A stretch of DNA of 64,000 bases. It comes from Nitrospirota bacterium (GTDB lineage Bacteria > Nitrospirota > UBA9217). The notes under the pieces were generated by a model that saw only the letters and a program-made list of their open reading frames with translations, was not told where the DNA came from and searched no databases. The stretch is from positions 256,001 through 320,000 of the forward strand of contig CAWBNQ010000003.1 of assembly GCA_963790205.1 (NCBI GenBank), in the 5' to 3' direction. Both the position numbers and the translations under genes were made by a program. The first letter of the stretch is position 1; each line of letters begins with the position of its first letter. Below, piece by piece: positions 1 to 64,000 of the stretch.

Positions 1-726
1 AAAAAAGCGAACCAGGTAATCTGTATCAGTGAAAACACCAGGAACCTTTGCCTGGAGCGCGGCTGCGGAGCAAAAAACACCGTTGTGATACCCTGCGGCA
101 TACCTGTCGGCAACGAGAAAAAACAGGGTAAAAAAAAAGCAAGAGAACAGATTGCGAGAACATACAACATCAACGCCGATGGTCTGCTCCTCCTCAGCGT
201 CGGAAGGCTTGTCAAAAGAAAGGGGATTGCATGGTTTCTGCAACAGGTGCTCCCCTCGCTGAAAAAAACCACACTCATCGTCGCAGGAGAGGGGCCGGCA
301 AGGGAAGAAGTCAACAGAGCAGCAGGAGGAGTAAAAAACGTTCGTATCCTTGGAAGAGTGGATGATGAACTCCTCCAATTACTGTATAGGGGAAGCGACG
401 CTTTCATTATGCCTAATATCGTAGTGGAGGGAGATGTAGAGGGGTTTGGGATAGTCCTGCTGGAAGCGGGACAGAACGGCCTCTATTCCTTTGCAAGCAA
501 TATCGACGGAATTCCGGAGGCGGTCAAGGACAGGGTAAACGGCAGGCTGCTGGAGAGCCGGAATGCCGAAGAATGGATAAAGGAGCTTTCCCGGTTTGAA
601 GGCAACAGGAACGAACTAGAGAAGATGGGAGAACAGGCCAGCGAGTATGTGATTGACCATTACTCATGGGAAGGAATTGCAGCGGAATACAAAAGTGTCT
701 GGAGAGAAATATTGAAGAAATCATAA
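1..726 (+). CDS. Glycosyltransferase family 4 (5'-truncated by window edge)
   Basis: Frame is open from base 1; GT-B C-terminal motifs LSVGRLVKRKG and EGFGIVLLEA. Confidence 0.9.
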   Translation, partial: KKANQVICISENTRNLCLERGCGAKNTVVIPCGIPVGNEKKQGKKKAREQIARTYNINADGLLLLSVGRLVKRKGIAWFLQQVLPSLKKTTLIVAGEGPAREEVNRAAGGVKNVRILGRVDDELLQLLYRGSDAFIMPNIVVEGDVEGFGIVLLEAGQNGLYSFASNIDGIPEAVKDRVNGRLLESRNAEEWIKELSRFEGNRNELEKMGEQASEYVIDHYSWEGIAAEYKSVWREILKKS

Positions 727-868
727 CCGTTGACGCGAGCAAAATGGGGATGGTATAGTATTTTATTCCAGGTTTCATAGGGCAATGCCGCCTGCAGGGA
801 AACCCTGGGATGGCAAGGGAATGGGCCGTTTAAAACAGAAATAGTTTGTCTCGTTCGAGGAGTGCCAG

Positions 869-1814
869 GTGCTGAATCCGCCCGCATTAGAGATCTCTAC
901 CAATATAGGTTGCCCGGTTGCCTGTGCCTATTGCCCACAACCTATTCTTCTGGCCGCATACCGGAAACGGTCCTCCGTTTATCTGATGTCCTTCGAATGT
1001 TTTACAACATGCCTGAATAAAGTCCCTGTTGAGGTCGCCGTCGATTTTTCCGGTATGAGCGAGGCCTGGAAGAACCCGGAATGTACGCGGATGGTCCAGT
1101 ATGCCAGCGGGAGAGGTCATCGGGTGCGCATTCACACTACCCTCACGGGAATGCGGAAGGAAGACGTGGAGATGCTGTCCGCGTTGCCGTTGGATGCGTT
1201 TCGCGTGCATTTGCCGAGCAGCAACAATCTGGAAAAGATTGTTGTCGATGTAAAATATCTTGAAGTGCTGGAAAAGGTCGCCAGCCTCATTCCGGCGGCG
1301 CGCTTTGTTTGCTTTGGAAGACGGGCGCACCCAGCCGTAAAACAACTCCTCAAGAAATATCCCGCGGCAAAAATTCGAATGGCGTCCGCAAGCAACCGCG
1401 CCGACAATGCGTGCTCTGAAGGGAAACCGGTCTTTTATATGAAGAAAGGGGCTATGCAGTGCAGCAATAACGCCCGCTACAACATACTGCTCCCGAACGG
1501 TGACGTCATCCTCTGCTGTATGGATTATGGCCTCAAAAACGTCCTCGGAAACCTGCTTTCCATGGATTATAATGAGCTTTTCCAAGGGCCGGAGTTCCGC
1601 AAGATATGCGCCGGATTCAAAGACCCCCTCTTTGGAGACGCTCTGCAGGTCGTGCACGGTATTCGGGTGTCACGCGAATATCCTTGCCAATATATACTAC
1701 CGGGTCCTGCATTGGCTGTCCAGTTATCCAGTCCTGCGTTCATGGCCGCAGTTCGTTCACTCGGTGAAAAGAAATTTACTGCGGTATGCGCGGTATCCGA
1801 AAAAATCCCGATGA
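869..1814 (+). CDS. Radical SAM/SPASM domain protein, with an apparent +1 frameshift at the C5 run 1624-1628
   Basis: CxxxCxxC motif (CPVACAYC) and SPASM-like ILLPNGDVILCCMD; the expected terminal CxxC (LCRSC) lies in another frame that ends at 1814. Confidence 0.75.
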
Positions 1815-1919
1815 CGGAATATATCAGAGAAATGCCGTGCCCCCTTTCCCAAAAAACAAAAACCCTATTTCCATAACAGCCGTACATTCTTTCCACTCAA
1901 CCCGCGAAGCTCAAAGGGC

Positions 1920-3209
1920 ATGAAAAAACAACTTAAAAAAGCCGGAAATTACCTCAGGGAAAATCTCTTCACCAACAAAAGCGCCGGCCAGACGATCATG
2001 AAGAACAGCTTCTGGCTGTTTCTTGCCGAGGGGACCAATAAAGGGATACGGTTCCTGGTCACCATTCTCATCGCGCGGAATTTTTCACCTGGAGCATACG
2101 GCGTATTCGGATATGTGTTCTCCGTTATGACGTTGATCGCAATGATCGCCGATTTTGGCCTCACCAACATCACGATCCGGGAACTGGCAAAGAAGCGCAC
2201 GGAAGCAAAAAAATATTTTGAGGATGCAATATCATTAAAAATACTTCTTACCGTCATCGCATTTGCATGCATGATAGCAGCGGCTGCTTTTTTGAACCCG
2301 AATATCCGGATGCTCGCGGTTCTCGCGGGTCTGTCGATCTTGCTGGAAGGGATGACCGATTATTTACGAACGTCGTTTCGCATGACCGAACATACGCAGT
2401 TCGAAGTTGTCGTCAAAGCCGCGCCCGCGCTTATTTTGATCGGCCTCGTCATAAGCTGCATTCTGCTAAAACGTTCTCTGACGGATATTCTTTTTGGATA
2501 CATTATTGCGCACCTTTTCGGGCTGCTGCTGTCTCTCCGGTTAATTGACCGGAAGATGACATTTTCCATAAATGCATCATTTGTCAGGCATTTGCTCGGA
2601 GAATCCTGGCCCCTGTTTCTCGGGTTGGTTTGCACGGCTGCTTACGGACAAATAGACCTGATACTCATTAAAATCTACCGGGGGTTTGCCGAGGTCGGAC
2701 TCTACCAGGCCGCTTATAAGCTGTTATTCGGATTTCAATTGCTGAAAGTGGTCCATATGGCCATGTTCCCGCGATTGGCCACATTTTATGCGGAGGGAAG
2801 CAACTTAGAATACAGAAAGTTAATGCGGACATCTATTGTTTTGAGTCTCACTGCTCTGGTACCGATAGGGCTTATTACCACATTTTTCCCCGCAGACATT
2901 ATCAAGCTTTTTTTCGGTCAACATTATGTGAGCGCATCCATAGCACTGCCGCTTCTTATCTGGAGCGGAATAATTTCGTTTATAAATACTTTTTTCTCGT
3001 ACACGCTCATCATTTCAGGGCACCAGAAGGGCTGGCTCATCCTAGAGTTCCTGGCATTAGTCCTTTTGATCATTATCGAGGTAACCTTGATACCGCGCAT
3101 CGGCTTTTTCGGCGCCGCAATTGCTACCTTAGCCGGTGAATTGATTTTTCTCGTTCTGATCGTTGCCGGTGTTTATTCAAATCGAAAACTCAGGATTATT
3201 TTTTTCTAG
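1920..3209 (+). CDS. wzx: Polysaccharide flippase (Wzx/MOP family)
   Basis: 429 aa, polytopic; motifs YGVFGYVFS, ADFGL, VGLYQAAYKL, GFFGAAIAT. Confidence 0.88.
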   Translation: MKKQLKKAGNYLRENLFTNKSAGQTIMKNSFWLFLAEGTNKGIRFLVTILIARNFSPGAYGVFGYVFSVMTLIAMIADFGLTNITIRELAKKRTEAKKYFEDAISLKILLTVIAFACMIAAAAFLNPNIRMLAVLAGLSILLEGMTDYLRTSFRMTEHTQFEVVVKAAPALILIGLVISCILLKRSLTDILFGYIIAHLFGLLLSLRLIDRKMTFSINASFVRHLLGESWPLFLGLVCTAAYGQIDLILIKIYRGFAEVGLYQAAYKLLFGFQLLKVVHMAMFPRLATFYAEGSNLEYRKLMRTSIVLSLTALVPIGLITTFFPADIIKLFFGQHYVSASIALPLLIWSGIISFINTFFSYTLIISGHQKGWLILEFLALVLLIIIEVTLIPRIGFFGAAIATLAGELIFLVLIVAGVYSNRKLRIIFF

Positions 3210-3870
3210 CCACTACGAAGAAGCCAAGAGGGAGCCGCTCAGATTGGCGATTGTGCAAGAGTGATCCTAAGGCATAAAAGGACAAAGAATTCACTAATAA
3301 AAGCGGCGAGATGACCTTGAACCACCAGGAGCGTTTTGACAGTATATTAAGCAGGTTGATGTTGATCACCTGGCCGAGCGTTGTCCAGCTGTTTCCCACC
3401 GATTGCAATTCAACAATCTCAAAGCCGTTTCGCTCCAGCAGCAAGCGCAATTGCTCAGGTGAAGGCCTGCCATAATCATGGGGGAGATCGTGCAACTCCC
3501 ACACAAAGGAAACCGAAAGAATAAGCCCCCCGGTCCTGGCAAGGAGTCGATACAGTTCCCGTACAAACGTGTCCTGATCTGGGAGATCATCAAGGATTTG
3601 AGTGCACAAAATCCAGTCAACTGAAGCCTCTTTCAGCGGATACGGAAACATCGCCAAGTCATGGATGATATCGGCATTCGTTCTATCAAGCCCGATATAC
3701 TTTTTGACATGCCTGAACTCTTCGCGATAAGGCTTTTTCCCGCAACCAACATCCAGCAGTACCCCGAAAATCTGCGACTGCGTCTTTCTGATTTTTTTTC
3801 GAATCAGATATCTGTCAATATGGATCAACTGCGTTATTTGCGCTCGAAGTCGCCCATTATTTGGCTGCAT
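3196..3870 (-). CDS. Class I SAM-dependent methyltransferase
   Basis: LLDVGCG motif I, followed by VDWILCTQ and HDLPHDYGR, typical of polysaccharide-cluster methyltransferases. Confidence 0.85.
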   Translation of the reverse strand: MQPNNGRLRAQITQLIHIDRYLIRKKIRKTQSQIFGVLLDVGCGKKPYREEFRHVKKYIGLDRTNADIIHDLAMFPYPLKEASVDWILCTQILDDLPDQDTFVRELYRLLARTGGLILSVSFVWELHDLPHDYGRPSPEQLRLLLERNGFEIVELQSVGNSWTTLGQVININLLNILSKRSWWFKVISPLLLVNSLSFYALGSLLHNRQSERLPLGFFVVARKK

Positions 3871-4603
3871 AATTCACCTTCAAGGACGCGGTATTCACAC
3901 ACGTAATAACCCGACCTTCACGCTGCAGCAGAAGTACTCGTTGGAAGATTCGTTCCAGGTTCTCCCATTCATGCTGCTTATCTATTTCAAAGGCATGCCC
4001 CCATATATGCCATATCCCGGCAGTTGCCAGGGCATAATCCAGATTGGCAAGAGAATATTCATACCAGTTCTTTTCCCACAAGCGATGTTTAACGAAAAAC
4101 AGTATATAAGCCAAATCCCTGCTCAGCAATGCCTCTTTGATGTAATGCCGCCTGCAATGCTTCCCGATAGGATTCGTGGTCGGGGCCAGCAAGGGATCCG
4201 GCACCGTGAACCTGCACTCTCGAACAGTCCTGGCATACTCAAACCCCAACTGGCGCACGGCGGCAACTGCAACGGATGGTGTTCTCCCTCCGGGATAGCA
4301 GAAAGAGGTGACTTCCCGTCCCAGTATTAGTTCCAACCGTTCTTTGCCGCTCTTTATCTCTTCATAAACGTCGGAAGCGGGAATCCGGTCCAGATAATGG
4401 TGATGATAGCCGTGCGCGCCGATCTCAAAACCCATTTCGCTTAGTTGAACGATCTGCCCGGGAGCGAGGGTCTCTCTGCCCTCGACATTCGTGATCGGAA
4501 CATAGAACGTTGCCGGGAGGCCGTATTTGTTGAGCAACCCGGCAATTTCGAGGTCCCTCGGATCGCCGTCATCGAAACTGAGCGTTACGATCGCGGGCTT
4601 CAT
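3857..4603 (-). CDS. Polysaccharide deacetylase (CE4/NodB family)
   Basis: TLSFDDG, EIGAHGYHH and SFCYPGG motifs. Confidence 0.9.
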   Translation of the reverse strand: MKPAIVTLSFDDGDPRDLEIAGLLNKYGLPATFYVPITNVEGRETLAPGQIVQLSEMGFEIGAHGYHHHYLDRIPASDVYEEIKSGKERLELILGREVTSFCYPGGRTPSVAVAAVRQLGFEYARTVRECRFTVPDPLLAPTTNPIGKHCRRHYIKEALLSRDLAYILFFVKHRLWEKNWYEYSLANLDYALATAGIWHIWGHAFEIDKQHEWENLERIFQRVLLLQREGRVITCVNTASLKVNYAAK

Positions 4604-5760
4604 GAATTACCCCGTATCACCCCGTCATAGACTGACAGGAGAGTCCGGTAATATGCCGGTTTCGAGAAAGACTTAAGATACTTGGCTCTTGCGCGCGTAC
4701 CCATTTCACGGGAAAGGGCATGGTTTCGCATGAGATGTATGATTTTTTCCGAAAGATCATCGGGGTCGTTGGGCCGGACAAGAAAGCCGGTTTCCTGGTC
4801 ATCCACAAGATCGGGGAGACCTCCGATGTTGCCGGCAATTATTACTTTCCCACGGGACAAGGCTTCGATGCCGGCCATCGAACAATTTTCCACATATTTA
4901 CTCGGTATGACGACACAGAGGGCGTCATCGATTTCTTCCATCACCCGGGCATTCGGCAATTTGCCGGTAAAGGTAATGAGGTCCGACACCTGAAGGTCCG
5001 CGGCGAGCTTTTTTAACGTTTGCTCTTCAGGTCCGTCACCAACGATCTTGAGTCTGACCCCGGGGATGACGGGCCGGACCCCGGCCAGAGCCTTTATCAG
5101 AACATCGACGCCCTTTTGCTCAGTGAGGCTGCCGATAAAGAGAAAAGTATCATTCCGTGGGGGTTTTGATGAAGGTTCGCGGTCAGATAAAACAAAATTT
5201 GGAAGGAGGGTAATGTTGTTCACGCCCAGATTCTTTCTCGTCCAATTCATGAGGCATACCGAGGGGCTGAAAAAGCGGCGCACGGTCTTCCGTATGATGA
5301 ACCGGTGCAAAGAAAGCTTGAAGGCTTTCAAACCCTGATAAATCCTGTTAAAGGGCTTGCGGGGATAGCAACTCGAGTAAAAACATCGGTAGCCGAAACC
5401 GCTTTCACAGGGCAGACGGCTTCCTTTGACGAGAGATGTTTTCGGGCAAACTATCTGAAAATCATGCAATGTCATTACGATAGGGACCTTCAGGTGATAG
5501 GCCGCCAATAAAACGGCAGCGGAGACATTTCGGTAGATATTATGAGCATGCATAATATCCGGTTCAAATTTGCGGATTTCCTTGAGAATGAAAAAGTAAT
5601 GCCTGATGCTGAATACACGGCCAGCCAGAAGTCCGGGTCTTGCCGGAGCATACAACAGTACGGAATGCCCTTCTTCTTCCAGCATCATTCTTGTCGCATG
5701 GACTATCTGCTCCGCCCCCCCAGGCTCATCAAAAAAATCGTGAACGAGCAGGACCTTCAT
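4600..5760 (-). CDS. Glycosyltransferase family 4
   Basis: GGAE at N-terminus, TLHD, FIGSLTEQKG, ENCSMAGIEA. Confidence 0.9.
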   Translation of the reverse strand: MKVLLVHDFFDEPGGAEQIVHATRMMLEEEGHSVLLYAPARPGLLAGRVFSIRHYFFILKEIRKFEPDIMHAHNIYRNVSAAVLLAAYHLKVPIVMTLHDFQIVCPKTSLVKGSRLPCESGFGYRCFYSSCYPRKPFNRIYQGLKAFKLSLHRFIIRKTVRRFFSPSVCLMNWTRKNLGVNNITLLPNFVLSDREPSSKPPRNDTFLFIGSLTEQKGVDVLIKALAGVRPVIPGVRLKIVGDGPEEQTLKKLAADLQVSDLITFTGKLPNARVMEEIDDALCVVIPSKYVENCSMAGIEALSRGKVIIAGNIGGLPDLVDDQETGFLVRPNDPDDLSEKIIHLMRNHALSREMGTRARAKYLKSFSKPAYYRTLLSVYDGVIRGNS

Positions 5761-6824
5761 GGCATCACCGCAGTTTCATCCAGCACTTGCTGATACCGGC
5801 CGATGAACCGGCCGAGCTGATATTCAGGACTTATCGGCGGAACTCGTTTTTGATTCTTCAACTCCGATATGATTGCGCCCGCCAGGGCGGAACAATCGCC
5901 GAATTTTACCAGGACTCCATAATCCTTCTCTTTGAGAATCTCACGGATGCCGTCTACTTCGGTCCCCACCACACGCGTTCCGGCCGCAAGGGCCTCGATG
6001 ACGGTAAGTCCGAACCCTTCGAACATGGATGGAACGACAACGCACCGGGCCCGATTGTATAAAGAATTCAGCTGATCATCGGGAACGGATCCCAGGAACG
6101 TGACATTTTGCTCCAGATTCAGCCTGCCGACAAGGGCTTTCATTTTTTCAAGGGAGCTGCCTTTCCCTCCAACCAGCAGGTGGACATCCGTAATCTGTTG
6201 CCGGACGAAGGACATGCTCCTGATTAAAAACTCGACGCCTTTGCGTTTGTCGATGCGTCCGATATAGAGGACGATATTCTGCTTTTGCTGCCTGCGGAAA
6301 GGATAAAATTTATTAGTATCAACGGCATTATGTATAACCAGAATTTTTTCTTCAGGGACATGGTAGCGCTCGACTAAGATACGCTTGGTATCTGCAGATA
6401 CGCACACAATCCTGGAAGCCAGTTGATACGTTCTCCTTTCGAACGGCAGGAATATACGCTTCCAGAATTGTGATTTTATATAGGTGGATTGCTGCCAATA
6501 CGTGTGGTGACAGGTGACAATCACCGGGATCGGAAGCCGCTGTGTGAGAAAAACCCCGCCTGGACCGGAATGGACATTCAATTTGTCCAGATGATATTCG
6601 GAAATTATCCGGTAAACATTAAAGAACAGCCAGATCGACACGCCTACTTGCTTGAAAAGACGAATAGCCCGGAAGTTTATGCGTATGTGACGAGGCAGCG
6701 AGTTGCAGGCAGGAGAGAAGAAGAGCATGTCCGGGCGTTTCAGTTCGGAAAACATCAGAGAGGTATGTCTTCCAATACCGCCGGTAAACGGGAAAAAATC
6801 ATATGTGACTACGCCGATTTTAAT
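5757..6824 (-). CDS. Glycosyltransferase family 4 (start uncertain, possibly ATT at 6824)
   Basis: KIGVVTYDFFPFTGGIG, YIGRIDKRKG, EGFGLTVIEA. Confidence 0.85.
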   Translation of the reverse strand: MKIGVVTYDFFPFTGGIGRHTSLMFSELKRPDMLFFSPACNSLPRHIRINFRAIRLFKQVGVSIWLFFNVYRIISEYHLDKLNVHSGPGGVFLTQRLPIPVIVTCHHTYWQQSTYIKSQFWKRIFLPFERRTYQLASRIVCVSADTKRILVERYHVPEEKILVIHNAVDTNKFYPFRRQQKQNIVLYIGRIDKRKGVEFLIRSMSFVRQQITDVHLLVGGKGSSLEKMKALVGRLNLEQNVTFLGSVPDDQLNSLYNRARCVVVPSMFEGFGLTVIEALAAGTRVVGTEVDGIREILKEKDYGVLVKFGDCSALAGAIISELKNQKRVPPISPEYQLGRFIGRYQQVLDETAVMP

Positions 6825-6861
6825 ACCCTGCCTCCGATCATCATACTTCCCCCGTCCGCGC

Positions 6862-8870
<2,009 letters not shown>

Positions 8871-8893
8871 AATAAATAGACCCGGACCCGCGG

Positions 8894-9200
8894 TTATTTC
8901 GTCCCCATCCTATATTCGCTCAAAATAAGCACAACGGGTGGCGGCGGGATGGTGTAATTTTTGGCATCATCATACCATTTATAGACCGTGACGTCAGGCG
9001 TATTTTTGTCCACGACGCCGACCAGCGTGTAACCATTTCTCAAGAAACCACCGAACCAGACGAATATATATTTTTCAGATTCCGGCGTGCCGCTTGCAAT
9101 GACTGCCGCGAAGTCGTTGGCCAATTTTTTACAGAGGAAAAATATGAGCAGCACGGTCAGGCAGTTCACCGCCAGCAGCCCCAGGGCCGGATATTTTTCG
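8894..9200 (-). pseudogene. Probable remnant of a membrane glycosyltransferase (GT-C/ArnT-like) with large internal deletion
   Basis: Short TM fragment LGLLAVNCLTVLLIFFLCKKLANDFAAVIAS joined abruptly to a C-terminal-like segment YIFVWF...YTLVGVVD; no credible start. Confidence 0.4.
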
Positions 9201-9258
9201 TCTTCTGTTTGTTCCTGAGAGTGTTCATCATGTTGTGCCCTGGAATGAAATAAACTCG

Positions 9259-9996
9259 CTATCTGAAAAGAGAACAGGGACCAAACCCCAGCTTGCAAAG
9301 ACGGAACTGAAGGGCCGTTTTCAATACTCCAAAGCCGTAGATAATACTGCGCCGGAAACTGATAGAGGACGCTTCAGTAAAATACCTGGTGGGGCAGCTT
9401 ACCTCGCCGATCCGGTAGCCAAACCAGATGATCTGCGCCAGCATCTCGTTGTCAAACACAAAATCGTCTGAATTCCTGTCAAGCGGCAGCCGCTCCAGTA
9501 CCTCGCGGGAAAAAGCCCGGTACCCGGTGTGGTATTCGGAAAGTTTATGGCCGAGCAGGATGTTTTCCACGAACGTCAGGAAACGATTGGATATGTATTT
9601 ATAGAGCGGCATGCCGCCCCGCAAAGCGCCGGTCCCCAGGATTCGGGAAGCCAGAACAACATCGAATTCACCATAGGCTATCATGGCGGCCATTGCCGGG
9701 ATCAATTTCGGCGTATACTGGTAGTCGGGATGAAGCATGATGACAATATCCGCGCCCAGTTCCAGGGCCGTTTTATAACAGGTCTTCTGGTTCCCGCCAT
9801 AGCCGACGTTCTTTTCATGAATGATGACCTTGATGCCCAGTTCGTGGGCCGCTGCGGCGGTGCCATCCCAGCTTGCATCGTCCACAAGGACGACATCGTC
9901 CGTAAAGGCAAAGGGGATCCCCCGGTACGTCATCTCCAGGGTTTTCGCCGCATTATAGGCGGGAAGGACGACAACGACTTTTTTACCGTTTACCAT
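9259..9996 (-). CDS. Glycosyltransferase family 2 (DPM synthase-like)
   Basis: [37 protein letters not shown]. Confidence 0.9.
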
Positions 9997-10210
9997 GGAA
10001 TGTGCCCCTTATCGGAAATAGTCATTGGCCTATTCATAAGAGTCCGCCTTTTTTTTCGATAGACCCTGTTCGCCATTCCGTTGAAAACCGTCCGGCTTAG
10101 GCCGCAGGTCGGGCTCGATCCTCATCATATCCTCAAGATGTTTTTCATCGGCAAAAACAAATGAGCATCGCCCTTTTGACAGCGCGTGGGTAAGGCGCCA
10201 CGGTTCGTGA

Positions 10211-11171
10211 TTAATAACCCATGGCTTTTGCACATCCTTCTTGGTACCCTAAATCGCACGCTTTCGTAAAATCCCGCGCGGCAAGCTCTTTGTTGCCCAT
10301 TGCAATATAGAGATTCCCGCGGTTTACATAAGCCATGCCGAAATCACTGTTTAATTCAATTGTTTTATTAAAATCAGCCAGAGCCCTGCCCTGTTGACCG
10401 ATGAGGGAATATACATAGCCTCGGTCATAGTACGCCATCTGGTCGCTCGGATTGAGCGTTAGGGACTTATTGAAATCAGCTATCGCCTTGTCAAACAATC
10501 CAAGCTTGCCATGATCAATTCCTCGGCTGATATATGCCTTATACGCAAGCGGATTTAAGGAAATTGCCTTGTCGAAGTTTGTCAATGCCTCGTCAAACTC
10601 CTCCTTCAGGTCAAAAACCTGGCCACGATTAAAATAGGCGTCGGCGGATGGATGGAGAACAATTACCCTGTCGAAGTCCCTGAGCGCCGCATCATAACAC
10701 CCCATTTTTTTTAAAATAACTCCGCGATTATTATGGGCCGCATAATTAAGAAGGATCCAATATGATCGCCCTGTCATAATCTGCGATTGCTTTATCCATC
10801 TGCCCCGTTCTGTCAAAAAAGAAGCCTCGATTATAATGCGCCTGCGCATCGTCCGGTTTAATAGTTACCGCTGTCTGGAATTCTTGCAGGGACTCGCGCA
10901 TGAGTCCCGCGTTGTAATAAGCATCTCCGAGACAATAATGAGGTCTCGTCTTGTTGGGGCTCTTTTTTACCACATCCTCCCACAGACCTGTTTCATCATG
11001 GAAAACCTTGTTCCTAGAGCAGGTCGCGAAGGAAAACAAAAATATAATCACCGCGGCAACCAGCATAAATCCGGAGTTCAACCGGCGCTTATGCAGGGAG
11101 GACGGTAAAATCCAGGCCGTGGCATTTTGCCGCTTCTCATATGCATCCGACCGCTTTGTTTTTATGACCAT
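10211..11171 (-). pseudogene. Truncated, frameshifted TPR protein (C-terminal part of a TMTC-like protein)
   Basis: RNKVFHDETGLWEDVVKKSPNK followed by TPRs; one extra base near 10746-10750 creates a stop (LDPS*) and the TPRs continue in another frame (NYAAHNNRG). Confidence 0.7.
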
Positions 11172-11472
11172 TCATCCGGGGCCTTGTCTTTGTAAAAATA
11201 AGCCGATTATTACCGGAAGTGATATGCGCCTCTCGCCGAACCACGACCATGCGGAAAAAAAGAAAAAACGTCGCACGGTTCTTGCGCTATCTCGTTTTTC
11301 ACCGAGATACCGTTGCCCTGGGCCGGACCCGCCGACAGGGGCATCGGAAAGCGAAATAACCAACCTTTCAGAGACCGCGGGAAGGAGTAAACGCTGAATG
11401 TTTCTCCTGTTGAGCTTCAATTCTCAAACTTCCTGATAACCACGCCTCTTCCCCGAGATCCGGTCAAGGTCG

Positions 11473-12921
11473 CTATATGATGAAAACCGCCTGCAATACC
11501 AGAAACAGTATCACGAGATACCGGGAACTAAAATATAGGATTTTATCGCTTTTCACCTCAGATATATTGCCAGCGGTATCTTTAAACCAGACATACATTC
11601 TTTTCGTGCCGTTCCCATCGCTCAGCGTAAAGGGGATCTTGCCGGAATATGCCTTGACCGGCAAGAAGGTTTTCCAGCCTGGATCCGAAGCTTCCGGCAC
11701 ATCCGGACTTTCGGACACAAAATACGCCATTATTTTTTCTCCCGTGACCGCGGCCGCGGATATCGATAGCGTGACGGCTTTTTTGGTGATCAAGTATGTG
11801 TTGCCTTTATGATTGATGAAGTTCGATGGCGTCGTGTTTATCAGTGGTCGGGTGACCGCCCAGGTGTAACTGGCAGGCGACGACTCGATGTTCCTGGCGG
11901 CATTGATAGCCTTCACGCTGAACGTGTGGCGCCCCTCGGCCAGGCCTTCGTAGGTCGTCGGGGAGGAACAGGCCGAATAGCCGCCGGAATCAAGTTTACA
12001 CTCGAATGTTGCGCCGGCCTTCGAGGACGTAAACCCGAAGGAAGCCGGGGCAAAATCCGAAGTGACAGAGGGCCGGCTCGTGATCATCGCCTCGGGCGGC
12101 CGGGTGTCCAGAATGATAGAATCGCTTGCGGCCGTGGACATGCGTTCGGCGGCGTCCTTGAACCAGACGTAAACTGTTTTTGTTCCGTCGCCGCTGCTCA
12201 GGGTATAAGGAACGGTGGATGAATAGGATGAGGTCGGCGGCGTCACCGCGACCCAGCCTGGCGCCTTTGCATCGGGTGGAGCGGGGCTTTCCGCAACATA
12301 GTAGGCCGATATGCCGGCATAGCTCACGGCAGCTATCGCAAGCGATACGCCGGCTGAATCCGTCGAGGTCTCGCCCCGGTTGATAAAATGGTCGGTCGTC
12401 GTATTGGAGGGGGCCATATCGACAATCGTAAATCTGCGTATCCTGGACCATGCGCTGCTTTTCTTGAAGGCATTCAGCGCCTTTACCCGCCAGTAGTAGA
12501 CGCCGGGCGCCAATGCCGCGGTCGACTTATACGATTTAGCTGCCGTGGCGGCGTTGAGGATTGTCGGGGTAAAAGCCGGTCTTTTCGATACCTCTAGCCG
12601 GTACGAGGCCCTGCCGGGAGAGCCCCTCCAGGAAAGACCGACACTCCAGTCCTCCATCAACGCGGCATCCGGAGGCGCGAGGAGGGTCGGTCGAGCGGGC
12701 GCTGACTTGCCGGCATTGACAGGAGTTTTTTTGGCGGCCGTGTACTTATTCCGGGTCGGTTTGTTTTGGCGCGGTTTAGTGTTGGTGACGGATGATCCTT
12801 CTTTGCTTGCTTGAGCGACCGTGGTATTCGGACCAGCAGGACTGACGTGGTTCGCGCCGGCCCGAGCCTGCGCCGGCACTATGAAAAAAATCAGTATGAA
12901 GAGGGAAACGACTTTTTTCAC
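11473..12921 (-). CDS. Exported beta-sandwich (FN3/Ig-like) repeat protein with C-terminal hydrophobic anchor
   Basis: Signal peptide VKKVVSLFILIFFIVPAQA; YYWRVKA FN3-like motif; two internal repeats ending TKT/RxYVWFKD; ends YLVILFLVLQAVFII. Confidence 0.75.
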   Translation of the reverse strand: MKKVVSLFILIFFIVPAQARAGANHVSPAGPNTTVAQASKEGSSVTNTKPRQNKPTRNKYTAAKKTPVNAGKSAPARPTLLAPPDAALMEDWSVGLSWRGSPGRASYRLEVSKRPAFTPTILNAATAAKSYKSTAALAPGVYYWRVKALNAFKKSSAWSRIRRFTIVDMAPSNTTTDHFINRGETSTDSAGVSLAIAAVSYAGISAYYVAESPAPPDAKAPGWVAVTPPTSSYSSTVPYTLSSGDGTKTVYVWFKDAAERMSTAASDSIILDTRPPEAMITSRPSVTSDFAPASFGFTSSKAGATFECKLDSGGYSACSSPTTYEGLAEGRHTFSVKAINAARNIESSPASYTWAVTRPLINTTPSNFINHKGNTYLITKKAVTLSISAAAVTGEKIMAYFVSESPDVPEASDPGWKTFLPVKAYSGKIPFTLSDGNGTKRMYVWFKDTAGNISEVKSDKILYFSSRYLVILFLVLQAVFII

Positions 12922-13549
12922 GGCTCCTTCACCTTCGGCCTTATCACACTTAAGCAAGCGCCGATATTATACTCTCTCCGCGTATTCAAGTAAATGTAAT
13001 TCCCCGGACCGCTTGCTCTTTATCTTTCTTATAAAGAAGCCGTATCAATACGGAGTGGGAAAAGCAAACCCCGCTAGAGAACAAGTTCTTCGGCGATTAT
13101 AAATTGTGGTTTTGCGCCATAATCTCTTATGGTAAATATCAGCCGCCGGCAGGAGTCGGCAGCTTCCTCGCGCCCGGTAAAGAAGGCAGCGCATCTTTTC
13201 GGCGAGCGAAAAGAACCATAAAAGAAATGAGATGCCGCCGTGTCGAAGGGTACCAAATCAGCGGTATCGCCGTCAAGCAAAATGAACGGGGTCCCGGAGG
13301 AGCCTGCCAGAGAATTATTTTTAATTTGCGATTCCCCGTAGCGTGCTACGGGGTCGCCTTATGGGTTCATTCAGGACTTCTCGTTTCTTTCAGGGATCAG
13401 CAGCCGAATATGCGCGGTTGAGTCATGTCCTCATCGGTGAAATGTGCGCGGACGCCCGCGCAAAAGCTTCTGAAACCTGTTGCCGGACGCGGCAAGAAAG
13501 GCGAGTCTCCTGCATTTTCTTTCCCGTGTGTCATCCCGCGTATTATCAA

Positions 13550-13578
13550 TTGACTTCCCCCGCGCTCCTTGGTACTAT
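13550..13578 (+). promoter_or_regulatory. Sigma70-type promoter, probably leaderless, for the T2SS operon
   Basis: TTGACT-N17-TACTAT, 7 nt before ATG 13586, no Shine-Dalgarno (SD). Confidence 0.65.
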
Positions 13579-13585
13579 ACGGGCA

Positions 13586-14512
13586 ATGTTAGGTTTTTTT
13601 GCGAGAAAGCCCGGCTTGGGCATCGAGATTACATCTTCAGCAGTGAGACTGGCCGCGATAGCGGGCAGCGCAGCGAACGCCTCCGTGCTCTTCACGAAGA
13701 CGGCGGATCTGCCGGCAGGCATCGTGAATGAGAACTACGCTGCGCCGAACGTATGTGAGGTAGACGCCTTAGTCAATGTGCTGCGTGAGAGCTTGTCCGC
13801 CGTTTCGGCCCTTCATTTACGACGGGCGGCCTTAAGTCTGCCCGACGGCGTGTTCCGCGTTCAAACCGTCGAGTTCGACGAGCTGCCGGACAAGGCCATG
13901 GACCGGGAGCGGCTTATCCGCTGGCGGCTCGAGAAGAGCGCTTACGATATTGCCGACACCGTCCTCCGGTATCAGGTCCTGAAGCGGAAGGGCGGAGGTT
14001 TTACCGTCCTGGTCTGCATGGCCAAGCAGGCCGTCATATCGCAATATGAGGCGGTCCTCATCGGGCTGGGGCTCGAACCTTGGTCCGTGGGGCTTTCTTC
14101 CTTTCATACCCTGAATTTCTACTCCTCCTACCTGTCGAAGGCATCTTCGGTGGCGGCGATGGCCCAGGTGTCCGAAGATTCCTTTACAACCATTATTTGG
14201 GAAGCGGGCGGCGCGTGGTTTTACCGCTTCAAGGAAGTGAAGCGGGGGCGCGCGGACGAGGTCAAAACAAGGCTTATGCGCGAGATCGATGACTCCCTCC
14301 ATTTCTATAGGCACATGGACCGGACGCAACAGTCCGGGCTGGAGCGCCTCTATCTTACGGGAGATGCCGCGGTGTCTCATGGCCTGTCAGCGGGGCTCAA
14401 GGCCATGACGTCGCTCGACATAGAGGTCCTGTCGCCTTCCGCCGTCATTCCCTCCCTCAACGGCGCGGGCCCGGAACTGGCGGCGGCGCTGGGTGCGGGG
14501 TGCGGCTTATGA
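13586..14512 (+). CDS. pilM: PilM/GspL-like actin-fold assembly protein (PulM-type)
   Basis: LGIEIT N-terminus, ALSLPD, LYLTG, LAAALGA C-terminus; first gene of an M-N-O-P-Q run. Confidence 0.75.
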   Translation: MLGFFARKPGLGIEITSSAVRLAAIAGSAANASVLFTKTADLPAGIVNENYAAPNVCEVDALVNVLRESLSAVSALHLRRAALSLPDGVFRVQTVEFDELPDKAMDRERLIRWRLEKSAYDIADTVLRYQVLKRKGGGFTVLVCMAKQAVISQYEAVLIGLGLEPWSVGLSSFHTLNFYSSYLSKASSVAAMAQVSEDSFTTIIWEAGGAWFYRFKEVKRGRADEVKTRLMREIDDSLHFYRHMDRTQQSGLERLYLTGDAAVSHGLSAGLKAMTSLDIEVLSPSAVIPSLNGAGPELAAALGAGCGL

Positions 14513-15051
14513 TCCCGGTCAATTTTGCGAGCAGGAATTACCGGCTTATTGCGCGGATACAGACCGTTTTGCTTGCGGCGATCGTCGTCCTCTGCGTGGT
14601 CATGGCCGGGATGATCTGGACCGCTGCTTCCCTGCGCAAGAACATTTCCGTCATGGACCTGAAGCTGAAGGAGGTTGAGGCGGCTGACGAGAACCTGCGG
14701 CCGGCGTTCAGGGAACGCGAACAGCTCGTGAAAGACCTCTCCCTCATGTCCGGCGTCCTGGCGTCGAGAAGGTTTTCCTGGACGCGGCTGCTGACGCGCA
14801 TCGAGTCGGTCGTTCCCCTCGGGATGGAGCTCAAGCGTGTGGCATTCAACCCCGGGGACCATACCTTGACGCTTGAGGGCACGACGCAGTCACCGGAGTC
14901 GCTTCGCAATCTGGTCGTCGGGCTGGAAAAGTCCTCATCATTTAAAGACCCGTTTCTTAAACGCCAGTCTATTGAAAAGGGGAATAATTCATTCGATGTG
15001 GTCGCTGTCTATCGCGAAGATGCGGGCCCCGCTGTGGCTCAAGGAAAATAA
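14509..15051 (+). CDS. pilN: PilN-domain protein
   Basis: IPVNFAS start, one TM, coiled coil, FSWTRLLTRIESVVP. Confidence 0.8.
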   Translation: MIPVNFASRNYRLIARIQTVLLAAIVVLCVVMAGMIWTAASLRKNISVMDLKLKEVEAADENLRPAFREREQLVKDLSLMSGVLASRRFSWTRLLTRIESVVPLGMELKRVAFNPGDHTLTLEGTTQSPESLRNLVVGLEKSSSFKDPFLKRQSIEKGNNSFDVVAVYREDAGPAVAQGK

Positions 15052-15541
15052 CAGGAAGCTGATGACGGCGGCGCTTGCGTGCGTCGGGCTCGTCTGCGCG
15101 GACCTGCTTCTGTACGGCGTGCTGATCGCCCCTTCGGCCGCGCGGCTTAAAACGGCGGAGACAAGGTCCGCCGAGCTCAGGCGGAGGCATGCCGAGGCAG
15201 TCCTGTTCCAGAAGCAGAGGCCGTTGTTCGCGGGGATCATGGCCGGGATACCCGCTCAGAAGGACATGCCGATCCTGGTGAAAGATCTCGTACAAAAGGC
15301 CCGGCGGCTGAACCTGTCCGTGGCCTCGGTAAAGTACGATATGCCGAAGCGCGCCGGCGGGGAATTCACCCTGCTTACGTTTTCCTTTCCGGCCGAGGGC
15401 AGGTATCAGGACATCAAGCGGTTCATCTATGACGTGGAGACCGCCGACCGCCTTGTCGGGATCCAGGACCTGAAGCTGGATGGCGAAAAGGGCCGGGTGA
15501 AGCTGGAGATGAAACTCGTCACGTATGTAAAGGGGCAATAA
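15020..15541 (+). CDS. pilO: PilO/GspM-like protein
   Basis: One TM, coiled coil, GRYQDIKRFIYDVE. Confidence 0.8.
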   Translation: MRAPLWLKENNRKLMTAALACVGLVCADLLLYGVLIAPSAARLKTAETRSAELRRRHAEAVLFQKQRPLFAGIMAGIPAQKDMPILVKDLVQKARRLNLSVASVKYDMPKRAGGEFTLLTFSFPAEGRYQDIKRFIYDVETADRLVGIQDLKLDGEKGRVKLEMKLVTYVKGQ

Positions 15542-15549
15542 GACTGGCG

Positions 15550-16275
15550 ATGACGTTCACGCAGGAGCGACAAAAAAAAATCCTTATCGCGCTGACCGCA
15601 GTTCTCGCGCTTCTCATAACCTACCGCATCCTCACCGCGGAGAAGCCGAAAACCGCGCCGCTCACGTATAAGCGCGGCGCGGTCGCCAGTTCGCCGGTGC
15701 GGCAGGGGGTGTTGTCCCAGGCAGGAGGCGCAGACCCCTTGAATGTCTTCCTGGAGCGGCGTGCGGAAAATTTCCCGGGCGTGGCCCGCGACATTTTCAG
15801 GATGGAGAACCCGGCGCCCAGGCGGAAGCCGGCAGCGTCACAGCCGGCTCCTCCCGTGCACGTAAAAACACCGGAGGAGATTGCCGCCGAAGCGGCTCTG
15901 AGCGCTGCGGAGGCGGCGCGGGCGGACCTGTCGAAATTCCGTTTCCTCGGCTATCTGACCAGCAAGGACAACACGGTGTTTCTGTCCAAGGACGGTGAAC
16001 TCTTCATCGTCAAGAGCGGGGACCAGGTGCTCAGGAACTACAAGGTAATAGAGACGGGCAAGGACCATGTCGTTTTGCTCGATACGATTACTCGCGTCGA
16101 AGTGCGCATTTATCTGTCCGGCGCTGCTCCACAATACCAGCAGCCGCAACCGCAACAGGCGCCGCCGCTGTCGCCGCAACAGGTGCAGCCGCAACCGCAG
16201 CAGTCGCCGCAGCCCGTACCTCAACCTCAGCAACAGCGGCCGCCGATCTACAGGAAACGACCGGCGTCCGGCTAG
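15550..16275 (+). CDS. PulP/GspC-like T2SS component with Gln/Pro-rich tail
   Basis: N-terminal TM, RDIF motif, FRFLGYL...VFLSKDGELFIVKSGD; lies between pilO and the secretin. Confidence 0.65.
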   Translation: MTFTQERQKKILIALTAVLALLITYRILTAEKPKTAPLTYKRGAVASSPVRQGVLSQAGGADPLNVFLERRAENFPGVARDIFRMENPAPRRKPAASQPAPPVHVKTPEEIAAEAALSAAEAARADLSKFRFLGYLTSKDNTVFLSKDGELFIVKSGDQVLRNYKVIETGKDHVVLLDTITRVEVRIYLSGAAPQYQQPQPQQAPPLSPQQVQPQPQQSPQPVPQPQQQRPPIYRKRPASG

Positions 16276-16395
16276 AGATAAAGCAGCGGTACGGGGAGAT
16301 GCGTCGTACTATTATTGGCCAGGTCATCGGAAAACCCGGATTTCCCGTTCAGTCCGGCCCGGTTTGAATAAACAGTACCCATGAGGAGGTAGAGA

Positions 16396-18755
16396 ATGAA
16401 AAGGAGTATGCTCGGGCTTGCGGCGTTTCTGCTGCTCGCGGCGCTCGCGGGCTGCGCGGGTTCCCAGGCGTTCCAGCGCGGCGAGCGTTATGCCGATCGG
16501 GGAGAATGGGACCTTGCCGTGAAGGAATACCGGGAAGCCAACACGCGCTCGCCCCAGGACATCGAATACCGTTCGGCGCTGCTCAGGGCACAGGAGACCG
16601 CGGCGAACGAGCACTATAAAAGGGCGCGCAAGTTTCTGAAGGAGCGGAAGTTCGACCAGTCCATCGAGGAGCTTCAGCAGGCCCTGTATCTCAACCCTTC
16701 GAATGCGGCCATCCAGAGCACGCTCAAGTCCGTGCTCGATATAAAGCAGGCGGAGGAGCACTACCGCGCATCGCTCACGTTCCAGGAGCTCGGACGGTTG
16801 AGCGACGCCATCAGCGAGCTGAACCAGGCGGTGGAGCTTGATCCGGAAAACGTCAAATACCTCGATTCCCTCGACAAGCTGCGGAAAAAGAAGGCCGAAA
16901 CCGAGCCGGAAGACGCGCTCACCCTGGCCTCGGACAAGCCCATTACCCTGAATTTCAAGAACACGAACATCAAAGACGTCTTCGATTTCCTGTCCAAGCT
17001 CTCGGGCATCAACATCCTGTTCGACGAAGAAGTGAAGGCGCAGCCGGTGACCGTGTTCGTCAAGGACGTGTCGTTCCAGTACGCGCTCAACCTGCTCCTC
17101 TCCACGAACAAGCTCTTCATGAAGAAGGTCAGCGCCGACACCATCATCATCGTCCCCAAGACCAAGGGAAAGCTGGACCAGTACCAGGACCTGATGGTCA
17201 AGACCTTCTATATCAACAACGCGAAGGCGAAAGAGGTCGTCAACCTGGTCCGGTCCATGCTCGATGTCAAAAAGATATACGTGAACGAGATCCAGAACTC
17301 CATCACTGTGCGCGATACGCCTGAGAAAATAAAACTGGTGGAGAAAGTGATCGCCGCGAACGACCTCAAGGAAGCGGAGGTCATTCTCGACGTCGAGATC
17401 CTCGAGCTGGCAAGGACCAACTCGCTGAATGTCGGCTGGAACTTTACGCCCGGGCTGACCGCCGGAGCAACGGTCCAGAGCATTACTCCCCCGACCGGCG
17501 TTTCTATCCCCGCGGGCAGTATCTCCCTGAACGAGCTCAGAAACCTGTCGAGGGACAATATTTTTGTAACCCTCCCCGGTATTGTGATGAACCTGATCAA
17601 ACAGGATTCCGATGCCCAGACCCTTGCCAACCCGCGGGTCCGCGTTCTGAACAACAAACAGGCGAAGTTCCATATCGGAGACAAAATTCCGATCCAGACC
17701 TCGACCATCCAGTCCACCGCGACGGCCGCCGTCACGTCCACCTTCGAGTATAAGGACGTCGGCATCAAGCTCAACATCGAACCGACCATCCACCTCAACA
17801 ACACGGTGACGCTCAAGATGGCGATGGAAGTCAGCACCCTCGGCCAGCCGCTGGATTTCGGGAACGGGCAGAAACAGTACAAGTTCGGGACCCGGAACAC
17901 GGAGACGATCGTAAACCTGCGGGACGGAGAGACCGTGATCATCGGGGGACTGATCAAGGATGAGGACACGGAAGAGCAAGATCAAGGTTCCCGATCCTCG
18001 GCGATATACCTCTAGTGGGCAGGCTGTTCTCCTCGACGGACGACGAAACGATCAAGACGGACATCCTCATGTCGATCACGCCGAACATCGTGCGCAATAT
18101 GGAGCTGCCGGACAAGGACACGCAGGCGTTCTGGTCGGGGACGGAAGAGGCCTACGCCACCACGCCGCTCTTCGTCACCGCCGGCAAGAGCACCAAGCCG
18201 TCGAGCAGGGCGCCTGACAAGACCGAGGTGCTCGAATCCATGGCGAAGTCCGGGGCGGCTGCTCCGGCGGCCGGGTTAGCGGCGAAGACGCTGTCGGCCC
18301 CGACGACCACGGCGACAGGACAGCCTTCCGGCGCGCCATCCGTCGCGGCTTTGGAGCTCGAACCTTCGGAAGGAACGGTCCAGGTCGGACAGGAAATGAG
18401 GGTGGAACTGACCGCCGGCGGGATCAAGGACCTCTACGGGGGCATTATTACGCTGAGCTACGATCCCAAGGTATTGGATTTCAAGACCGCGAGCGAGGGA
18501 ACGTTCCTGAGGAAGGACGGACAACCGACCTCGTTCCTTTTTTCGAACAACATCAATGCAGGGACCGTGGACATTTACATAACGCGCATCGGCGGGCGAG
18601 GCGGCGTAGGCGGCTCAGGAAGCCTGTGTACCCTCGTATTCCAGGGCAAATCGGGCGGAACAAGCGAGATAACCATGAAGAGCGTGAAACTGATGAATAT
18701 GGCACGGGAACAGATCGGGAGCGAAAGCAAAAAGGCGAAAGTGGTTGTGAAGTAG
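16396..18755 (+). CDS. gspD: Secretin (PulQ/GspD-like) lipoprotein with N-terminal TPRs and C-terminal cohesin-like domain; two +1 frameshifts at about 17965-17992
   Basis: Lipobox LAGC, TPRs, ITLNFKNT, LANPRVRV, YKDVGIKLNIEP, GETVIIGGLI; the motif KVPILGDIPLVGRLF is split across three frames; cohesin-like ITLSYDPKVL. Confidence 0.85.
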
Positions 18756-18879
18756 GACGGCGGCAGGAGCGCCGTATTGAATATTTGAAAACTGGAAAGC
18801 GCAAAGGGAAAAAACATCATCCAGAGGACGCTCTGCAATCTGAAATTTCCAATTTTCATTTTCCAGTTCATTCTAGGCT

Positions 18880-19365
18880 ATGAGGGAAAAGGGTTTCACG
18901 CTTATAGAGCTGCTGGTAGTCATCGCTATCATGGCCATCCTGGCTTCGGCGGCAATGCCCCTTTCGCGCATGACCGTCAAACGGGCCAGGGAAATCGAGC
19001 TGCGCGCCAATCTCAGGACCTTGCGCACCGCGATCGACGCGTTCAAGGATGACTGTGAGAATAAAAAACTTTCGACCTTTGAAGGCTACTGTAAAACCGA
19101 GCAGAACAACTATCCGGATTCCCTCGAACAGTTGACGGAACCGCTGAAAATGAGCGGAGCCGTGGACAAGACCCGGAAATATCTTCGGAGGATCCCCCGG
19201 GACCCCATGACCGAGCTTGATTCACCGGGCAACCCGAACAACTGGGGGCTGCGTTCCTACAGCGATGATCCGGATTCCACCCAGTGGGGCGGCGATGATG
19301 TGTTCGATGTCTATTCGAAGAGCGACAAGACGGCCCTTGACGGCTCAAAGTACAGTACCTGGTAA
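18880..19365 (+). CDS. gspG: Type II secretion pseudopilin (PulG-type)
   Basis: Class III signal KG|FTLIELLVVIAI; YLRRIPRDP. Confidence 0.88.
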   Translation: MREKGFTLIELLVVIAIMAILASAAMPLSRMTVKRAREIELRANLRTLRTAIDAFKDDCENKKLSTFEGYCKTEQNNYPDSLEQLTEPLKMSGAVDKTRKYLRRIPRDPMTELDSPGNPNNWGLRSYSDDPDSTQWGGDDVFDVYSKSDKTALDGSKYSTW

Positions 19366-19398
19366 TGAGTAAGAATGAATAAGAATGAAACGCATAAT

Positions 19399-19794
19399 AT
19401 GAAAAGTTCCGGCGAGCGCGGCTTCACGCTCATCGAGCTCATGGTCGTACTTGCGATCATCGGTATCCTCGTTACGATCGCCCAACCGAACCTGAAACGG
19501 TCCATCACCAGGGCCCGTGAGGCCGTGCTCAAGGAAGACCTGTTCCAGATGCGCGATGCCATCGATCAATATTACACGGACAACGGCAAGTATCCCGCGA
19601 CCCTCAAGGACCTGGTCAACACGCAGGAGGGGACCAAGAGCTATCTTCGGGACGTGCCCCGGGACCCGTTCACCGGCGCTGATGACTGGATCACGGTCGC
19701 CGCGCCCGAAGGCGGTGAAGAGGACGGGGTGTTCGACGTACACAGCGCCAGCCCCCTGATTGCCACGGACGGCACGGCGTACAATACGTGGTGA
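19399..19794 (+). CDS. Type II secretion pseudopilin (OxpG-type); alternative start at 19375
   Basis: RG|FTLIELMVVLAI, AREAVLKEDL, AIDQYY, YLRDVPRDP. Confidence 0.88.
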   Translation: MKSSGERGFTLIELMVVLAIIGILVTIAQPNLKRSITRAREAVLKEDLFQMRDAIDQYYTDNGKYPATLKDLVNTQEGTKSYLRDVPRDPFTGADDWITVAAPEGGEEDGVFDVHSASPLIATDGTAYNTW

Positions 19795-19845
19795 GGTTTT
19801 CCGTTCGCCGCCATGATTCCCCGCGGTTAAGGAAGCAAGAACGTG

Positions 19846-19875
19846 TTGACTTACTCCGTCTCATTCTGATATTAT
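19846..19875 (+). promoter_or_regulatory. Sigma70-type extended -10 promoter, probably leaderless, for gspF-gspE
   Basis: TTGACT-N18-TATTAT with TG extension, 6 nt before ATG 19882, no SD. Confidence 0.6.
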
Positions 19876-19881
19876 CCATCC

Positions 19882-21072
19882 ATGCCCCATTTTACCTACA
19901 AGGCTGTTCGGGAAGACGGGACCACCGTAACTGACGAGGCCACGGCAGCTGACGTTGCCGAGCTCCGGCAGGAGCTGGAGGCCAGAGGCTACCTGGTTTT
20001 GGGCCTCGAAAAGAAAAAAACCTCCTTATGGAGCGGCCGCGGCAGCGCAAAGGACTTCCTCATCTTCAACCAGGAATTCGCAACGCTCGTCAAGGCAGGA
20101 CTGCCGATCCTCCAGGCGATCGAACTGCTGCACAAGCGGACGGAAAAGCCGGGGTTTCGGAACGCCCTCGAGAGCATCATCCATGATATCAAGGGGGGAG
20201 CAGCGCTCTCGGACGCCATGACCCGGCATCCTGCATACTTTTCGCCCCTCTACACGGCCACCGTGCGGGCGGGCGAGAAGAGCGGCGCCCTTGTCGATGT
20301 GCTCAGACGCTTCACCCTCTATCAGAAAAAAATGATCACGGTGGTGGGCAAACTGAAAATGGCGCTCGCCTACCCGGTCTTTCTGGTCGTCTCTCTCTTC
20401 GCGGTGCTCCTGCTCTTTTTCCTCTTCATCATACCGAACTTCACGCAGATGTACAGCGAGCAGGGCGGGAAGCTTCCGCTTTTGACGAGGCTTCTCGTTT
20501 CGTTTACCGCGGCGCTTACCCACTATGCGCCGTTTGTCTTCGTCAGCCTTCTCGTTGCGGGCGCCGGCTTATACTCGTGGCAGAAGACCGAGACCGGCAG
20601 GAAGACGGTCGATGGCTTGAAGCTCAAAATACCGCTCGTCCGGTCGCTCATCATTCAGTACGTCCTCGCGCAGCTCACCCGGACGCTTTCTACCGTGCTC
20701 CGGGGCGGCATTCCGCTGGTGCAGGCGCTCGACACCACCGCCGGCGTGATCAGCAACACGGTCGTCGCCGGGAGATTGTCGGAAGCCAGGGAACTCGTGA
20801 CCCAGGGCGTGAGCCTTGCCGATGCCTTCGAACGCACCCGGCTGGCGCCGGACATGACGGTCCGGATGATCGCGGTCGGGGAATCGTCCGGCGATCTTCC
20901 GCAGATGCTCGAGGATGTCGCGGATTTCTACGATCAGGAGGTCGAGAACAGGCTGACCGCCATCACGACGCTGATCGAGCCGGTGCTCATGCTGTGCATG
21001 GGGCTTGTGATGGCGGTGATCGTGGTTGCTCTCTACCTGCCGATATTCGAAATGGGGGCGCAGATACGATGA
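19882..21072 (+). CDS. gspF: Type II secretion inner-membrane platform protein F
   Basis: MPHFTYKA, LVKAGLP, AGEKSG, VGESSG, LIEP, LYLPIF. Confidence 0.93.
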   Translation: MPHFTYKAVREDGTTVTDEATAADVAELRQELEARGYLVLGLEKKKTSLWSGRGSAKDFLIFNQEFATLVKAGLPILQAIELLHKRTEKPGFRNALESIIHDIKGGAALSDAMTRHPAYFSPLYTATVRAGEKSGALVDVLRRFTLYQKKMITVVGKLKMALAYPVFLVVSLFAVLLLFFLFIIPNFTQMYSEQGGKLPLLTRLLVSFTAALTHYAPFVFVSLLVAGAGLYSWQKTETGRKTVDGLKLKIPLVRSLIIQYVLAQLTRTLSTVLRGGIPLVQALDTTAGVISNTVVAGRLSEARELVTQGVSLADAFERTRLAPDMTVRMIAVGESSGDLPQMLEDVADFYDQEVENRLTAITTLIEPVLMLCMGLVMAVIVVALYLPIFEMGAQIR

Positions 21073-22793
21073 TGTCATTCCGGAGAAGACGCCTGGGAGA
21101 GATCCTTTCGGCCAAGGGGCTCGTGACCGAGGAGCAGATCGCCGACATCCTGTCGAGAACCGAGGGGAGCCGGATGCGGATCGGAGAACTTCTCATGACA
21201 GAGGGGCTGGTCACCGAGGAGTCCCTCGCGAAGGCGCTGGCGGAACAGCGGGACCTGCGTTACGTCGACCTCCTGGACTTCAGCGTCAACGCCAAATTCT
21301 TCACAACCATCCCCGTCAATCTGATGCAGCGATACCAGTTCGTTCCCATGGAAGACGCCGGGGACATTTTGGTCGTCGCCATGACCGACCCGAGCAATAT
21401 TCCCTCCATCGACGAGCTCGAAATGGTCCTGGGCCGTCAACTTGAGATCTGCGTGAGCACGCCCTCGGCCATCCAGGCGGTCCTGAAGCGGAGCGGCGGT
21501 TCGGAACAGGCGCTCCATGCGGTCTCCGAAGACTTTATGTTCCAAATCATCAAGGACAAGGAAGACGGCCAGGGCGAGGAAGTGCTTTCCCTCGAGAGCA
21601 TCGACAAGGACGAAAGCCCCATCATCAAGCTTATCCACACCACGGTGTTCGACGCCATCCAACGGAGGGCCTCCGACATCCACATCGAGGTCACGGACAG
21701 GAACGTTTTGATCAAGTACCGCATCGACGGCGTGCTCTACCCCGCAGTTGAGCCGATCGACATCAGGTTCCACAGCGCCATCGTGTCGCGCATCAAGGTC
21801 ATGAGCGACCTCGACATCGCCGAGCGGCGCGTGCCCCAGGACGGCAGGTTCAAGCTCAGGACCGGCGGGAAGACCATCGATTTCCGTGTTTCTATTCTGC
21901 CCTCCGCCTTCGGCGAGGACGTGGTCATCCGCATCCTCGACAAGGAATCCATCACCGCCGGGGTGAACTCGCTCAAGCTCGACAGCCTCGGTTTCGACGA
22001 AAACGATCTCAAGCGGTTCCGCAAGAGCATCCAGGAACCCTATGGCATGGTCCTCGTGACCGGCCCCACGGGGAGCGGCAAGACCACGACCCTCTACGCC
22101 GCCATGACGGAGATCAATACCGGCGAGGACAAGTTCATCACCATCGAGGACCCTGTCGAGTACCAGCTCCGGGGCGTAACGCAGATCCCGGTGAATGAAA
22201 AGAAAGGGCTCACCTTCGCGCGCGGCTTGCGCTCGATCCTCCGGCATGACCCGGACAAGATCATGGTCGGCGAAATCCGCGACGCCGAGACGGGCCAGAT
22301 CGCGGTCCAGTCCGCGCTCACCGGGCACCTGGTCTTCACCACGGTGCATGCGAACAACGCCTTCGATGTGCTCGGCCGCTTCCTGAACATGGGCATCGAA
22401 CCCTACAACTTCGTGTCATCGCTCAACTGCATCCTCGCCCAGCGGCTCGTCCGCATACTGTGCCCCCGGTGCAAAAAACCCATTACCCTGTCGAGAAAGG
22501 AACTCGAAGACTCTGCAATGGATTACGAAAAGTACGGAAATCACCGGTTCTATGAGGCCGGGGGGTGCAAGGACTGCAATTTTACGGGTTTCCGGGGCAG
22601 GAAGGCCATAACGGAATTTCTCGATCTTTCCGACCGCGTCCGGGAAATGATCCTCGAAAGGCGGCCGTCGTCGGAGCTCCGGAAGGCCGCCATGACCGAG
22701 GGCATGACCACCCTCCGCCAGTCCGCGCTTGCGAAGGTCTATGCCGGCGATACGACCGTGAAGGAGATCAACCGGGTAACGTTTATTGAATAA
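21069..22793 (+). CDS. gspE: Type II secretion / PilB-type ATPase E
   Basis: RLGEIL N-terminus, ASDIHIE, GPTGSGKTTT Walker A, TIEDPVEY, LRHDPD, LTGHLV, tetracysteine motif. Confidence 0.95.
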   Translation: MMSFRRRRLGEILSAKGLVTEEQIADILSRTEGSRMRIGELLMTEGLVTEESLAKALAEQRDLRYVDLLDFSVNAKFFTTIPVNLMQRYQFVPMEDAGDILVVAMTDPSNIPSIDELEMVLGRQLEICVSTPSAIQAVLKRSGGSEQALHAVSEDFMFQIIKDKEDGQGEEVLSLESIDKDESPIIKLIHTTVFDAIQRRASDIHIEVTDRNVLIKYRIDGVLYPAVEPIDIRFHSAIVSRIKVMSDLDIAERRVPQDGRFKLRTGGKTIDFRVSILPSAFGEDVVIRILDKESITAGVNSLKLDSLGFDENDLKRFRKSIQEPYGMVLVTGPTGSGKTTTLYAAMTEINTGEDKFITIEDPVEYQLRGVTQIPVNEKKGLTFARGLRSILRHDPDKIMVGEIRDAETGQIAVQSALTGHLVFTTVHANNAFDVLGRFLNMGIEPYNFVSSLNCILAQRLVRILCPRCKKPITLSRKELEDSAMDYEKYGNHRFYEAGGCKDCNFTGFRGRKAITEFLDLSDRVREMILERRPSSELRKAAMTEGMTTLRQSALAKVYAGDTTVKEINRVTFIE

Positions 22794-23181
22794 AGAAGCC
22801 GGGGGTCCCTTCCGTTTATCTCCCCGCCTGACAACGCGTTGCCTTTCTTTGCCGAAAAATTCAGGGAAGGCCGGGACGCGCCTCCGGTTTGACTTTGCCC
22901 GTGACGGGCCCGCGGCGCGTCTCATAACGTTGGCGACGCCGAAGCCGCACGCAATAGGCCGCCGGCCCTTGCCGGGGCTCAACTGTCGTTGTTCATTTAC
23001 AAAGACCGTTTCAAGACCGGATGAATTATATTGCAAACCACTCCTGAACCTGCTATTATTATTGGACTAAATTGGACAAAAGATCAAGCACGTCATGTCT
23101 CTTCGCGGCGAAAAGAATAAAGAAGTTTTCCGCAGGTCATGTTTCTTGTCCTCGGGAAAGGGAGCATGCCGACTCTAATTA

Positions 23182-24630
23182 ATGAATATGCCTGATGTAT
23201 CCTCCAAAATTACCACTCACGCCCCGCACCTGCGTCCCGACCTTGGTAAACTGAAGGTTCTGGTCGTTGATGATGAATTGCTGATCAGGTATTCGTTGCA
23301 GCGCCTCATCGAACGAGAGGGCTTTTCCGTCATTACAGCGGATTCCGGACTGCAGGCGCTGCAGCAATTCGAACAAGAGAAACCCGAGGTCGTTATCCTG
23401 GACATTCGCCTTCCCGACGCAAATGGTCTGGACCTTCTGAAAACCATCAAGGAAATCAGCCCTTCCGTGACCGTTGTCATGGTAACAGCCTGTCCCGATA
23501 TACGAAGCAGCGTAGAGGCGATGAAGATGGGCGCTTTCGATTATCTTGATAAGCCCATCGATATCGAGAAGCTGACGAATATCCTGAATACGTTGAAGCA
23601 GGAACGGCCCCGGGCCAAGACGGTACACTTGCCGGGCAGCGTCGCGTTCAAAAGCGATGCCATGAACGAGGTGCTCAGGATCACCGAGCGTCTGGCCAAT
23701 AAAGGAGACGTGACGGTCCTGGTGCTCGGAGAAAGCGGGACGGGAAAGAGTTTCCTGTGCAGGACCGTGCATGAACTGAGCCCGCGCAAAGGACGGCCGT
23801 TTGTCGAGATCGGGTGCTCAACGATCCCCGAGCACCTCATCGAGAGCGAGCTCTTCGGATATGAGAAGGGCGCGTTCACAGACGCAAAGACATCCAAAAA
23901 AGGGCTCATCGAGACGGCGGAGGGCGGCACGGTCTTTCTCGATGAGATCGGAGACATGCCCACGGCGATGCAATCAAAGCTCCTCAGTCTGATCGAAGAG
24001 CGGAAATTCAGGAGGGTCGGAGGGCTCCAGCAGCTCAACGCCGATGTCCGGATTCTCGCCGCCACGAACAGGAACCTCCACGACCTCGTGCAGGAGGGAA
24101 AGTTCAGGCTTGATCTTTATTACCGCCTGAACGTCGTCACGATAGAAATGCCGCCCCTCCGCACGCGGGCGGAAGACATTGCCCTGCTGGTGGAGCATTT
24201 CCTGAAACATTTCAGTCAGAAGCACTCCTGCCAGACCAACAGCATAACGACGCCGGCCTTGGAAGCACTGCAAAACTATTCCTGGCCGGGCAATGTGAGG
24301 GAGTTGAAGAACCTCATGGAAAAGCTCGTGGTCATGTCAAAGTGCGACAAGGTCGGCGTTGACGACCTTCCATCGGAGATCCTCGCTGCAAAAGGGGACC
24401 CCGCCCCCGCGGCGCAGAAACCCTTGAATGCTCCCGTCGGCCCTCCGGTGCAGCCTTCTGAAAACGTCAAGCGCAACAGCCTGTCGCTCAAAGTGCTTGA
24501 AGAAGAGTCCATCAGGGCCGCGTTAAAAGCGGCGAAGGGCAACCAGAGAGAGGCGGCGAAACTCCTCGACATCACCAGGGACACGCTGCGCTACCGCATG
24601 AAAAAGCTGGGCATTGAATCGGCTCGGTGA
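23182..24630 (+). CDS. Sigma54-dependent response regulator (NtrC family)
   Basis: REC domain (VVDDE, LDIRLPD), GESGTGKS, ESELFGYEKGAFTDA, WPGNVREL, Fis-type HTH. Confidence 0.95.
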   Translation: MNMPDVSSKITTHAPHLRPDLGKLKVLVVDDELLIRYSLQRLIEREGFSVITADSGLQALQQFEQEKPEVVILDIRLPDANGLDLLKTIKEISPSVTVVMVTACPDIRSSVEAMKMGAFDYLDKPIDIEKLTNILNTLKQERPRAKTVHLPGSVAFKSDAMNEVLRITERLANKGDVTVLVLGESGTGKSFLCRTVHELSPRKGRPFVEIGCSTIPEHLIESELFGYEKGAFTDAKTSKKGLIETAEGGTVFLDEIGDMPTAMQSKLLSLIEERKFRRVGGLQQLNADVRILAATNRNLHDLVQEGKFRLDLYYRLNVVTIEMPPLRTRAEDIALLVEHFLKHFSQKHSCQTNSITTPALEALQNYSWPGNVRELKNLMEKLVVMSKCDKVGVDDLPSEILAAKGDPAPAAQKPLNAPVGPPVQPSENVKRNSLSLKVLEEESIRAALKAAKGNQREAAKLLDITRDTLRYRMKKLGIESAR

Positions 24631-25146
24631 CTCGTTCCGGATTGTCTCGCGAACTGCTTCCTTTTCGCTTTCTTGTTGCATCGACGGAACGCATCTCCGA
24701 ACGCCTCCTGAAAGTACTTTACAAAGCAAGCCTGAATTTTGAGTCAAGTTTTTTGAATTCACACAGTCACGCCCTGCTGTTGCCAAAACGCGGGTGCAGG
24801 CGAAGCTCACGAAGAAGGGCTGTATGAATCGTGCAAACCTCCGTGCTCTTTGTGCCTTGTGTGAGAAATCGTTTTGCTTGAGACTTTACTCATGCCTCGT
24901 TTGGTCCGAGGCGGGGCCTCGCTCAATATCAGTCTGTTACGAATATAATTTCTTCCAGAATGGGGAAAAGGCGGATATTCGGTCTTTTCAATGTTTCTCC
25001 GGATTAACCCTTTTGTCTCATTTTGTCTCATAATAGAGTTAAAAAACCAGCAACGAAGAGCGAAATCACCCAAGAACCAAATTATTTCGGCATTTATGAG
25101 TCCAGCGTAGATACAAATGCATTGTTATATAAAGACTATAATATCC

Positions 25147-25162
25147 TGGCACTTCTATTGCA
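25147..25162 (+). promoter_or_regulatory. Sigma54 (-24/-12) promoter
   Basis: TGGCACTTCTATTGCA, full match to TGGCAC-N5-TTGCA. Confidence 0.8.
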
Positions 25163-25188
25163 TAATTTATATACAGTATAATGTTAAG

Positions 25189-25221
25189 GCTTCTTTCTGA
25201 ACGCTTTATTCAGAAAGAAGC
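25189..25221. other. Perfect 13-bp-stem hairpin abutting the left end of the mobile element
   Basis: GCTTCTTTCTGAA-cgcttta-TTCAGAAAGAAGC. Confidence 0.7.
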
Positions 25222-25488
25222 TGGTTGGGCTAAGCCGTTGCGCGCCACGTCGCTATGGGATTTCAAATGATTTGTCAGCTTAAAACGAAGTCCGCGGAGA
25301 CAGCATTGGCAGGGGCGTGAGACTTGTTCGGGTGAAAAGCGGCGATTCCGGACTGCTCCGCAAGCCCCTTTCGTAAAAGACTATACAGGAAAAAGGGCTT
25401 TTGGGCAATAGGGTATCGTTGCGAAAGACGTGACTTTTTTCGGGGATGGATGTCGGAGTCGGGTTGTTCATTTCAGTGCTTGTGGTAA

Positions 25489-26682
25489 TCATATTCGCGG
25501 CGGTCCTTTGCAGCGCGCGGGCTGCATGATCTCGATTGTGCGCATTCTGCGTTCGCCGCAGGCAGGGCATTTGGCCACGTCAATGCCGGCGATCCTGAGC
25601 AAAGCTTCCTGCCACGTCTCAGTCTTCTGCTCCGCCTCGTTCTGATCAACGCAGGCCAGAAGCTCTCTGCATTGGTCGAGTTTCTTTCTGCGGCATCTGT
25701 TTCCCAACAGACCGTAATGCCTGATTTTGACAAACCGGTCGGGCAGGACATGAAGCAGGAACCGCCGGATGAACTCATCGGCGTCCACGGTCATGATCTT
25801 GCTTTTGTTGCTGTCCGCGTAGTCGCGCCACCGGAAGGAGATCTTGTCGTCCATCATCTTCACGAGCCGGTGATTGCTGATCGCGATACGGTGGGTGTAT
25901 CTGCCGAGATACTCAAGAACGCCTTTTGTTCCGTCGAACGGCGGCTTACAATAGACGACCCACTGCTTCTTGTACAAATCGGCGATGAAGGCCTTGAAAA
26001 CTCCCGGCGACGCAAGATGGCTTACGACGCCGGGGTAGACAAGTTTGTTCTCGGCACGGAGTTTTTTCAGATAAGCGAGAAACTTCCCCCGAAAGAGTTT
26101 CGACATGACCTTGACGGGAAGGAAAAAGCCATTCTTGCATGATTTCCATTTCCGTCCGCCCTTGGACAATCCGCCGCCGGTGACGATGTTGTGGAGATGC
26201 GGATGATCCATAAGGTTCTGTCCCCAGGTGTGCAGGATCGAGATAAAACCGATTTCCGCGCCCAAGTGTTTCTGCGTATTCGAGAGTTCCGTCAGGGTTT
26301 CCGAAACGGCCTTGAACAGGATCCCGTAGAGGGCCTCCTGGTTCCGGAGCACAAGGGGATTGAGTTTATCGGGGATGGTAAAAACGACATGGAAGTAAGG
26401 AATGGGAAGCAGGTCTTCTTCCCGGGCCTCGATCCACTGCTCTTTTTTAAGGAACTGGCACTTGGGGCAATGCCGGTTTCTGCAGGAGTTGTACGAGATC
26501 ACTTTTGTCCCGCAGTGCTCGCATTCGTCCACGTGACCGCCTTGGTCGGCGGTGCGGCAGGTCTCGATCGCCCGCATGGCGCGAAGACGATTCAAGGGCA
26601 TGGGATGAGCGTTCCGGTAAAGAGGACCGTACCGGCGAAAGATGTCCGCGACTTCGATCTGTAGGCTATCTCGCGTGTACAC
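25489..26682 (-). CDS. IS91-family (HUH/Y2) transposase
   Basis: Zn-binding SCRNRHCPKC, HVVFTIP, LHTWG..HPHLH, YLGRYTHRIAISN, IRHYGLL. Confidence 0.95.
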   Translation of the reverse strand: MYTRDSLQIEVADIFRRYGPLYRNAHPMPLNRLRAMRAIETCRTADQGGHVDECEHCGTKVISYNSCRNRHCPKCQFLKKEQWIEAREEDLLPIPYFHVVFTIPDKLNPLVLRNQEALYGILFKAVSETLTELSNTQKHLGAEIGFISILHTWGQNLMDHPHLHNIVTGGGLSKGGRKWKSCKNGFFLPVKVMSKLFRGKFLAYLKKLRAENKLVYPGVVSHLASPGVFKAFIADLYKKQWVVYCKPPFDGTKGVLEYLGRYTHRIAISNHRLVKMMDDKISFRWRDYADSNKSKIMTVDADEFIRRFLLHVLPDRFVKIRHYGLLGNRCRRKKLDQCRELLACVDQNEAEQKTETWQEALLRIAGIDVAKCPACGERRMRTIEIMQPARCKGPPRI

Positions 26683-26703
26683 CGCGGGTGTCGCGTGTGC
26701 AGG

Positions 26704-27561
26704 CTACGAGGTTTGTGGAGGATTTAAGAAGGGGCCTAAGTCCAGAGGGCTCACGATCTTTGAGAGGTTCTTTTTGCTCACGTGGAGATAAATAGTGGTC
26801 GTTCTCACCGACGCATGGCCGAGCAGAAGCTGAATATAGTGCAGATCAGCTCCCGACTCCAGCAGGTGTGTGGCGAAGCTATGCCGAAGCGTGTGACAAC
26901 TTGCCGGCTTCGTGATGCCGGCTTTTTTCTTCGCGCGTTTGAACGCCTCTTGGACGGTGCTAATGGAAATGTAGTTTTCAGGCTTTTCTCCCGGAAAGAG
27001 CCAATGCGTCGGTCTATATTCTTTCCAGTATTCCCGAAGCGCTTCCAGCGCTACCTGGGATAAAAGGGTATACCGGTCTTTTTTGCCTTTGCCCTGGTCC
27101 ACGCGTATCAGCATACGGCTGCTGTCGATGTCCGTGATCTTGAGCCGGGCGGTCTCGCTCGCCCGGAGCCCTGCCGAGTAGGTCACCATCAGCATCACGC
27201 GCTGCTTCAGGCTGGGAGTGGCTTCGAACATGGCCTGTACCTCCTCCCGTTCGAGAACGATAGGAAGTGTCTTGGTCGTCTTCGGATAGGGAATCTTGTC
27301 CATCACCCAACCTTTGCCCAGCGTCGTTTCATAGAGGAACCGCAGCGCGCTGTAAGTTATCTTCAGGGTGGATAGCGATACCTTCTTATCCCGGACGAGG
27401 TAAAGCAGATACGCTTTGACATCGCCGTCTTCCAAAAGGTCGGGCGGTTTTTTAAAATGGCGTTCCATATCGCGCGCCGCCCGGTGATACAATGATTGCG
27501 TCTTCGGGGCTAATCCTCGAAGCACCATGTCGCCCTGCATCTGTTCTTTGAACGTTTCCAT
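26704..27561 (-). CDS. Tyrosine recombinase (phage integrase family)
   Basis: YSAGLR, GKGKKDR, HTLRHSFATHLLE, LLGH, TTIY; catalytic residues intact. Confidence 0.95.
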   Translation of the reverse strand: METFKEQMQGDMVLRGLAPKTQSLYHRAARDMERHFKKPPDLLEDGDVKAYLLYLVRDKKVSLSTLKITYSALRFLYETTLGKGWVMDKIPYPKTTKTLPIVLEREEVQAMFEATPSLKQRVMLMVTYSAGLRASETARLKITDIDSSRMLIRVDQGKGKKDRYTLLSQVALEALREYWKEYRPTHWLFPGEKPENYISISTVQEAFKRAKKKAGITKPASCHTLRHSFATHLLESGADLHYIQLLLGHASVRTTTIYLHVSKKNLSKIVSPLDLGPFLNPPQTS

Positions 27562-27975
27562 TGCATAATCTCCTTCCGTTGAATCGAAATTCCAACGGCA
27601 TGACGCCGATGGTGATGCGAAAGAAGATTGTAGAACGGTCAGGATTATGAAGCAAGGAGCGAGACGAAGAAAATCTATCGAGATATGCGGGGATGAATTG
27701 TAGAGAGACTTATTGGAATGCGAATAACACCGCCGCGCAGCGGCTTAGTTCAACCGGCATTTGGAGCTTTTCCAGGGGATATCAAAATCTGTAAAGTTTC
27801 GGGAAAAAGCCAATGTGGAGCAAGATAGACAGATTAAGCTGTCAAATTATTCAAGTGGTTAATGCGCCGAACGCGTCAATAAGGAGCTTAATCATCTGTT
27901 TTTAAAGGTTTTAATTTTATTGACAACAGTTAGCTATTAGATTAACTTGTACCAGTCTTTTAAAGGAGAATACTA

Positions 27976-30900
27976 ATGTCGTACTTAAAAAAATTGAAGT
28001 ATACCGTGTTGTTATCAGCACTTATGATGACCGGACTTATGTCTTTTGTTGTCACCTCGGCTGTCGCGGACCCTCTGGCTGACGCGCTCGACAATCCCGT
28101 TCAGACGGACGGCGTGACGCCTCTGGCGTTTACCCCGGCCGGGGCCGCGCCCTGGTCCGCGGTGACTGCGACGCTGTACAACGGCGGTTCCGGCACTGTT
28201 GCCCAGAGCGGCGCCATCGGCGGAGGGGCGTATTCCTCGATCACGACGACCGTGACCGGGCCGGCCTCCCTCTCGTTCTATCAGAAGGTGTCCTCGCAGC
28301 TCACCTATGACAAATTGACCTTCTCCCTCGACGGCTCGGTAAAGAGCACGATCAGCGGCTCGGTCAACTGGCAGCAGAAGCTCTTTACGCTTCCGACCGG
28401 GACCCATACGCTCGTCTGGAAATACGCCAAGAATCTCACGATAAACGGAGGCAGCGACGCTGCCTGGCTCGACAAGGTCGTGGTGAGCCCGAATACGGCG
28501 CTCAAGGTCACGTACCCCAACGGAGGGGAGAACCTGATAGCCGGCGCCCCGGTAAACATCACGTGGAACGCCCCCGCTGCCGCCGAGAAATACGATCTGT
28601 ACTTCACGACGAACAACGGCACGACCTGGACGTCCATTGCAAGCAATTATACCGGCCCGGGTTTTATGGGCATCACGTATCCCTGGACCTGGCCGGTGCC
28701 GAAGAGCAACATGACCGCCTGCAAGGTAAAAGTTGTCGCGAAAAATAACGCAGGCGTCGTCGTGGGAACCGATATGTCGGACAAGGTCTTTGCCGTCAAC
28801 AACGTCCGGCTGACCTCCCCGAACGGCAGCAATGTCCTCGCGGCAGGCGGCTCGTTTGACATCACCTGGGACTCGACCGCCACGGCGACAAGCTTCAATC
28901 TTTACTACACCCTGAACAACGGAACAACGTGGACCTCTCTTGCGACGAATGCGACCGGCACCGACCATATGTGGTCGCCGCTGCCCGTGCCTCCCGCGGG
29001 CAATATGACCGCGTGCAAGGTGAAGATCGTCGCCTACAATGGTTCCAGCATGATCGGCACGGACATCTCCGATGCGCCCTTTACCATGCAAGTGCTCAAG
29101 GTGACCGCGCCGAACGGCGGAGAGCTCATGAGCGCCAAGACCGGCACGTACACGATCGGGTTTCTCGTTTCCGGTTTGACCAACACTTCCGCGAGCGCGA
29201 CCGTCTCGTACACCATCAACGGCGGCTCTTCCTGGCCCGTGATCGGCATAATCTCGGGCGGCAGCGCCATTACCCCCGGAACGTACACGTGGGATTGGCA
29301 AGTGCCTGCCGTATCCGCTGTCAAGAACGCCAAGGTAAAGGTCGTGATCAAGAGCAAATCCGGCGTTGTGCTCGCCACGGACACGAGCGACGCCAATTTC
29401 ACGATCCTTCCCGTTTTCACCATCTCCGGCACGGTGAGCGGAGCAACCGTCACCAGCGTCACCATGACGCTGGGCGGAGACGACAGCAACACAACCACGA
29501 CCGACTCCCTTGGGAAATACTCCTTTAAGACGCTTCTCAAAGGGAACTACACAATATCTGCCGCCAAGGCCGGCTATTACTTCAATCCCGCGAGCACGGC
29601 CCTGGCCGTCACGACGGCGAACATCACGACCGCGAACTTCAAAGCCACGGTGTCCTTGAACCCCACCTACACCCTTTCCGGCACGGTGAGCGGAGCAACC
29701 GTTACCGGCGTGACCGTGACCCTGGCCGGCACGGTGAGCGGCAGCGTCCAGACCGCCGTGGACGGAACATACTCCTTCACAAACCTGCCTGCGGGCAATT
29801 ACAACGTGACGCCGGGCAAGACGGGGTACACGTTCGGCCCCCTGAGCAGAGGAGTTATTCTGAGCGCCGCCGATGCCCCCGGAGTCGATTTCGCGGCATT
29901 GCCGAGCGCCGGCGCCACTTACAGCATCTCGGGCAAGGCGACCTATAACGGGGCCGGCATCTCCGGCGCAACGATCACGATGATCGGTGATGCCAACGCC
30001 ACGGTCCTTACCGACGCGGGCGGAAATTATATTGTCAAGGGGCTCAAGAACGGCTCCTACACCCTCACGCCGAGCAGCGCACTGGCATACGATTTTTCGC
30101 CGGCAAGCGTTACGAAGAAAGTAAGCGGCGGGAGCCTCACGGGCGTCAATTTTACCGGCCTGGGCCCGGTCCTGGGAGTCTTGATCACGTCTCCAAAGGC
30201 GCCGCCCCTTGCGTCATTCACGCAGAACATACCCTCCAACGACCATACCGGCCCATATGATGAAATATTCCCGGGCATGGCGAACCTCTGGTCCCTTGAC
30301 ATGGATTTCAGCCTCGTGAACGGTTTTGATAACCAGTTTTATTATGCCGAGGAACTGGGCGTCGGGGGAATTTTCACCAGTGTCGCGTCCGGGATTTCAA
30401 ACTTCGATACCAGCGGCGCTGGAGACAGCGGCGGGGGAAACCTTTTCCCCATAGACCAGATGTTCGGCGATCCTACAAATAATTTTAACTGTTATGACCC
30501 GTCTGACTGTTCTCCTCCCACGTTCTATACGCCGGTCATGGGGGCAGCGGACGGCGTTAAGATTGCGACGGTATCGGACGGCGCATCAATGGCAGGGTCG
30601 CTTCCCACCGGGCTTTTGTCGACGTCGGTGACGGGAACGTATGCGGCGTTCCTTAATGCAACGACCGACTCGCGCTTGCAGACTACGCTGGACCTGACCT
30701 CGCTTCCGACAGGGTCGGCAATCAATATCTCCTGGGGTAATTCCGTATTTTTGCAGATGGACCTGCTGCAGCCCCTGCCCCCGTCCTACACCCCGAGCTA
30801 CCAGGTTGTTTTGCGGAACATGGACGGGAGCTTGCTGAAGACCTTGTATAACAACCCGCCTGTAGGCTTGCATGATAATAAGGGGCCAATAACTGTTTAT

Positions 30901-31773
30901 GATTCCCCAACGTATCCGTTAGCGGGGAAAAAGGTCATCCTTTCTTTTGAGATGAACAGTTCGAACTTCCCCTATGGCCAGACCGTCGGCACAAACCCTT
31001 TCCCCAGCCAGGCGTACGCGATCATCGATAACGTATCCGTCCTTAAGTACGGCACTACTTATGAGTATGTGACCAACGGCGATTTCGAGACCGGAGACCT
31101 GACCGGATGGACCACGAACACGCCGGCGGAGGTGCAGAACATCACCTCGGGCGCGAGGTCCATTCCCGTAGGAACGGGAACGGATAAGCTTACGGTCAAG
31201 CGGTCCTTCTATACCGTGCCGAACAAGCTCTGGGGCAGGTGGGTGGACGTGATCTCGAACCCTACCGGCCACTCAATCACCACGACCGTTTCCTATGAAT
31301 CCGACCTGGAATCCTCCGGCGCGGGAGTCATCTACGACCCCGTGTCCTACAGCACCAGCACAACGCCGGCGCCCCATGCCCTCACCTCATGGGATTCCTC
31401 CTATTTCCTGTGCGGCGGTGTCCCGGGTTGTGACGGGACCCGCGATGTCGGCCTGGTATTCGGGAACGCAGCCACCGTGGATTTTTCATCGGAAACGGCT
31501 AATGGAATGTATAATGATATCGCTGACGGCAGCGAATACATCGATGTCACCTACAACATTACCGTGCCGGCGTACGGCAGGGTCGCGATCGTCAACTTCG
31601 TTCTTATGGACGGCACGGACACGGGCGTGGCCGCAACGGACACAACATTTCTGGCGTCGCAAATCGATGACGAGGCAAAGAACATCTTGAACAACTTTTG
31701 GACCGATCCCCAGTACCGGGACGGGATGACGACGCAGCAGATCAATGCGATTTGGAATTTCCCCCGGCCATAG
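27976..31773 (+). CDS. Large secreted Ser/Thr-rich multi-beta-sandwich surface protein (no heme motifs)
   Basis: SD AAGGAG; signal peptide; three (T/S)xPNGG-type Ig-like repeats; three (Y/F)(T/S)(I/L)SG...G.Y.F/I CarboxypepD_reg-like repeats; NGDFETG carbohydrate-binding-like motif. Confidence 0.85.
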   Translation: MSYLKKLKYTVLLSALMMTGLMSFVVTSAVADPLADALDNPVQTDGVTPLAFTPAGAAPWSAVTATLYNGGSGTVAQSGAIGGGAYSSITTTVTGPASLSFYQKVSSQLTYDKLTFSLDGSVKSTISGSVNWQQKLFTLPTGTHTLVWKYAKNLTINGGSDAAWLDKVVVSPNTALKVTYPNGGENLIAGAPVNITWNAPAAAEKYDLYFTTNNGTTWTSIASNYTGPGFMGITYPWTWPVPKSNMTACKVKVVAKNNAGVVVGTDMSDKVFAVNNVRLTSPNGSNVLAAGGSFDITWDSTATATSFNLYYTLNNGTTWTSLATNATGTDHMWSPLPVPPAGNMTACKVKIVAYNGSSMIGTDISDAPFTMQVLKVTAPNGGELMSAKTGTYTIGFLVSGLTNTSASATVSYTINGGSSWPVIGIISGGSAITPGTYTWDWQVPAVSAVKNAKVKVVIKSKSGVVLATDTSDANFTILPVFTISGTVSGATVTSVTMTLGGDDSNTTTTDSLGKYSFKTLLKGNYTISAAKAGYYFNPASTALAVTTANITTANFKATVSLNPTYTLSGTVSGATVTGVTVTLAGTVSGSVQTAVDGTYSFTNLPAGNYNVTPGKTGYTFGPLSRGVILSAADAPGVDFAALPSAGATYSISGKATYNGAGISGATITMIGDANATVLTDAGGNYIVKGLKNGSYTLTPSSALAYDFSPASVTKKVSGGSLTGVNFTGLGPVLGVLITSPKAPPLASFTQNIPSNDHTGPYDEIFPGMANLWSLDMDFSLVNGFDNQFYYAEELGVGGIFTSVASGISNFDTSGAGDSGGGNLFPIDQMFGDPTNNFNCYDPSDCSPPTFYTPVMGAADGVKIATVSDGASMAGSLPTGLLSTSVTGTYAAFLNATTDSRLQTTLDLTSLPTGSAINISWGNSVFLQMDLLQPLPPSYTPSYQVVLRNMDGSLLKTLYNNPPVGLHDNKGPITVYDSPTYPLAGKKVILSFEMNSSNFPYGQTVGTNPFPSQAYAIIDNVSVLKYGTTYEYVTNGDFETGDLTGWTTNTPAEVQNITSGARSIPVGTGTDKLTVKRSFYTVPNKLWGRWVDVISNPTGHSITTTVSYESDLESSGAGVIYDPVSYSTSTTPAPHALTSWDSSYFLCGGVPGCDGTRDVGLVFGNAATVDFSSETANGMYNDIADGSEYIDVTYNITVPAYGRVAIVNFVLMDGTDTGVAATDTTFLASQIDDEAKNILNNFWTDPQYRDGMTTQQINAIWNFPRP

Positions 31774-31832
31774 CCTTGATGCTTGCTTCGTCCGCGATGA
31801 CGACGCAGCAGGTCAATGCAATCAGGAATTTC
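31725..31832 (+). repeat. 37-bp direct repeat duplicating the last codons of the 1265-aa gene
   Basis: GATGACGACGCAGCAGATCAATGCGATTTGGAATTTC (31725) versus GATGACGACGCAGCAGGTCAATGCAATCAGGAATTTC (31796). Confidence 0.8.
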
Positions 31833-31882
31833 TGATGTATAGTGCACGGGTAAATCTTTATCCGTTATAGCGAGCGAAGTGA

Positions 31883-31920
31883 AGCGGTCCCGCGGGAAAA
31901 GCGGGGCCGCTTTGTTGTTT
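31883..31920 (+). terminator. Intrinsic terminator of the 1265-aa gene
   Basis: AGCGGTCCCGC-ggaaa-GCGGGGCCGCT stem followed by TTGTTGTTT. Confidence 0.55.
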
Positions 31921-32095
31921 GCAGCAGGCCATCCCGCCCAATTCGCAGAGGTCTGACCTGACCAAACCGGCTTCTCAAGCCCCGCGGCCTTCGCTGAAAG
32001 ACCAAAAAGAAAGCGGGGCGTCGGCCCCGCTTTCCATCCGTCAAAAATCATATCAGCGGATCTTCATCGTTTTCGTCCAACGGGGCCTGTCCGGT

Positions 32096-33916
32096 TCAGG
32101 GATAGGTTGCATTGACGTGAACTTTGACCGTTGAGTCGGCGAAATGGCATTCCAGCGTGCAACTGCCCGTATGGTTGCCGTTGTCCGTGTAGATGGGGTA
32201 CGTATTCGTTCCGGTCGGCTTCACGATCGAGGTGTCGAAATTGATAAGATGGGTGTGCGATCCCGTGGCATTGTCCGGTACGCCGTGCGGATCGTGGCAG
32301 ACCGAGCAGGGGACGGGCTTATTGTCCGTCGGCGACAGAAGGTGGCCGCTGTGCCCGCCCTGGCCGGAGGTTTGCTGGAAGCTGTTGGCATTATTGCTCA
32401 GGATGCTGGTCTCGTTATGACACCAGTAGCAGAGCGCGTAGTATTGAGATTGATAGGGCGCGTTATTGACCACGGTCTCGTATTCCTGCCTGACGAGCGG
32501 GCTCCAGATGGAGCCGTGGGGCCCCCGGGGGCCTGAGCCCCCGATGGACGAGCTGGAATCGCTGTCGTGGCAATCGGTGCAGTAGATGATGCTTGTTGCG
32601 CTCATGCCGGGGGCGTACGAGGAGGGGAAGCTCGGTATTACGGGGTTTTTCCCCGCCCCCGCGACGGGATGGTACGACGGGTTGCCCGTCTGGAACGCCA
32701 CGCGCATGTCCAGGGTGCCGACAACGCGCGCAAGGGGCGTATAATAGGTGGAGTATCGCCAGCTTGAGTCCGCATGACACTTGAAGCAGATCTCATATTC
32801 ATTCGACGCGTAATTCGCGGGCGGAACAAGCGGCGAGTTATTGATGTCCACTCCGCTTACCTGGGCCAGCTTGCCCGACACGGCCGGCGCCGCCGCGGTT
32901 TGATTGTTCACGGCATGGGGGTTGTGGCAGTCGACGCATTCCACGTGGTTCGTTATCATCAGTGGCGATTCATTCGGTTCATGATGGTTCGCCGTTACCC
33001 CGATCTCCGTGGCCGCCACATCATGCTTGTACTGTTTGCCGAACTGCGCCTGAATATTCGTCGCTGCCACGTTTCCGTTGTGGCAGGGATAGCAGTTATC
33101 TTCCTCTTGCTGGTAGTTGAGCAGCCTCATCGGTCCGCCCGCGTTATGGGGGTTGTGGCAGCTTTCACAGCCGTTCTGCTGCACCGTCGTCCATCCGAAA
33201 TCCGTGTTGACGCCCGTCCGCGGCCAGGGGTTGGTCCCGGCATTGTTCCAGGTTTGTTGTGATGTGTTATGCGACGTCTGGTCCCATCCGCTCATCGTAT
33301 GGCACTCCGTGCACAGCCCTGAGTTGACGCTGCTTACCCTGAGGAATTTTTTGTTGGTGTCGTCGTGAGGGTCATGACAGGTGGTGCACTCTATGATCTC
33401 GTTCCCGTAGAAAACGAGGTTCGCCGGCGGCACCGGGTTGATCTCCGGGTTGGAAACCGACTGGGAATAGGAAAAAGAAATGGGGTGGTGCGACGTGAGC
33501 GAGGTGCCGAAATACGACGGACTCGACGAGGGTATCCCGCCAGCGACGTTCATCGCGATCCCGCTCGACGGCTGGACCACGTCACCGAGCGCGAGGGTGC
33601 CGTCGTGGCAGCTGAGGCAGAGCCGCGACGGCCCGGTCGGCGTCGACGACGGCGCGACCATGGTCGTGCTGGTGTAGGGGGTGTAGTTGACGGCCTCGAG
33701 CTTTTTGTTCCAGAGGGGCGTCAGCGCGGTCGCATTATGCGGGGCATGGCAGAAGATGCAGATTCTGTTTTCGGTCAGCGCCTTGATCTGTCCGGGACCG
33801 CTTGCCGAAAGGTTGTGTTTGCTGTAAACAATGCTCATTTTTGCGACGGCCGGCGGGCCCGAGAAGACGCCGGCGGCGCACAACAGCAGCGCTATGGCGC
33901 GGACATGGCTACTCAT
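32096..33916 (-). CDS. Secreted multiheme cytochrome c (11 CxxCH + 1 CxxxCH) with OmcE-like N-terminal tetraheme domain
   Basis: Signal peptide; SKHNLS..ICIFCHAPH..PLWN..LCLSCHDG..HHPISF..IECTTCHDPH..LCTECH, then 7 more CxxCH and a terminal CTLECH. Confidence 0.9.
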   Translation of the reverse strand: MSSHVRAIALLLCAAGVFSGPPAVAKMSIVYSKHNLSASGPGQIKALTENRICIFCHAPHNATALTPLWNKKLEAVNYTPYTSTTMVAPSSTPTGPSRLCLSCHDGTLALGDVVQPSSGIAMNVAGGIPSSSPSYFGTSLTSHHPISFSYSQSVSNPEINPVPPANLVFYGNEIIECTTCHDPHDDTNKKFLRVSSVNSGLCTECHTMSGWDQTSHNTSQQTWNNAGTNPWPRTGVNTDFGWTTVQQNGCESCHNPHNAGGPMRLLNYQQEEDNCYPCHNGNVAATNIQAQFGKQYKHDVAATEIGVTANHHEPNESPLMITNHVECVDCHNPHAVNNQTAAAPAVSGKLAQVSGVDINNSPLVPPANYASNEYEICFKCHADSSWRYSTYYTPLARVVGTLDMRVAFQTGNPSYHPVAGAGKNPVIPSFPSSYAPGMSATSIIYCTDCHDSDSSSSIGGSGPRGPHGSIWSPLVRQEYETVVNNAPYQSQYYALCYWCHNETSILSNNANSFQQTSGQGGHSGHLLSPTDNKPVPCSVCHDPHGVPDNATGSHTHLINFDTSIVKPTGTNTYPIYTDNGNHTGSCTLECHFADSTVKVHVNATYP

Positions 33917-34949
33917 GACGGTTCCCCGTGACCTGAAACATTTGAACCCTCCGATTGTAGGTGTCGCAGACATACAAAGTGTCCCGGTTGTCCAGGACCA
34001 ACCCTGACGGCAGCCAGAATTCACCCTGGCCGGTGCCGCGCCCCCCGATCGTAAACAGGAAGTCGCCGGTCAGGCTGAAGAGCTGGACATTGTCGAACAG
34101 GGCGTCCACGACGTAAATGACGCCGGTCCTGTCCACGGCGATCCCCTTCGGCATGGAGAAATCGCCGGAACCGTCGCCATGGTGGCCGAAGGACGACAGA
34201 AAGGTCCCGGAAGCATCGAAGACCTGGATCCTGAAGTTCATGGCGTCGGTCACGTACACGCGCCCGTCGGGGGAGGCGACGATATGGGTCGGAAAATTGA
34301 ACTGCCCCTGCCGCTCGCCGGGTCCTCCGAATGAAAAGAGGAGAGTGCCCTTTGTATCGAACGCGTATACCTTGTCCGCAAGGGTGTCGACGGCGTAGAG
34401 GATCTGCCTGGTGGAGGAAAACGACAGCCCCGTGGGCCGCAGGAGGTTGTCGGCGCCGGCTTTTTTAATCGAAAAAGACGGCTCTCCGTCCCGGTCAAAC
34501 ACGTAGATCGTGCCCCTCGACGAATCCGACACGTACAGCCTCGAATCATCATCGAACGCCACGCTTACGGGGGTCCTCAGCCTGTCCTTGCGAGCGCCGT
34601 GGATCTTCCGGTATTTCCGCTCCGCGGGCACATACAGGTGCACGCACCCGCGGCCCGGATCGGCTATGGCGATCCTTTCGTCGCGTCCGATCGCCGCTGC
34701 GACGGGGCGCACGATCGTATTGTCCTCCGCCCGGTTGCCGAAGACGATGGCCTTCAAGACGTTGGGTATCGTGGTCCCCGTTTCCTTGAACCCCCTGAGC
34801 GTCCCGAGGTAGGCCGCCCGTACCCTGTTCTCCTGGTCGAGCCACCGGGGCGGCTGGTCCGCCGACTCCATGACCGGCGACCATTTTGAAGCGCATCCCG
34901 CGGCTGACAGGGCCGCCAGACAAAGGAACAGTAGCATTTTATTTTTCAT
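33909..34949 (-). CDS. NHL-repeat beta-propeller lipoprotein
   Basis: Lipobox SAAGC; repeats GQFNFPTHI, GDFSMPKGIAVD, GEFWLPSGL. Confidence 0.9.
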   Translation of the reverse strand: MKNKMLLFLCLAALSAAGCASKWSPVMESADQPPRWLDQENRVRAAYLGTLRGFKETGTTIPNVLKAIVFGNRAEDNTIVRPVAAAIGRDERIAIADPGRGCVHLYVPAERKYRKIHGARKDRLRTPVSVAFDDDSRLYVSDSSRGTIYVFDRDGEPSFSIKKAGADNLLRPTGLSFSSTRQILYAVDTLADKVYAFDTKGTLLFSFGGPGERQGQFNFPTHIVASPDGRVYVTDAMNFRIQVFDASGTFLSSFGHHGDGSGDFSMPKGIAVDRTGVIYVVDALFDNVQLFSLTGDFLFTIGGRGTGQGEFWLPSGLVLDNRDTLYVCDTYNRRVQMFQVTGNRHE

Positions 34950-35151
34950 CTGTTGTATAAAGCGGTCTCCAGCCGCGACCAAAAAAAGCCGTCATTCCCG
35001 AATGCCTTGACCGGGGTCCTGGCGGAACTACTCAGGCCATAACATAAAAGCCCACAAAGAGTCATTCAACGTCCAGAGACTGCTTCAGCTTTTTGTTTTG
35101 AGCCGATCCCATGCTCCGTCATTTCTTCGCGTCGTTGCCTGCACCCAGCGA

Positions 35152-36534
35152 TTACGAGTGGTAACGCGAGTGCAGGGTGTGCCTTCGTGTGAGGATTATT
35201 TTTCGTTTCTAACCCGCCCCATCCGCGGCAAGGCCGTTCCGGTCAGGGTTTCTTTTGCTCCCGCGGCATCGGGACATCCAGGATTTCGATCTTCGCCCCT
35301 TTTTTCAATTCCTGTTCCCACGCTTCGCGGCGTTTCCTGAGCGCGTCGGCCCTGAGCTTTTGTTCGAGAGGGCCTTTGACTTCCTCATAGGACAGCTGTC
35401 TCTCCGGCGTGTACTCGGACAGTTTCATGATGTGCACGCCGTCGCCGGTCTTTATCGCGCCGGAAAGCTCCCCCTCCTTGAGTTTCCGGGCGGCGTCATA
35501 GAGCGCGGGCTCCTTTTCTTTTTTAAGGTCGAGGTCCCGAACGATGAAGTCGCCGTCGGGAGCGAGGCTCCACGGGTTTTTGTCCTTATCAGCCTTTATT
35601 CGGGCGATGAGCTCGGCCGCTTTCTTCCTTGACGCTCCGCTGTCGAGTTTGGCCGATATGGCCACGTCGACCACGGAGACTATTTCCGGCTCGATAAACC
35701 GGCCCTTCCGGCCCTCGTATTCCTTTCGCACCTCGTCTTCGGACACGCTGACCTTCTCCGTCACTTCCTTGGCGATGATAAGCTGAAGGAGCATGCCCCG
35801 TTCCAGCCCGGAGCGAAATTCCACGTCGGTCTCGTTCCGTTTTGCCAGGAACGCGTCATAATCCTTTTGATTGTGGCCGACGAGGTAGGAAATTGCGGCG
35901 TCGATGTCCCGCTCTTTTAGATGCAACCCCTGGCGCGCCGCTTCCTGGAGCGCCAGCTCCTGGAGGACCAGCTGGTCCAGGGCCTTCCTTCGGACCTCTT
36001 CAGGCGGCCCCGGGCTTTCCCGATTGAGCGCGCTCATACGGTCCATCATATCGTGAAGCGAGCGCTGGGTTATGACCGCATCATTGACCTTTGCCACGAT
36101 GATCTTTCGCTCATCGCGCGGCGTCGCGGCCGCGCGCGGCGATATGGTTTCAGCGGCCGGGTGCAGCTTTGCGCAGCCGGCGATGACGAGAGCGGCGGCA
36201 AAAATCATGATGATGCCGGCTGTTCGAACGGGTGCTTTCACGATGTTCCTCCTCATATATTGTTACTCCTATTGTCAAAATTCACCACAGAGCGCACAGA
36301 GCAGGTCTTGAATGTATGGGGGCAACTTCCTCTGTGTCCTCCCTCCCCCCGCTGCGCTCTTTTTATTACCGGTAATTACCAGCTCAGTTTGTTTTGCCTT
36401 GTCATTTAAACCACGAGAACACAGAAGCATCTTATTGATAAATAAACTCAACGTGCTTGGATTTTACCCGGGCATTCCCCGGCGCCCTCTGCCTGCGCCC
36501 GGCGTTTACGAGTGCTCAGCGCGAGTGCAGGGTG
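35152..36534. repeat. Two copies of a ~29-bp intergenic motif (35152-35179 and 36506-36534)
   Basis: TTACGAGTG-gtaa-CGCGAGTGCAGGGTG versus TTACGAGTG-ctcag-CGCGAGTGCAGGGTG. Confidence 0.65.
35243..36256 (-). CDS. SurA/PrsA-like chaperone lipoprotein with parvulin-like domain
   Basis: Lipobox VIAGC; VAKVNDAVIT, LQELALQEAARQG, LKEGELSGAIKTGDGVHIMKL, LKKGAKIEI. Confidence 0.85.
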   Translation of the reverse strand: MRRNIVKAPVRTAGIIMIFAAALVIAGCAKLHPAAETISPRAAATPRDERKIIVAKVNDAVITQRSLHDMMDRMSALNRESPGPPEEVRRKALDQLVLQELALQEAARQGLHLKERDIDAAISYLVGHNQKDYDAFLAKRNETDVEFRSGLERGMLLQLIIAKEVTEKVSVSEDEVRKEYEGRKGRFIEPEIVSVVDVAISAKLDSGASRKKAAELIARIKADKDKNPWSLAPDGDFIVRDLDLKKEKEPALYDAARKLKEGELSGAIKTGDGVHIMKLSEYTPERQLSYEEVKGPLEQKLRADALRKRREAWEQELKKGAKIEILDVPMPREQKKP

Positions 36535-36625
36535 CGGTTTCATGCTTTGCCTCTCTTTTTTATGAAACTTTTGACGCCGCCTCGTTACTGAAGAATCAAC
36601 TTTTTTTCAAGATCATGCGACGGTA

Positions 36626-38632
36626 CTAGAACAGCTTCCTGCTCAGTGTCATGTAATAATATTGAGAGTTAAGCGTTGTTTTGGTCGTTGCCAGCATGTT
36701 CTCCTGGCGGTTCAATTGCGCCCCCCCGGTGACCGAAAAGAGGCCGAGCTGCCAGGTCAAGGAGGTGTTGATGAAGACCGTATCGGAATCGAAGGTCGAG
36801 CTGGTCCGGTAATAAGAACCTCCCATAAGAAGGACCAGGTGGTCCTGGGGAAATTTCATGTCCACGCCCATGCTCGTTCCCTCGGTCGAGGTCCGGTGCT
36901 CGGCCCCCTGCAACACTGGCGTAGGCAGATAGTCCGTCACCGTATAGAAAAGGGACGCCGTGGCGTTCGTGTCCTCACCCAGGGGCGTCCGGTATGTCGC
37001 CGTTGCTTTCCGTGATTTGTAGGGGTTCAGACGGGAATCGTAATCCTGGTATTCCACGAGGCCGGAATAGGGGCCCGCGTTTACGGTCATGCCCACGGTT
37101 TTGCTCGCGGTCCGCTCCGGGCCGCCCGCGAGCGACCCGGACACCACTTCCTGTCCCATAATAAGGTAATTGAAATACGCGGCCAAAAGGTTGTCGAGGA
37201 GGTCCAGCCTGAACAGATATCCCGAAAACGTAGAGGTGAACTTCGATTGGACCGACAGCATGTACGAGGCGCGAAATTCATACACAAAGCCGGGAGGTTC
37301 CGGCGTCGCCGTGAACACGCTTACGACCGTGATCTGGATGCTGTTCCCCAGGGCGCCGGCAACGTAGTCGATCTGCGGCCGCAAGGTGATCAGGGTCCCG
37401 GTCCCCGGGTCTTTCACTTGTATCTGGATGGTGCTTGCAAGGACATTCTGCTGGACGAGCATAAAGGTCCCTGGCACCGCGGTGCTGTGCGCCTCGTTGA
37501 GGACCACCGGCGTTCCCGTTCGTTCCGAATCCGAGCTGCCGAGCTGGATGCCGGCGGTGAGCCTTCCGGTCGGGATGGTTTTCGTGTACGTGGTGCCGAG
37601 CGTCTGAGAACGGCTCGTGATTTCCCCCGACGAGGACGTGGAGGTCAGGTCGACCAGGGAGTAGTTCGTCGTCAGGCTCCGGTAAAGCTGCTGGGAAAGG
37701 GAAAACATCGTACTGTTGGACCGGTTGGATTCCTCCGTTGCCGGGCCCGAAGGGGTTTCCCCGGTCTTGTCGACCTCGTTCCGGTACGCAGTGGAAGCGT
37801 TGGCGGTGAAGTTCCACGGCAGGGCGGCGGCCAGCTGTTCCGTCCAGAAAAACGTGGTGGCCTGAAAGTCAGGAAGAAGCGGCGAGGTCTGTTCGTGCGT
37901 TATATTGTTGACGCGGCTGTCGAGGGTGAAGCCCTCATAGCGGATGTTGTTGCCGGCGGTGTATTCATCACGCGTGGTGATGCGGTCGCCCGTTGACTGG
38001 GTTTCGGAGTGCGTATACGACGCCGTATCGGTCACCACCTGCCCCTTGTAAGCGCCGTTCACGCGGTAGGAGTTCGTGTCCGCTTTGTACAGGGTCGAAT
38101 CGACGGAAGTGTCGAAATAGCTCGCCTGAAAGGAAAGAGGCCGTTGCTTGTACTTGAAAATGGCCCCCTGTTCGTCCACGGTCCCTATCAGCCCCGCGGC
38201 CCCCCCGGGCGCCCCCGGGAAGTATCTCTGCTGATGGAGCTTGAAGAGTTCGAGGTTATAGGGGTGCTCGGGGAGCAATACCGTCCTCAGCTGGTAGCTC
38301 GTCGCGGCCGCGGTCCTCGATACCCCCGTGCCGCTCTCCTCGTTCAGCCCTTCCGACAGCGATGCGTCGAATACGAGAAATCTGGGATGATATACGAAGC
38401 CGTCGGCGGCAAAGCGGACGCTTTCGGTCAATAACCTGTCATCGGAGACGGTCCTTTGGCCGCCCTGCGTGGACTGGGTGTCGTACGACTGCGCGTTCAT
38501 TTCCAGGTATCCTTCAGAATAGGTGATTGTGGGGACAAATGAAAGCTCCTCCCCCAGGGATGCCGCAGGCGGGTTCAGAAAAAAAAACACCAGCGTTGCG
38601 CAGGCAACGCCTGTGAGAGAGGTCCCTCGCAT
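36626..38632 (-). CDS. Large outer-membrane beta-barrel protein (porin-cytochrome conduit or export channel candidate)
   Basis: Signal peptide, alternating Tyr/Thr/Ser-rich strands, GFVYHPRFL motif, C-terminal beta-signal YYYMTLSRKLF. Confidence 0.75.
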   Translation of the reverse strand: MRGTSLTGVACATLVFFFLNPPAASLGEELSFVPTITYSEGYLEMNAQSYDTQSTQGGQRTVSDDRLLTESVRFAADGFVYHPRFLVFDASLSEGLNEESGTGVSRTAAATSYQLRTVLLPEHPYNLELFKLHQQRYFPGAPGGAAGLIGTVDEQGAIFKYKQRPLSFQASYFDTSVDSTLYKADTNSYRVNGAYKGQVVTDTASYTHSETQSTGDRITTRDEYTAGNNIRYEGFTLDSRVNNITHEQTSPLLPDFQATTFFWTEQLAAALPWNFTANASTAYRNEVDKTGETPSGPATEESNRSNSTMFSLSQQLYRSLTTNYSLVDLTSTSSSGEITSRSQTLGTTYTKTIPTGRLTAGIQLGSSDSERTGTPVVLNEAHSTAVPGTFMLVQQNVLASTIQIQVKDPGTGTLITLRPQIDYVAGALGNSIQITVVSVFTATPEPPGFVYEFRASYMLSVQSKFTSTFSGYLFRLDLLDNLLAAYFNYLIMGQEVVSGSLAGGPERTASKTVGMTVNAGPYSGLVEYQDYDSRLNPYKSRKATATYRTPLGEDTNATASLFYTVTDYLPTPVLQGAEHRTSTEGTSMGVDMKFPQDHLVLLMGGSYYRTSSTFDSDTVFINTSLTWQLGLFSVTGGAQLNRQENMLATTKTTLNSQYYYMTLSRKLF

Positions 38633-38736
38633 GGTCGGGAAGACAAGGACTCCTTTTTATTCCGGCCCGGACAAACCCCGGGAAGGGGTCGGGCCGGACC
38701 AAAACTGTTTTGACCGCGAAGCGCGTGAAGATCCAT

Positions 38737-39273
38737 TTATTTCAGCAAAAAGTCGTTGTCCGATCCGTGAGGGTCGTGGCACTCCGTGCATTCCATGTCG
38801 ACCGCATCCTGATGGACCTTTCGCGAGCCGACCTCAGCCGCGTCGTGGCAGGTAAGGCAGAATTGCGAAGGGTCCGCAACGAGCATAAAAGGTTTTCCCG
38901 TGCCATGGGGATCGTGGCATACGCGGCATCCTCCCGAGGCGACGGGCCCGTGTATTTTCCTTTTCCGGATGTTCAGGTCGTGGCAGTTCAAGCACAACTT
39001 TTCCACCGGCAGGATGAGCTGGTTGCTGCCGTCCTGGCGGTGGCACGCGCTGCACATCTTTGCGGCATAAGGACCGTGTTTTCTTCCGGCGCCGGTCTGC
39101 TCATCAGCCCGGGCCCTCATGGTTTTGCCCTCGGGCCCATTTGCCATTTGCTCTCCGGGCTGGGGCACGCCGTCGAAGAAAAAGCTGAGCGCCGTGTACC
39201 GCGTCTGCGGAGAACAGCCGGACAAGGCAAGCATTGCAACGGCCACCGCGGCAAGTATCAACCGCGCGAACAT
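38737..39273 (-). CDS. Pentaheme cytochrome c lipoprotein
   Basis: Lipobox LSGC, FFFDGVP, KHGPY; five CxxCH (CSACH, CLNCH, CRVCH, CLTCH, CTECH). Confidence 0.92.
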   Translation of the reverse strand: MFARLILAAVAVAMLALSGCSPQTRYTALSFFFDGVPQPGEQMANGPEGKTMRARADEQTGAGRKHGPYAAKMCSACHRQDGSNQLILPVEKLCLNCHDLNIRKRKIHGPVASGGCRVCHDPHGTGKPFMLVADPSQFCLTCHDAAEVGSRKVHQDAVDMECTECHDPHGSDNDFLLK

Positions 39274-39276
39274 CTT

Positions 39277-40440
39277 CTATTGTCCCTCTTTGGCAGGCCC
39301 GCCCTTGTCCGCGGCTGCTTGCTCCTTCTTTGCCTTCTCAAGTCTCGCTTTCACTTGTTCCCGGAGCTCGGCGTCCGTCGGATACGTTTTCCCCTCTTCC
39401 CTGCCCACGCCGAAAATATTGATCATCCTGATTCCGAATTGACTGACGACGATGGCCAGGTTCTCGATCTTGAATTTCGGGTCCGCGTATTGTTGAAAAT
39501 ACTTGATATTGTCGTAATCCACGATTACCTGGGCGGGAAGATTCAGGTCGCCCGGAAATCTCCCGCCCTTGCTGAAGAAGAGGAGAAGGTCTCCCTCCTT
39601 GTCGAAGATCTGCACGTTGGAGAAGGCGGCGTCCACGACGTAGAGCCGGTCATCCCGGTCCACGGTGATGCCTTTCGGACGCGCGAAGGTGCCGCTCTCC
39701 GTGCCGATCTCTCCGAGGGCGCCCAGGAAATGGCCGTCCCGGTCGAATTTTACGATTTGAAACCTGGCCATATCGGACACGAGCAGGTGCCCATCTTTGT
39801 CAAAGGCCACGTTCGTGGGCCGCCCCAACCGGTCCTCGGGCGGTCCTGTCTGCCCGATTTGTCTCAGGACGTTGCCGCTCTTTTTGTCCATGACGACGAT
39901 CTCATAGTGTTTCATGTCGGCCACGTAAAGCTCGTCTCCATAGGGCACGGCGTCGACCGGCCTCATGGTGTCTGACGAACCGAAGGCGGTGACGTAAAAA
40001 TCGTTCTTGTCGAAGACGACCACCTGTCCCCTGACCGGGTCCGCCACGTACTTGTTGCCTTCGGCATCGATGCGGATATTGACGGGCTGAAGCAGCTTCC
40101 CCAGCCCCTGGGCGCCGGCGAGATCCTCAAAGGTCCTCTTATTCAGGTCAAAGACGGAGACCCCCCGGTTTGTGTCGGCGACGTAGATTTTGCCGCCCCA
40201 GATCGCAACGCCGTAGGGCTTGTCCAGCCGCCGTTTGCTCTCCTGGGCCCCGGTGATGAACCTCTCAAAAGCGGATTTTTTACGGGCGAAGTCCTTTTCC
40301 CCCACAAAGGAAGTGAGATACTGCACCCGGGGCAGTTCAGGCGGACCGGGATAGAAAACCTTGAATATTTCCTGCTTCGGGGCCGTGGTAGCGCAGCCGG
40401 CCATGAGGGCGAGGATGATGACGATACTGAATTTTTTCAT
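39277..40440 (-). CDS. NHL-repeat beta-propeller lipoprotein
   Basis: Lipobox LMAGC; FYPGPPELPRVQYL; GTFARPKGITVD; GDLNLPAQV. Confidence 0.9.
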   Translation of the reverse strand: MKKFSIVIILALMAGCATTAPKQEIFKVFYPGPPELPRVQYLTSFVGEKDFARKKSAFERFITGAQESKRRLDKPYGVAIWGGKIYVADTNRGVSVFDLNKRTFEDLAGAQGLGKLLQPVNIRIDAEGNKYVADPVRGQVVVFDKNDFYVTAFGSSDTMRPVDAVPYGDELYVADMKHYEIVVMDKKSGNVLRQIGQTGPPEDRLGRPTNVAFDKDGHLLVSDMARFQIVKFDRDGHFLGALGEIGTESGTFARPKGITVDRDDRLYVVDAAFSNVQIFDKEGDLLLFFSKGGRFPGDLNLPAQVIVDYDNIKYFQQYADPKFKIENLAIVVSQFGIRMINIFGVGREEGKTYPTDAELREQVKARLEKAKKEQAAADKGGPAKEGQ

Positions 40441-40560
40441 GATATTGTAATGGACTCCTAAATAGTTGGGAATTGTTTCATTGCGGGTATGGCAATAGTA
40501 CCATGATGGTTCTGAATTTTCAACATAATTTCAACACGCGCAAGGGCATTATGAAAAATG

Positions 40561-40600
40561 AAAAAAAAAGAGGGGGATGAAATTCATCCCCCTCTTTTTC
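40561..40600 (-). terminator. Strong intrinsic terminator after the OmcE-like gene
   Basis: GAGGGGGATG-aaatt-CATCCCCCTC flanked by A/T tracts on both sides. Confidence 0.8.
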
Positions 40601-40611
40601 ATGGTTTTTAC

Positions 40612-41367
40612 TTACTTGTCATGGCAGGTGAGGCAGATCTGGCTTCCCGTACCGGCGGGGCCGCCGTCGTCGTACGTCCAGAGGAACTTAAAGCCCTCGT
40701 TGCCCTTGTTGTGGACGGAGTGGCAGGAAACGCACTCTACATTGCCGTTCCACAGAAGGTCGTTGATGGTGAGGCCGGTGGTGCCGACGCTGCTCGAAGG
40801 ATCCATAATCCCGTCATCCACGCCCTGGACTGCAGCATAGTTGAACCCGACCGGATGATGATTGGAGAGGTCGCCGCCCGCGCCGACCTGATAGCCGGCG
40901 GGCATGGTGATGCCGCCTGCGCCTACTGTCGGGTTGCTGTCGAAGGTGCCGTAGGAGTTGACTGCAACCGAACCGTCATGGCAGCTCAGGCAAAGCTTCG
41001 ACACGCCGCCCGGTCCCGCCGAAAGGTCCGCATTCAACTGCATGGCAAGGCTGTTCGGAATGTCGCTGCCGTTCGTGTAGGAAGCATAGGAGGTGATGGT
41101 GCTCAGCGTGTGGTTCCAGAGAGGGTAGTAATTGATCTGGGTGCCTTGTACCATATCTGTTTTTCTGGCTGCGTGGTGCGGCGTATGACAAAATACGCAG
41201 ATACGGGTCTCACTAGCTTGACCCACTGCAATACCGCCAGCTCCCGTGACGCTCAAATCATGCAAAGAATCTTTAATACCCGATCCAGGAGCAACTCCAG
41301 CCATCGCAAAAGAAGCGCAGGCCAAAACCAAGCCGATCGCTAAACAAATTGAAATATACTTTTTCAT
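40612..41367 (-). CDS. omcE: OmcE-like secreted tetraheme cytochrome c (cytochrome nanowire candidate), 251 aa
   Basis: SD AAGGAG; signal peptide; motif order IKDSLHDLS..ICVFCHTPH..PLWN..LCLSCHDG..DLSNHHPVGF..VECVSCHSVH..FL..GSQICLTCHDK matches Geobacter OmcE as I recall it. Confidence 0.85.
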   Translation of the reverse strand: MKKYISICLAIGLVLACASFAMAGVAPGSGIKDSLHDLSVTGAGGIAVGQASETRICVFCHTPHHAARKTDMVQGTQINYYPLWNHTLSTITSYASYTNGSDIPNSLAMQLNADLSAGPGGVSKLCLSCHDGSVAVNSYGTFDSNPTVGAGGITMPAGYQVGAGGDLSNHHPVGFNYAAVQGVDDGIMDPSSSVGTTGLTINDLLWNGNVECVSCHSVHNKGNEGFKFLWTYDDGGPAGTGSQICLTCHDK

Positions 41368-41560
41368 TACGTATTCTCCTTTTTCTTTGTCCTGTTTATA
41401 AAAAACAGGATGTTTAGTAGAATGTAGGGTCTCCCTAAAATTATAGGTAAACTCCTTTTTTGCCCCTGTTTCCTGAAGCTGAAGCAGGGTTTGTCCCAGC
41501 CGGCTTTCCCCCGAAGGCCGAACAAAGACATGAATGCTATGGCAGGCTGATTCTGATAAT

Positions 41561-41576
41561 AGCAATAGTAGTGCCA
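41561..41576 (-). promoter_or_regulatory. Sigma54 promoter of the omcE-like operon
   Basis: Minus strand TGGCACTACTATTGCT. Confidence 0.8.
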
Positions 41577-41932
41577 GAATAAAATAATATATTTTACAAT
41601 AAGTTGTAAAATATGCGATGGTATTGACCAATGCTCCTGGGTGATATGACCCAATGTTGGCGTGTACAGACTACAAGAAGTGAATAAAAGCTCTAATTTT
41701 CGCGCAAGGTCGCAGGTAAAGTATGGATCCCAAAAGCTATTGAGACGCAGAAAAATTGGCAAAATACGACAACCTAAAGGATAGACGCTTCGAAAAAGTA
41801 TTTCAGCTGTCTTTCGAGATCCATCGCGTGCCATTGCGATCCAAGGGAGAAGCAATTCGGTCATATATTTTGAGTTACCATAGATTTTCATGGTGGGAAA
41901 AAGTTTCAACTTAATTTTGCCTGGGTCTGGGT

Positions 41933-41969
41933 TGGGTGAAATAACCCCGGTTTTAGGTTAAATACCGCT
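41933..41969. promoter_or_regulatory. Candidate tandem enhancer-binding-protein sites
   Basis: TGGGTGAAATAACCCC and TAGGTTAAATACCGCT 21 bp apart; resemble the pair at 55245-55282. Confidence 0.45.
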
Positions 41970-42110
41970 TAAGCGTCATGAATATTCATGACCGGCACGG
42001 CACGAACAAAGCGACTTGAATCCTACGAGTACATATCGTGAAATTAAATGGTTATTATTACAGTAAGTTATGGCAAAAAATTGAATTGCCATAGCCTTAA
42101 TTCACAATAT

Positions 42111-42126
42111 TGGCATTTGTTGTGCA
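42111..42126 (+). promoter_or_regulatory. Sigma54 promoter of octaheme cytochrome 1
   Basis: TGGCATTTGTTGTGCA (GG-N10-GC). Confidence 0.7.
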
Positions 42127-42140
42127 TAATACTTAACAGA

Positions 42141-42346
42141 AAATGATGCCACAGTCTTTTCCCCCGATTTGATGTGGCTTTCATTTATCGTTATGGCAGG
42201 CTAAGAAAAGAGTTGCAAGGAGGAAATCTATTCAGGGTAAAGCATTTGGAATAGATGAAAGCTGTGCGTAACGCAGTTGTCGGGCCGGTTTGAACAGGGC
42301 CTGATTACTAGGGTTAAAATCCTCAACAATCAAAAGGAGAAGTAAC
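42141..42346 (+). ncRNA. Candidate structured 5' leader (copy 1)
   Basis: Stem AAATGA-T-GCCACA...TGTGGC-TT-TCATTT with C-rich loop, conserved upstream of paralog 2 (from 49982). Confidence 0.45.
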
Positions 42347-45300
42347 ATGTATGTAAAAAAGAACTTTATTTTTTGGCTAGCCGCGCTTGCCCTGGTCATT
42401 CCGCTTTTCATTGCGGGCACCGCCAGCGCAAAGTATATGAGCGACGGCGCCGTGCAGAACGCCACGAACGGCGGCTGGAACACGCCGAATGACATGATAT
42501 GTATCGTCGGCGTGCATACTGACGGCACGCTGGATATCGCTGACGGCGTAACGAACGCCAGGGATTGCATCTATCTCCAGACAGGAACCATGAATGGCGG
42601 GACAGCCTTCGACCTGACTGGCATGACTACGTCCGCTGCGTGTACAACCGCAGGCGGAACAGGAAACGACGGCGCGAAGCATTCCTGGGCAACCAGCTTC
42701 TGCACCAAATCCCTGAAGGGTCTGGACAGGACCCAGCAGATGTGCCAGGGCATCGGTGGCACCTGGGTAACTACCGGTAAGTGCGTTGCCTACGGCAGAC
42801 AGTTCAAGGGCCAGGATGCAAGCGGCACGCCTTTGGCCATTGGCACAAAGGGTACAACGCAAGGAGCGGGCACGGGCTATTGCTATACGACCATGAACAT
42901 GACCACATCGTATGGTACGACGACGGTTCCCGGCGGCACGACTGGCACAATATGTCCTGCTGGCAGCACGAACTCGTCGACTGCCTATGACTGGGCATAC
43001 AGCAGCAGCAAGTGCACCTATGCCAAGGGTATTGCCGGTTATTTGAACGCGGCGCTTACCAAGGCTGACGGCAGCACCTATGCCGCCAATTCTTACCTCG
43101 ATCTGAGCCTGTTCAACACGATGGGCGACTGCCTCGCGGCCGGCGCTTCGTGGGCCAACTGGACCGGCCAGGCAGCTTCGACAACTTCCATTCCCACGAC
43201 CCCGTCGGCTTCCACAATACCGGCGTGGGTTTATAACACGAACACGCCTGACGCTGACAACGGCTGCCTCCATTGCCACAGCAGCCTGACCGAGTACAAC
43301 GGCCCTGCCGAGAGAGAGAAAGACAGCTATGTCAAGACCGGCCACAAGAACATGCTGAGAGCAGTCAAAGCCGGCATGCCTTGGGCGGGTCCGGACGGCG
43401 TGGCGTACACGACCGACGGCGCCAACACCATCAACTTCATGACCACGTCCGATTCGTATGCGAAGATCACGGTGGGCGGCGTAGACCAGAACCTTTATTA
43501 TATCTACGGCGACTGGATGGCCGCGCTTCCGACAACGGTCTACGGGACGAACGGCTACTCGTCAGCCCCGACGGGATCCAACAATGGTTACACCTGCTAT
43601 GCGTGCCATGCTACAGGCGCGAGTGACAGTTCCGGTCCCGTCCCCGGCGTGCAGTCGATCGGCACTTCCGGATACGCCGGGATTGAGCCGCAGGCCACGT
43701 TCCCGGGAATCAGTTTTGCTAATAACCCGAAATGGGACTTGGACGGCATTCAGTGTTCACGGTGCCATAATGCGACGGTCGCGCCGATATCTGCGACACA
43801 GATCGCGGCATCCAGCTTCAAGACCACCGCTCCCACCAGCGGAGGCATGGGCGCGCTTGCTTCAGGCACCGGCAGGAACAACCTCTGCTTCGGCTGCCAC
43901 CAGAGCATCGACAAGGCCTGGCCGGCCGGCACAGCGCAGTACGATCCCACGAAGATCCCGGTCGGCGTAAGCCACGGGGCGCAGTATGGACGTGAATTCA
44001 ACGGCCATGTGCTGGGCAACTCCTTCCTGAACAGCGTGCACGCAGAGTACGCGGGCGCCCAGAGCGGCAACGGATCGATCACGTTGAACGCCCTCGGGAA
44101 GTACGATCTGACCGACCCCAACGGGACCTCAGAGTACGGCAGCTCCTTCCAGGGCTTCACCTGCTGGCAGTCGTCCACCGGCAACAGCCCGGCGAAGACC
44201 AAGGCTGACGGCACGGAAATAAAGACCAAGTCAGACTGCGAAACCCTCTACGGTGCAGGGACGTGGAGAGCAGACGCCTCCGGCGATCTGGGTACCGTGC
44301 AGGGCTCCTGCAGCACCTGCCACGACGTTCATAACAGTCTCTTTGTCGCTTCTCAGAAAGAAGCGGCAATGAGAAAGACGTGCGAGGATTGCCATGTTAA
44401 CAACGCCACGACCGGCGCGACCATCAGCTCCGTTCCGACGGCGTCGGTCATACGCCATCCGTCGGGCTCGGGCACGCCGTTCGATGCTGCCAAATATGAC
44501 AGTGCGTGCGTGGTCTGCCATATGGCCTCGCAGGCAGAGGAGAACGGGGACCAGGTTTCCATGCCGGTGCATGTCTGGAGGATCAACACCAACGCATCCT
44601 ACAACACGTTCCCGACCATGGCCCAGTTCTACGGCGGGTCCTGCAGCGTACACACCGGCCCGGTCCAGAATGCTCCCAGCAAGCCGGTTGTCTACCTGTC
44701 CGACGTCGCTGCCGCTAATTCGTCGTGTACCGCCGCAGGCACCCCTTCCGTGTGCTGCACGGGTAATAAGACGGGAACCTGCGTTGATGCGTCCAATTGC
44801 ACTGCGGCTTCCGGCACCTGGACTGCTGCGACAAAGAACAGATCAGCTCAAACCGCGCCTGATGGTTCTTACACGAACGCGGTCTGGGTCGATCTCGACC
44901 TCGCGTGCGGCCAGTGCCATGGCGGCTCGCTCGGCACCAGCGCAACGCACAACGGAGCGCTGTATATCTCCAAGGCGGCGCTTGCCGCGGCTGCAACCGG
45001 CATGCACAGCGCCGGCGTAGTGAGCCAGCCGACGGCCAGCACTCCCGTGGTGTCGCATGGCACGGTTACCGTGACCGCCTGGACGGTAAGCTTCGCCGAC
45101 ACGTCAACCTCCGGGGACGGGACCACGCCCAACGTAAATGTGAACTGGGGTGATGGAAACTACAACCACGGAGTTGCCGGCGATGTCTTCACCCATACGT
45201 ACGCGAGCACGCGGGCGAGAAGCTACACCATTAATCATGTGGCCATCAGCTCCGTGAATTCGAGGCTGGTCTCCACACCTGCAGATAGGTTCTCGGTCAA

Positions 45301-45568
45301 CGTGCCCCAGCGCTACACGATATCGGGCATCATCACGACCAGCACGGGCACCACGCCGATGGCGAACGCGTATGTGTTCCTGAAGGCGGGCACCCGCACG
45401 GTGCAGTACCATAAGACGGACGCGACCGGTACCTTCAGCTTCTCGAAAGTTCTTCCGGGCAACTACGCGGTCCATGTGTACAAGTTCGGGACCACCTTCG
45501 GGACCGACGCCACGATCAGCGGCCTGAGCTCGGATCAGTCGCTGACCATCAGCTCGATAACACCGTAA
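42347..45568 (+). CDS. Secreted octaheme cytochrome c, paralog 1 (Cys-rich N-terminus; C-terminal PKD-like and CarboxypepD_reg-like domains)
   Basis: SD AAGGAG; signal peptide ending TASA; 8 CxxCH (CLHCH, CYACH, CSRCH, CFGCH, CSTCH, CEDCH, CVVCH, CGQCH); VNWGDG..THTY; YTISG...GNYAV. Confidence 0.92.
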   Translation: MYVKKNFIFWLAALALVIPLFIAGTASAKYMSDGAVQNATNGGWNTPNDMICIVGVHTDGTLDIADGVTNARDCIYLQTGTMNGGTAFDLTGMTTSAACTTAGGTGNDGAKHSWATSFCTKSLKGLDRTQQMCQGIGGTWVTTGKCVAYGRQFKGQDASGTPLAIGTKGTTQGAGTGYCYTTMNMTTSYGTTTVPGGTTGTICPAGSTNSSTAYDWAYSSSKCTYAKGIAGYLNAALTKADGSTYAANSYLDLSLFNTMGDCLAAGASWANWTGQAASTTSIPTTPSASTIPAWVYNTNTPDADNGCLHCHSSLTEYNGPAEREKDSYVKTGHKNMLRAVKAGMPWAGPDGVAYTTDGANTINFMTTSDSYAKITVGGVDQNLYYIYGDWMAALPTTVYGTNGYSSAPTGSNNGYTCYACHATGASDSSGPVPGVQSIGTSGYAGIEPQATFPGISFANNPKWDLDGIQCSRCHNATVAPISATQIAASSFKTTAPTSGGMGALASGTGRNNLCFGCHQSIDKAWPAGTAQYDPTKIPVGVSHGAQYGREFNGHVLGNSFLNSVHAEYAGAQSGNGSITLNALGKYDLTDPNGTSEYGSSFQGFTCWQSSTGNSPAKTKADGTEIKTKSDCETLYGAGTWRADASGDLGTVQGSCSTCHDVHNSLFVASQKEAAMRKTCEDCHVNNATTGATISSVPTASVIRHPSGSGTPFDAAKYDSACVVCHMASQAEENGDQVSMPVHVWRINTNASYNTFPTMAQFYGGSCSVHTGPVQNAPSKPVVYLSDVAAANSSCTAAGTPSVCCTGNKTGTCVDASNCTAASGTWTAATKNRSAQTAPDGSYTNAVWVDLDLACGQCHGGSLGTSATHNGALYISKAALAAAATGMHSAGVVSQPTASTPVVSHGTVTVTAWTVSFADTSTSGDGTTPNVNVNWGDGNYNHGVAGDVFTHTYASTRARSYTINHVAISSVNSRLVSTPADRFSVNVPQRYTISGIITTSTGTTPMANAYVFLKAGTRTVQYHKTDATGTFSFSKVLPGNYAVHVYKFGTTFGTDATISGLSSDQSLTISSITP

Positions 45569-45592
45569 GAAGCACCATCTTCACCGCATCAA

Positions 45593-45631
45593 ACAGGCAG
45601 GCGGGTTTCTCCCGCCTGCCTGTTCTTTTTT
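45593..45631 (+). terminator. Intrinsic terminator after paralog 1 (also at 53378-53416 and 58012-58049)
   Basis: ACAGGCAGGCGGG-tttct-CCCGCCTGCCTGT-TCTTTTTT. Confidence 0.9.
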
Positions 45632-45668
45632 CAACGGACCTCCCCGCGGCTAAAGCGCGGACTTGTGC

Positions 45669-45697
45669 TTGCGAAGCCCGCGAGGGAAGGATATAAT
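45669..45697 (+). promoter_or_regulatory. Sigma70-type promoter of the SurA-like gene (duplicated at 53454-53482)
   Basis: TTGCGA-N17-TATAAT. Confidence 0.6.
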
Positions 45698-45729
45698 TCA
45701 AGGGAACGACGATAGAAAGAGGAGCTGGA

Positions 45730-46473
45730 ATGAGAAAACGCACACTCGTAACGATCATACTGGTATTTTTGGTCTCGCACCTGGCGCTCGTCTCGTGCAA
45801 AAAAACGGAGACCGCGGGCGTAGCGCCGTCAGCGGAGGAAGCGCACCGGACGGCGATGCTGGAAAAAAGCTTTGCAGAATCGAAAAAAGTGGTTGCCGCC
45901 CGGGTCAACGGAGAGGCCATTACCCTGTTCACCCTTTTTCGGGAGATGAACGCGCTTGCCCCCCGATACCTGGGCGCCGGCGGCCAGAGGACCCCGGAAC
46001 TCGACAAGAAGATCAGGAGCGAAGCGCTCGACATAGTAATCTTCGAGGAGCTGGCCGTGGAGGAGGCGAGAAAGCGCGGCATGAAGGCGGCGCCGGAAGC
46101 GATAGAGGGCGAGATAAGGAAAATAAAAGCGAGCACAGGCTCTCCAGCCGGTTTCCAGGAGTATCTCGACAAGAACGGCCTTACGGAAGGGGAACTCCGC
46201 AAGACGCTGGAGCAGGACGCCCTGTTTGAAATGATCGCCACGCAGGAGATCGACGCGAAGATAACGGTAACCGATGCGGCCCTCAGGGCGCGCTATAAAA
46301 AAGAAAAGACCGGACTGAAAGACGCCGCCCACCGGCAAATGACGTTTGAGGAGTCGAAAGGAATGCTTGAGCAGAAGGTCAGGGCCGAGGCGGCGGAAAA
46401 GAGGATGCGGGAGTGGGAAAAGGAACTGAGAAAAAACGCCCGCATCGAGCTCGTCGGGCAAAAGCGTGGTTGA
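45730..46473 (+). CDS. SurA N-terminal-domain chaperone lipoprotein, copy 1
   Basis: SD GAGGAG; lipobox LVSC; AARVNGEAIT, FEELAVEEARKRG, LRKNARIE; no rotamase domain. Confidence 0.85.
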   Translation: MRKRTLVTIILVFLVSHLALVSCKKTETAGVAPSAEEAHRTAMLEKSFAESKKVVAARVNGEAITLFTLFREMNALAPRYLGAGGQRTPELDKKIRSEALDIVIFEELAVEEARKRGMKAAPEAIEGEIRKIKASTGSPAGFQEYLDKNGLTEGELRKTLEQDALFEMIATQEIDAKITVTDAALRARYKKEKTGLKDAAHRQMTFEESKGMLEQKVRAEAAEKRMREWEKELRKNARIELVGQKRG

Positions 46474-46819
46474 GCAGGGAAAATTCCTTGGACGCGGGTC
46501 CCCGCTAAAATATTCGAGCAAGGGGTTTCGCGGACGAACGCGGACCGGTCCCTTGTATCCTTAAAAAACCATTACCACCCCTCGCCTTGTTCCATTCCCC
46601 GGAGGGAAGAGACCCCGGCGCTCATCCCGGCGCCGGCTTCGGTCCCTCAAACAACGCCCCGGTAATTGCCCTTGCGGGCAGTCCCGCTCCGTGGTATGAT
46701 ACCGCACTTATCGCGCACGGGACGCGGCCGGACGGGCCGCGGAAGAGTTGACATCATTCCCGGCGGACAGGGGCCCATTTCCGCCCTTTGCCGATGAACC
46801 ACTCTGATTTTTAGTGACT

Positions 46820-48241
46820 ATGATCAATCCCTTTCCGACCATCCATCCGGTTTACCTGATCTACTTTTTCGGCGGGGCGGCCTTCCTTTTTTTGAGCTTC
46901 TCCATCGGCACAAAGAACATGCAGGGGAGCGACCTGCGGATCGCGGACAGCCTGTGGCTGCTGGCGATCTTCGGCTTTATCCATGGTCTCCGTGAGTGGC
47001 TGGAGATATACCCGCTGCTCGAGGGAGTGCATTTGGGCCGGGAGGAAATATTTGCCATAGAGCTCATTTCCTCCGCCCTGTTGATCGTCTCGTTCATGTT
47101 CCTCCTGCAGTTCGGCTTGTCGCTCTCCCTTGATACGAGGCTCAAACGGGTGAAGTGGACCGTGGGGACCTACGCCGCTCTCTGCTTTATCTGGATTTTT
47201 TTCATGGAGCTGCGCGGTTTCAGCTCTGACCTGCTGATCGTGCGGCAGGTGCAGACCGGCGCGCGGAACACCTTCGGCCTCATCGGGGGATTTGTAACCG
47301 CCTATGGAATGATCATGTATTCGTATTCCCGCGAAATAAAGAACTTACATCATTCCATTTCACGCAATCTCTCTTACGCGGGGTGGGCCTTTGCCGGTTA
47401 TGCTTTTTTGACGACTACTTTTTTCTCCCGTATCGCCGGTACCTACGCCCCCTACTCGAAGGAGATCTTCCGCGGGGGCGCGGCTGTTCTTATAGCGTAC
47501 TTTATCATCAAGGCATTGAACATTTTCGACATCGAAATGAGGAGCAAGGCCGGGGACCAGGCGAGACGGCTTGTGCAGTCCGAGAAGCTGGCTTCGCTGG
47601 GGCAGCTCGCCGCGGGCATCGCCCATGAGATAAACAATCCATTGACCAACGCGTCCCTGGGGATCCAGTTGCTCAGGAAGCGGCTGGGCGATCCCGGGCG
47701 GGCGATCGTGGAACAGATCAAGGCCGTGGAGAAGAACATAGACCGCGCGGCCGCGATCGCGCAGGAGCTCCTGCAGTTCTCCCGCCGGCAAGACATGGAG
47801 TTTCTTGCCCTGAATATCAACGAGGTCATCGTCAACGCTCTTACGATGATGAAACATAGACTGGACAGGGTCGTCATTACGCAGGACCTGGCGCCGCTCC
47901 CCGCGGTCATGGGGGACCGGGGAAAGCTCGAGCAGGTCTTCATCAATATCCTGTCCAATGCACTGGAGGCCATGCCGGAAGGCGGCAGGCTTTCGATCTC
48001 CACCGTAGTGCGGGAGGGCATGATCGAAGCCCGCATCGCGGATACGGGGACCGGGATAGCACAAGAGAACGTATCGAGGGTCTTTGATCCTTTTTTCACG
48101 ACGAAAGAGGTCGGTTCGGGGACCGGACTCGGCCTTTACATATGCTACGGCATCATCAAACAGCATCACGGGCTCATAGAGCTTTCCAGCGCCCCCGGGC
48201 AGGGCGCCACGGTCACCGTGAAAATTCCAGCCAGGGAGTGA
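46820..48241 (+). CDS. Sensor histidine kinase with multi-TM N-terminal sensor (start 46814-46823)
   Basis: About 6-7 TMs with FGFIHGLREW; SEKLASLGQLAAGIAHEINNPL; NILSNA, DTGTGI, FFTTKEVGSGTGLGL. Confidence 0.92.
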   Translation: MINPFPTIHPVYLIYFFGGAAFLFLSFSIGTKNMQGSDLRIADSLWLLAIFGFIHGLREWLEIYPLLEGVHLGREEIFAIELISSALLIVSFMFLLQFGLSLSLDTRLKRVKWTVGTYAALCFIWIFFMELRGFSSDLLIVRQVQTGARNTFGLIGGFVTAYGMIMYSYSREIKNLHHSISRNLSYAGWAFAGYAFLTTTFFSRIAGTYAPYSKEIFRGGAAVLIAYFIIKALNIFDIEMRSKAGDQARRLVQSEKLASLGQLAAGIAHEINNPLTNASLGIQLLRKRLGDPGRAIVEQIKAVEKNIDRAAAIAQELLQFSRRQDMEFLALNINEVIVNALTMMKHRLDRVVITQDLAPLPAVMGDRGKLEQVFINILSNALEAMPEGGRLSISTVVREGMIEARIADTGTGIAQENVSRVFDPFFTTKEVGSGTGLGLYICYGIIKQHHGLIELSSAPGQGATVTVKIPARE

Positions 48242-48242
48242 T

Positions 48243-48893
48243 ATGACAAAGGTACTGATCGTAGACGACGAAAAAGAGTTCAGGACGTACCTCTCGGAGG
48301 CCGTGAGCGCGGCGGGGTACGAGGTGCAGCAGGCGTCCTCCGGCAGGGAGGCGGTCGACAAGGCGGCTGACGAGGATTTTGACGTGGTCCTGCTCGACCT
48401 GATCATGCCCAAAATGAGCGGCTCCGATGTCCTCGTCGAACTCAGAAGGGTGAGCCCGCGGTCGAGGGTCATCATGATCACGGCCTTTGCGAGCATAGAG
48501 AATGCGGTGGACGCCATAAAACGGGGGGCCACCGATTACCTGTCCAAGCCCTTTAAGATCGATGAGCTTCTGATGCGCATGAAGCGCGCTCTCGAAGAGG
48601 CGCGGGTCGAGCTCGGCACGGAGAAGGGGGATTTCGACGGCATCCTGGGCTCTCTGTCCAACCCCATCAGAAGGGCGATCATCCAGATGATATCGCTCAG
48701 AAACACCATGCGCCTCATGGACCTCGTCAGAGAGCTGAATATCTCCGATCATACGAAGGTGCTCTTTCATCTGAAAATGCTGAAGGAGGCGGGGGTCCTG
48801 GAACAGGGCCCGGATAAAGCCTATTTCCTCGCCAATCAGGGGAAAAAGACCCTTGCCTGTCTCCAGGTCCTCGAAAAACACCTCCTGGAATGA
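48243..48893 (+). CDS. Response regulator, REC plus ArsR-like winged HTH
   Basis: IVDDE, LDLIMP, KPF; C-terminal LSNPIRRAII..VLFHLKMLKEAG. Confidence 0.88.
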   Translation: MTKVLIVDDEKEFRTYLSEAVSAAGYEVQQASSGREAVDKAADEDFDVVLLDLIMPKMSGSDVLVELRRVSPRSRVIMITAFASIENAVDAIKRGATDYLSKPFKIDELLMRMKRALEEARVELGTEKGDFDGILGSLSNPIRRAIIQMISLRNTMRLMDLVRELNISDHTKVLFHLKMLKEAGVLEQGPDKAYFLANQGKKTLACLQVLEKHLLE

Positions 48894-48925
48894 ACCTGAC
48901 CCGGACAAGCCGGAAAAGCTTTTTA

Positions 48926-49022
48926 GCCACACAAGTCACAAAGAGCACAGAGGGAACCGAAACGGGAATAGTTTTAAATGCTTTCAAGCTTTTTTCTGAG
49001 CCATTTGTGCCTTTTGTGGCAA
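48926..49022. repeat. REP-like imperfect palindrome (CACAAAG/CACAGAG family; relatives at about 24807-24866 and 36283-36340)
   Basis: GCCACACAAGTCACAAAGAGCACAGA ... TTTGTGCCTTTTGTGGC. Confidence 0.5.
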
Positions 49023-49118
49023 AATATTTTTGCCGTCTTTGCGGGCGGGACGTACCAATGTGTATATAATTTCACATTAATATCATTTGATGTGATATAA
49101 GTTCACGAGAAATCCTTT

Positions 49119-49778
49119 ATGAAAAAAATCCTTATCATAGACGATGATGTTGAGTTCAGCGCGCTCCTTGCGCGGGTCGTGGCCGAAGCGGGGTATCAAT
49201 ACGACGTGGCAGCCTCATGCAGAGAGGCCCTGGAAAAGGCGGCCGCCGGAGACCACGATCTGGTCCTGCTCGACATGATCATGCCCGGGGGGAGCGGCGC
49301 CGACTGCCTGGCGGAACTGAGAACCAAGGACCCCCGGCTGAAGATAATCGTGGTCACCGCCTTCGCGACCATCCAGAACGCGGTGGAGGTCATAAAAAAA
49401 GGCGCGAGCGATTATCTGGCGAAACCCTTTAAAATAGAGGAGCTTCTGCGGGCCGTCCGGCGGGTGCTCGAGGAAGCGAGTTTTGAGAAACTGGGAGACA
49501 AGAAGGACTTCCACGGCATCCTGAGCTCCCTGGCCAACCCCGTCAGGTCGGAGATCATCCGGCTGCTTCACGCGAGAAAGAACGCGAGGCTCAGGGAGAT
49601 CGCGGAAGGGCTCGACCTGACGGACCGCGCCAAAGTGCTTTTTCATCTGAAAAAATTGCAGGACTCCGGCCTCGTGCAATACGATAAAGACCATACCTAT
49701 TCGCTCACGATCGTGGGCGACATATCCCTCGAATGCCTGAAGGTCATGGAAACCCACCTTTTTTCAGGCTTCAAATAA
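49119..49778 (+). CDS. Response regulator, REC plus ArsR-like winged HTH (paralog)
   Basis: IIDDD, LDMIMP, KPF; LANPVRSEII..VLFHLKKLQDSG. Confidence 0.88.
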   Translation: MKKILIIDDDVEFSALLARVVAEAGYQYDVAASCREALEKAAAGDHDLVLLDMIMPGGSGADCLAELRTKDPRLKIIVVTAFATIQNAVEVIKKGASDYLAKPFKIEELLRAVRRVLEEASFEKLGDKKDFHGILSSLANPVRSEIIRLLHARKNARLREIAEGLDLTDRAKVLFHLKKLQDSGLVQYDKDHTYSLTIVGDISLECLKVMETHLFSGFK

Positions 49779-49948
49779 CTCGTAACTCGTAACTCTGCGT
49801 GAATACTGCTTCACAGAAAACCTGAAAAAAAATAAATTAATCATACGCACGGCATTTGGCCCAGTATTGAGGTCATTTCGCGGTATGGCGGCCGGTCCTG
49901 GAAATCATCCGGGGTCATAACTGCCTGTACATTCACGCGCTTTTTGTT

Positions 49949-49964
49949 TGGCACTGCAAATGCA
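49949..49964 (+). promoter_or_regulatory. Sigma54 promoter of octaheme cytochrome 2
   Basis: TGGCACTGCAAATGCA. Confidence 0.72.
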
Positions 49965-49981
49965 TCACCCGGTATTGAAAA

Positions 49982-50173
49982 AAATGATGCCACAGTCCTT
50001 CCCCCGATTGATGTGGCTTTCATTTTGTTTATGGCAGGCTGAGACAAGAAGTACACAGCAGTAGTTATCAGGCCGGTATGAATCAGGATGAATCAGGCCT
50101 GATACACCCTGCTCCTGCGAAAACGCGGGCGCAGGCAAGGTTTAAAAACCTAAAAATCAAAAGGAGAAGCAAC
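49982..50173 (+). ncRNA. Candidate structured 5' leader (copy 2)
   Basis: Same first stem as 42141; second stem TATCAGGCC...GGCCTGATA; third stem CCTGCTCCTGCG-aaaa-CGCGGGCGCAGG. Confidence 0.45.
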
Positions 50174-53100
50174 ATGTATGTAAAAAAGAACTTTATGTTG
50201 TGGCTAGCCGTGCTTGCCCTGGCCCTTCCGCTTTTCGTTGCGGGCACCGCCAGCGCAAAGTACATGCAAGACGGCGCCGTGCAGAGCGCCTCATCCGGCG
50301 GCTGGGTCACGCCGTCTGACGGCGTCTGCGTGCTCGGCTTGCATGCCGACGGCACCATGGACGTTGATTTATCGATCACGAACAAAAGGGACTGCGACGC
50401 CAGGCTTATTACCGGCCTGACCGGCACCTGTTCCGACCCTGCTTCCTCGGGAGACGGGGCGGCGCATGCCAATGCCGGCTCCAGCACCTGCGTGACCGTG
50501 AATGCCAGCAAGATCATCACGGGCACGATATCCTTGAAGAACCTGGACAGAGACGCCCAGATGTGCACCGGCAAGGGCGGCGTCCTTGCGAACGTCTCCG
50601 CTTCTGTTGACCAGACCCAGTTCATAACGGGTAATGGCTGCGTAGCCTACGGCTGGCAGTACAGGGGACAGGATGCGAGCGGCGCACCCCTGGCCATCGG
50701 CGCAAAAGGCGCGGTCCAGGGCCCGGCCGGCTTCTGCTCGGCTTACATGAGCACGGGCATTGCCGCGGCAAGCTGCCCGTCTCTGAGCGCAAACTCGACG
50801 ACAGCCTTCGGCTACGTCGTACACGGCGCTCTGTGTGACTATCAGTTCGGTATCACGGGCACTGTGGACCAGAACAACAGCAGAGGCTCCTGGTCCAACT
50901 ACAAAAATATCAGCGGTGCGTCAGTTACATCCGGTACGGCGGAAGATCTGAGCACAATCACCACCATGGGCGATTGTCTCGCAGCCGGCTATAACTGGAA
51001 CTCCTGGGTACCCTATGGTACGACCGCAGCGGTCGGCAGTATTACGACCGCAGCGACCTTCGACCTCACCAAGGTGGCTGTGAGCTCTGATGATGGCTGC
51101 CTCCACTGCCACAGCGCGGCCGGCGCCCAGTATAACGGCCCTGCCGAGAGATTCAAGGACAGCTATGTACAGACCGGCCACAAGAACATGCTGAGAGCGG
51201 TCAAGGCAGGCTATCCCTGGGCTGGTCCGACCGGGGCAATCTACACGACCGACGGCACCAACACCATCAACTTCATGACCACCTCCGATCCGTATGGGAA
51301 GATCACGGTGGGCGGCGTGGACCAGAATCTTTATTATGTCTACGGCGACTGGATGGCCGTGCTTCCGAGCGTAGTATACGGCAAAACCGGCTACGGGACC
51401 GCTCCTAACGGGACCACTGCCGACAACAACGGCTACTCCTGCTACCCGTGCCATGCAACGGGCTCGAGCGACAGTTCTGCTGTCACTAATCTTGGCACCA
51501 TCAATGCCACAGGCGTTCCCGGCGTGCAGTCGATCGGCACTCCCGGATATGCCGGTCAGGAACCCGCTGCCACGTTCCCGAACCTTCTCGTCAATGCAAA
51601 TAACCCGAAATGGGACCTGAACGGCATTAATTGTTCACGGTGCCATAACGCAACCGTTCCGTCGGTAACTTCGACGCAGATTGCGGCATCAAATTACCCG
51701 ACAACCGCTCCTACCTCCGGCGGCATGGGCGCGCTTGCTTCAGGCACCGGCAGGACGAACCTCTGCTTCGGCTGCCACCAGAGCATCGACAAAGTCTGGC
51801 CGGCAGGCACGAGCAAAACCACCGATCCCACGTCGATCGCGACCGGCGTAAGCCACGGGGCGGCTTATGGACGTGACTTCAACGGCCACGTTCTCGGCAA
51901 CTCGTTCCTGAACAGCGTGCACGCAGAGTACACCGGCACCATGACGGTGAACTCCCTGGGGAATATGGATCTTTCCGACCCCAACGGGACCTCAGAGTAC
52001 GGAAGCTCCTTCCAGGGCTTCACCTGCTGGCAAGGGACCGCCAGCAACAGCCCGGCGAAGACCAAGGCTGACGGCACTGAAATAAAGACCAAGTCAGACT
52101 GCGAAACACTGTACGGCGCAGGCTCGTGGAGAGCAGACGACGGCACTGTTGCAGACGGAGTGCAGGGCGGATGCAGCACCTGCCACGACGTTCATAACAG
52201 CCTCTTTGTCGCTTCCCAGAAGGAAGCGGCCATGAGAAAGACATGCGATGATTGCCATGTCAACAACGCCACGACCGGCGCGACCATCAGCTCCGCTCCG
52301 ACGGTGTCGGTAATACACCATCCGTCGGGCTCGGGCACGCCTTTCGATTCGACCAAGTTTGACAGTGCGTGCGTGGTTTGCCATATGGCCTCGCAGGCAG
52401 AGGAGAACGGCAATCAGAATTCCATGCCGGTGCATGTCTGGAGGATCAACACCAACGCCTCCTACAACACGTTCCCGACCATGGCCCAGTTCTACGGCGG
52501 GTCCTGCAGCGTGCATACCGGCGCTGTCCAGAATGGTCTCAGCGCGCCGACTGTCTACCTGTCCGACATCTCTTCGGCCAATTGTACGACCACGGGCGTT
52601 GGCGGCACCTGGACCGCTGCGACAAAGACCAGATCAGCTCAAACCGCGCCTGACGGCACTTACACGAACGCGGTCTGGGTCGACCTCGACCTCGCGTGCG
52701 GCCAGTGCCACGGCGGCTCGATCGGCACCACAACATACAACGGAGCGCCGTACATCTCCAAGACGGCGCTTGCCGCGGCTGCAACCGGCATGCACATCGC
52801 CGGCGTAGTGAGCCAGCCGACGGCCAGCACTCCAGTGGTGTCGCATGGCACGGTTACCGTGACCGCCTGGACGGTAAGCTTCGTCGACACGTCAACCTCC
52901 GGGGACGGGACCACGCCCAACGTAAATGTGAACTGGGGTGATGGAAGCTACAACCAGGGAGTTGCCGGCGGTGTCTTCACCCATACGTACGCGAGCACGC
53001 GGGCGAGAAGCTACACCATTAATCATGTAGCCATCAGCTCCGTGAATCCGAGACTGACCTCCACGGCGGATAGGTTCTCGGTCAACGTGCCCCAGCGCTA

Positions 53101-53353
53101 CACGGTATCGGGTATCGTCACGATCAGTGACGGCACCACGCCTATGGCGAACGCATATGTGTTCCTGAAGGCGGGCACCCGCACGGTGCAGTACCATAAG
53201 ACGGACGCGACCGGTACCTTCAGCTTCTCGAAAGTTCTTCCGGGCAACTACGCGGTCCATGTGTACAAGTTCGGGACCACCTTCGGGACCGACGCCACGA
53301 TCAGCGGCCTGAGCTCGGATCAGTCGCTGACCATCAGCTCGATAACACCGTAA
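50174..53353 (+). CDS. Secreted octaheme cytochrome c, paralog 2
   Basis: SD AAGGAG, MYVKKNF start as in paralog 1; 8 CxxCH (CLHCH, CYPCH, CSRCH, CFGCH, CSTCH, CDDCH, CVVCH, CGQCH); same C-terminal domains. Confidence 0.92.
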   Translation: MYVKKNFMLWLAVLALALPLFVAGTASAKYMQDGAVQSASSGGWVTPSDGVCVLGLHADGTMDVDLSITNKRDCDARLITGLTGTCSDPASSGDGAAHANAGSSTCVTVNASKIITGTISLKNLDRDAQMCTGKGGVLANVSASVDQTQFITGNGCVAYGWQYRGQDASGAPLAIGAKGAVQGPAGFCSAYMSTGIAAASCPSLSANSTTAFGYVVHGALCDYQFGITGTVDQNNSRGSWSNYKNISGASVTSGTAEDLSTITTMGDCLAAGYNWNSWVPYGTTAAVGSITTAATFDLTKVAVSSDDGCLHCHSAAGAQYNGPAERFKDSYVQTGHKNMLRAVKAGYPWAGPTGAIYTTDGTNTINFMTTSDPYGKITVGGVDQNLYYVYGDWMAVLPSVVYGKTGYGTAPNGTTADNNGYSCYPCHATGSSDSSAVTNLGTINATGVPGVQSIGTPGYAGQEPAATFPNLLVNANNPKWDLNGINCSRCHNATVPSVTSTQIAASNYPTTAPTSGGMGALASGTGRTNLCFGCHQSIDKVWPAGTSKTTDPTSIATGVSHGAAYGRDFNGHVLGNSFLNSVHAEYTGTMTVNSLGNMDLSDPNGTSEYGSSFQGFTCWQGTASNSPAKTKADGTEIKTKSDCETLYGAGSWRADDGTVADGVQGGCSTCHDVHNSLFVASQKEAAMRKTCDDCHVNNATTGATISSAPTVSVIHHPSGSGTPFDSTKFDSACVVCHMASQAEENGNQNSMPVHVWRINTNASYNTFPTMAQFYGGSCSVHTGAVQNGLSAPTVYLSDISSANCTTTGVGGTWTAATKTRSAQTAPDGTYTNAVWVDLDLACGQCHGGSIGTTTYNGAPYISKTALAAAATGMHIAGVVSQPTASTPVVSHGTVTVTAWTVSFVDTSTSGDGTTPNVNVNWGDGSYNQGVAGGVFTHTYASTRARSYTINHVAISSVNPRLTSTADRFSVNVPQRYTVSGIVTISDGTTPMANAYVFLKAGTRTVQYHKTDATGTFSFSKVLPGNYAVHVYKFGTTFGTDATISGLSSDQSLTISSITP

Positions 53354-54245
53354 GAAGCACCATCTTCACCGCATCAAACAGGCAGGCGGGTTTCTCCCGC
53401 CTGCCTGTTCTTTTTTCAACGGACCTCCCCGCGGCTAAAGCGCGGACTTGTGCTTGCGAAGCCCGCGAGGGAAGGATATAATTCAAGGGAACGACGATAG
53501 AAAGAGGAGCTGGAATGAGAAAACGCACACTCGTAACGATCATACTGGTATTTTTGGTCTCGCACCTGGCGCTCGTCTCGTGCAAAAAAACGGAGACCGC
53601 GGGCGTAGCGCCGTCAGCGGAGGAAGCGCACCGGACGGCGATGCTGGAAAAAAGCTTTGCAGAATCGAAAAAAGTGGTTGCCGCCCGGGTCAACGGAGAG
53701 GCCATTACCCTGTTCACCCTTTTTCGGGAGATGAACGCGCTTGCCCCCCGATACCTGGGCGCCGGCGGCCAGAGGACCCCGGAACTCGACAAGAAGATCA
53801 GGAGCGAAGCGCTCGACATAGTAATCTTCGAGGAGCTGGCCGTGGAGGAGGCGAGAAAGCGCGGCATGAAGGCGGCGCCGGAAGCGATAGAGGGCGAGAT
53901 AAGGAAAATAAAAGCGAGCACAGGCTCTCCAGCCGGTTTCCAGGAGTATCTCGACAAGAACGGCCTTACGGAAGGGGAACTCCGCAAGACGCTGGAGCAG
54001 GACGCCCTGTTTGAAATGATCGCCACGCAGGAGATCGACGCGAAGATAACGGTAACCGATGCGGCCCTCAGGGCGCGCTATAAAAAAGAAAAGACCGGAC
54101 TGAAAGACGCCGCCCACCGGCAAATGACGTTTGAGGAGTCGAAAGGAATGCTTGAGCAGAAGGTCAGGGCCGAGGCGGCGGAAAAGAGGATGCGGGAGTG
54201 GGAAAAGGAACTGAGAAAAAACGCCCGCATCGAGCTCGTCGGGCA
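53156..54245 (+). repeat. ~1.09-kb direct repeat copy B
   Basis: Matches 45371-46460. Confidence 0.9.
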
Positions 54246-54264
54246 GGACCGCGGGCAGGGGTGA
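53515..54264 (+). CDS. SurA N-terminal-domain chaperone lipoprotein, copy 2
   Basis: Identical to 45730-46473 except the last few residues. Confidence 0.85.
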   Translation: MRKRTLVTIILVFLVSHLALVSCKKTETAGVAPSAEEAHRTAMLEKSFAESKKVVAARVNGEAITLFTLFREMNALAPRYLGAGGQRTPELDKKIRSEALDIVIFEELAVEEARKRGMKAAPEAIEGEIRKIKASTGSPAGFQEYLDKNGLTEGELRKTLEQDALFEMIATQEIDAKITVTDAALRARYKKEKTGLKDAAHRQMTFEESKGMLEQKVRAEAAEKRMREWEKELRKNARIELVGQDRGQG

Positions 54265-54340
54265 GGAACGTTTCCTCGAAAAGCACTCCTGAGGTTTTCC
54301 CCGCCACGACGGGCGCGAAGGACATGAAGGAATTCAAAAA

Positions 54341-55141
54341 ATGAGTATTCAGCGCGCAAAAATCCCCTCCCATGCCCGGCGGTGTTTAGCGGCGATGATC
54401 GCGGCGGCTTTGTGCATCTTCACTATCGGCCTTGGTTCTTCCTGGGCCGGGCCGCCCTTCCGGACCGACGACCCGGAGCCGGTTGATCATAACCACGGGG
54501 AATTTTACGCGGCCACGCAGTATGAAAAAGACCGCGACGTTACGGCGGGAACCGCCCCTCACTTCGAGTTCAACTACGGAGTCCTGCCCGAGTTGATGTT
54601 TCACGTCATTACTCCCTTTGCATACGCCAAGCCGGAAGGAGAATCCAGACACTACGGCTACGGGGACACGGAGGTCGGGATCAAGTACCGGTTCCTGAAT
54701 AATGAGGGTTCTCATTTTATGGCCGGGACCTTTCCACTGGTGGAACTGTCCACCGGCAACAGTGATAAGGGGTTGGGTGCGGGACATACGATGTATTTTC
54801 TGCCGCTCTGGCTCCAGAAGGGGTGGGGGCCGTGGACAACCTACGGCGGCGGCGGCTTCTGGCGTAATCCGGGAGCCGGCAACAAAGACTACCGGTTTTT
54901 CGGCTGGGAAGTGCAGCGTGAAATGTCCAAGGCAGCGACACTAGGCGTGGAAGTGTTTTACAATACGAAAACCACGGAAGAGGGAACATCCCGGACCGGG
55001 TTCAATGCAGGCGCGATATTCAATTTAAGCGATGACCACCATCTGCTCTTTTCCGTTGGGCGCGACATCCATGGCGACAACCGGCTCTCGGCTTACCTCG
55101 CGTACCAGTACACCTTCGGCCCCCCGGAAGAGAAAAAGTAA
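54341..55141 (+). CDS. Putative outer-membrane beta-barrel ('transporter'-like) protein
   Basis: Signal peptide, GPPFRTDDPEP N-terminus, GYGDTEVGIKYRF, amphipathic strands ending YLAYQYTF. Confidence 0.65.
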   Translation: MSIQRAKIPSHARRCLAAMIAAALCIFTIGLGSSWAGPPFRTDDPEPVDHNHGEFYAATQYEKDRDVTAGTAPHFEFNYGVLPELMFHVITPFAYAKPEGESRHYGYGDTEVGIKYRFLNNEGSHFMAGTFPLVELSTGNSDKGLGAGHTMYFLPLWLQKGWGPWTTYGGGGFWRNPGAGNKDYRFFGWEVQREMSKAATLGVEVFYNTKTTEEGTSRTGFNAGAIFNLSDDHHLLFSVGRDIHGDNRLSAYLAYQYTFGPPEEKK

Positions 55142-55244
55142 AATCAGGACAGGACAACACGTCAGCGCAGGGATTTGAAGCATACGCCCCCCTGTTTACC
55201 TTTTCCGGGCAAATGAAAGGTAAAAAGGCGCAATAATGCCAGGT

Positions 55245-55282
55245 TGGGGTAAATGCCCCTCTGTACTGGGGCAAATGCCCCT
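55245..55282. promoter_or_regulatory. Tandem quasi-palindromic enhancer-binding-protein sites
   Basis: TGGGGTAAATGCCCCT and TGGGGCAAATGCCCCT, 22 bp apart, about 150-180 bp upstream of a sigma54 promoter. Confidence 0.6.
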
Positions 55283-55425
55283 TTGCCCGCCTTTCATTAA
55301 TATTCATAATGTATCTATAATTTAAGCTAATTTAATTGAAAGAAAATAAATTTATTATTTCATATTATTTCAGCAGGTTATTATGAGACGCTGATTTTTT
55401 AAATTTACGCATCCCGGCGCAGTCA

Positions 55426-55441
55426 TGGCATATTAATTGCA
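55426..55441 (+). promoter_or_regulatory. Sigma54 promoter of octaheme cytochrome 3
   Basis: TGGCATATTAATTGCA in an AT-rich region. Confidence 0.75.
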
Positions 55442-55517
55442 TTTTTAATTAAGACTATAATAAATAAAACTGCAGTCTGCCACATTTCACAATCTAAAAT
55501 TCAACGATGAGGTGCGC

Positions 55518-57986
55518 ATGAAAAATAAATTATTTCTGTATGTGGCAGTCCTTGTTGTTTTTACCTTCTCACTCATGTATTCCATGGATGCCGAGGCGGT
55601 GAAGGGACAGAGATACTTCGGGGATGGAGCAACGCCCGGTCCGGCCGGAGGATGGTCGTATACCAGCGCCGTTGACACCAACTGTTTTGTTTGTCACCAA
55701 CTGAACGGCACCGTTCCCGCGCCCGATAAAACAAGCTACCTGATGACAGGCCACAAGAATGTTTTGAGGAAAGCCACGCTTTTTTCCTTTTGGAACGGGC
55801 CTGACGGGCTGCCCTATGATACGGACTCGACAGGTCGCGCCATTGTCTGGAACACACTGGGACCGATATCGCTCGGCACCTCTACCACTCATCCTCCTTT
55901 GCTTGACGGTTCATGCTCGTTATCGGGGTATCCGAATCAATCCGCCTGTACATCCGCCGGAGGCACATGGACATCCTACAATGGCGGTCTCGGCAACTCG
56001 CTCTTTTACATTTATGACGGTTGGATAAATACAACAGCGGGAGCGGGGGCATACAATGACCCGACTACAAGCGTCGCCGCGCCCGGCTCTGTTTTCAATG
56101 GCGGCTCGTACTCCTGCGCGCGCTGCCATACGACCGGCATGACCCTCGACACCTCGGTCACGACGACGCGTTCTCCTGAAAAAACCTACCCAGGCATCAA
56201 CACGTATGTGAACTTCGACCCTGACGGCAACGGGCCGGCCACAACGGTCTCCTGGGCAACCGGTTTCACCACCGGTCAGGCCATGGACGGCGTTCAGTGC
56301 GAACGCTGCCATGACGCGACGCATCATTTTACCACCGGACCAACGGTTCCCACAGGGGCGGCCGCCACCGCGTTATGCGTTCAATGCCACAGACAGGAGC
56401 ATATGGTGACCTATACCAGCGGCGGAATAGGCGCGAATATTCATCCCACGCCGTTCTCCGATAACACCGTCACTCTTCCGGTTTCCGAACCGGCGTATCC
56501 GCTTCCCGCGATCGAGGTCGGCCGGCCCGACGGCAACTACGCGCCGGAATTTTTCGGATACTCGACCGGCATGGAGTTCCTGAACAGCGTTCATGGCCAG
56601 TATACGGGAAATTTTCAACAGATAAATAATCCGGCAAACTACAACAGCAGTTTTTCGTATGGGTCCTGCGATTTGGACGGATTTTCGGTATACGCTGATC
56701 AGCCCAGTTGTGAAGCAGCGGTAGGCTCGTGGACCGACGCCAGAGGGTGCATATTTAACCAGACGAATTGTACGAATGCCGGCGGCAACTGGACCGCATT
56801 GCAGGGCGGATGCACCGCCTGCCACGATGTTCACAACAGCCTCTTTGTGGCTTCCCAGAAAGCAGCGGCAATAAGAACGACATGCCAGGATTGCCATGTC
56901 AACAACGCCACGACCGAGGCGACCATCAGCACCGTTCCGACGGTTACGGTCGTTAACCATCCGAAGGACGCGGGCACGCCGTTCGATACTACCAGGTATG
57001 ACAATGCGTGCGTGGTCTGCCATATGGCCTCGCAGGCAGTGAAGAACGGCGATCGGGTTTCCATGCCGGCGCATGTCTGGAGGATCAACACGAATGCGAA
57101 TTACAACACGTTCCCGACCATGGCCCAGTTCTACGGCGGGTCCTGCAGCGTGCATACCGGCGCGGTCCAGAATGCTCCCAGCACGCCGGTCGTCTACCTG
57201 TCCGACACCTCTTCGGCCAATTGTACGGCCGCTTCCGGCGCATGGACCGCTGCGATAAAGACCGGAACCGCTCAAACCGCGCCTGACGGTTCTTACTCGA
57301 ACGCGGTCTGGGTCGACCTCGACCTCGCGTGCGGCCAGTGCCACGGCGGCTCGATCAGCACCGCAACGCACAACAACGCGCCGTATTTCACCAAGGCGGG
57401 GCTTGCCTCGGCTGCGGCCGTCATGCACTCAACCACCCCGCTGAGCCAGCCGACGGCCAGCACTCCAGTAGTGTCAAAAGGCACGGTTACCGTGACCGCC
57501 TGGACGGTAAGCTTCGCCGACGCGTCAACCTCCGGGGACGGGACCACGCCCAACGTAAATGTGAACTGGGGTGACGGAAACTATGACCTCGGAGTTGCCG
57601 GCGGCACCTTCACCCATACGTACGCGAGCACGCGGGCGAGAAGCTACACCATTAATCATGTGGCCATCAGCTCCGTGAATCCGAGACTGACCTCCACGGC
57701 AGATAGGTTCTCGGTCAACGTGCCCCAGCGCTACACGATATCGGGCATCGTCACGACCAGCACGGGCACCACGCCTATGGCGAACGCGTATGTGTTCCTG
57801 AAGGCGGGCACCCGCACGGTGCAGTACAAGAAGACGGTCTCGAACGGTCTCTTTACCTTCCCGAGCGTTCTTCCGGGCGACTACACGGTCCATGTGTACA
57901 AGTTCGGGACCACCTTCGGCGCCGACGCCGTTATCAGCGGCCTGAGCTCGGATCAGTCGCTGACCATCAGCTCGATAACACCGTAA
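55518..57986 (+). CDS. Secreted octaheme cytochrome c, paralog 3 (short N-terminus; alternative start 55512)
   Basis: Signal peptide; 8 CxxCH (CFVCH, CARCH, CERCH, CVQCH, CTACH, CQDCH, CVVCH, CGQCH); C-terminal third nearly identical to paralogs 1 and 2. Confidence 0.92.
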   Translation: MKNKLFLYVAVLVVFTFSLMYSMDAEAVKGQRYFGDGATPGPAGGWSYTSAVDTNCFVCHQLNGTVPAPDKTSYLMTGHKNVLRKATLFSFWNGPDGLPYDTDSTGRAIVWNTLGPISLGTSTTHPPLLDGSCSLSGYPNQSACTSAGGTWTSYNGGLGNSLFYIYDGWINTTAGAGAYNDPTTSVAAPGSVFNGGSYSCARCHTTGMTLDTSVTTTRSPEKTYPGINTYVNFDPDGNGPATTVSWATGFTTGQAMDGVQCERCHDATHHFTTGPTVPTGAAATALCVQCHRQEHMVTYTSGGIGANIHPTPFSDNTVTLPVSEPAYPLPAIEVGRPDGNYAPEFFGYSTGMEFLNSVHGQYTGNFQQINNPANYNSSFSYGSCDLDGFSVYADQPSCEAAVGSWTDARGCIFNQTNCTNAGGNWTALQGGCTACHDVHNSLFVASQKAAAIRTTCQDCHVNNATTEATISTVPTVTVVNHPKDAGTPFDTTRYDNACVVCHMASQAVKNGDRVSMPAHVWRINTNANYNTFPTMAQFYGGSCSVHTGAVQNAPSTPVVYLSDTSSANCTAASGAWTAAIKTGTAQTAPDGSYSNAVWVDLDLACGQCHGGSISTATHNNAPYFTKAGLASAAAVMHSTTPLSQPTASTPVVSKGTVTVTAWTVSFADASTSGDGTTPNVNVNWGDGNYDLGVAGGTFTHTYASTRARSYTINHVAISSVNPRLTSTADRFSVNVPQRYTISGIVTTSTGTTPMANAYVFLKAGTRTVQYKKTVSNGLFTFPSVLPGDYTVHVYKFGTTFGADAVISGLSSDQSLTISSITP

Positions 57987-58137
57987 GAAGCGCCATCTTC
58001 ACCGCATCAAGCAGGCAGGCGGGTTTCTCCCGCCTGCCTGTTCTTTTTTCAACGGACCTCCCTGCGGCAGGAGCGCGGACCTAGTGAAGCGCGAAGCTCG
58101 CGAGGGAGGGATATAATCCAGGGCAACGACGATCAGA

Positions 58138-58250
58138 ATGCAAAATGATAGGCGGCGACGCAGTGATCGTTGGAGAAGAAATCAAGGCCGTGGAAAAAGG
58201 ACCTGAGGAAGAATGCCCTCATCGAGTTCGTCGGGCAAAAGCGCGGTTGA
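58138..58250 (+). pseudogene. Deleted remnant of a third SurA-like copy
   Basis: Upstream spacer homologous to 45632-45720; 58191-58250 encodes WKKDLRKNALIEFVGQKRG*, matching the end of copy 1 (WEKELRKNARIELVGQKRG*). Confidence 0.8.
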
Positions 58251-58280
58251 GAAGGCCCCTGGCTGACTGAATCGACGGTA

Positions 58281-59978
58281 TCAATTCTTTAATAGATTCC
58301 GCAATACCTTGCATCCGACTTCATTTCCCAAAGCGCACCCTTTCTGCAGGTCCGGCAGGGCAAGCGCATTCTTGCCGGTTTTCAGATAGAGATAGGCGCG
58401 ATTGATGTATGCTTCCGAATTGTTTTTATTTAATTCGGTTGCTTTGTTAAAGTCCTCGAATGCCTTGTCATCACGGTTCTGCAGAAAATAAGCCACCCCC
58501 CTGTTATTATAGGCCATATCAAACCCCGGGCTGATGGAAATTGCACTACTGAAATCGTCTATGGCCGGGCCTAATTGATTTTTTTCGCCGTAGGCAAGCC
58601 CTCGATTATAAAATGCAAGAGGGACCTCCTGACGCCCCGTTTCAATAAGGTAACTCCATAACGAGATCGAATTTTTCCAAAGCCGTATCTGACTGACGGA
58701 GGCATACGACAAAAAAAGAACGATGAGGCAGCACGCAACGATAAAAAAGGATCTCATCACGACTCCCCCTCGCCTCGGGTCAAACGCTTTTCTGAAAAAA
58801 AACGTCAGTCCGATGCCGGCAATCAACAAATAGCCCAAAGTCGGCAAATAAGTATACCGGTCCGCCATTGACTGCCCTCCGACTTGTATAATGCCCAGGA
58901 CGGGAAGCAAGGTCACGACATAATACATCCATACTGCGAGCCATAGTTTCTGCACCTTTGCGACGGCCAGACAAGCGACGGTAACTCCGGCAACGAGCGC
59001 AACGAAAAAAATATATTGTAAGGATAAAAGAGAAACATCCCTGGGATAGGGATAAAAGGGAAGCAAGTCAACAGGTACAAGGACTTTGAAGAAATAAACG
59101 ATAAGAGCTTTGGCGCCCACAACCGCCCGCACTGCCAGGGTCGTATGTTCGAGAGGAACAATCGCATGGCCTGAACGTTGAGCAAGGACCGTTATCACGG
59201 AAGAAAGCAGGCTCAGGAGAAAAAAGGGGATCTTCTCCGTGAAAACAACTTTGAATGCCCGGGCCGAGGGGACCCTTCCGGCCGGGTGCCAATCCAGGAT
59301 TAAAAGAACCGCGGGAAGGGTGACCGCCATCGGTTTGCTTAATAAGGCAAGGACAAAAAATCCAAAGGCAAGAAGATACTGCTTATCGAAGAACCCGTAT
59401 GCCGGCTTCCTCCGGCCCGGTCCATTCCCGGCGGCCCTGTATTTCATATACGACAGGATGCTGAGCAGAAAAAAAAGGGCGCACAGCAGGTCTTTCCTCT
59501 CAGAAACCCATGCCACCGATTCGACATGGAGGGGATGGATCCCGAAAAGCAGGCCTGTTGTCGCCCCGGTCATTAATTTTGTTCTTTCATTCCAAAAAGG
59601 GTCCGGAGTTCCCTGCCGTCCTGTTGATTCTTCAAAAACCTCCACCAGCTTCACCACAAGAAGAACGACCACGAACGTGTTGATTGCATGAATGATATTA
59701 TTGGTCAGGTGGTGCCCGAAAGGATCAAGCCCCCATATCGCATAGTCGATTGCATGAGAGAGCCACGTAAGCGGATGCCAGTTGGCGGCATGAAAATCGA
59801 AAAATGCCCATCGGAACAGCTGCAGGTTGAATGTCCGAACAGGGAGGTTCTCATAAACATAGTCGTTGTCATCCCAGTTAATGAATCCGTTTCGGAGGGC
59901 GGGCACATAGACCAGGAAAGCAAATAGCGCGATCGAGCCCGCTACAAGGTATTTCTTATTAGTTGGCAGGTTATTCAT
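58281..59978 (-). CDS. TMTC-like GT-C glycosyltransferase with C-terminal TPRs
   Basis: NGFINWDDNDYVYEN, WHPLTWLS, HPLHVESVAWVSERKD, LLSKPMA, MADRYTYLP; many TMs; 3 TPRs. Confidence 0.85.
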   Translation of the reverse strand: MNNLPTNKKYLVAGSIALFAFLVYVPALRNGFINWDDNDYVYENLPVRTFNLQLFRWAFFDFHAANWHPLTWLSHAIDYAIWGLDPFGHHLTNNIIHAINTFVVVLLVVKLVEVFEESTGRQGTPDPFWNERTKLMTGATTGLLFGIHPLHVESVAWVSERKDLLCALFFLLSILSYMKYRAAGNGPGRRKPAYGFFDKQYLLAFGFFVLALLSKPMAVTLPAVLLILDWHPAGRVPSARAFKVVFTEKIPFFLLSLLSSVITVLAQRSGHAIVPLEHTTLAVRAVVGAKALIVYFFKVLVPVDLLPFYPYPRDVSLLSLQYIFFVALVAGVTVACLAVAKVQKLWLAVWMYYVVTLLPVLGIIQVGGQSMADRYTYLPTLGYLLIAGIGLTFFFRKAFDPRRGGVVMRSFFIVACCLIVLFLSYASVSQIRLWKNSISLWSYLIETGRQEVPLAFYNRGLAYGEKNQLGPAIDDFSSAISISPGFDMAYNNRGVAYFLQNRDDKAFEDFNKATELNKNNSEAYINRAYLYLKTGKNALALPDLQKGCALGNEVGCKVLRNLLKN

Positions 59979-60270
59979 TTATCGGCGAGGATGGACGAGC
60001 GAAATGATCATGACTCCGGCGCTCCCGGGCAGCAGGGGACGGAAGGTTGTGCGCGCGTTTGTGAGGCGAGGGCGCGCTTCTACCCGGCAATGAGCTTGTT
60101 GCTGCCTCCACCCCCGCGGGGTCGGATATCAGTCTCAAGTGATCCCCAATCGGGTTTTTTCCTTCAAGTCTGTGAAACCGTTGGTCTTTCAGGAGCGAAC
60201 GAGGAAAAGCCCGCGCGAACAAAGCCGCTGACGTTGAAACGGGATTATGGTCATGTGCCGCGCCCGGGGG

Positions 60271-60561
60271 TCACACAAACTTCATCTGGACCCGGAATTT
60301 ATTCGACGATTCGACGATCCACATCACAACGCCCACTTTAGACGCGTTCCCATGGCCGAGCCGGACCCTGTCCCCGGGTTGCAACGGAACATGGGTCAGC
60401 ATACCGGTCCCGCCGCTGTCCAGGTCGATCAGGGTGCCGGTATTCCTCGGTCCCCTGAGGTGCTCATCGCCGAAGTCGGCATATTTATCGACGACAATGA
60501 ACTCGACTTCATCGGCATGCTGTTCGTTCAAAGGCGAGTTTTCCGTGTCCGCGAACGTCAT
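60271..60561 (-). CDS. Small degenerate PilZ-like protein
   Basis: IDLDSGGTGM..LQPGDRV..GVVMW..RVQMKF; lacks RxxxR; overlaps the upstream cytochrome stop by 4 nt. Confidence 0.55.
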   Translation of the reverse strand: MTFADTENSPLNEQHADEVEFIVVDKYADFGDEHLRGPRNTGTLIDLDSGGTGMLTHVPLQPGDRVRLGHGNASKVGVVMWIVESSNKFRVQMKFV

Positions 60562-61883
60562 TTCTTCTTTGCCTTGCCTTTTTCCGGCGCTGCTTCCTTG
60601 CCCGGTGTTTTTCTGTCATAGGAGACTTTCTGATGACATCCCGGAGCGCAACTGCCGCCTGTGTCGGTCTTGACGAAATTCAAGGGCAAATTCCATTTGC
60701 CGAAGGGGACGCTGTTTGCGATCAGCTTGGGGTTCTCGCTGGCATGCACCATATGGCAGACCTTGCAGCGTTTGCCGCGGTCCTTCCGGTTGACATGAAG
60801 ATAATGCAGGTTCCGGTCGCCGTCCCGGAACCCCGTCGCGTAGGACGTGGTGGGAAATCTGAGCATGTCGCGGTTATGGCAGCTGAAGCAAAGCTGGAAT
60901 GAATTGTCATTGTAGGACACATAGAAGTCGGTCGAGTAGGGTTTGATCAGGTTCTTGTCGTACGGCGTCCCGTGCGGGTCGTGGCAGGCCGTGCACGACC
61001 CGTCCCTGATGGGGCCGTGGAGCACGGTCTGGTTCTTTTTGATGAGGTCCTTGTGGCAGTCGAGGCAAAGGTCCTTGCCGGCCTTCGGCAGGAGCTTCGG
61101 CGCGTCACTCGCATGGGGGTTGTGGCAGGTCGCACAGCCCCGCTCCGACTGCACCGGCGCGTGGACGCGCTTCGCAGTCTTGATCTTGTCCTGGATGTCC
61201 GGATGGCATTGAAAGCAGAGCCCGGCGCCTTCCGCGGCAAAAAACTTTTTAAAGGGGGAGCCGTGCGGGTTGTGACACGAGGTGCACCCCATTTCAAGCG
61301 CCGGGTGCACGTATTTCTTCTTGATGGCGGCCTCCATATCGCCGTGACACATAAAGCAAAGGTCAGGGGTGGGCTTGACCAGCAGGCGCTCGTTGTTCGA
61401 TTCGTGCGGGCTGTGGCAGAAGGTGCAGTCGCCCGTGGCCGCGGGTCCGTGGGCATACTTGAAGCCGATCTTGTCGGGATGGCACGAGGTGCAGAGGTCT
61501 TTCAGGGGCTGCACGAGGAGCTTCGGCTGTGCCGAGTCGTGGGGATTATGGCAGGTCGTGCACATCCCGTCTTTTACGGGCGGATGTATGTCTTTCATGG
61601 CGCCGAACTGCGTGTGACACTGATAACACAATCCGGGGACCTCCTGGGTGAGCTTGAAGGTCTTTGTCTTTTTCTGGGGGTGTGGCGTGGCGATCGACTG
61701 GTGGCACGTATCGCAGGGGTCCGTCGCCGGGTGGATATATTTGGTTTTCAACAGGTCCTGATGGCATTTTGCGGTCACGCAGCCCTGTTCAGCGGGCGCG
61801 GCAGGTGCGACGACCCCGTATGCAAAGAGAAGGGTCAGGGAAAAAAGGACCAAGAGGATCGGCAGAACAGCTATTTTTTTCAT
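60558..61883 (-). CDS. Periplasmic multiheme cytochrome c, 13 CxxCH plus CX4CH and CX3CH (up to 15 hemes)
   Basis: Signal peptide; tandem HxP..CxxCHxPH.S...LL....LCxxCH paired repeats; CVTAKCH and CAPGCH at the ends. Confidence 0.92.
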   Translation of the reverse strand: MKKIAVLPILLVLFSLTLLFAYGVVAPAAPAEQGCVTAKCHQDLLKTKYIHPATDPCDTCHQSIATPHPQKKTKTFKLTQEVPGLCYQCHTQFGAMKDIHPPVKDGMCTTCHNPHDSAQPKLLVQPLKDLCTSCHPDKIGFKYAHGPAATGDCTFCHSPHESNNERLLVKPTPDLCFMCHGDMEAAIKKKYVHPALEMGCTSCHNPHGSPFKKFFAAEGAGLCFQCHPDIQDKIKTAKRVHAPVQSERGCATCHNPHASDAPKLLPKAGKDLCLDCHKDLIKKNQTVLHGPIRDGSCTACHDPHGTPYDKNLIKPYSTDFYVSYNDNSFQLCFSCHNRDMLRFPTTSYATGFRDGDRNLHYLHVNRKDRGKRCKVCHMVHASENPKLIANSVPFGKWNLPLNFVKTDTGGSCAPGCHQKVSYDRKTPGKEAAPEKGKAKKK

Positions 61884-62357
61884 AGGCCACGATTTTATCA
61901 CTTTACGCCTCCATAACAACTAGCAAAAATTAGACCATAAGTCTGACGGGTTGAGGATTTACGCCTTTAAACGGGGGAAAACCGTCATGAAGCTCAAAAA
62001 TGTCGCCAGCCGTGGTTTTCAACCCGCCGAAGCTAATAATATTCCGTCTTTCCAGTCAGTTGACCGCTTCCTTCGTTCGTTGAGACGCCAATCATGTTTA
62101 TTTACCCAAAACAGCGGTCCGACTCGTTTCAAACGAAAAATACGGGAGGAGCAAATTCAAACCCGAGTCGGGTAAAAAATAAGCAGGCATCAGGTGATAT
62201 GACGCCACAGCAGAGTTATATCACTCCGGGGAGATAATTTCCATTCTTGATCCAGCTCTAACCTTATCGAGACATGGTCTTTGGAGCGGAAAGACGGACG
62301 CGTGCTCTCTCTCCCGAGTCGCACGCATTGGCTGGCACTCGTGATTTCCGTAATTTG

Positions 62358-63011
62358 TTATTCCGCGGGTGCCGGCGGTGGCGGCGGGGGGGGTGGCTTA
62401 TTGGGCGCCCATGTCCCCCATGGTGTTATTCTAGACTGGTCGGATGTCGCTCCAGACTGGCCGGATATCGCTCCAGACTGGCCGGGTGTCGCTCCAGACT
62501 GGCCGGCTGTCGCTCCTGGCTGACCGGGTATCGCTCCAGGCTGGCCAAGCGCTAGTTTATACACAAACTGCCATTCGCTGTACTTGGTCTTTCCTTCAAA
62601 ATCCTGGTCCTGCTCGGGAAAGTTTGCCTGCTTGAGCGGCTCTTTCTCGCTGGGGCTATATACGCCGATGATACGGTTCGTGGCGGGGTCGCGCATCTCC
62701 GTGAAGTCTTTTCCGCTGATCGGGTCTTTGTATTTCTGCCGCAGGTAGTGTGCCGAGGCGGTCTTTGGGTCCTTGACCAGATCGTCGATGCTTTGCGGGA
62801 AACCGGAATTGGCCTTCACGTATCGCGCGATAGCCGTACGGTATTGGTCGCCGCGGAAGAGTAACTCCTTCTCCTTTTCCCGGAGCGAGATATTCGACCA
62901 GTACCTGGTCGCGGCGCCCAGTGATATCCCGATGATGATGATCACGACGAGAAGGGCGAGGTAGGCGAAACCCCGGCTGCCCCAAAAGGGCTTGTACGCG
63001 AAAAGAGGCAT
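62358..63011 (-). CDS. Orphan type II secretion pseudopilin with repeat and poly-Pro tail
   Basis: RG|FAYLALLVVIII, REKEKELLFRG, YLRQKYKDP, YSEWQF. Confidence 0.8.
   Translation of the reverse strand: MPLFAYKPFWGSRGFAYLALLVVIIIIGISLGAATRYWSNISLREKEKELLFRGDQYRTAIARYVKANSGFPQSIDDLVKDPKTASAHYLRQKYKDPISGKDFTEMRDPATNRIIGVYSPSEKEPLKQANFPEQDQDFEGKTKYSEWQFVYKLALGQPGAIPGQPGATAGQSGATPGQSGAISGQSGATSDQSRITPWGTWAPNKPPPPPPPPAPAE
62432..62546 (-). repeat. 21-bp tandem repeat (about 5.5 units) encoding GQ(P/S)GA(I/T)x
   Basis: GQPGAIP GQPGATA GQSGATP GQSGAIS GQSGATS DQS. Confidence 0.85.
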
Positions 63012-63016
63012 GAGGG

Positions 63017-63046
63017 ATAATAACAGATTTCCGGCGGCGAAGTCAA
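63017..63046 (-). promoter_or_regulatory. Sigma70-type extended -10 promoter, probably leaderless, for the orphan pseudopilin
   Basis: Minus strand TTGACT-N18-TATTAT with TG extension, 5 nt before ATG 63011. Confidence 0.6.
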
Positions 63047-63285
63047 TAAGAGGAAAAGGGCAAAAAAGACGTACGGCAAAAAATGTCCGAATGGGCATAA
63101 ACATTAGCATAGACAAACGCATGCTGATACGGTATTATGTAACCTTCGTACTGTAACAAGGGAAACGAAGCATCCATCAGGGGTCAAGGCAATTTTGCTT
63201 TGGCGCGCGCATGACGCCAGGGTCGCCGTACACATTCTGCCCCCTGCAAACGTATCCATCCTATCTTCTCTTCAGATAGGCCCGC

Positions 63286-63324
63286 GGGCCATCAGGGGAC
63301 ACTTTCTGATGGCCTTTTTGTTTA
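63286..63324 (+). terminator. Terminator-like hairpin in the helicase leader
   Basis: GGCCATCAG-gggacacttt-CTGATGGCC-TTTTTGTTT. Confidence 0.6.
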
Positions 63325-63389
63325 TGCGGCGGCCGCCCCGGCGACAGGGGTGAGCGCCTTATTGAATGTCGCCCAGAAAGAAGGTTTCA

Positions 63390-64000
63390 GTGAATTTCAG
63401 TTCGTTCAAGCTCCACCCGCAGATCGCGGCCGGCGTCAAGGCGCTCGGCTACCTTACCCCAACCCCCATCCAGCTTCAGGCGATCCCGCCGGTCATGCAG
63501 GGTCTTGACGTCATGGGTCTGGCCCAGACCGGGACCGGAAAGACCGCGGCCTTTGTGCTGCCCATCCTCGAACGCCTGCTCATGGGCCCGCGCGGCAAGG
63601 TCCGCGCCCTGATCATCGCGCCGACGCGAGAGCTGGCAGAGCAGATCCACGTATCCATCGTTGCGCTTGGCCGGGACACGAAACTGCGGAGCGTCACGGT
63701 CTACGGCGGCGTGAGCGTGAACCCGCAGATCCAGAAATTGCGCGACGGCGTCGAGATCGTCGTGGCTTGCCCCGGCCGCCTCCTCGACCATATCAACCAA
63801 CGTACGATCGATCTCTCGCACCTGGAAGTCCTCGTGCTGGACGAGGCGGACCGGATGTTCGACATGGGGTTTTTACCCGATATCCGCCGGATCATCAGAC
63901 ATGTGCCCGCGAAGCGCCAGACGCTCATGTTCTCGGCAACCATGGCCGATGATATCCGCAAGCTTGCGCACGAGGTCCTGCATACGCCGGTCACGATACA
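63390..64000 (+). CDS. rhlE: DEAD-box RNA helicase (RhlE-like), 3'-truncated; absent from the supplied ORF track
   Basis: Manual translation from GTG 63390: GYLTPTPIQ Q-motif, AQTGTGKT, PTRELA, PGRLLD, LDEADRM, FSAT. Confidence 0.9.
   Translation, partial: MNFSSFKLHPQIAAGVKALGYLTPTPIQLQAIPPVMQGLDVMGLAQTGTGKTAAFVLPILERLLMGPRGKVRALIIAPTRELAEQIHVSIVALGRDTKLRSVTVYGGVSVNPQIQKLRDGVEIVVACPGRLLDHINQRTIDLSHLEVLVLDEADRMFDMGFLPDIRRIIRHVPAKRQTLMFSATMADDIRKLAHEVLHTPVTI

Follow-up and report, generated by a model that had tools for sequence, protein, structure and literature searches.

An omcE nanowire cluster with giant octaheme cytochromes beside a type II secretion system in a Nitrospirota bacterium

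The solved OmcE filaments of Geobacter sulfurreducens and Desulfuromonas soudanensis (7TFS, 9YUQ) both come from organisms that reduce Fe(III) or electrodes, and omcE gene clusters, including Nitrospirota examples, have been described (PMC13712944, 2026); that article states that OmcE operons show no tip candidate and that nanowire start, stop and acceptor contact are open. OcwA of Thermincola potens and OmhA of Carboxydothermus ferrireducens are terminal reductases, and surface reductases of this type, known from Gram-positive thermophiles, have been described as very poorly represented. The octaheme copper-sulfite reductase MccA is distinguished, according to the accessible text of PMC9250108, by its octaheme complement, a catalytic Cys pair and a CX15CH eighth motif. 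Peat Acidobacteriota and Verrucomicrobiota with OmcE-like and 'OwcA-like' cytochromes of 8-13 hemes are reported in the accessible part of a recent preprint (bioRxiv 10.64898/2026.05.27.727921).

The window analyzed here, a stretch of 64,000 nucleotides, was initially annotated as containing an approximately 50-kb island for extracellular electron transfer in a host that might not be a Geobacter, and the host is indeed a Nitrospirota bacterium. The claimed genes are present in 13550..63046 (Table 1) but are not a single unit. Heme-motif counts confirmed seven cytochrome genes with 4, 5, 11 CxxCH (plus one CX3CH), 8, 8, 8 and 13 CxxCH (plus one CX4CH and one CX3CH) motifs, family matches confirmed the two NHL proteins, and three SurA/PPIase genes with a remnant, as well as a sigma54 activator gene, were also found as proposed. 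The TMTC-like glycosyltransferase, a label based on motifs, stood only as a multi-pass protein with C-terminal TPRs, because nothing but the TPRs was matched and the membrane part proposed as GT-C had no Pfam or PDB match. The IS91 element, the 1265-aa Ig-repeat protein and the histidine kinase with its two response regulators were missing from the initial list; the IS element has partly no or little cover in the sequencing runs X1 and X2 (either the assembly's own source or close strains, it may be), which proves nothing. The host genome has a 16S gene and dsr genes. A metagenome scan for c14 yielded 11 loci, 9 of them under 5 kb and too short for linkage.

Table 1. Coordinates of the features discussed in the window
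Feature	Position	Strand	Basis or remark
Pul/Oxp-type T2SS operon: PilM-, PilN-, PilO-like, GspC-like, secretin, two pseudopilins, GspF, GspE	13586..22793	+	Family-core
Secretin gene, two reading frames in assembly	16396..18755	+	Extra bases 17969, 17993 relative to contigs of X1, X2
sigma54-dependent response regulator	23182..24630	+	Orthologues (63-82%) flank omcE cluster in G005, G007, G018, G046
sigma54 -24/-12 consensus	25147..25162	+	Parted by the IS from the downstream surface-protein gene
IS91-family element, integrase and transposase	25175..27754	-	Six more genome copies at 99.8-100%
1265-aa secreted protein, carboxypeptidase-regulatory/SdrD-B Ig repeats, no heme	27976..31773	+	Family matches
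12-heme cytochrome c12: N-terminal OmcE-like tetraheme domain and 8 more hemes	32096..33916	-	Candidate OmcE filament end-piece
NHL beta-propeller lipoprotein 1	33909..34949	-	NHL match; lipobox by pattern
SurA/PPIase lipoprotein	35243..36256	-	Family match
668-aa predicted outer-membrane beta-barrel, no named family	36626..38632	-	Conserved slot
Pentaheme lipoprotein cytochrome	38737..39273	-	Heme motifs
NHL beta-propeller protein 2	39277..40440	-	NHL match; used as omcE-cluster marker
OmcE-type tetraheme nanowire subunit	40612..41367	-	PDB homology, heme motifs
sigma54 -24/-12 consensus, 209 bp before omcE	41561..41576	-	Conserved in relatives
Octaheme 1, 1073 aa, Met-linker subfamily; core like OcwA/MccA/OmhA, tail of PKD and CnaB-like domains	42347..45568	+	Motifs, fold
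SurA-like lipoprotein after octaheme 1	45730..46473	+	Family match
Membrane histidine kinase plus a pair of response regulators bearing ArsR-type HTH	46814..49778	+	Family matches
Octaheme 2, 1059 aa, Met-linker subfamily	50174..53353	+	Motifs, tree
SurA-like lipoprotein, near-identical to 45730-46473	53515..54264	+	Sequence comparison
Octaheme 3, 822 aa, compact His-linker subfamily	55518..57986	+	sigma54 consensus at 55426
SurA remnant	58167..58247	+	27 codons, 67% to C-terminus of SurA copies
Multi-pass membrane protein with C-terminal TPRs	58281..59978	-	Several genome paralogues
c14, 13-15-heme periplasmic-type cytochrome	60558..61883	-	Recurring cluster member
Atypical pseudopilin	62358..63011	-	Orthologue follows gspE in relatives

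The 32.1-41.4 kb segment is an omcE nanowire cluster of the type already described, with the gene set of the minimal cluster given in the accessible parts of PMC13712944; it includes the two beta-propeller lipoproteins that such a cluster requires and, as further multiheme cytochromes, the pentaheme protein and c12. The OmcE product matched 9YUQ (E 7.8e-19) and 7TFS (E 6.7e-17) and contains four CxxCH motifs and four further invariant His residues, and an N-terminal Cys was seen by eye in the second NHL protein. The 668-aa product had no match in Pfam, NCBIfam or PDB, and the lack of a PF11854 or TIGR03509 match places it outside the MtrB family. The proposal of a large beta-barrel is nevertheless in agreement with its C-terminal Phe, with amphipathic strands more numerous than in the cytochromes, with its conserved slot and, as a lead only, with porin clusters standing nearest (0.89) among the named Atlas rows. 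The proposed OmcE-type filament operon, together with its predicted barrel, its NHL lipoproteins and its SurA gene, is supported by homology and gene set. The combination had been considered undescribed, which holds only in part: PMC13712944 already contains the core, along with glycosylation genes and examples from Nitrospirota.

The c12 protein begins with a full OmcE domain that keeps all the OmcE histidines (hhalign probability 100, E 6.9e-50 against OmcE), and its search gave no OmcS match. Its homologues amount to at least 6330 among 7999 candidates scored, and an extra His after heme 4 was present in 116 of 120 of them. The predicted c12-OmcE complex scored 0.80, the best of three controls scoring 0.00, and thus passed a mark reached by 116 of 157 solved pairs and 2 of 215 mismatched pairs; the runs agreed in at least 87% of contacts, partner pLDDT was at least 88, and the OmcE heme-4 end was placed on the c12 heme-1 face. 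This pass indicates compatibility rather than capping, because likeness to the solved OmcE filaments may give it and the mark is also reached by near relatives of a genuine partner. Since c12 retains the OmcE histidines, runs on into a fused 'next subunit' and has only its heme-1 face free, the model points to a candidate filament end-piece encoded inside the omcE operon. Figure 4D of PMC13712944 might already include c12.

The proposed sigma54 control of the cluster is supported by motif conservation, a motif with at most one mismatch preceding omcE in 13 of 19 loci, the window among them, compared with 0 of 61 windows taken ahead of genes of seven other types and 12 of 1491 background windows. 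Partial homologues of the 1265-aa Ig-repeat protein flank the omcE cluster in G005, G046 and G055.

The octahemes are members of a family that has no name, comprises 273 clusters at E<=1e-30 and bears PKD/CnaB tails; no prior description of it was found in open-access text. They had been called triplicated, and three copies do exist, but only the first two are recent paralogues. The third is from another subfamily and has only its 3' part in common with them; the subfamilies, which come from a quick tree (62 of 120 proteins passed the motif filter), differ in whether the linker between hemes 3 and 4 holds His or Met. The octahemes have a signal peptide, no lipobox and Ig-like adhesin-type tails, and among their homologues the disulfide-rich insertions vary and the number of hemes rises to as many as 32. 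An octaheme gene adjoins omcE in 12 of 35 genome loci (by record title 8 Nitrospirota, 3 Binatia and 1 other), or in 8 of the 21 loci with at least 5 kb on both sides, and mtrA, mtrB and an octaheme gene lie in a row in L014, L026 and L030, which points to a surface terminal cytochrome. The other 23 loci have no omcE in view, several of them also lacking a nearby conduit gene. Signal peptide, PKD/CnaB tails and this MtrC-like gene position thus support the initial proposal that the octahemes are likely to be surface terminal cytochromes.

The octaheme core was folded alone because the Ig tail filled the fold searches of full-length models. The core model (pLDDT 73.6, pTM 0.77) matched OcwA (Z 7.5, rmsd 4.7, 313 aligned), MccA (6.9) and OmhA (6.5) in the fold search (VIA), with the next hit at 3.8; as a sign of an NrfA/c554-type heme core fold, all these Z-scores are below 8, the range where the tool warns of common arrangements. 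OcwA was also the top Foldseek row (E 0.45), and a profile search matched OmhA at 6.1e-5 along one long stretch, with MtrA ranked above it through short repeated motifs. A single-sequence PDB search with octaheme 1 and profiles A2 and A4 returned only short CxxCH matches, OcwA and OmhA not being listed; an NCBIfam scan of 33 core sequences put the window member over no cut-off and gave only generic multiheme models, and all rows of an Atlas search with the core were under 0.9. OmcZ and OmcS were not among the matches listed in any PDB sequence or fold search of the octahemes, a result compatible with remote kinship. The core has eight motifs, the last a plain CxxCH, no conserved Cys outside the motifs and no conserved His-His pair, compared with at least nine hemes and two open sites under His-His in OcwA and OmhA; in the models one helix follows the last heme, then two Ig domains, with no three-helix bundle. 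Because seven conserved candidate ligands were found for eight hemes, heme 2 may offer an open site.

On the basis of gene content, homology, synteny and motif conservation, we consider it reasonably probable that the omcE cluster builds an OmcE filament, as homology to 7TFS and 9YUQ suggests, with the octahemes as its surface partners and the T2SS as a neighbor. The filament would be built extracellularly through the cluster's own beta-barrel, NHL lipoproteins and SurA chaperones, c12 would close one end, and the three octahemes would pass electrons from the surface to insoluble acceptors as terminal donors, with all the cluster genes probably under sigma54 control and the T2SS probably brought beside them by rearrangement. 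Electrons would be supplied by cytochromes encoded elsewhere: a quinol-oxidising cytochrome, c7 trihemes and an MtrA/MtrB-like conduit are found outside the locus, and the claim of a complete electron path within it is not supported on this point.

The initial annotation had instead taken the T2SS, the omcE operon and the octahemes as one functional island with a dedicated cytochrome exporter. The Pul/Oxp-type set is present, with ATPase, GspF, PilM/N/O-like platform, secretin (carrying TPR and cohesin domains) and pseudopilins; the secretin frameshift is likely an assembly error, because contigs of the two near-identical peat runs X1 and X2 lack the bases at 17969 and 17993 and have the gene in frame, and dsrA is also split. 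A search for runs containing the T2SS stretch listed no RNA data set. The three pseudopilins held for two N-methyl ones beside the PilM/N/O-secretin-GspF-GspE genes, but the third lies 40 kb away on the opposite strand, has no Pfam match and occurs a second time on contig C10. Relatives keep the two halves of the T2SS apart, but here they adjoin each other next to the cluster; turning round the 22.8-63.1 kb segment would place gspE-pseudopilin-c14 on one strand, and the junctions are bridged in run X1; such an inversion is suggested by gene order only, and no inverted repeats were found at its proposed ends. In addition, in Geobacteraceae-type genomes a related T2SS (GspE 58-60%) comes right after NHL, OmcE-like tetraheme and 7-CxxCH cytochrome genes, directly following a split c12 homologue in 8 of 9 loci, and one octaheme homologue follows a canonical T2SS operon in L015, so that a T2SS-cytochrome link may be functional. 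In the host's family, however, a GspE orthologue occurs in 46 of 63 genomes and the omcE marker in 10, 37 of the 46 lacking the marker. The two are together in none of the nine genomes that have both, eight of which carry them on different contigs (closeness is not strictly excluded there), and they are 1.58 Mb apart in the sole genome with both on one contig; in G083 they are unlinked. An omcE-cluster gene surrounds the secretin module in 0 of 8 relatives, the window-type T2SS appears in 0 of 35 octaheme loci, pilM and gspE lack a sigma54 motif in the window, and the gene order is unlike that of the Geobacter-type locus. That the 50 kb is a single co-inherited unit is therefore not supported, and the one-island interpretation appears unlikely, its link between T2SS and cytochromes being unsupported within the family and having a genomic precedent in Geobacteraceae-type genomes. 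The T2SS is probably a family-wide machine that neighbors the cytochrome cluster, although it may still export octahemes as a shared route.

The octahemes might instead be NrfA/MccA-superfamily enzymes, either periplasmic or loosely secreted, that act on sulfite, nitrite, hydroxylamine or polysulfide and are fed by the same cytochrome network, and so would not be terminal reductases of solids. This agrees with the tie of MccA and OcwA in the fold search, the eight-heme complement given for MccA in the accessible text of PMC9250108, an Atlas row named dissimilatory sulfite reductase (0.87 to the core, a lead only), the dsr genes, the putative open heme site and the missing lipobox. The interpretation is nonetheless quite unlikely, since the core has none of the Cys features of MccA, the tails are of the adhesin type, genes of the family lie after mtrA-mtrB and beside omcE, and the variable insertions and high heme numbers of homologues are more in keeping with surface proteins than with a housekeeping enzyme. 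More doubtful still is that electrons flow inward through the cluster, with Fe(II), reduced humics, metals or partner cells as donors, or that c12 serves as a minor subunit of the filament or as a relay in the periplasm. Direction is not readable from sequence, some octaheme homologues come from records titled Nitrospira and from further Nitrospirota whose metabolism is unknown, and c12 is split into two genes in Geobacteraceae-type loci, the one examined having no barrel, PMC11492766 listing GSU1786 and GSU0616 as periplasmic; on the other hand, both solved OmcE filaments come from Fe(III) or electrode reducers and OcwA and OmhA are terminal reductases.

The filament reading with the T2SS as neighbor is a warning against treating the 50 kb as a single island, and it makes c12 a conserved, common candidate bearing on how nanowires begin, end and touch the acceptor. 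With the octahemes, surface reductases of the OcwA/OmhA type would gain a sizeable family among Gram-negative bacteria of peat, soil and groundwater, and uncultured Nitrospirota and Binatia would become candidate reducers of Fe(III) or humic matter. A broader scheme is offered only tentatively: OmcE filaments would possess an own-operon end-piece, c12, fused here and split in Geobacteraceae-type T2SS loci, and the Nitrospirota/Binatia path would end in a Gram-negative OcwA/OmhA-like octaheme branch that is Ig-tailed, sigma54-controlled and interchangeable between nanowire and MtrAB conduits. If so, the variants with His or Met in the linker would adjust the potential to the various acceptors in peat.

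Compared with the omcE clusters of G. sulfurreducens and D. soudanensis in the accessible parts of PMC13712944, the window shares the OmcE subunit, two beta-propeller lipoproteins, further multiheme cytochromes and nearby TPR and regulator genes, as well as a predicted large beta-barrel and a putative glycosyltransferase, but it differs in its Nitrospirota host, in lying outside a purHDE-resB-ffh context (resB is about 560 kb away), in three giant octahemes transcribed divergently from omcE, and in a c12 that joins a whole OmcE domain to eight more hemes, whereas the article states that OmcE operons have no tip candidate. With OcwA (6I5B) and OmhA (6QVM), of clade 3 of the NrfA/HAO superfamily, the octahemes share the best core fold matches, a weak OmhA profile match, a similar heme order, a putative open heme 2 and a proposed surface role; unlike these proteins of 9 or 11 hemes, they have eight, lack the OcwA heme 5 site, conserved His-His pockets and, in the model, the three-helix bundle, and have PKD and CnaB-like tails, large disulfide-rich insertions and Gram-negative hosts. 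MccA (4RKM) has its eight hemes in the same positions, whereas the octahemes lack its catalytic Cys pair and CX15CH motif, carry Ig tails and lie in an electron-export conduit context. The main text of the peat preprint on the EET1-4 clusters (bioRxiv 10.64898/2026.05.27.727921) does not contain Nitrospir*, Binatia, octaheme or PKD, and its supplements may cover related proteins. In the three mtrA-mtrB loci the octaheme homologue occupies the place of the surface cytochrome of MtrCAB, but the window barrel is not MtrB, an MtrB/PioB-family porin and MtrA decaheme pair being encoded on contig C1. The osc (omcS-companion) cluster, reportedly described by Shen et al. in 2025, is said to have barrel, chaperone and propeller genes adjoining the nanowire subunit as in the window, whose subunit is instead OmcE-type. 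No prior description of the Geobacter T2SS-cytochrome locus was found in open-access text. That Pul/Oxp locus, which we take to be GSU1788-GSU1776, comprises NHL, tetraheme, 7-8-heme and triheme cytochrome genes followed by pulF-pulE-pulM, and resembles the window in its related T2SS and split c12 homologue with an NHL gene; its genes run contiguously in one direction, and no omcE operon is in view, whereas in the window c12 is a fused protein encoded within the omcE operon, and its gene is oriented towards the T2SS over a distance of 9 kb in which the IS element lies.

The core of the window is an already known omcE cluster, here in a new host. In the accessible text of PMC13712944, the smallest such cluster comprises OmcE together with a large beta-barrel, a pair of beta-propeller lipoproteins and two multiheme cytochromes; genes for glycosyltransferases, TPR proteins and regulators often come next, and Nitrospirota examples are on record. 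The segment at 32.1-41.4 kb holds this smallest gene set. The tetraheme protein of the window matched solved filaments (9YUQ, E 7.8e-19; 7TFS, E 6.7e-17), its four non-motif histidines were invariant across 23 homologues, and the order omcE-NHL-pentaheme-barrel-(SurA)-NHL-c12, where c12 is the 12-heme cytochrome, recurred in Nitrospirota and Binatia loci. What is added to this known cluster is an unnamed octaheme family resembling OcwA, MccA and OmhA and a candidate filament end-piece.

Positions of features in the window (nucleotides) and of related features elsewhere (G000, host genome; G005, a related genome; C, contig)
Feature	Position	Strand	Remark
Glycosylation/exopolysaccharide cluster	85-11171		GT4, GT2, flippase, deacetylase, epimerase, TPR protein
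T2SS operon	13586-22793	+	
IS91-family element	25175-27754		Perfect sigma54 consensus 13 bp ahead of it; six more near-identical copies
Ig-repeat protein	27976-31773		1265 aa
c12	32096-33916	-	N-terminal OmcE-like domain
Intergenic repeat, 170-300 bp	36273-36575		SurA/barrel gap; four other genomic sites, 82-90%
NHL protein 2 (omcE marker)	39277-40440	-	
omcE	40612-41367	-	
Octaheme 1	42347-45568	+	
Octaheme 2	50174-53353	+	
Signal-peptide protein, 266 aa	54341-55141		Between octahemes 2 and 3; weak Phenol_MetA_deg (transporter barrel) match; no counterpart seen in related loci
Octaheme 3	55518-57986	+	
c14 (13-15 hemes)	60558-61883	-	
Third pseudopilin	62358-63011	-	
Copy of Ig-repeat N terminus	G000:C1:974105-976279		726 residues, 88%; 97.7% DNA over 1860 bp
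Further Ig-repeat relatives	G000:C3:540493-547554		
Second OmcE paralogue, stand-alone	G000:C8:219894-220742		43-46% identity; no NHL or barrel match nearby (genome-wide search)
Second copy of the atypical pseudopilin	G000:C10:58995-59432		77%; no T2SS gene within 20 kb
Enlarged cluster (loci L046-L048)	G005:C12:585-645 kb		Octaheme-core proteins of ~1670 and ~1750 aa, >30 hemes; 6-21-heme genes; three SurA genes

Six-frame translation confirmed the seven cytochrome genes with the heme-motif counts initially assigned to them, and Pfam and NCBIfam identified the two NHL proteins, the three SurA/PPIase genes, the T2SS gene set and the sigma54 activator; the reported SurA remnant is also real. 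The genes that the initial annotation had called a beta-barrel and a TMTC protein are present, but neither label has family support. To its list Pfam and NCBIfam added the IS91-family element, the Ig-repeat protein, a histidine kinase and two response regulators. The secretin gene is broken into two reading frames in the window assembly. Contigs of two peat runs, ~99% identical to the window, have two bases fewer in this gene and keep the frame, and dsrA is likewise split in the host genome, so that the frameshift is more likely an assembly error. One of these runs spans the junction from gspE to the sigma54 gene as well as that from the TPR gene through c14 to the third pseudopilin, and it has doubled depth across the duplicated SurA; the window layout is thus not a misassembly, though the bridging run may be non-independent of the assembly. 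GT2/GT4, exporter and TPR genes occupy 1-11 kb of the window, and the glycosylation cluster extends leftwards beyond it with more TPR membrane proteins, in agreement with the glycosylation genes known beside omcE clusters, although here the T2SS intervenes before omcE. The copy and the relatives of the Ig-repeat protein on two contigs suggest a common secreted scaffold with shuffled C-terminal cargo domains.

The genome of the host, a Nitrospirota (4.34 Mb, 14 contigs, 98% completeness), contains 39 ORFs with at least three CxxCH motifs. A NapC/NrfH-like 11-heme cytochrome and c7 trihemes (contig C8), as well as a DmsE-family decaheme and an MtrB-like gene (contig C1), are encoded outside the window, which therefore does not carry the whole electron path once proposed for it; resB and the dsr genes also lie elsewhere in the genome. 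The genome has 19 matches to the strict sigma54 consensus. Three of them are in the window: one ahead of omcE, one ahead of octaheme 3, and one directly ahead of the IS element that separates the site from the gene of the 1265-aa surface protein, which for this reason may be silenced in the host strain. With at most one mismatch the motif preceded omcE in 13 of 19 loci (window counted), compared with 0/61 windows upstream of genes of seven other types and 12/1491 background windows, and with at most two mismatches it was present in 15 of 28 octaheme-gene windows (a few counted twice) versus 56/1491, counts that are descriptions and not tests because the kin are not independent. Four relatives have an orthologue of the activator (63-82%) beside the omcE cluster.

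The T2SS had been regarded as part of the island. A shared export role for the cytochromes is plausible, but the distribution of the genes argues against a dedicated, co-inherited exporter: among 63 other genomes of the family, 46 have the GspE orthologue, 10 the omcE marker and six an octaheme, and in the nine that have both GspE and the marker these are on different contigs (eight genomes) or 1.58 Mb apart (one). In all eight relatives fetched, the genes from pilM through the second pseudopilin are accompanied neither by gspF/E nor by any gene of the omcE cluster, and a T2SS of the window type was found in 0/35 octaheme loci. The third pseudopilin comes directly after gspF-gspE in three of four relatives and 11 kb on in the other; its position in the window, 40 kb off and inverted relative to the T2SS, suggests that the segment at about 22.8-63.1 kb has been inverted, with no repeat at the proposed ends. 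On the side of a partnership, 15 genomes were searched in the family of one genome titled Geobacteraceae and nine loci were fetched for a c12 match; eight of them (8 genomes) show, on one strand, NHL, an OmcE-like tetraheme, a 7-CxxCH cytochrome and then gspF-gspE-pilM...gspD, with a GspE (58-60%) related to the window T2SS. The c12 homologue is split in these loci (L090-L092, L094-L098) into the tetraheme and 7-CxxCH genes between the NHL gene and the T2SS operon, and comes after tig-clpX-lon in the annotated one. We take this arrangement to be GSU1788-GSU1776. OxpG has a role in Fe(III) oxide reduction. The literature, in its accessible parts, names GSU1785-1787 as cytochromes only and OxpG as a T2SS pseudopilin. 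In another locus (L015), a 19-heme octaheme homologue comes after a canonical T2SS operon. Taken together, the gene distributions indicate that the T2SS is probably mostly a neighbour, its adjacency being incidental in the host lineage.

The first 185 residues of c12 align with OmcE (7TFS, E 1.4e-24; hhalign, E 6.9e-50), and all four OmcE histidine motifs are present in 119/120 c12 homologues, with an extra histidine after heme 4 in 116/120. This histidine, with the CxxCHxxH that comes after it, reproduces the motif pair at the N terminus of an OmcE subunit, so c12 looks like one OmcE subunit with the following subunit already fused to it. The predicted OmcE-c12 complex scored 0.80 (best of three controls, 0.00), above a mark passed by 116/157 solved pairs and 2/215 mismatched pairs; because OmcE filaments are already solved and close cousins pass, this score shows interface likeness and not binding in the cell. 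Contact agreement between runs was at least 87% and partner pLDDT at least 88. The predicted interface sets the heme-1 face of c12 against the heme-4 end of OmcE, the geometry that an end-piece needs, and makes c12 a candidate for that role; the accessible text of PMC13712944 states that OmcE operons contain no end-piece candidate. A Geobacteraceae-type genome (locus L093) has a fused c12 inside a full omcE cluster, which brings the end-piece model within reach of work on laboratory strains.

A word search found 315 octaheme relatives among 7996 candidates, and the core profile matched 742 clusters at E<=0.001 and 273 at <=1e-30. By title, the 35 genome loci belong to Nitrospirota (21), Binatia (8), Verrucomicrobiia (2), delta proteobacterium (2), Geobacteraceae (1) and Margulisiibacteriota (1). 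omcE is visible in 12 of them, and in 8/21 of those that extend 5 kb or more to each side; within the host family, five of six octaheme carriers have the omcE marker, four of these on the same contig within 12 kb. Eleven annotated octaheme loci are without omcE: three show the order mtrA-mtrB-octaheme, two carry MtrA-like and porin-like genes downstream, and the remaining ones have no conduit genes. In loci L052, L054 and L055 (G007:C161, G018:C86, G004:C77), the octaheme slot divergent from omcE is filled by other large cytochromes (7-8 hemes, 700-1200 aa) that do not match the octaheme core, some sharing the Ig tail; they are a second unnamed family. No description of the octaheme family was found in open-access text, including the accessible parts of 10.1101/2025.05.29.656830 and PMC12954529, and that of PMC8805035 mentions only a periplasmic octaheme beside mtrCAB. 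A peat preprint (bioRxiv 10.64898/2026.05.27.727921) describes, in its accessible text, clusters of Acidobacteriota and Verrucomicrobiota that encode OmcE-like and 'OwcA-like' cytochromes with 8-13 hemes, and its supplementary data may overlap with the family.

The three octahemes of the window had been described as triplicated, which oversimplifies: in a quick tree copies 1 and 2 (Met linker, 1650 bp in common at 97.5%, SurA included) group together, and copy 3 (His linker) falls in another clade. Copy 3 has 31-33% identity to the others over its middle section and 81% towards its end, a pattern suggesting one duplication plus recombination of the 3' ends. The full octaheme model (pLDDT 78.1) ends in PKD and CnaB/carboxypeptidase-regulatory domains, and the core was also folded alone (pLDDT 73.6, pTM 0.77). 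Ten of 48,161 chains reached Z>=2 against this core, led by OcwA (Z 7.5, rmsd 4.7, 313 aligned), MccA (6.9) and OmhA (6.5), then <=3.8, the mark of the tool being 8; Foldseek returned OcwA and MccA only, neither significant. A profile of compact members matched OmhA at 6.1e-5 and ONR and NrfA at ~1e-4 to 8e-4, with MtrA scoring higher via short repeats. Six non-motif histidines are conserved and the heme 3-4 linker holds His or Met in 162/163 proteins passing the motif filter, so that seven candidate ligands for eight hemes would leave one open site, by analogy at heme 2. According to the accessible text of PMC9250108, OcwA, MccA, OmhA, ONR and NrfA form a single clade. The ninth heme, His-His pockets and helix bundle of OcwA, and the cysteines of MccA, do not occur in the octaheme family, which thus belongs to neither type and at best works like OcwA, MccA and OmhA, of which OcwA and OmhA are described, in the accessible literature, as surface reductases acting on solids and shuttles.

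Follow-up and report, generated by a model that had tools for sequence, protein, structure and literature searches.

An OmcE-superfamily tetrahaem cytochrome heading an OmcE/Uet-type outer-membrane gene cluster in a Nitrospirota bacterium

The window, which is the whole 64-kb stretch of DNA analysed here, carries on its minus strand a 9.6-kb gene set headed by a tetrahaem cytochrome gene, and all reading frames of this cluster are intact. At 36626..41576, the earlier note had placed an OmcE-like subunit, with two lipoproteins (one NHL, one pentahaem) and a barrel downstream of it. These downstream genes are real, as judged from Pfam matches, lipobox-like sites and an AF2 model of the barrel, and the proposed extent is too short: genes for a PPIase, for another NHL protein and for a 12-haem cytochrome fused to an OmcE-like module carry the cluster on to about 32008, where a terminator-like hairpin (32008..32035, minus strand; 12 pairs, 8 GC) closes it.

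The leading gene (40612..41367, minus strand) encodes a Sec-type exported tetrahaem c-type cytochrome of 251 aa, which translation, homology and clade placement assign to the OmcE superfamily. Its four CxxCH motifs (CVFCH, CLSCH, CVSCH and CLTCH in the translation) have the order and spacing found in OmcE, within an exported protein of about 200-250 aa, and are accompanied by the motifs HDLS (H36), CHTPH (H64), NHHP (H170/H171) and CHSVH (H219). In phmmer searches the protein was matched end to end by 9yuq (E 6.4e-19) and by 7tfs (E 7.3e-17), while hhalign aligned its family with nine OmcE orthologues over 220 columns (probability 100%, E 8.5e-46). All eight haem ligands of OmcE are kept in this family, the four CxxCH motifs and the histidines of HDLS, CHxPH, HP and CHxVH being in register, and H36, H64, H171 and H219 align with the distal histidines of OmcE; in sets of 41 and of 36 relatives, each ligand histidine is either invariant or conserved to at least 90%. 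On these sequence comparisons the tetrahaem protein is a true homologue of OmcE, and the retention of motif order and candidate distal histidines, for which the earlier note had proposed an alignment to G. sulfurreducens OmcE, is borne out over the full length of 7tfs and 9yuq. The haem-free AF2 model of the protein was poor (pLDDT 50.4, pTM 0.46), and the PDB copy searched held no structure from its clade, which is described below.

The tetrahaem protein scored 65 bits against 7tfs, versus 147 for a sampled OmcE orthologue (locus L114), and it lay outside the OmcE clade in both phylogenetic trees, which rules it out as an OmcE orthologue. In the FastTree phylogeny (159 rows), it fell in a separate small-cytochrome group, where a support of 99 applies to a 21-row subclade only, and the OmcE clade grouped with the N-modules of the large cytochromes; the nine-row OmcE clade excludes the tetrahaem protein, the support of 87 belonging to a 10-row set that holds this clade. 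IQ-TREE (65 rows) recovered separate OmcE (94) and large-cytochrome (96) clades, with the deeper branching order not settled. By its placement the protein belongs to a paralogous, UetA-like "PLWNH" clade. Among genomes sampled in the neighbourhood of an Oryzomonas MAG, window-type and true omcE-type clusters formed distinct loci.

The PLWNH clade has an extra invariant histidine (H86), at a position that is arginine in OmcE (PLWNR) and mostly R/K in the large cytochromes. If H86 ligates a haem, it could satisfy the one that is left to a neighbouring subunit in OmcE, and the tetrahaem protein could be self-sufficient and monomeric. This, together with its position outside the OmcE clade, speaks for a porin-cytochrome conduit without a polymer, in which the barrel would sheathe the pentahaem and/or the 12-haem protein in the manner of MtrB and MtrA, and the tetrahaem protein would be a UetA-like surface or shuttle cytochrome docking on the 12-haem protein. 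We regard this arrangement as possible but rather doubtful. All eight OmcE ligand positions are kept, and, since the H86 position is basic (R/K/H) throughout the superfamily, a propionate contact would fit the extra histidine as well as a role as ligand. The OmcE texts searched do not say which of the distal histidines in OmcE reaches across to a haem of the adjacent subunit.

Following the tetrahaem gene, NHL1 (39277..40440, minus strand) encodes a 387-aa NHL-repeat beta-propeller lipoprotein (Pfam NHL E 1.6e-15; lipobox-like LMAG/C), and the next gene (38737..39273, minus strand) a 178-aa pentahaem lipoprotein cytochrome with five CxxCH motifs (LSG/C; Paired_CXXCH E 2.2e-28) and a weak likeness to the DmsE/MtrA family. 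The barrel gene (36626..38632, minus strand) encodes 668 aa, ending in Phe, that are predicted to form an outer-membrane beta-barrel with some 30 long strands; its AF2 model (pLDDT 87.3) is all-beta and shows a small beta domain inserted around residues 386-449. No sequence match to the barrel was found in Pfam, NCBIfam or the PDB, and its homologues (n=136) were, among those listed with names given by the source, all called "hypothetical protein". In structural comparison, its top matches over the full length were SprA (Z 14.9) and MtrB (6r2q_B; Z 14.4, rmsd 8.0, 467 residues).

That MtrB is one of these two matches again favours a conduit in which no filament is formed. The MtrCAB and other porin-cytochrome conduits (PDB 6R2Q) indeed share with the window a giant outer-membrane barrel beside multihaem cytochromes, as well as a likeness to MtrC/MtrF domain II/IV in the C-terminal part of the 12-haem protein. 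However, the window barrel has no sequence similarity to MtrB, the fold likeness is an analogy only, and Mtr systems are without the NHL propellers, PPIase and OmcE-like modules of the window cluster. Membership in the Mtr/Pcc family was rejected, because no MtrB/PioB-family match was obtained for the barrel and the pentahaem protein, at 53 bits, stayed far below the cut-off (192) of the model for MtrA/DmsE-family decahaems (TIGR03508).

The distal part of the cluster consists of a SurA-like PPIase lipoprotein of 337 aa (35243..36256, minus strand; Pfam Rotamase_2 and SurA_N; lipobox IAG/C), a second NHL beta-propeller lipoprotein, NHL2 (33909..34982, minus strand; Pfam NHL E 3.4e-24), and a large cytochrome, whose start is overlapped by the NHL2 stop. 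This UetJ-like cytochrome (32096..33916, minus strand) has 606 aa, with 11 CxxCH and one CxxxCH, and was recognised by matches to 7tfs and 9yuq and to Pfam MtrC/MtrF. A complete OmcE-like tetrahaem module occupies its residues ~27-210 (7tfs, E 1.4e-24; 9yuq, E 2.2e-19), and the remainder is an octahaem extension of MtrC-type likeness (Pfam MtrC/MtrF domain II/IV, E 2.9e-15). None of the 12 sites varies among 31 relatives, nor do H34, H60, H144 and H184, while H216 reaches 97% conservation; nine histidines of the OmcE-like module are conserved altogether (H34, H57, H60, H104, H144, H181, H184, H206 and H216).

The gene order recurs widely. A context survey covered 80 related loci from many phyla, of which 62 held a stand-alone OmcE-like tetra- or pentahaem gene, directly followed in 40 of these 62 by an NHL1-type gene. 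Where at least 3.5 kb of downstream sequence was available (n=28), the barrel was present in 22 loci, a cytochrome directly after NHL1 in 20 and, in addition, the pair of NHL2 and large cytochrome in 19; NHL2 followed by a large cytochrome was seen in 43 of all 80. The number of haems in the cytochrome after NHL1 ranges from 5 to 13 among loci, as in a wire of variable length, which speaks for the conduit reading.

As for expression, a sigma-54 -24/-12 element (TGGCAC-N5-TTGC) matches the pattern exactly at 41562..41576 on the minus strand, about 195 nt 5' of the start codon, and a Shine-Dalgarno sequence AGGAG (41376..41380, minus strand), read from the sequence, lies 8 nt before the ATG. The exact pattern occurs twice in the window against 0.10 expected, a count reached in one of 100 shuffles; with one mismatch allowed it is no commoner than chance (6 versus 4.79 expected). 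The genome carries rpoN, and a sigma-54 activator gene lies at 23182-24630 of the window. A near-palindromic 15-mer of a direct repeat family (D2), TGGGTGATATGACCC, is found at 41638..41652 and again at 41933-41947; the former copy, some 90 nt 5' of the predicted transcript start, is a candidate binding site for an enhancer-binding protein. A sigma-54-like element is found 140-253 nt upstream in five of six same-family orthologous loci and upstream of eight of nine true omcE genes, the ninth having one only within a called ORF; across phyla it is not conserved (2/38 loci with a strict pattern, 5/38 with a loose one). The consensus sigma-54 promoter and strong Shine-Dalgarno sequence of the earlier note are thus both present, the former being rare by chance and recurrent in relatives.

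Directly downstream of the tetrahaem gene lies an intrinsic terminator (40564..40600, minus strand) with a 17-bp stem, a 3-nt loop and a U run (-26.8 kcal/mol, z = -5.66), and none of 200 shuffles folded as well. In the gap between it and NHL1, two sigma-70-like promoter matches (40444..40523, minus strand; 9/12 each, one with an extended TG), which are consensus matches only, may provide a separate start for the downstream genes. The strong terminator and these sites ahead of NHL1 argue for more than one transcription unit in the cluster. A hairpin is likewise present in four of the five same-family loci that have downstream sequence and after eight of nine true omcE genes (locus L116 has the element without the hairpin), so that relatives of the same family and true omcE genes alike show the sigma-54/terminator bracket. 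Across phyla, terminator-like hairpins stand 3' of 30 out of 66 small cytochrome genes, compared with 13-20% for its neighbours (NHL1 9/45, NHL2 9/66, pentahaem-type 7/54, barrel 4/30, large cytochrome 8/56). This enrichment suggests that the small cytochrome is needed in excess over the barrel, which lends support to the excess-subunit layout put forward at the outset and, like the bracket common to true omcE genes, is less readily expected of a conduit lacking a polymer.

Nothing was found in favour of reading the genes as unrelated neighbours or decayed remnants, with promoter and terminator as chance matches, unless the one-mismatch sigma-54 count is taken in that sense. We give this reading almost no credence: the frames are intact, the synteny is kept across phyla, and the exact sigma-54 match and the stable terminator are rare in shuffled sequence. 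The recurrence of the gene order in many phyla and of promoter and terminator in relatives places these features beyond chance, and the conservation data refute such a reading as far as sequence analysis can.

Compared with known systems, the gene set fits a uet-type cluster better than a true omcE cluster, judging by gene content. According to previous studies, uet clusters of "Ca. Tenderia electrophaga"/Tenderiales and Gallionella comprise a tetrahaem UetA, PPIase UetB, barrel UetC (28 strands predicted), NHL proteins UetH/I and undecahaem UetJ (available text of 10.1101/2022.05.06.490989; PMC10734462). The window has the corresponding tetrahaem, PPIase, barrel of about that size, two NHL proteins and large cytochrome, all within 32096-41367. 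By description, two NHL genes directly precede UetJ in uet clusters, which also contain small periplasmic cytochromes, whereas in the window one NHL gene follows the tetrahaem gene. Three trihaem c7-type cytochromes and a cupredoxin (UetD-G) have in their place in the window the pentahaem lipoprotein, no cupredoxin match being found by Pfam among the window cluster proteins, and the window large cytochrome differs from the uet undecahaem by a twelfth site (CxxxCH). Gammaproteobacterial loci in uet order were recovered with the window proteins (e.g., L034, L027 and L053). In the literature searched, no paper used both "OmcE" and "Uet" as whole words.

With the omcE clusters of Desulfuromonadia (G. 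sulfurreducens, PDB 7TFS; Desulfuromonas soudanensis bundles, PDB 9YUQ), the window shares the tetrahaem motif order and eight ligands, the sigma-54 element and hairpin around the subunit gene, and, by the available text of PMC13712944, a large barrel, a pair of beta-propeller lipoproteins and another two multihaem cytochromes. True omcE loci, as sampled in four genomes, consist of 454-aa and 285-aa ORFs, a 9-haem and an 8-haem cytochrome, NHL and OmcE; a second NHL gene comes after OmcE in three of the four (L123 has a 543-aa ORF between), followed by a 740-761-aa protein, which was matched by no window-cluster query. PPIase, pentahaem protein and OmcE-fused large cytochrome, all three present in the window cluster, are missing from these four loci. 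Hence the genes of the "assembly operon" in the earlier note are real, and they belong to the OmcE/Uet kind known from earlier descriptions instead of making up a new assembly operon, in a layout that is probably not a single transcription unit.

The uet gene content has been modelled in print as a conduit (10.1101/2022.05.06.490989, in its available text; PMC10734462), and the peat "EET1 porin-scaffold-cytochrome" clusters, in which "OmcE-like" cytochromes of 8-13 haems adjoin porins, have been read similarly (10.64898/2026.05.27.727921), both of which would suit a monomeric tetrahaem protein; the uet authors themselves, however, allow for polymers in the text available. Petersen et al. (2026) take a large barrel with a propeller lipoprotein nearby as the mark of wire-capable OmcE homologues (PMC13712944, available text), and the window locus has both. 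We consider it moderately probable that the tetrahaem protein is an exported OmcE-superfamily cytochrome which its own sigma-54 promoter and terminator are predicted to supply in excess, and that it is likely abundant outside the cell and probably builds the filament in an outer-membrane electron-transfer apparatus of OmcE/Uet type. Following export through Sec and attachment of haem, the PPIase and both propeller lipoproteins would help the OmcE-like modules to fold or to dock at the outer membrane, where the very large barrel would act as sheath or pore. The pentahaem lipoprotein would hand periplasmic electrons into the barrel, the 12-haem protein would bridge barrel and wire via its OmcE-like module, and the small cytochrome would stack head to tail through inter-subunit His-haem ligation, as in OmcE.

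Companion genes of this sort have been described elsewhere. In the osc cluster of OmcS, OscH was proposed to function in folding and OscE, OscF and OscG in secretion (Shen et al. 2025, as cited in PMC13194489), and a "porin-like pathway" was suggested for mounting the wire (PMC13712944, same limitation). The osc cluster thus also joins a wire subunit gene with companions, the accessory genes being set side by side here by description; OmcS is a hexahaem protein without sequence likeness to OmcE. In Desulfovibrio ferrophilus IS5, NHL propellers are thought to stabilise an outer-membrane multihaem complex (PMC5815863, as far as its text is available). The IS5 and peat EET1 clusters, compared by the papers' text, resemble the window in having multihaem cytochromes beside NHL/porin genes.

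The four haems and nine histidines in the OmcE-like module of the 12-haem protein correspond to the recipe of Petersen et al. for a missing "anchor", for which these authors report having looked in omcE operons without success (PMC13712944, available text). We speculate, with low confidence, that the wire ends in a dedicated piece inherited along with it, in that this module might cap or seed the polymer of small cytochromes, its haem chain continuing into the eight-haem MtrC-like rod, while each OmcE-like module would be docked by its own NHL propeller. If so, uet and omcE would represent variants of a single ancient wire-plus-socket machine.

Whichever structure applies, the same apparatus might, instead of exporting respiratory electrons, bring electrons into the periplasm from partner cells, cathodes, minerals or Fe(II), a role put forward for Uet of Tenderiales and Gallionella, though we think this direction rather unlikely. 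True OmcE wires are from metal and electrode reducers, and no feature of the window decides which way the electrons move. On the other hand, uet clusters were described in electron-uptake organisms (10.1101/2022.05.06.490989, available text; PMC10734462), NHL-containing cytochrome clusters were tied to electron uptake in strain IS5 (PMC5815863, available text), and related loci were found here in MAGs titled Gallionella, Sulfuricella and Thiobacillaceae.

The small cytochrome gene (40612-41367, minus strand) encodes a tetrahaem protein of 251 aa, the translation of which begins with a Sec-type signal peptide (AMA-G) and contains four CxxCH motifs as well as the extra histidine motifs HDLS, CHTPH, NHHP and CHSVH. 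A pattern scan placed an exact sigma-54 -24/-12 element, TGGCAC-N5-TTGC, at 41576-41562 (minus strand); the exact pattern occurs twice in the window against 0.10 expected, and with one mismatch it is no commoner than chance (six against 4.79 expected). AGGAG stands 8 nt before the ATG, and directly 3' of the stop codon lies a terminator hairpin with a 17-bp stem followed by a U run (40600-40564, minus strand), which folds at -26.8 kcal/mol (z = -5.66) and is matched by none of 200 shuffles. The protein with its histidine motifs, the promoter, the Shine-Dalgarno sequence and the terminator had been described in an earlier note on this DNA, and all are present where it placed them; the observation is confirmed and its interpretation is supported in part. 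The genome possesses rpoN, and the window carries a response-regulator-type sigma-54 activator (23182-24630). A near-palindromic 15-mer occurs twice (TGGGTGATATGACCC / TGGGTGAAATAACCC, at 41638-41652 and 41933-41947) in the AT-rich stretch that separates the small cytochrome gene from the divergent gene for a 1073-aa cytochrome; the two copies are candidate activator binding sites.

The small cytochrome aligns end to end with the solved OmcE filaments of Desulfuromonas soudanensis (9yuq, E 6.4e-19) and G. sulfurreducens (7tfs, E 7.3e-17). A profile of its family matches one built from nine OmcE orthologues with a probability of 100% (E 8.5e-46), and in this alignment the four CxxCH motifs and four distal histidines are all in register with OmcE. 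Thus, the OmcE-like identity proposed earlier holds as end-to-end homology with all ligands kept, but not as OmcE orthology, because the protein falls outside the OmcE clade in trees. An AF2 model of the small cytochrome (41 sequences, no haems) reached a pLDDT of 50.4 and was too poor for use. Two further histidines are conserved: H86, in the motif PLWNH, shows no variation among 41 close and 36 distant relatives, and the 41 close ones all keep H170 as well. At these two positions the solved OmcE proteins carry R and D, respectively, and the large cytochromes mostly have R or K in place of H86. This substitution pattern would fit H86 as a basic propionate contact, and H86 may otherwise be a ninth haem ligand; propionate contact, spare ligand and metal binding are candidate roles for the two residues.

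In a 159-row FastTree, the window protein is placed among small "PLWNH" proteins (21-row subclade, support 99), and the nine OmcE orthologues group together, apart from these. A 65-row IQ-TREE recovers the OmcE rows as one clade (SH-aLRT 94) and the OmcE-like N-terminal modules of large cytochromes as another (96), with the window protein in neither. This tree does not settle how the three groups branch at depth, so no sister relationship between these N-modules and OmcE is claimed. Whether H, R or K follows PLWN, counted by group without removal of duplicate sequences, was rejected as a clade marker, the "small NH" rows not being one clade in the 65-row IQ-TREE.

Two locus types were found, as separate loci, in a sample of 81 genomes. 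These come from the family of an Oryzomonas MAG, which we take to be Geobacteraceae, and 36 of them hold OmcE-like genes. The true omcE type, represented by four loci, comprises, in this order, ORFs of 454 and ~285 aa, a 9-haem and an 8-haem cytochrome, an NHL protein and OmcE; one small protein of this type, L114, matches 7tfs with 147 bits (E 1e-41). OmcE has a second NHL gene directly after it in all of the four but L123, where a 543-aa ORF intervenes. Next in these loci is a gene for a 740-761-aa protein that was matched by none of the queries used, and none of the four carries a fused large cytochrome. Four loci of the uet-like type, the type to which the window cluster belongs, were examined: three read small tetrahaem, NHL, pentahaem, barrel, NHL, 11-haem OmcE-fusion and 13-haem cytochrome, and the fourth, L120, begins with the 13-haem gene and ends with the small tetrahaem. 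Together, trees and gene orders indicate that the small cytochrome is a paralogue of OmcE and that its cluster is of another type than true omcE. Since two related cluster types coexist, "OmcE-like" matches in metagenomes need a tree before they are read as OmcE wires.

Both types have published counterparts. According to excerpts of Petersen et al. 2026 (PMC13712944), omcE clusters combine OmcE and a large barrel with two multihaem cytochromes and two propeller lipoproteins, and the sampled true omcE loci agree with this. The Tenderiales undecahaem electron transfer (uet) cluster, in the portion of the preprint consulted (10.1101/2022.05.06.490989), comprises the tetrahaem UetA, the PPIase UetB, the 28-strand barrel UetC, the NHL proteins UetH/I and the undecahaem UetJ. 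Gene sets like that of the window also occur in Gallionella (PMC10734462), in D. ferrophilus IS5 (PMC5815863, in part of that source) and in peat MAGs, with "OmcE-like" cytochromes of 8-13 haems (preprint 10.64898/2026.05.27.727921). In the literature searched, no paper contained the whole words OmcE and Uet together, and Portela et al. 2024 (PMC10954620) makes no mention of osc, NHL or propeller. The window cluster is a well-preserved member of the known OmcE/Uet kind, and neither an OmcE orthologue nor a new system.

Downstream of the terminator, and all on the minus strand, are genes for an NHL propeller lipoprotein (NHL1, 39277-40440), a pentahaem lipoprotein (38737-39273) and a 668-aa protein with no family match (36626-38632). 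The NHL lipoprotein, pentahaem lipoprotein and barrel listed in the earlier note are thus present, but the end that it gave to the set is too early: a SurA-like PPIase lipoprotein (35243-36256), a second NHL lipoprotein (NHL2, 33909-34982), a 606-aa cytochrome (32096-33916), the start of which overlaps the NHL2 stop, and a terminator-like hairpin (32035-32008) lie beyond it. Nor does a single operon seem to hold; because two sigma-70-like sites lie between the strong terminator and NHL1, the genes probably form more than one unit.

The 668-aa protein was modelled by AF2 (36 sequences, pLDDT 87.3) as an all-beta barrel of ~30 long strands with a small inserted beta domain; among full-length structural matches, two giant barrels rank highest, SprA (Z 14.9) and MtrB (Z 14.4 over 467 aligned residues). 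Foldseek and VIA-align returned only generic large barrels, and the ESM Atlas only unnamed clusters, for this family. Against NCBIfam, none of the seven cluster proteins exceeded a family cut-off, except for a generic doubled-CXXCH domain. The 606-aa cytochrome carries 11 CxxCH motifs and one CxxxCH, and its first ~210 residues are a second OmcE-like module (7tfs E 1.4e-24, 9yuq E 2.2e-19), as close to OmcE as the small cytochrome or closer. Among 31 relatives of this 12-haem protein, all 12 haem sites and the four OmcE-type distal histidines are kept, and H216, just after the fourth haem motif, is 97% conserved.

Relatives of the small cytochrome are numerous (3623 at E <= 0.001), the nearest named homologues being Nitrospirota MAGs. 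We compared 80 related genome loci from many phyla, and a stand-alone OmcE-like tetra- or pentahaem gene is present in 62, being directly followed by an NHL1-type gene in 40 of the 62. Among the 28 of these 40 that extend 3.5 kb or more downstream, the barrel is present in 22, a cytochrome directly follows NHL1 in 20, and the pair of NHL2 and large cytochrome is also present in 19; anywhere in the locus, this pair occurs in 43 of the 80. The gene is distributed patchily in the family to which the window belongs: at E <= 1e-30, 5 of 24 further genomes of that family yielded it, and none of 16 genomes from the phylum's other families did. The Nitrospirota locus is a well-assembled example outside Desulfuromonadia. 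In otherwise syntenic clusters, the slot after NHL1 holds 5, 9 (L022, L060, L071, L075), 11 (L024, L068) or 13 (L077) haem motifs. The cytochrome in this slot would resemble a haem wire whose length can be adjusted. The source genome also encodes a paralogue of the small cytochrome (G000:C8:219987-220733; L002/L125), 47% identical, that is an orphan: it has no NHL, barrel or cytochrome neighbours, no sigma-54 element and no hairpin.

Among relatives from the same family, five of six loci carry a sigma-54-type element 140-253 nt before the gene, and a hairpin with a T run follows the stop in four of the five loci having downstream sequence. The nine true omcE genes show such an element upstream in eight cases and a hairpin in eight; in one of these nine loci, L115, the element falls only inside the called ORF, and another, L116, has no hairpin. 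Across phyla, a terminator-like hairpin follows the small cytochrome gene in 30 of 66 cases (23 strong), compared with 9/45 for NHL1, 9/66 for NHL2, 7/54 for pentahaem-type, 4/30 for barrel, 8/56 for large cytochrome and 0/8 for PPIase genes. The sigma-54 element was found across phyla in 2 of 38 loci with a strict pattern and 5 of 38 with a loose one (opposite strand, 0/38); this conservation is weak, and the promoter is lineage-specific. The earlier suggestion that the layout yields an excess of subunit thereby gains comparative support at the sequence level. An expression bracket of promoter, small cytochrome and terminator, common to both cluster types, together with the hairpin enrichment, would fit a part needed in excess, like pilins.

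Inter-subunit His-haem ligation is documented for OmcE (PMC9473688), and by analogy the small cytochrome would be the abundant extracellular part, probably stacking into an OmcE-like filament through the same kind of ligation. The barrel may serve as a sheath or socket, with the pentahaem protein feeding periplasmic electrons in, the propellers and PPIase folding or docking the OmcE-like modules, and the 12-haem protein joining socket and wire. The main rival is a conduit without polymer; the uet system was itself modelled as a conduit, and the same preprint excerpt leaves room for interaction or polymerisation of UetA and UetJ (10.1101/2022.05.06.490989). Petersen et al. 2026 (PMC13712944) state, in the excerpts available, that export, anchoring, start and stop of nanowires are an open question, and that an "anchor" would need nine histidines for four haems. 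The kept sites plus H216 would give the module of the 12-haem protein nine histidines for four haems, matching this requirement, and the OmcE-fused cytochrome is therefore a candidate in-cluster anchor or tip. The locus is ordinary as a kind, and its modest interest lies in the comparative points and the anchor candidate; the coexisting cluster types, the common bracket and the fused cytochrome bear on the question of nanowire export and anchoring.

Elsewhere in the window, three paralogous giant multihaem cytochromes are encoded on the plus strand (42347-45568, 1073 aa; 50078-53353, 1091 aa; 55512-57986, 824 aa), each ending in a CarboxypepD_reg-like domain and sharing stretches 82-96% identical in DNA. 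SurA_N-like genes follow the first two (45730-46473 and 53515-54264, plus strand), and near-consensus sigma-54 elements precede the 1091-aa (49949-49963) and 824-aa (55426-55440) genes; the set looks like a recently duplicated module. The window's only other exact sigma-54 element (25147-25161, plus strand) is directed towards the gene for a secreted repeat protein of 1265 aa (27976-31773), and IS91-type transposase and tyrosine recombinase genes (25489-27561, minus strand) lie between. A mobile element may have split this promoter from its gene.

Upstream of the cytochrome island, at 869-10849 and 13343-21072, are a polysaccharide cluster (GT2, GT4, epimerase, deacetylase, flippase, methyltransferase, TPR) and a PilM/PilN-secretin-T2SS-F cluster. 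Glycosylation genes adjoin freshwater omcE clusters according to excerpts of Petersen et al. 2026 (PMC13712944), whereas the polysaccharide genes here lie >20 kb from the cytochrome cluster. Finally, a 453-aa multihaem cytochrome (60558-61919, minus strand) has five doubled-CXXCH stretches and likeness to an MtrC-type domain.

Follow-up and report, generated by a model that had tools for sequence, protein, structure and literature searches.

Three octaheme cytochromes encoded in a 64,000-nucleotide stretch of Nitrospirota DNA (the window) are predicted to be interchangeable, OcwA-like outer reductase heads that would be regulated by sigma-54, work with an OmcE-type conduit and dock by a shared C-terminal tail. 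We give this role about an even chance of being correct; if true, the heads would pass electrons to or from the surroundings of the cell. The genes and, for the short form, its domains are:

42347..45568 (+): paralog 1, long form, 1073 aa; ORF with a signal peptide ending in GTASA before KY and 8 CxxCH
50174..53353 (+): paralog 2, long form with the architecture of paralog 1, 1059 aa from MYVKKNF; ORF open from 50078
55518..57986 (+): paralog 3, short form without front domain, 822 aa; ORF with signal peptide at 55518-55598
~55599-56792 (+): paralog 3, hemes 1-4
~56793-57437 (+): paralog 3, hemes 5-8
~57459-57731 (+): paralog 3, PKD domain, predicted fold
~57732-57983 (+): paralog 3, transthyretin-like domain, predicted fold

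The three plus-strand ORFs described in the initial annotation were present with exactly eight CxxCH motifs each (3/3), and neither CxxCK nor Cx3-4CH occurred in any of them. The start of paralog 2 was corrected. It most likely lies at 50174 and not at 50078, because the DNA 5' of this position matches the DNA 5' of the paralog 1 start (42310-42487 versus 50138-50314) and because the 1059-aa form is in a public collection; the public collection record of paralog 3 begins at 55518. The seven linker motifs noticed earlier were found once per protein and in identical order in 3/3 paralogs. All carry a Sec-type (type I) signal peptide with an AxA site, and neither a lipobox nor a known outer-membrane sorting feature was found in these signal peptides.

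In paralog 1, the signal peptide is followed by a Thr/Gly/Ala-rich front domain of ~270 aa with 10 Cys, the eight CxxCH motifs, a Pro/Thr/Ser linker, the PKD domain and the transthyretin-like tail. The front region of paralog 2 also contains 10 Cys. As had been recognised, the long Cys-rich front is almost absent from paralog 3, with heme 1 at residue 307 (paralog 1), 309 (paralog 2, from MYVKKNF) and 56 (paralog 3). Many paired extra Cys are found in the inter-heme loops of the paralogs. The near-constant pair of C-terminal beta-sandwiches was recovered as a tail of ~183 aa that begins 35 residues after heme 8 and runs to the C-terminus; paralogs 1 and 2 share 95% identity in it, and paralog 3 shares 86-87% with each of them. 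The linker SQPTASTPVV is invariant in 3/3 paralogs. The proposed modular architecture with a variable N-terminal and a shared C-terminal side was retained, but its boundary lies at heme 5 and not before heme 1: the front does differ, and the heme 1-4 module of paralog 3 has also diverged, to 34-39% identity to paralogs 1 and 2. A genome-wide search found the tail on the three octahemes only, so that it is not a general secretion tag of this genome.

Structure searches were carried out with AlphaFold2 models built without hemes. Against the heme-core model (pLDDT 78, pTM 0.82), 16 of 48,161 PDB representatives scored Z ≥ 2. The top match was OcwA (6i5b_B) with Z 8.2, rmsd 4.6 and 322 aligned residues, a best Z of 7-8 being usual even without a true match. 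It was followed by the periplasmic enzyme MccA, nearly level with OcwA (4rkm_A, Z 7.8, 324 aligned), and the S-layer undecaheme cytochrome of C. ferrireducens (6qvm_A, Z 7.6, 298 aligned). The next match dropped to Z 3.6; c554, NrfA, ONR, IhOCC and HAO reached Z 2.3-3.5. Foldseek also returned OcwA as best match (E 0.012, ~530 columns), and the family profile weakly matched NrfA, NrfB and c554. These fold matches are middling (Z ~8, TM 0.24-0.32, rmsd 4.6). The core is predicted to be of OcwA/MccA type and to resemble only the branch of OcwA, MccA and the S-layer undecaheme within the NrfA-c554 superfamily. The suggested likeness to a surface reductase agrees with these models: in both searches, known cell-surface reductases came closest to the predicted core.

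The tail is predicted to consist of a PKD domain and a transthyretin-like sandwich. PKD was assigned because of the fold match of the predicted model to 4l9d_A (Z 11.3, 82 aligned, rmsd 2.0) and the profile match of the family to PKD domains of ColH/PrtV; Pfam PKD gave no match on the paralogs at E ≤ 0.01. The second domain matched the transthyretin/CarboxypepD fold (Z 11.3-12), and Pfam CarboxypepD_reg scored 33.2-34.6 bits on the tails, marginally above the cut-off of 32.3. The first assignment of the tail as PKD + CarboxypepD_reg is thus upheld by Pfam for the second domain, and by fold and profile for PKD.

OcwA from Thermincola potens is a nonaheme cell-surface terminal reductase that combines a tetraheme part resembling c554 with a part resembling NrfA (PMC6703420). 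Its structure (PDB 6I5B) matched nearly the whole core and chain, and the recombination break between hemes 4 and 5 of the octahemes falls where the two parts of OcwA meet, as these are described in that source. The octahemes differ from OcwA with eight instead of nine hemes, and sequence and profile searches gave no match between them. They carry two additions, the PKD + transthyretin tail and, confined to the long forms, the 10-Cys front domain; their host is diderm and their genes adjoin an OmcE cluster. With MccA (PDB 4RKM) they share the number of eight hemes. However, DSSP on both models found short helices only, and the long C-terminal helix bundle was absent, while a three-helix bundle is typical of NrfA, HAO and MccA (PMC6703420). 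All octaheme motifs are plain CxxCH, and added domains and genomic context differ from this superfamily as well. No curated family model was reached, in agreement with the view of an uncharacterised family.

The OmcE-type cluster next to paralog 1 comprises:

40612..41370 (-): OmcE-family tetraheme cytochrome, 252 aa, signal peptide ending in FAMA before G, divergent from paralog 1
39277..40440 (-): NHL beta-propeller lipoprotein
38737..39273 (-): pentaheme lipoprotein
36626..38632 (-): 668-aa secreted protein ending in SRKLF, candidate large outer-membrane beta-barrel
35243..36256 (-): SurA-type peptidyl-prolyl isomerase (PPIase) lipoprotein
33909..34982 (-): second NHL beta-propeller lipoprotein
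32096..34024 (-): 11-heme cytochrome with an N-terminal OmcE-like module at residues ~46-243

OmcE chains matched the tetraheme cytochrome along its entire length (9yuq_N, E 6.4e-19; 7tfs_A, E 7e-17), whereas the 668-aa barrel candidate had no family or PDB match. Judged by homology, this OmcE homolog and not the octahemes is the filament candidate. The segment 32096-41370 (-), with its two NHL lipoproteins, barrel candidate, two multiheme cytochromes and PPIase, equals the minimal OmcE cluster as described in PMC13712944. Its parts list is that of the OmcE cluster of Desulfuromonadia: an OmcE-type tetraheme, here homologous to OmcE in sequence, a pair of beta-propeller lipoproteins, a candidate large barrel, multiheme cytochromes (an undecaheme among them) and a PPIase. 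By parts list alone, it was also likened to the Uet cluster of Ca. Tenderia / Gallionella (PMC13712944, bioRxiv 10.1101/2022.05.06.490989, PMC10734462). According to PMC13712944, the OmcE operons examined there encode no candidate of the tip type, and an octaheme with a PKD/transthyretin tail appears in neither the OmcE nor the Uet cluster descriptions.

Among 76 related loci, an OmcE-like gene was located ≤1.5 kb from the family gene in 24 (same strand in 20), and in 20 loci the octaheme gene was the first gene of an OmcE-type operon. NHL, pentaheme and barrel genes occurred together in 22/76 loci and, among the 45 loci that span ≥20 kb, in 18; the conduit was missing within 10 kb in 54/76, some contigs being short. 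Linkage of octaheme and conduit is frequent, not obligatory. Seven out of 61 genomes matched paralog 3, and the same seven are those with OmcE-like matches at E ≤ 1e-82; the best E in the remaining 54 was 2.5e-39.

Alternatively, the octahemes could be periplasmic multiheme enzymes or carriers of the MccA/NrfA/ONR kind, acting for example on a sulfur or nitrogen oxyanion, with the tail as a periplasmic interaction or stability module and the OmcE linkage as shared regulation or electron supply. This would fit MccA as second structural match with NrfA, ONR, IhOCC and HAO lower down, the weak profile matches to NrfA and NrfB, the plain Sec signal peptide and the loci without a nearby conduit. 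In addition, only six non-motif His are invariant, versus eight hemes, and an open catalytic heme is therefore possible. We nevertheless consider such an enzyme rather unlikely, as the paralogs have neither CxxCK nor a long Cx(5-20)CH heme motif, their models lack the helix bundle and the octaheme gene heads OmcE-type operons in 20 loci. PKD/transthyretin-like tails, a 10-Cys front rich in Thr/Gly and numerous extra Cys pairs are features that exposed proteins typically have. A range of solid or polymeric substrates would also explain three differently fronted paralogs better than a single small anion would.

Promoter-like elements and genes between the paralogs are:

41562..41576 (-): sigma-54-type -24/-12 element, perfect, upstream of the OmcE-like operon
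42111..42125 (+): sigma-54-type -24/-12 element, 2 mismatches, upstream of paralog 1
49949..49963 (+): sigma-54-type -24/-12 element, 1 mismatch, upstream of paralog 2
55426..55440 (+): sigma-54-type -24/-12 element, 1 mismatch, upstream of paralog 3
45730..46473 (+): SurA_N-type chaperone-like lipoprotein, 247 aa, no PPIase domain
46814..48241 (+): membrane sensor histidine kinase
48243..48893 (+): response regulator, HTH_20 output domain
49119..49778 (+): second response regulator, HTH_20 output domain
53515..54264 (+): SurA_N-type lipoprotein, second copy, 249 aa
54341..55141 (+): 266-aa secreted protein, borderline Phenol_MetA_deg (small outer-membrane barrel), 22.7 versus 22 bits

Sigma-54-type sites were found in 19 of 58 upstream windows of related loci versus 1.3 expected, and histidine-kinase/response-regulator genes adjoin the paralogs. 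Expression may hence depend on sigma-54, with two-component systems choosing among the paralogs.

Synonymous divergence among the paralogs collapses from heme 5 onward. In the dN/dS scan, which had been proposed with the initial annotation, dS was 0.04-0.33 in the tail and >1 upstream, while the dN/dS of the tail was unremarkable with 0.3-2.4. A tract of 97.5% identical DNA extends through the intergenic spacer and the next, SurA-like gene (45730-46473 and 53515-54264). For these reasons, the nearly invariant tail is ascribed to concerted evolution, by gene conversion or recent recombination, and tail identity alone does not show functional constraint. Given that the homogenised tract spans spacer and SurA-like gene, the identity may be a by-product of tandem-repeat recombination and not of selection. 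A tree of hemes 1-4 separated short and long clades (support 100/100), whereas the tail tree showed genome-specific clades mixing both forms in three genomes: the window paralogs (98/99), the contig-66452 set, also containing P0007 without genome assignment (99/99), and the L034 pair, also containing P0026 without genome assignment (98/96). At 45-60% core identity, tails were 88% identical within genomes (n = 3) versus 36% between genomes (n = 79). Since homogenisation recurs in two other genomes, a common docking or anchoring role of the tail stays plausible.

The array might also be a recent, largely neutral tandem expansion with redundant paralogs, shared tail and hemes 5-8 being merely the recombining end of the repeats. 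Low dS throughout the 3' tract, with non-coding DNA and the following gene included, is in line with this, as are the tail dN/dS, which does not indicate unusually strong purifying selection, and the single copy in the closest complete relative (G034). We regard it as unlikely, because short and long forms are ancient, well-separated clades that at least three genomes possess side by side, with tails homogenised between the two forms in all three, every paralog has kept its own sigma-54-type promoter and the front domains have diverged to saturation, yet retain their 10 Cys.

As swappable outer electron-transfer heads of the adjoining OmcE-type nanowire/porin cluster, the octahemes would be translocated through the outer membrane and reside on the cell surface or the filament, docked by the PKD-transthyretin tail that gene conversion would keep alike. 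Electrons would enter at the constant heme 5-8/tail side, in contact with the shared conduit or anchor, and leave (or enter, during uptake) through hemes 1-4 and the front domain; this variable part would determine whether minerals, humic matter or partner cells are the preferred substrate. Sigma-54 would drive expression and two-component systems would pick the paralog. In Shewanella, MtrC/OmcA on MtrAB is an exchangeable outer multiheme cytochrome, with paralogs, that is fed by a trans-outer-membrane conduit. The working model proposed here would be analogous, but the octahemes are not lipoproteins and gave no MtrC-type match; their sole Mtr match was chain 6r2q_A (Z 3.6) over short paired-CXXCH stretches.

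The filament-subunit role suggested initially found no support. Full-length OmcZ is predicted with two or three beta-sandwich domains that get cleaved off (PMC13748539, PMC12307469), and a prolyl isomerase is said to take part in folding bacterial OmcZ (PMC13748539). The octahemes resemble the OmcZ family (G. sulfurreducens OmcZ, archaeal OmcZ2), as described in PMC13748539, in octaheme core, loop, beta-sandwich domains and nearby isomerase/chaperone genes. That they mature likewise into nanowires, their tail sandwiches preventing polymerisation as long as the Pro/Thr/Ser linker is not cut by a protease and SurA-like/PPIase proteins helping to fold them, is very unlikely despite this layout, the flanking SurA_N/PPIase genes and the invariant linker, since the four family-defining OmcZ regions occur in 0/68 family proteins, HH pairs (three conserved motifs in OmcZ) occur in 23/68 at no fixed positions, sequence and profile searches of the PDB with the octaheme returned no OmcZ, OmcS or OmcE chain, no subtilisin-like protease was seen among the window ORFs scanned, and a dedicated OmcE-like filament-type gene already adjoins. 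These chains were also absent among the structure-search matches of the heme-less models, an absence that does not count as evidence against filament formation. Comparison of the octaheme and OmcE-like family profiles gave a generic 36-column paired-CXXCH match only, with no pointer to a filament-compatible interface.

The octaheme family, for which a profile was built and its distribution surveyed, is large, without curated name and has members in uncultured genomes only (Nitrospirota, Binatia, Acidobacteriota, others). Larger variants contain 11-32 hemes, the extra ones inserted between heme 8 and the tail, and in three genomes (G004, G018, G021) similarity to paralog 3 is confined to the heme 8/tail region. 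Members occur in MAGs of peat Acidobacteriota, Binatia and Verrucomicrobiia; peat metagenomes contain DNA of the window, and no RNA runs with it were found. The EET1-EET4 clusters of peat Acidobacteriota and Verrucomicrobiota, described as conserved sets of porin, 'scaffold' and multiheme cytochromes with 'OmcE-like' and 'OwcA-like' predicted structures, 8-13 hemes and expression in peat, are similar by description, although 'PKD' does not occur in the main text (bioRxiv 10.64898/2026.05.27.727921).

The 266-aa protein at 54341..55141 was not found in the 76 related loci. Two further features lie downstream of paralog 3:

57987..58255 (+): remnant; 57987-58138 resembles 45569-45717 and 58190-58255 resembles 46413-46478
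60558..61919 (-): 13-heme cytochrome with paired-CXXCH repeats, DmsE/GSU2203-like below cut-offs

In view of these two matches, the SurA-like gene was probably deleted here. The 13-heme cytochrome is conserved in related clusters.

The three octaheme cytochromes of the window are interpreted as outer oxidoreductase modules of an OcwA-like kind acting together with an OmcE-type conduit or filament, with putative export and a putative site at the cell surface. The ORF listing gives their genes as follows.

42347-45568, + strand, paralog 1
50078/50174-53353, + strand, paralog 2, two possible starts
55512/55518-57986, + strand, paralog 3, two possible starts

Paralog 2 should start at 50174 because it shares its upstream DNA, ribosome-binding region included, with paralog 1 and the public record has 1059 aa. 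All three proteins carry an N-terminal Sec-type signal peptide, and the source genome contains no other copies of this gene. The architecture proposed in the initial annotation was confirmed. Exactly eight CxxCH motifs and no variant heme motifs were counted in each of the three paralogs, and the seven linker motifs named there occur once per paralog in identical order. The front ends vary as described, with heme 1 at residue 307, 309 and 56 in paralogs 1, 2 and 3, and the Cys-rich front of paralogs 1 and 2 comprises ~270 aa, is rich in Thr/Gly/Ala/Ser and contains 10 Cys. Starting 35 residues beyond heme 8, the near-invariant tail measures ~183 aa up to the C-terminus; over this stretch, paralogs 1 and 2 share 95% identity and paralog 3 shares 86-87% with either of them.

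A Cys-Cys loop ending in C-x(2-6)-G-x-W is repeated in differing inter-heme loops, at residues 133/144, 384/398, 411/418 and 543/569 of paralog 3 (window ~55914-57230) and at residues 119/133, 606/631 and 812/818 of paralog 1. The four copies in paralog 3 compare with 0.17 expected (0 of 2000 shuffles) and the three in paralog 1 were matched in 6 of 2000 shuffles, while family members have between 0 and 5. The loop looks like a disulfide-stapled hairpin that was inserted repeatedly. A hematite-type [ST]P[ST] motif was dropped with 2, 1 and 0 occurrences in the three paralogs.

Behind a Pro/Thr/Ser linker, the tail holds two beta-sandwich domains, which were identified as a PKD domain and, by score and fold, as a transthyretin-like CarboxypepD_reg domain. 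In a full-length model of paralog 3 (58-row alignment, pLDDT 73), the tail was predicted with pLDDT >90. The PKD domain (model residues 648-738) matches 4l9d_A (Z 11.3, rmsd 2.0, 82 aligned) and 4xed_A (Z 10.0), and the family profile matches the PKD domains of ColH and PrtV with 2.6e-13 to 1.9e-5. The PKD signature WxxGDG...HxY appears in the paralogs as NWGDG..THTY. Pfam gave no PKD match in the window proteins at E<=0.01; homologs of the paralogs carry PF18911/PF00801. The second sandwich (residues 739-822) matches 3e8v_A (Z 12.0), 1qmu_A (Z 11.3) and 5aq0_B (Z 11.0), and PF13620 (CarboxypepD_reg) was found in all three proteins with 33.2-34.6 bits at a cut-off of 32.3. A search for the tail module on other proteins of the genome gave a single chance-level match (E 0.007). 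As the tail is limited to these three proteins, a T9SS-type or other genome-wide C-terminal sorting domain was dropped. The paralogs themselves end in ..LTISSITP. In the 149 family proteins that bear the heme-8 signature, the last residue is Pro in 78 (with a final TP in 39), Asn in 25 and Gln in 16; it is Pro in 78 of 134 proteins with tails of at least 150 aa versus none of the 15 with shorter tails. The exact C-terminal residue seems to be constrained.

A word-indexed search returned 68 relatives, and for alignment A2 ten of these, which were fragmentary or truncated, were dropped. The profile search of 1.84 billion representatives gave 1290 at E<=1e-30, including PKD-repeat giants drawn in by the tail, and no curated name, in line with the uncharacterised family that had been suspected. 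Records name the relatives as 'PKD domain-containing protein', 'CXXCH cytochrome family protein' or 'hypothetical' only. When one genome per species was scanned, 155 of 187 candidate stretches were confirmed as relatives, and 76 loci were kept. Judged by their titles, nearly all of them come from MAGs or uncultured isolates, and they belong to Nitrospirota, Binatia, Acidobacteriota, Verrucomicrobiia, Geobacteraceae, Myxococcales, Nitrospinae and others; the Nitrospirota loci include Thermodesulfovibrionales, Dissulfurispiraceae and one MAG from a Mn-oxidiser enrichment. In metagenomes, the DNA of window 55400-58000 was found in peat (0.69 and 0.64 of words) and freshwater sediment (0.30), and the same dataset search listed no RNA runs containing it. 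The eight CxxCH and six His (79, 359, 439, 481, 519 and 637 in 822-aa numbering) are invariant in an 82-row alignment, in which His is retained at two more positions in 53 and 54 rows, and M503 and Y529 are retained in 81 and 82. With regard to the open-site (five-coordinate) hemes of the OcwA/MccA branch, there are thus six invariant non-motif His for eight hemes, and each paralog has enough other His besides. Short-front and long-front forms are both widespread: the first heme lies beyond residue 250 in 47 of the 149 signature-bearing proteins, 24 of which have exactly 10 Cys before heme 1. Paralog arrays were also seen in other genomes of the same family, with at least four ORFs on G007:C161 and at least five on G005:C12 (597000-638000), and in L034, one of the 76 loci; multi-copy arrays are therefore common in the lineage.

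The heme core was modelled separately, since whole-protein searches with the 822-aa model (Foldseek, VIA-wide) returned tail matches only. The core model of paralog 3 (82-row alignment, pLDDT 78, pTM 0.82, heme-free) matched 16 of 48,161 PDB representatives at Z>=2. OcwA came first (Z 8.2, rmsd 4.6, 322 aligned, 20% identity), followed by MccA (Z 7.8, 324 aligned) and the S-layer undecaheme cytochrome of Carboxydothermus ferrireducens (Z 7.6, 298 aligned), all three scores being middling and obtained with a heme-free model. The fourth row was already at Z 3.6, followed by ONR, c554, NrfA, IhOCC and HAO, and the ten best rows were all multiheme cytochromes. OcwA was also the best Foldseek match (E 0.012, probability 0.63-0.75, TM 0.24-0.32). 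Of the structures named for comparison in the initial annotation, OcwA is the nearest and c554 is listed lower, at scores that are no better than middling. By predicted fold, the core is nearest to surface reductases of Gram-positive electroactive bacteria. It was filed as 'OcwA/MccA-like by predicted fold' and not as a member, because the scores are middling, the models are heme-free, the paralogs carry eight hemes (OcwA has nine) and a long helix bundle is not predicted. A C-terminal three-helix bundle is described as typical of the NrfA family in the available text of the OcwA paper (PMC6703420); DSSP on both models showed short helices only, the last at core residues 599-606.

Sequence searches gave little beyond this. 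For homology to the OcwA/MccA/NrfA-c554 branch, phmmer found nothing and the profile did not match OcwA or MccA. Against PDB sequences, the family profile gave weak local matches to NrfA (4e-5), NrfB (1e-4) and c554 (0.02-0.05), and it also locally matched the Mtr-complex chain 6r2q_A in paired-CXXCH stretches. A single-sequence PDB search with an octaheme yielded one chance-level match (E 0.68). Curated libraries made generic calls only (Paired_CXXCH_1, Cytochrome_C7 and CarboxypepD_reg just above cut-off), and no NCBIfam model came near its cut-off. In the ESM Atlas, the core matched generic multiheme clusters only, at 0.80-0.86, and the front domain had no usable match. It is unlikely that the octahemes are instead a periplasmic enzyme or carrier; as periplasmic enzymes, they would still form a new octaheme branch worth biochemical study.

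Divergent from paralog 1 lies a gene whose size is wrong in the ORF listing. Aligned with 27 relatives, it encodes 252 aa starting with MKKYISI, and six further genes follow it on the same strand.

40612-41370, - strand, OmcE-like cytochrome
next, - strand, NHL lipoprotein
next, - strand, pentaheme lipoprotein
next, - strand, 668-aa secreted protein ending ..SRKLF, putative barrel candidate
next, - strand, SurA-type PPIase lipoprotein
next, - strand, second NHL lipoprotein
32096-34024, - strand, last gene, 11-heme cytochrome, first ~200 residues OmcE-like

The first protein is a full-length OmcE homolog (9yuq_N E 6.4e-19, 7tfs_A E 7e-17). The 11-heme protein has an OmcE-like tetraheme module at residues ~46-243 (7tfs_A E 1.7e-24, 9yuq_N E 2.5e-19), followed by seven hemes. 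We take 7TFS to be the OmcE filament of G. sulfurreducens. According to the data statement of PMC13712944, 9YUQ is the OmcE bundle of Desulfuromonas soudanensis, and the 11-heme cytochrome naturally suggests itself as a candidate for the 'anchor' or base unit discussed in the available part of that paper. In many relatives, the OmcE-like match sits inside ORFs of ~600-720 aa. The operon has the same parts list as the Uet cluster of Ca. Tenderia, a likeness confined to the parts list, and a search with the NHL protein gave 3559 relatives with no names linking to Tenderia. The same genome contains a second OmcE-like gene (G000:C8:219954-220733, profile E 1.1e-71) with no octaheme gene nearby.

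In 24 of the 76 loci, the family gene has an OmcE-like gene (E<=1e-20) no more than 1.5 kb away, in 20 of them on the same strand. The typical order in linked loci is octaheme, OmcE-like, NHL, pentaheme, barrel, NHL, 11-heme, 13-heme. NHL, pentaheme and barrel genes were found together in 22 of the 76 loci (18 of the 45 loci of at least 20 kb), and 54 loci were without this set inside 10 kb. Among 61 genomes of the phylum, seven (G000, G004, G005, G007, G018, G021 and G034) had any match to paralog 3, which in G004, G018 and G021 is restricted to the heme 8/tail part. Exactly these seven have OmcE-like matches at E<=1e-82, the best in the other 54 being 2.5e-39; as the genomes are kin, this coincidence is not a statistical test.

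Regulatory elements and genes were located as follows.

41562, - strand, perfect sigma-54-type -24/-12 element upstream of the OmcE-like operon
42111, sigma-54-type -24/-12 element with 2 mismatches upstream of paralog 1
49949, sigma-54-type -24/-12 element with 1 mismatch upstream of paralog 2
55426, sigma-54-type -24/-12 element with 1 mismatch upstream of paralog 3
between paralogs 1 and 2, histidine kinase and two HTH-output response regulators
23182-24630, sigma-54 activator

The elements lie 90-240 bp upstream of each paralog. Over the whole window, the pattern was not enriched (45 matches versus 63 expected at up to 2 mismatches) and, with this count not above chance, only the positional test is informative: sites with at most 1 mismatch were present in 19 of 58 upstream windows of family genes versus 1.3 expected from the loci's own density. 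In many related loci, histidine-kinase and receiver-domain genes precede the family gene.

The constancy of the tail reflects recent gene conversion or recombination and not exceptional purifying selection, as judged from the identity mosaic, the low dS from heme 5 onwards and an unremarkable dN/dS. Over 1650 bp of DNA (44812-46460 versus 52603-54245), paralogs 1 and 2 share 97.5% identity, from just before heme 8 through the tail and the spacer to the end of a SurA-like gene. Elsewhere, the remaining core is at 81-84%, the front is unalignable and identity is again 88% around the start. Paralog 3 shares 87-89% with both from 56800, just before heme 5, to ~150 bp past the stop, and its DNA before 56800 cannot be aligned to them. 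In Nei-Gojobori windows of paralog 3 against the others, dS was saturated over hemes 1-4 (>1 or undefined), whereas most values from heme 5 onwards were 0.05-0.33, with 0.50-0.91 in the one sliding window straddling the breakpoint. The tail is constant as had been noted, with dS collapsed and a tail dN/dS of 0.3-2.4. The SurA-like gene was probably lost from the third copy by deletion, as the DNA 3' of paralog 3 (57987-58255) contains two short matches to its flanks (45569-45717 and 46413-46478).

The pattern recurs in the family. P0006, a short form, and P0020, a long form, which apparently lie on one 66,452-bp metagenome contig, share 69% in the tail and 31% over hemes 1-4. The L034 pair shares 49% in the core and 88% in the tail; tails of different genomes at a core identity of 45-60% share 36% on average (n=79). 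P0005 was left out of the region-identity comparison as its first motif is not CxxCH, and P0011 was left out of the trees as the exact heme-8 signature is missing. Maximum-likelihood trees of hemes 1-4 and of tails are incongruent. The former separates short from long forms (100/100), and the latter unites paralogs 1, 2 and 3 (98/99), P0006, P0020 and P0007 (99/99) and L034_a, L034_b and P0026 (98/96), where the source genomes of P0007 and P0026 are not known. Sixty ORFs of the 76 loci passed the signature and eight-heme filter, and the independent cases of homogenisation number three, since L034 alone had two passing paralogs. That the three copies are a neutral tandem expansion is considered quite improbable.

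If the paralogs are outer modules of an OmcE-type conduit, the constant half (hemes 5-8 and tail) would face the shared partner or anchor, and the variable half (front domain and hemes 1-4) would face the substrate. Electrons would enter at the heme 5-8/tail end, which fits the additional hemes found between heme 8 and tail in family variants with 11-32 hemes. Here, we infer outer-membrane export, surface location, electron direction, the tail partner and catalytic activity. In a bolder joint reading, which is rather unlikely as a whole, the octahemes would supply the end-pieces that insulated cytochrome nanowires have been missing, as interchangeable reductase heads switched by sigma-54. The lineage-specific PKD-transthyretin tail and the heme 5-8 half would fit one socket on an OmcE-type filament, glycan coat or base. 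Gene conversion would preserve the compatibility of head and socket, and the heme 1-4 module and the Cys-rich front would diversify for solid or polymeric acceptors or donors.

A self-polymerising subunit like OmcZ is very improbable, with the motifs of that family missing. In the OmcZ family, beta-sandwich domains that follow a loop at the C-terminus are cut off by a protease; the paralogs carry two beta-sandwich domains behind a Pro/Thr/Ser linker, and the window ORFs that were scanned include no subtilisin gene. The conserved regions DGHY(V/I)P, (L/I)HNI(E/Q), GxGH(I/L)G and DCxGCH, as given in section 10 of PMC13748539, were searched by regular expression in the three paralogs and 68 family proteins, and each was found in 0 of 68. 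Membership in the OmcZ nanowire family is excluded by these defining motifs, and the earlier impression that the paralogs do not resemble OmcZ was borne out. Of the three heme-bridging HH pairs of OmcZ, paralog 1 has none, and paralogs 2 and 3 have one HH each at differing positions; any HH pair occurs in 23 of 68 family proteins, and the 82-row alignment has no conserved HH column. No OmcZ chain was among the Foldseek and VIA-wide rows listed for the core model, an absence that is not in itself an exclusion. Full-length homology of the octahemes to OmcE, an insulated-nanowire subunit with four CxxCH and conserved additional His, was not found; the match to the OmcE-like protein is confined to 36 columns of paired CXXCH (hhalign probability 93%, BLASTP E 0.008).

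To our knowledge, research on the cytochrome nanowires OmcS, OmcE and OmcZ has been almost confined to relatives of Geobacter. The OmcE cluster and OcwA are already known; added here is an octaheme family that is widespread (1290 cluster representatives at E<=1e-30) and as yet unnamed, whose gene often heads an OmcE-type operon in Nitrospirota, Binatia, Acidobacteriota and others. The available text of the OmcE-filament structure paper asks what occupies the filament tip and names no candidate in the OmcE operons examined there (PMC13712944). The octahemes are a testable candidate for the hand-over of electrons from insulated nanowires or conduits to the environment in peat and sediment organisms, and the shared C-terminal half with free N-terminal modules is an evolutionary signature marking the likely docking side. 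A 2026 preprint on peat MAGs describes, in its available text, porin-'scaffold'-cytochrome clusters with 'OmcE-like' and 'OwcA-like' models (bioRxiv 10.64898/2026.05.27.727921), and its clusters EET1-EET4 may include the octaheme family. No literature on an octaheme with a PKD/CarboxypepD_reg tail was found, although this preprint may cover the family. No description was found of short and long forms, the chimeric paralog 3 or recurrent tail homogenisation with its implication for polarity, and the available portions of PMC9040806, PMC9769857, PMC11492766 and PMC10954620 contain nothing on the family.

The wider window holds further genes of interest. At 13343-22793 (+), ~20 kb upstream, a PilM/PilN/PilO-like set, a TPR-secretin, a cohesin-domain protein and T2SS F and E ATPase genes may serve to export the cytochromes. 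These secretion genes are separated from the cytochrome island by an IS91-family transposase and a phage-type integrase (25489-27561, -). Immediately ahead of the conduit operon, 27976-31773 (+) encodes a secreted protein of 1265 aa with several CarboxypepD_reg/SdrD_B-type sandwich repeats and zero hemes, which ends in Pro and did not turn up in the neighbourhood of family genes across the 76 loci. Glycosylation gene sets follow many OmcE clusters according to the available text of PMC13712944. In the window, 1-10849 contains glycosyltransferases (families 1, 2 and 4), a polysaccharide deacetylase, an epimerase, a flippase-type exporter, a methyltransferase and a TPR protein.
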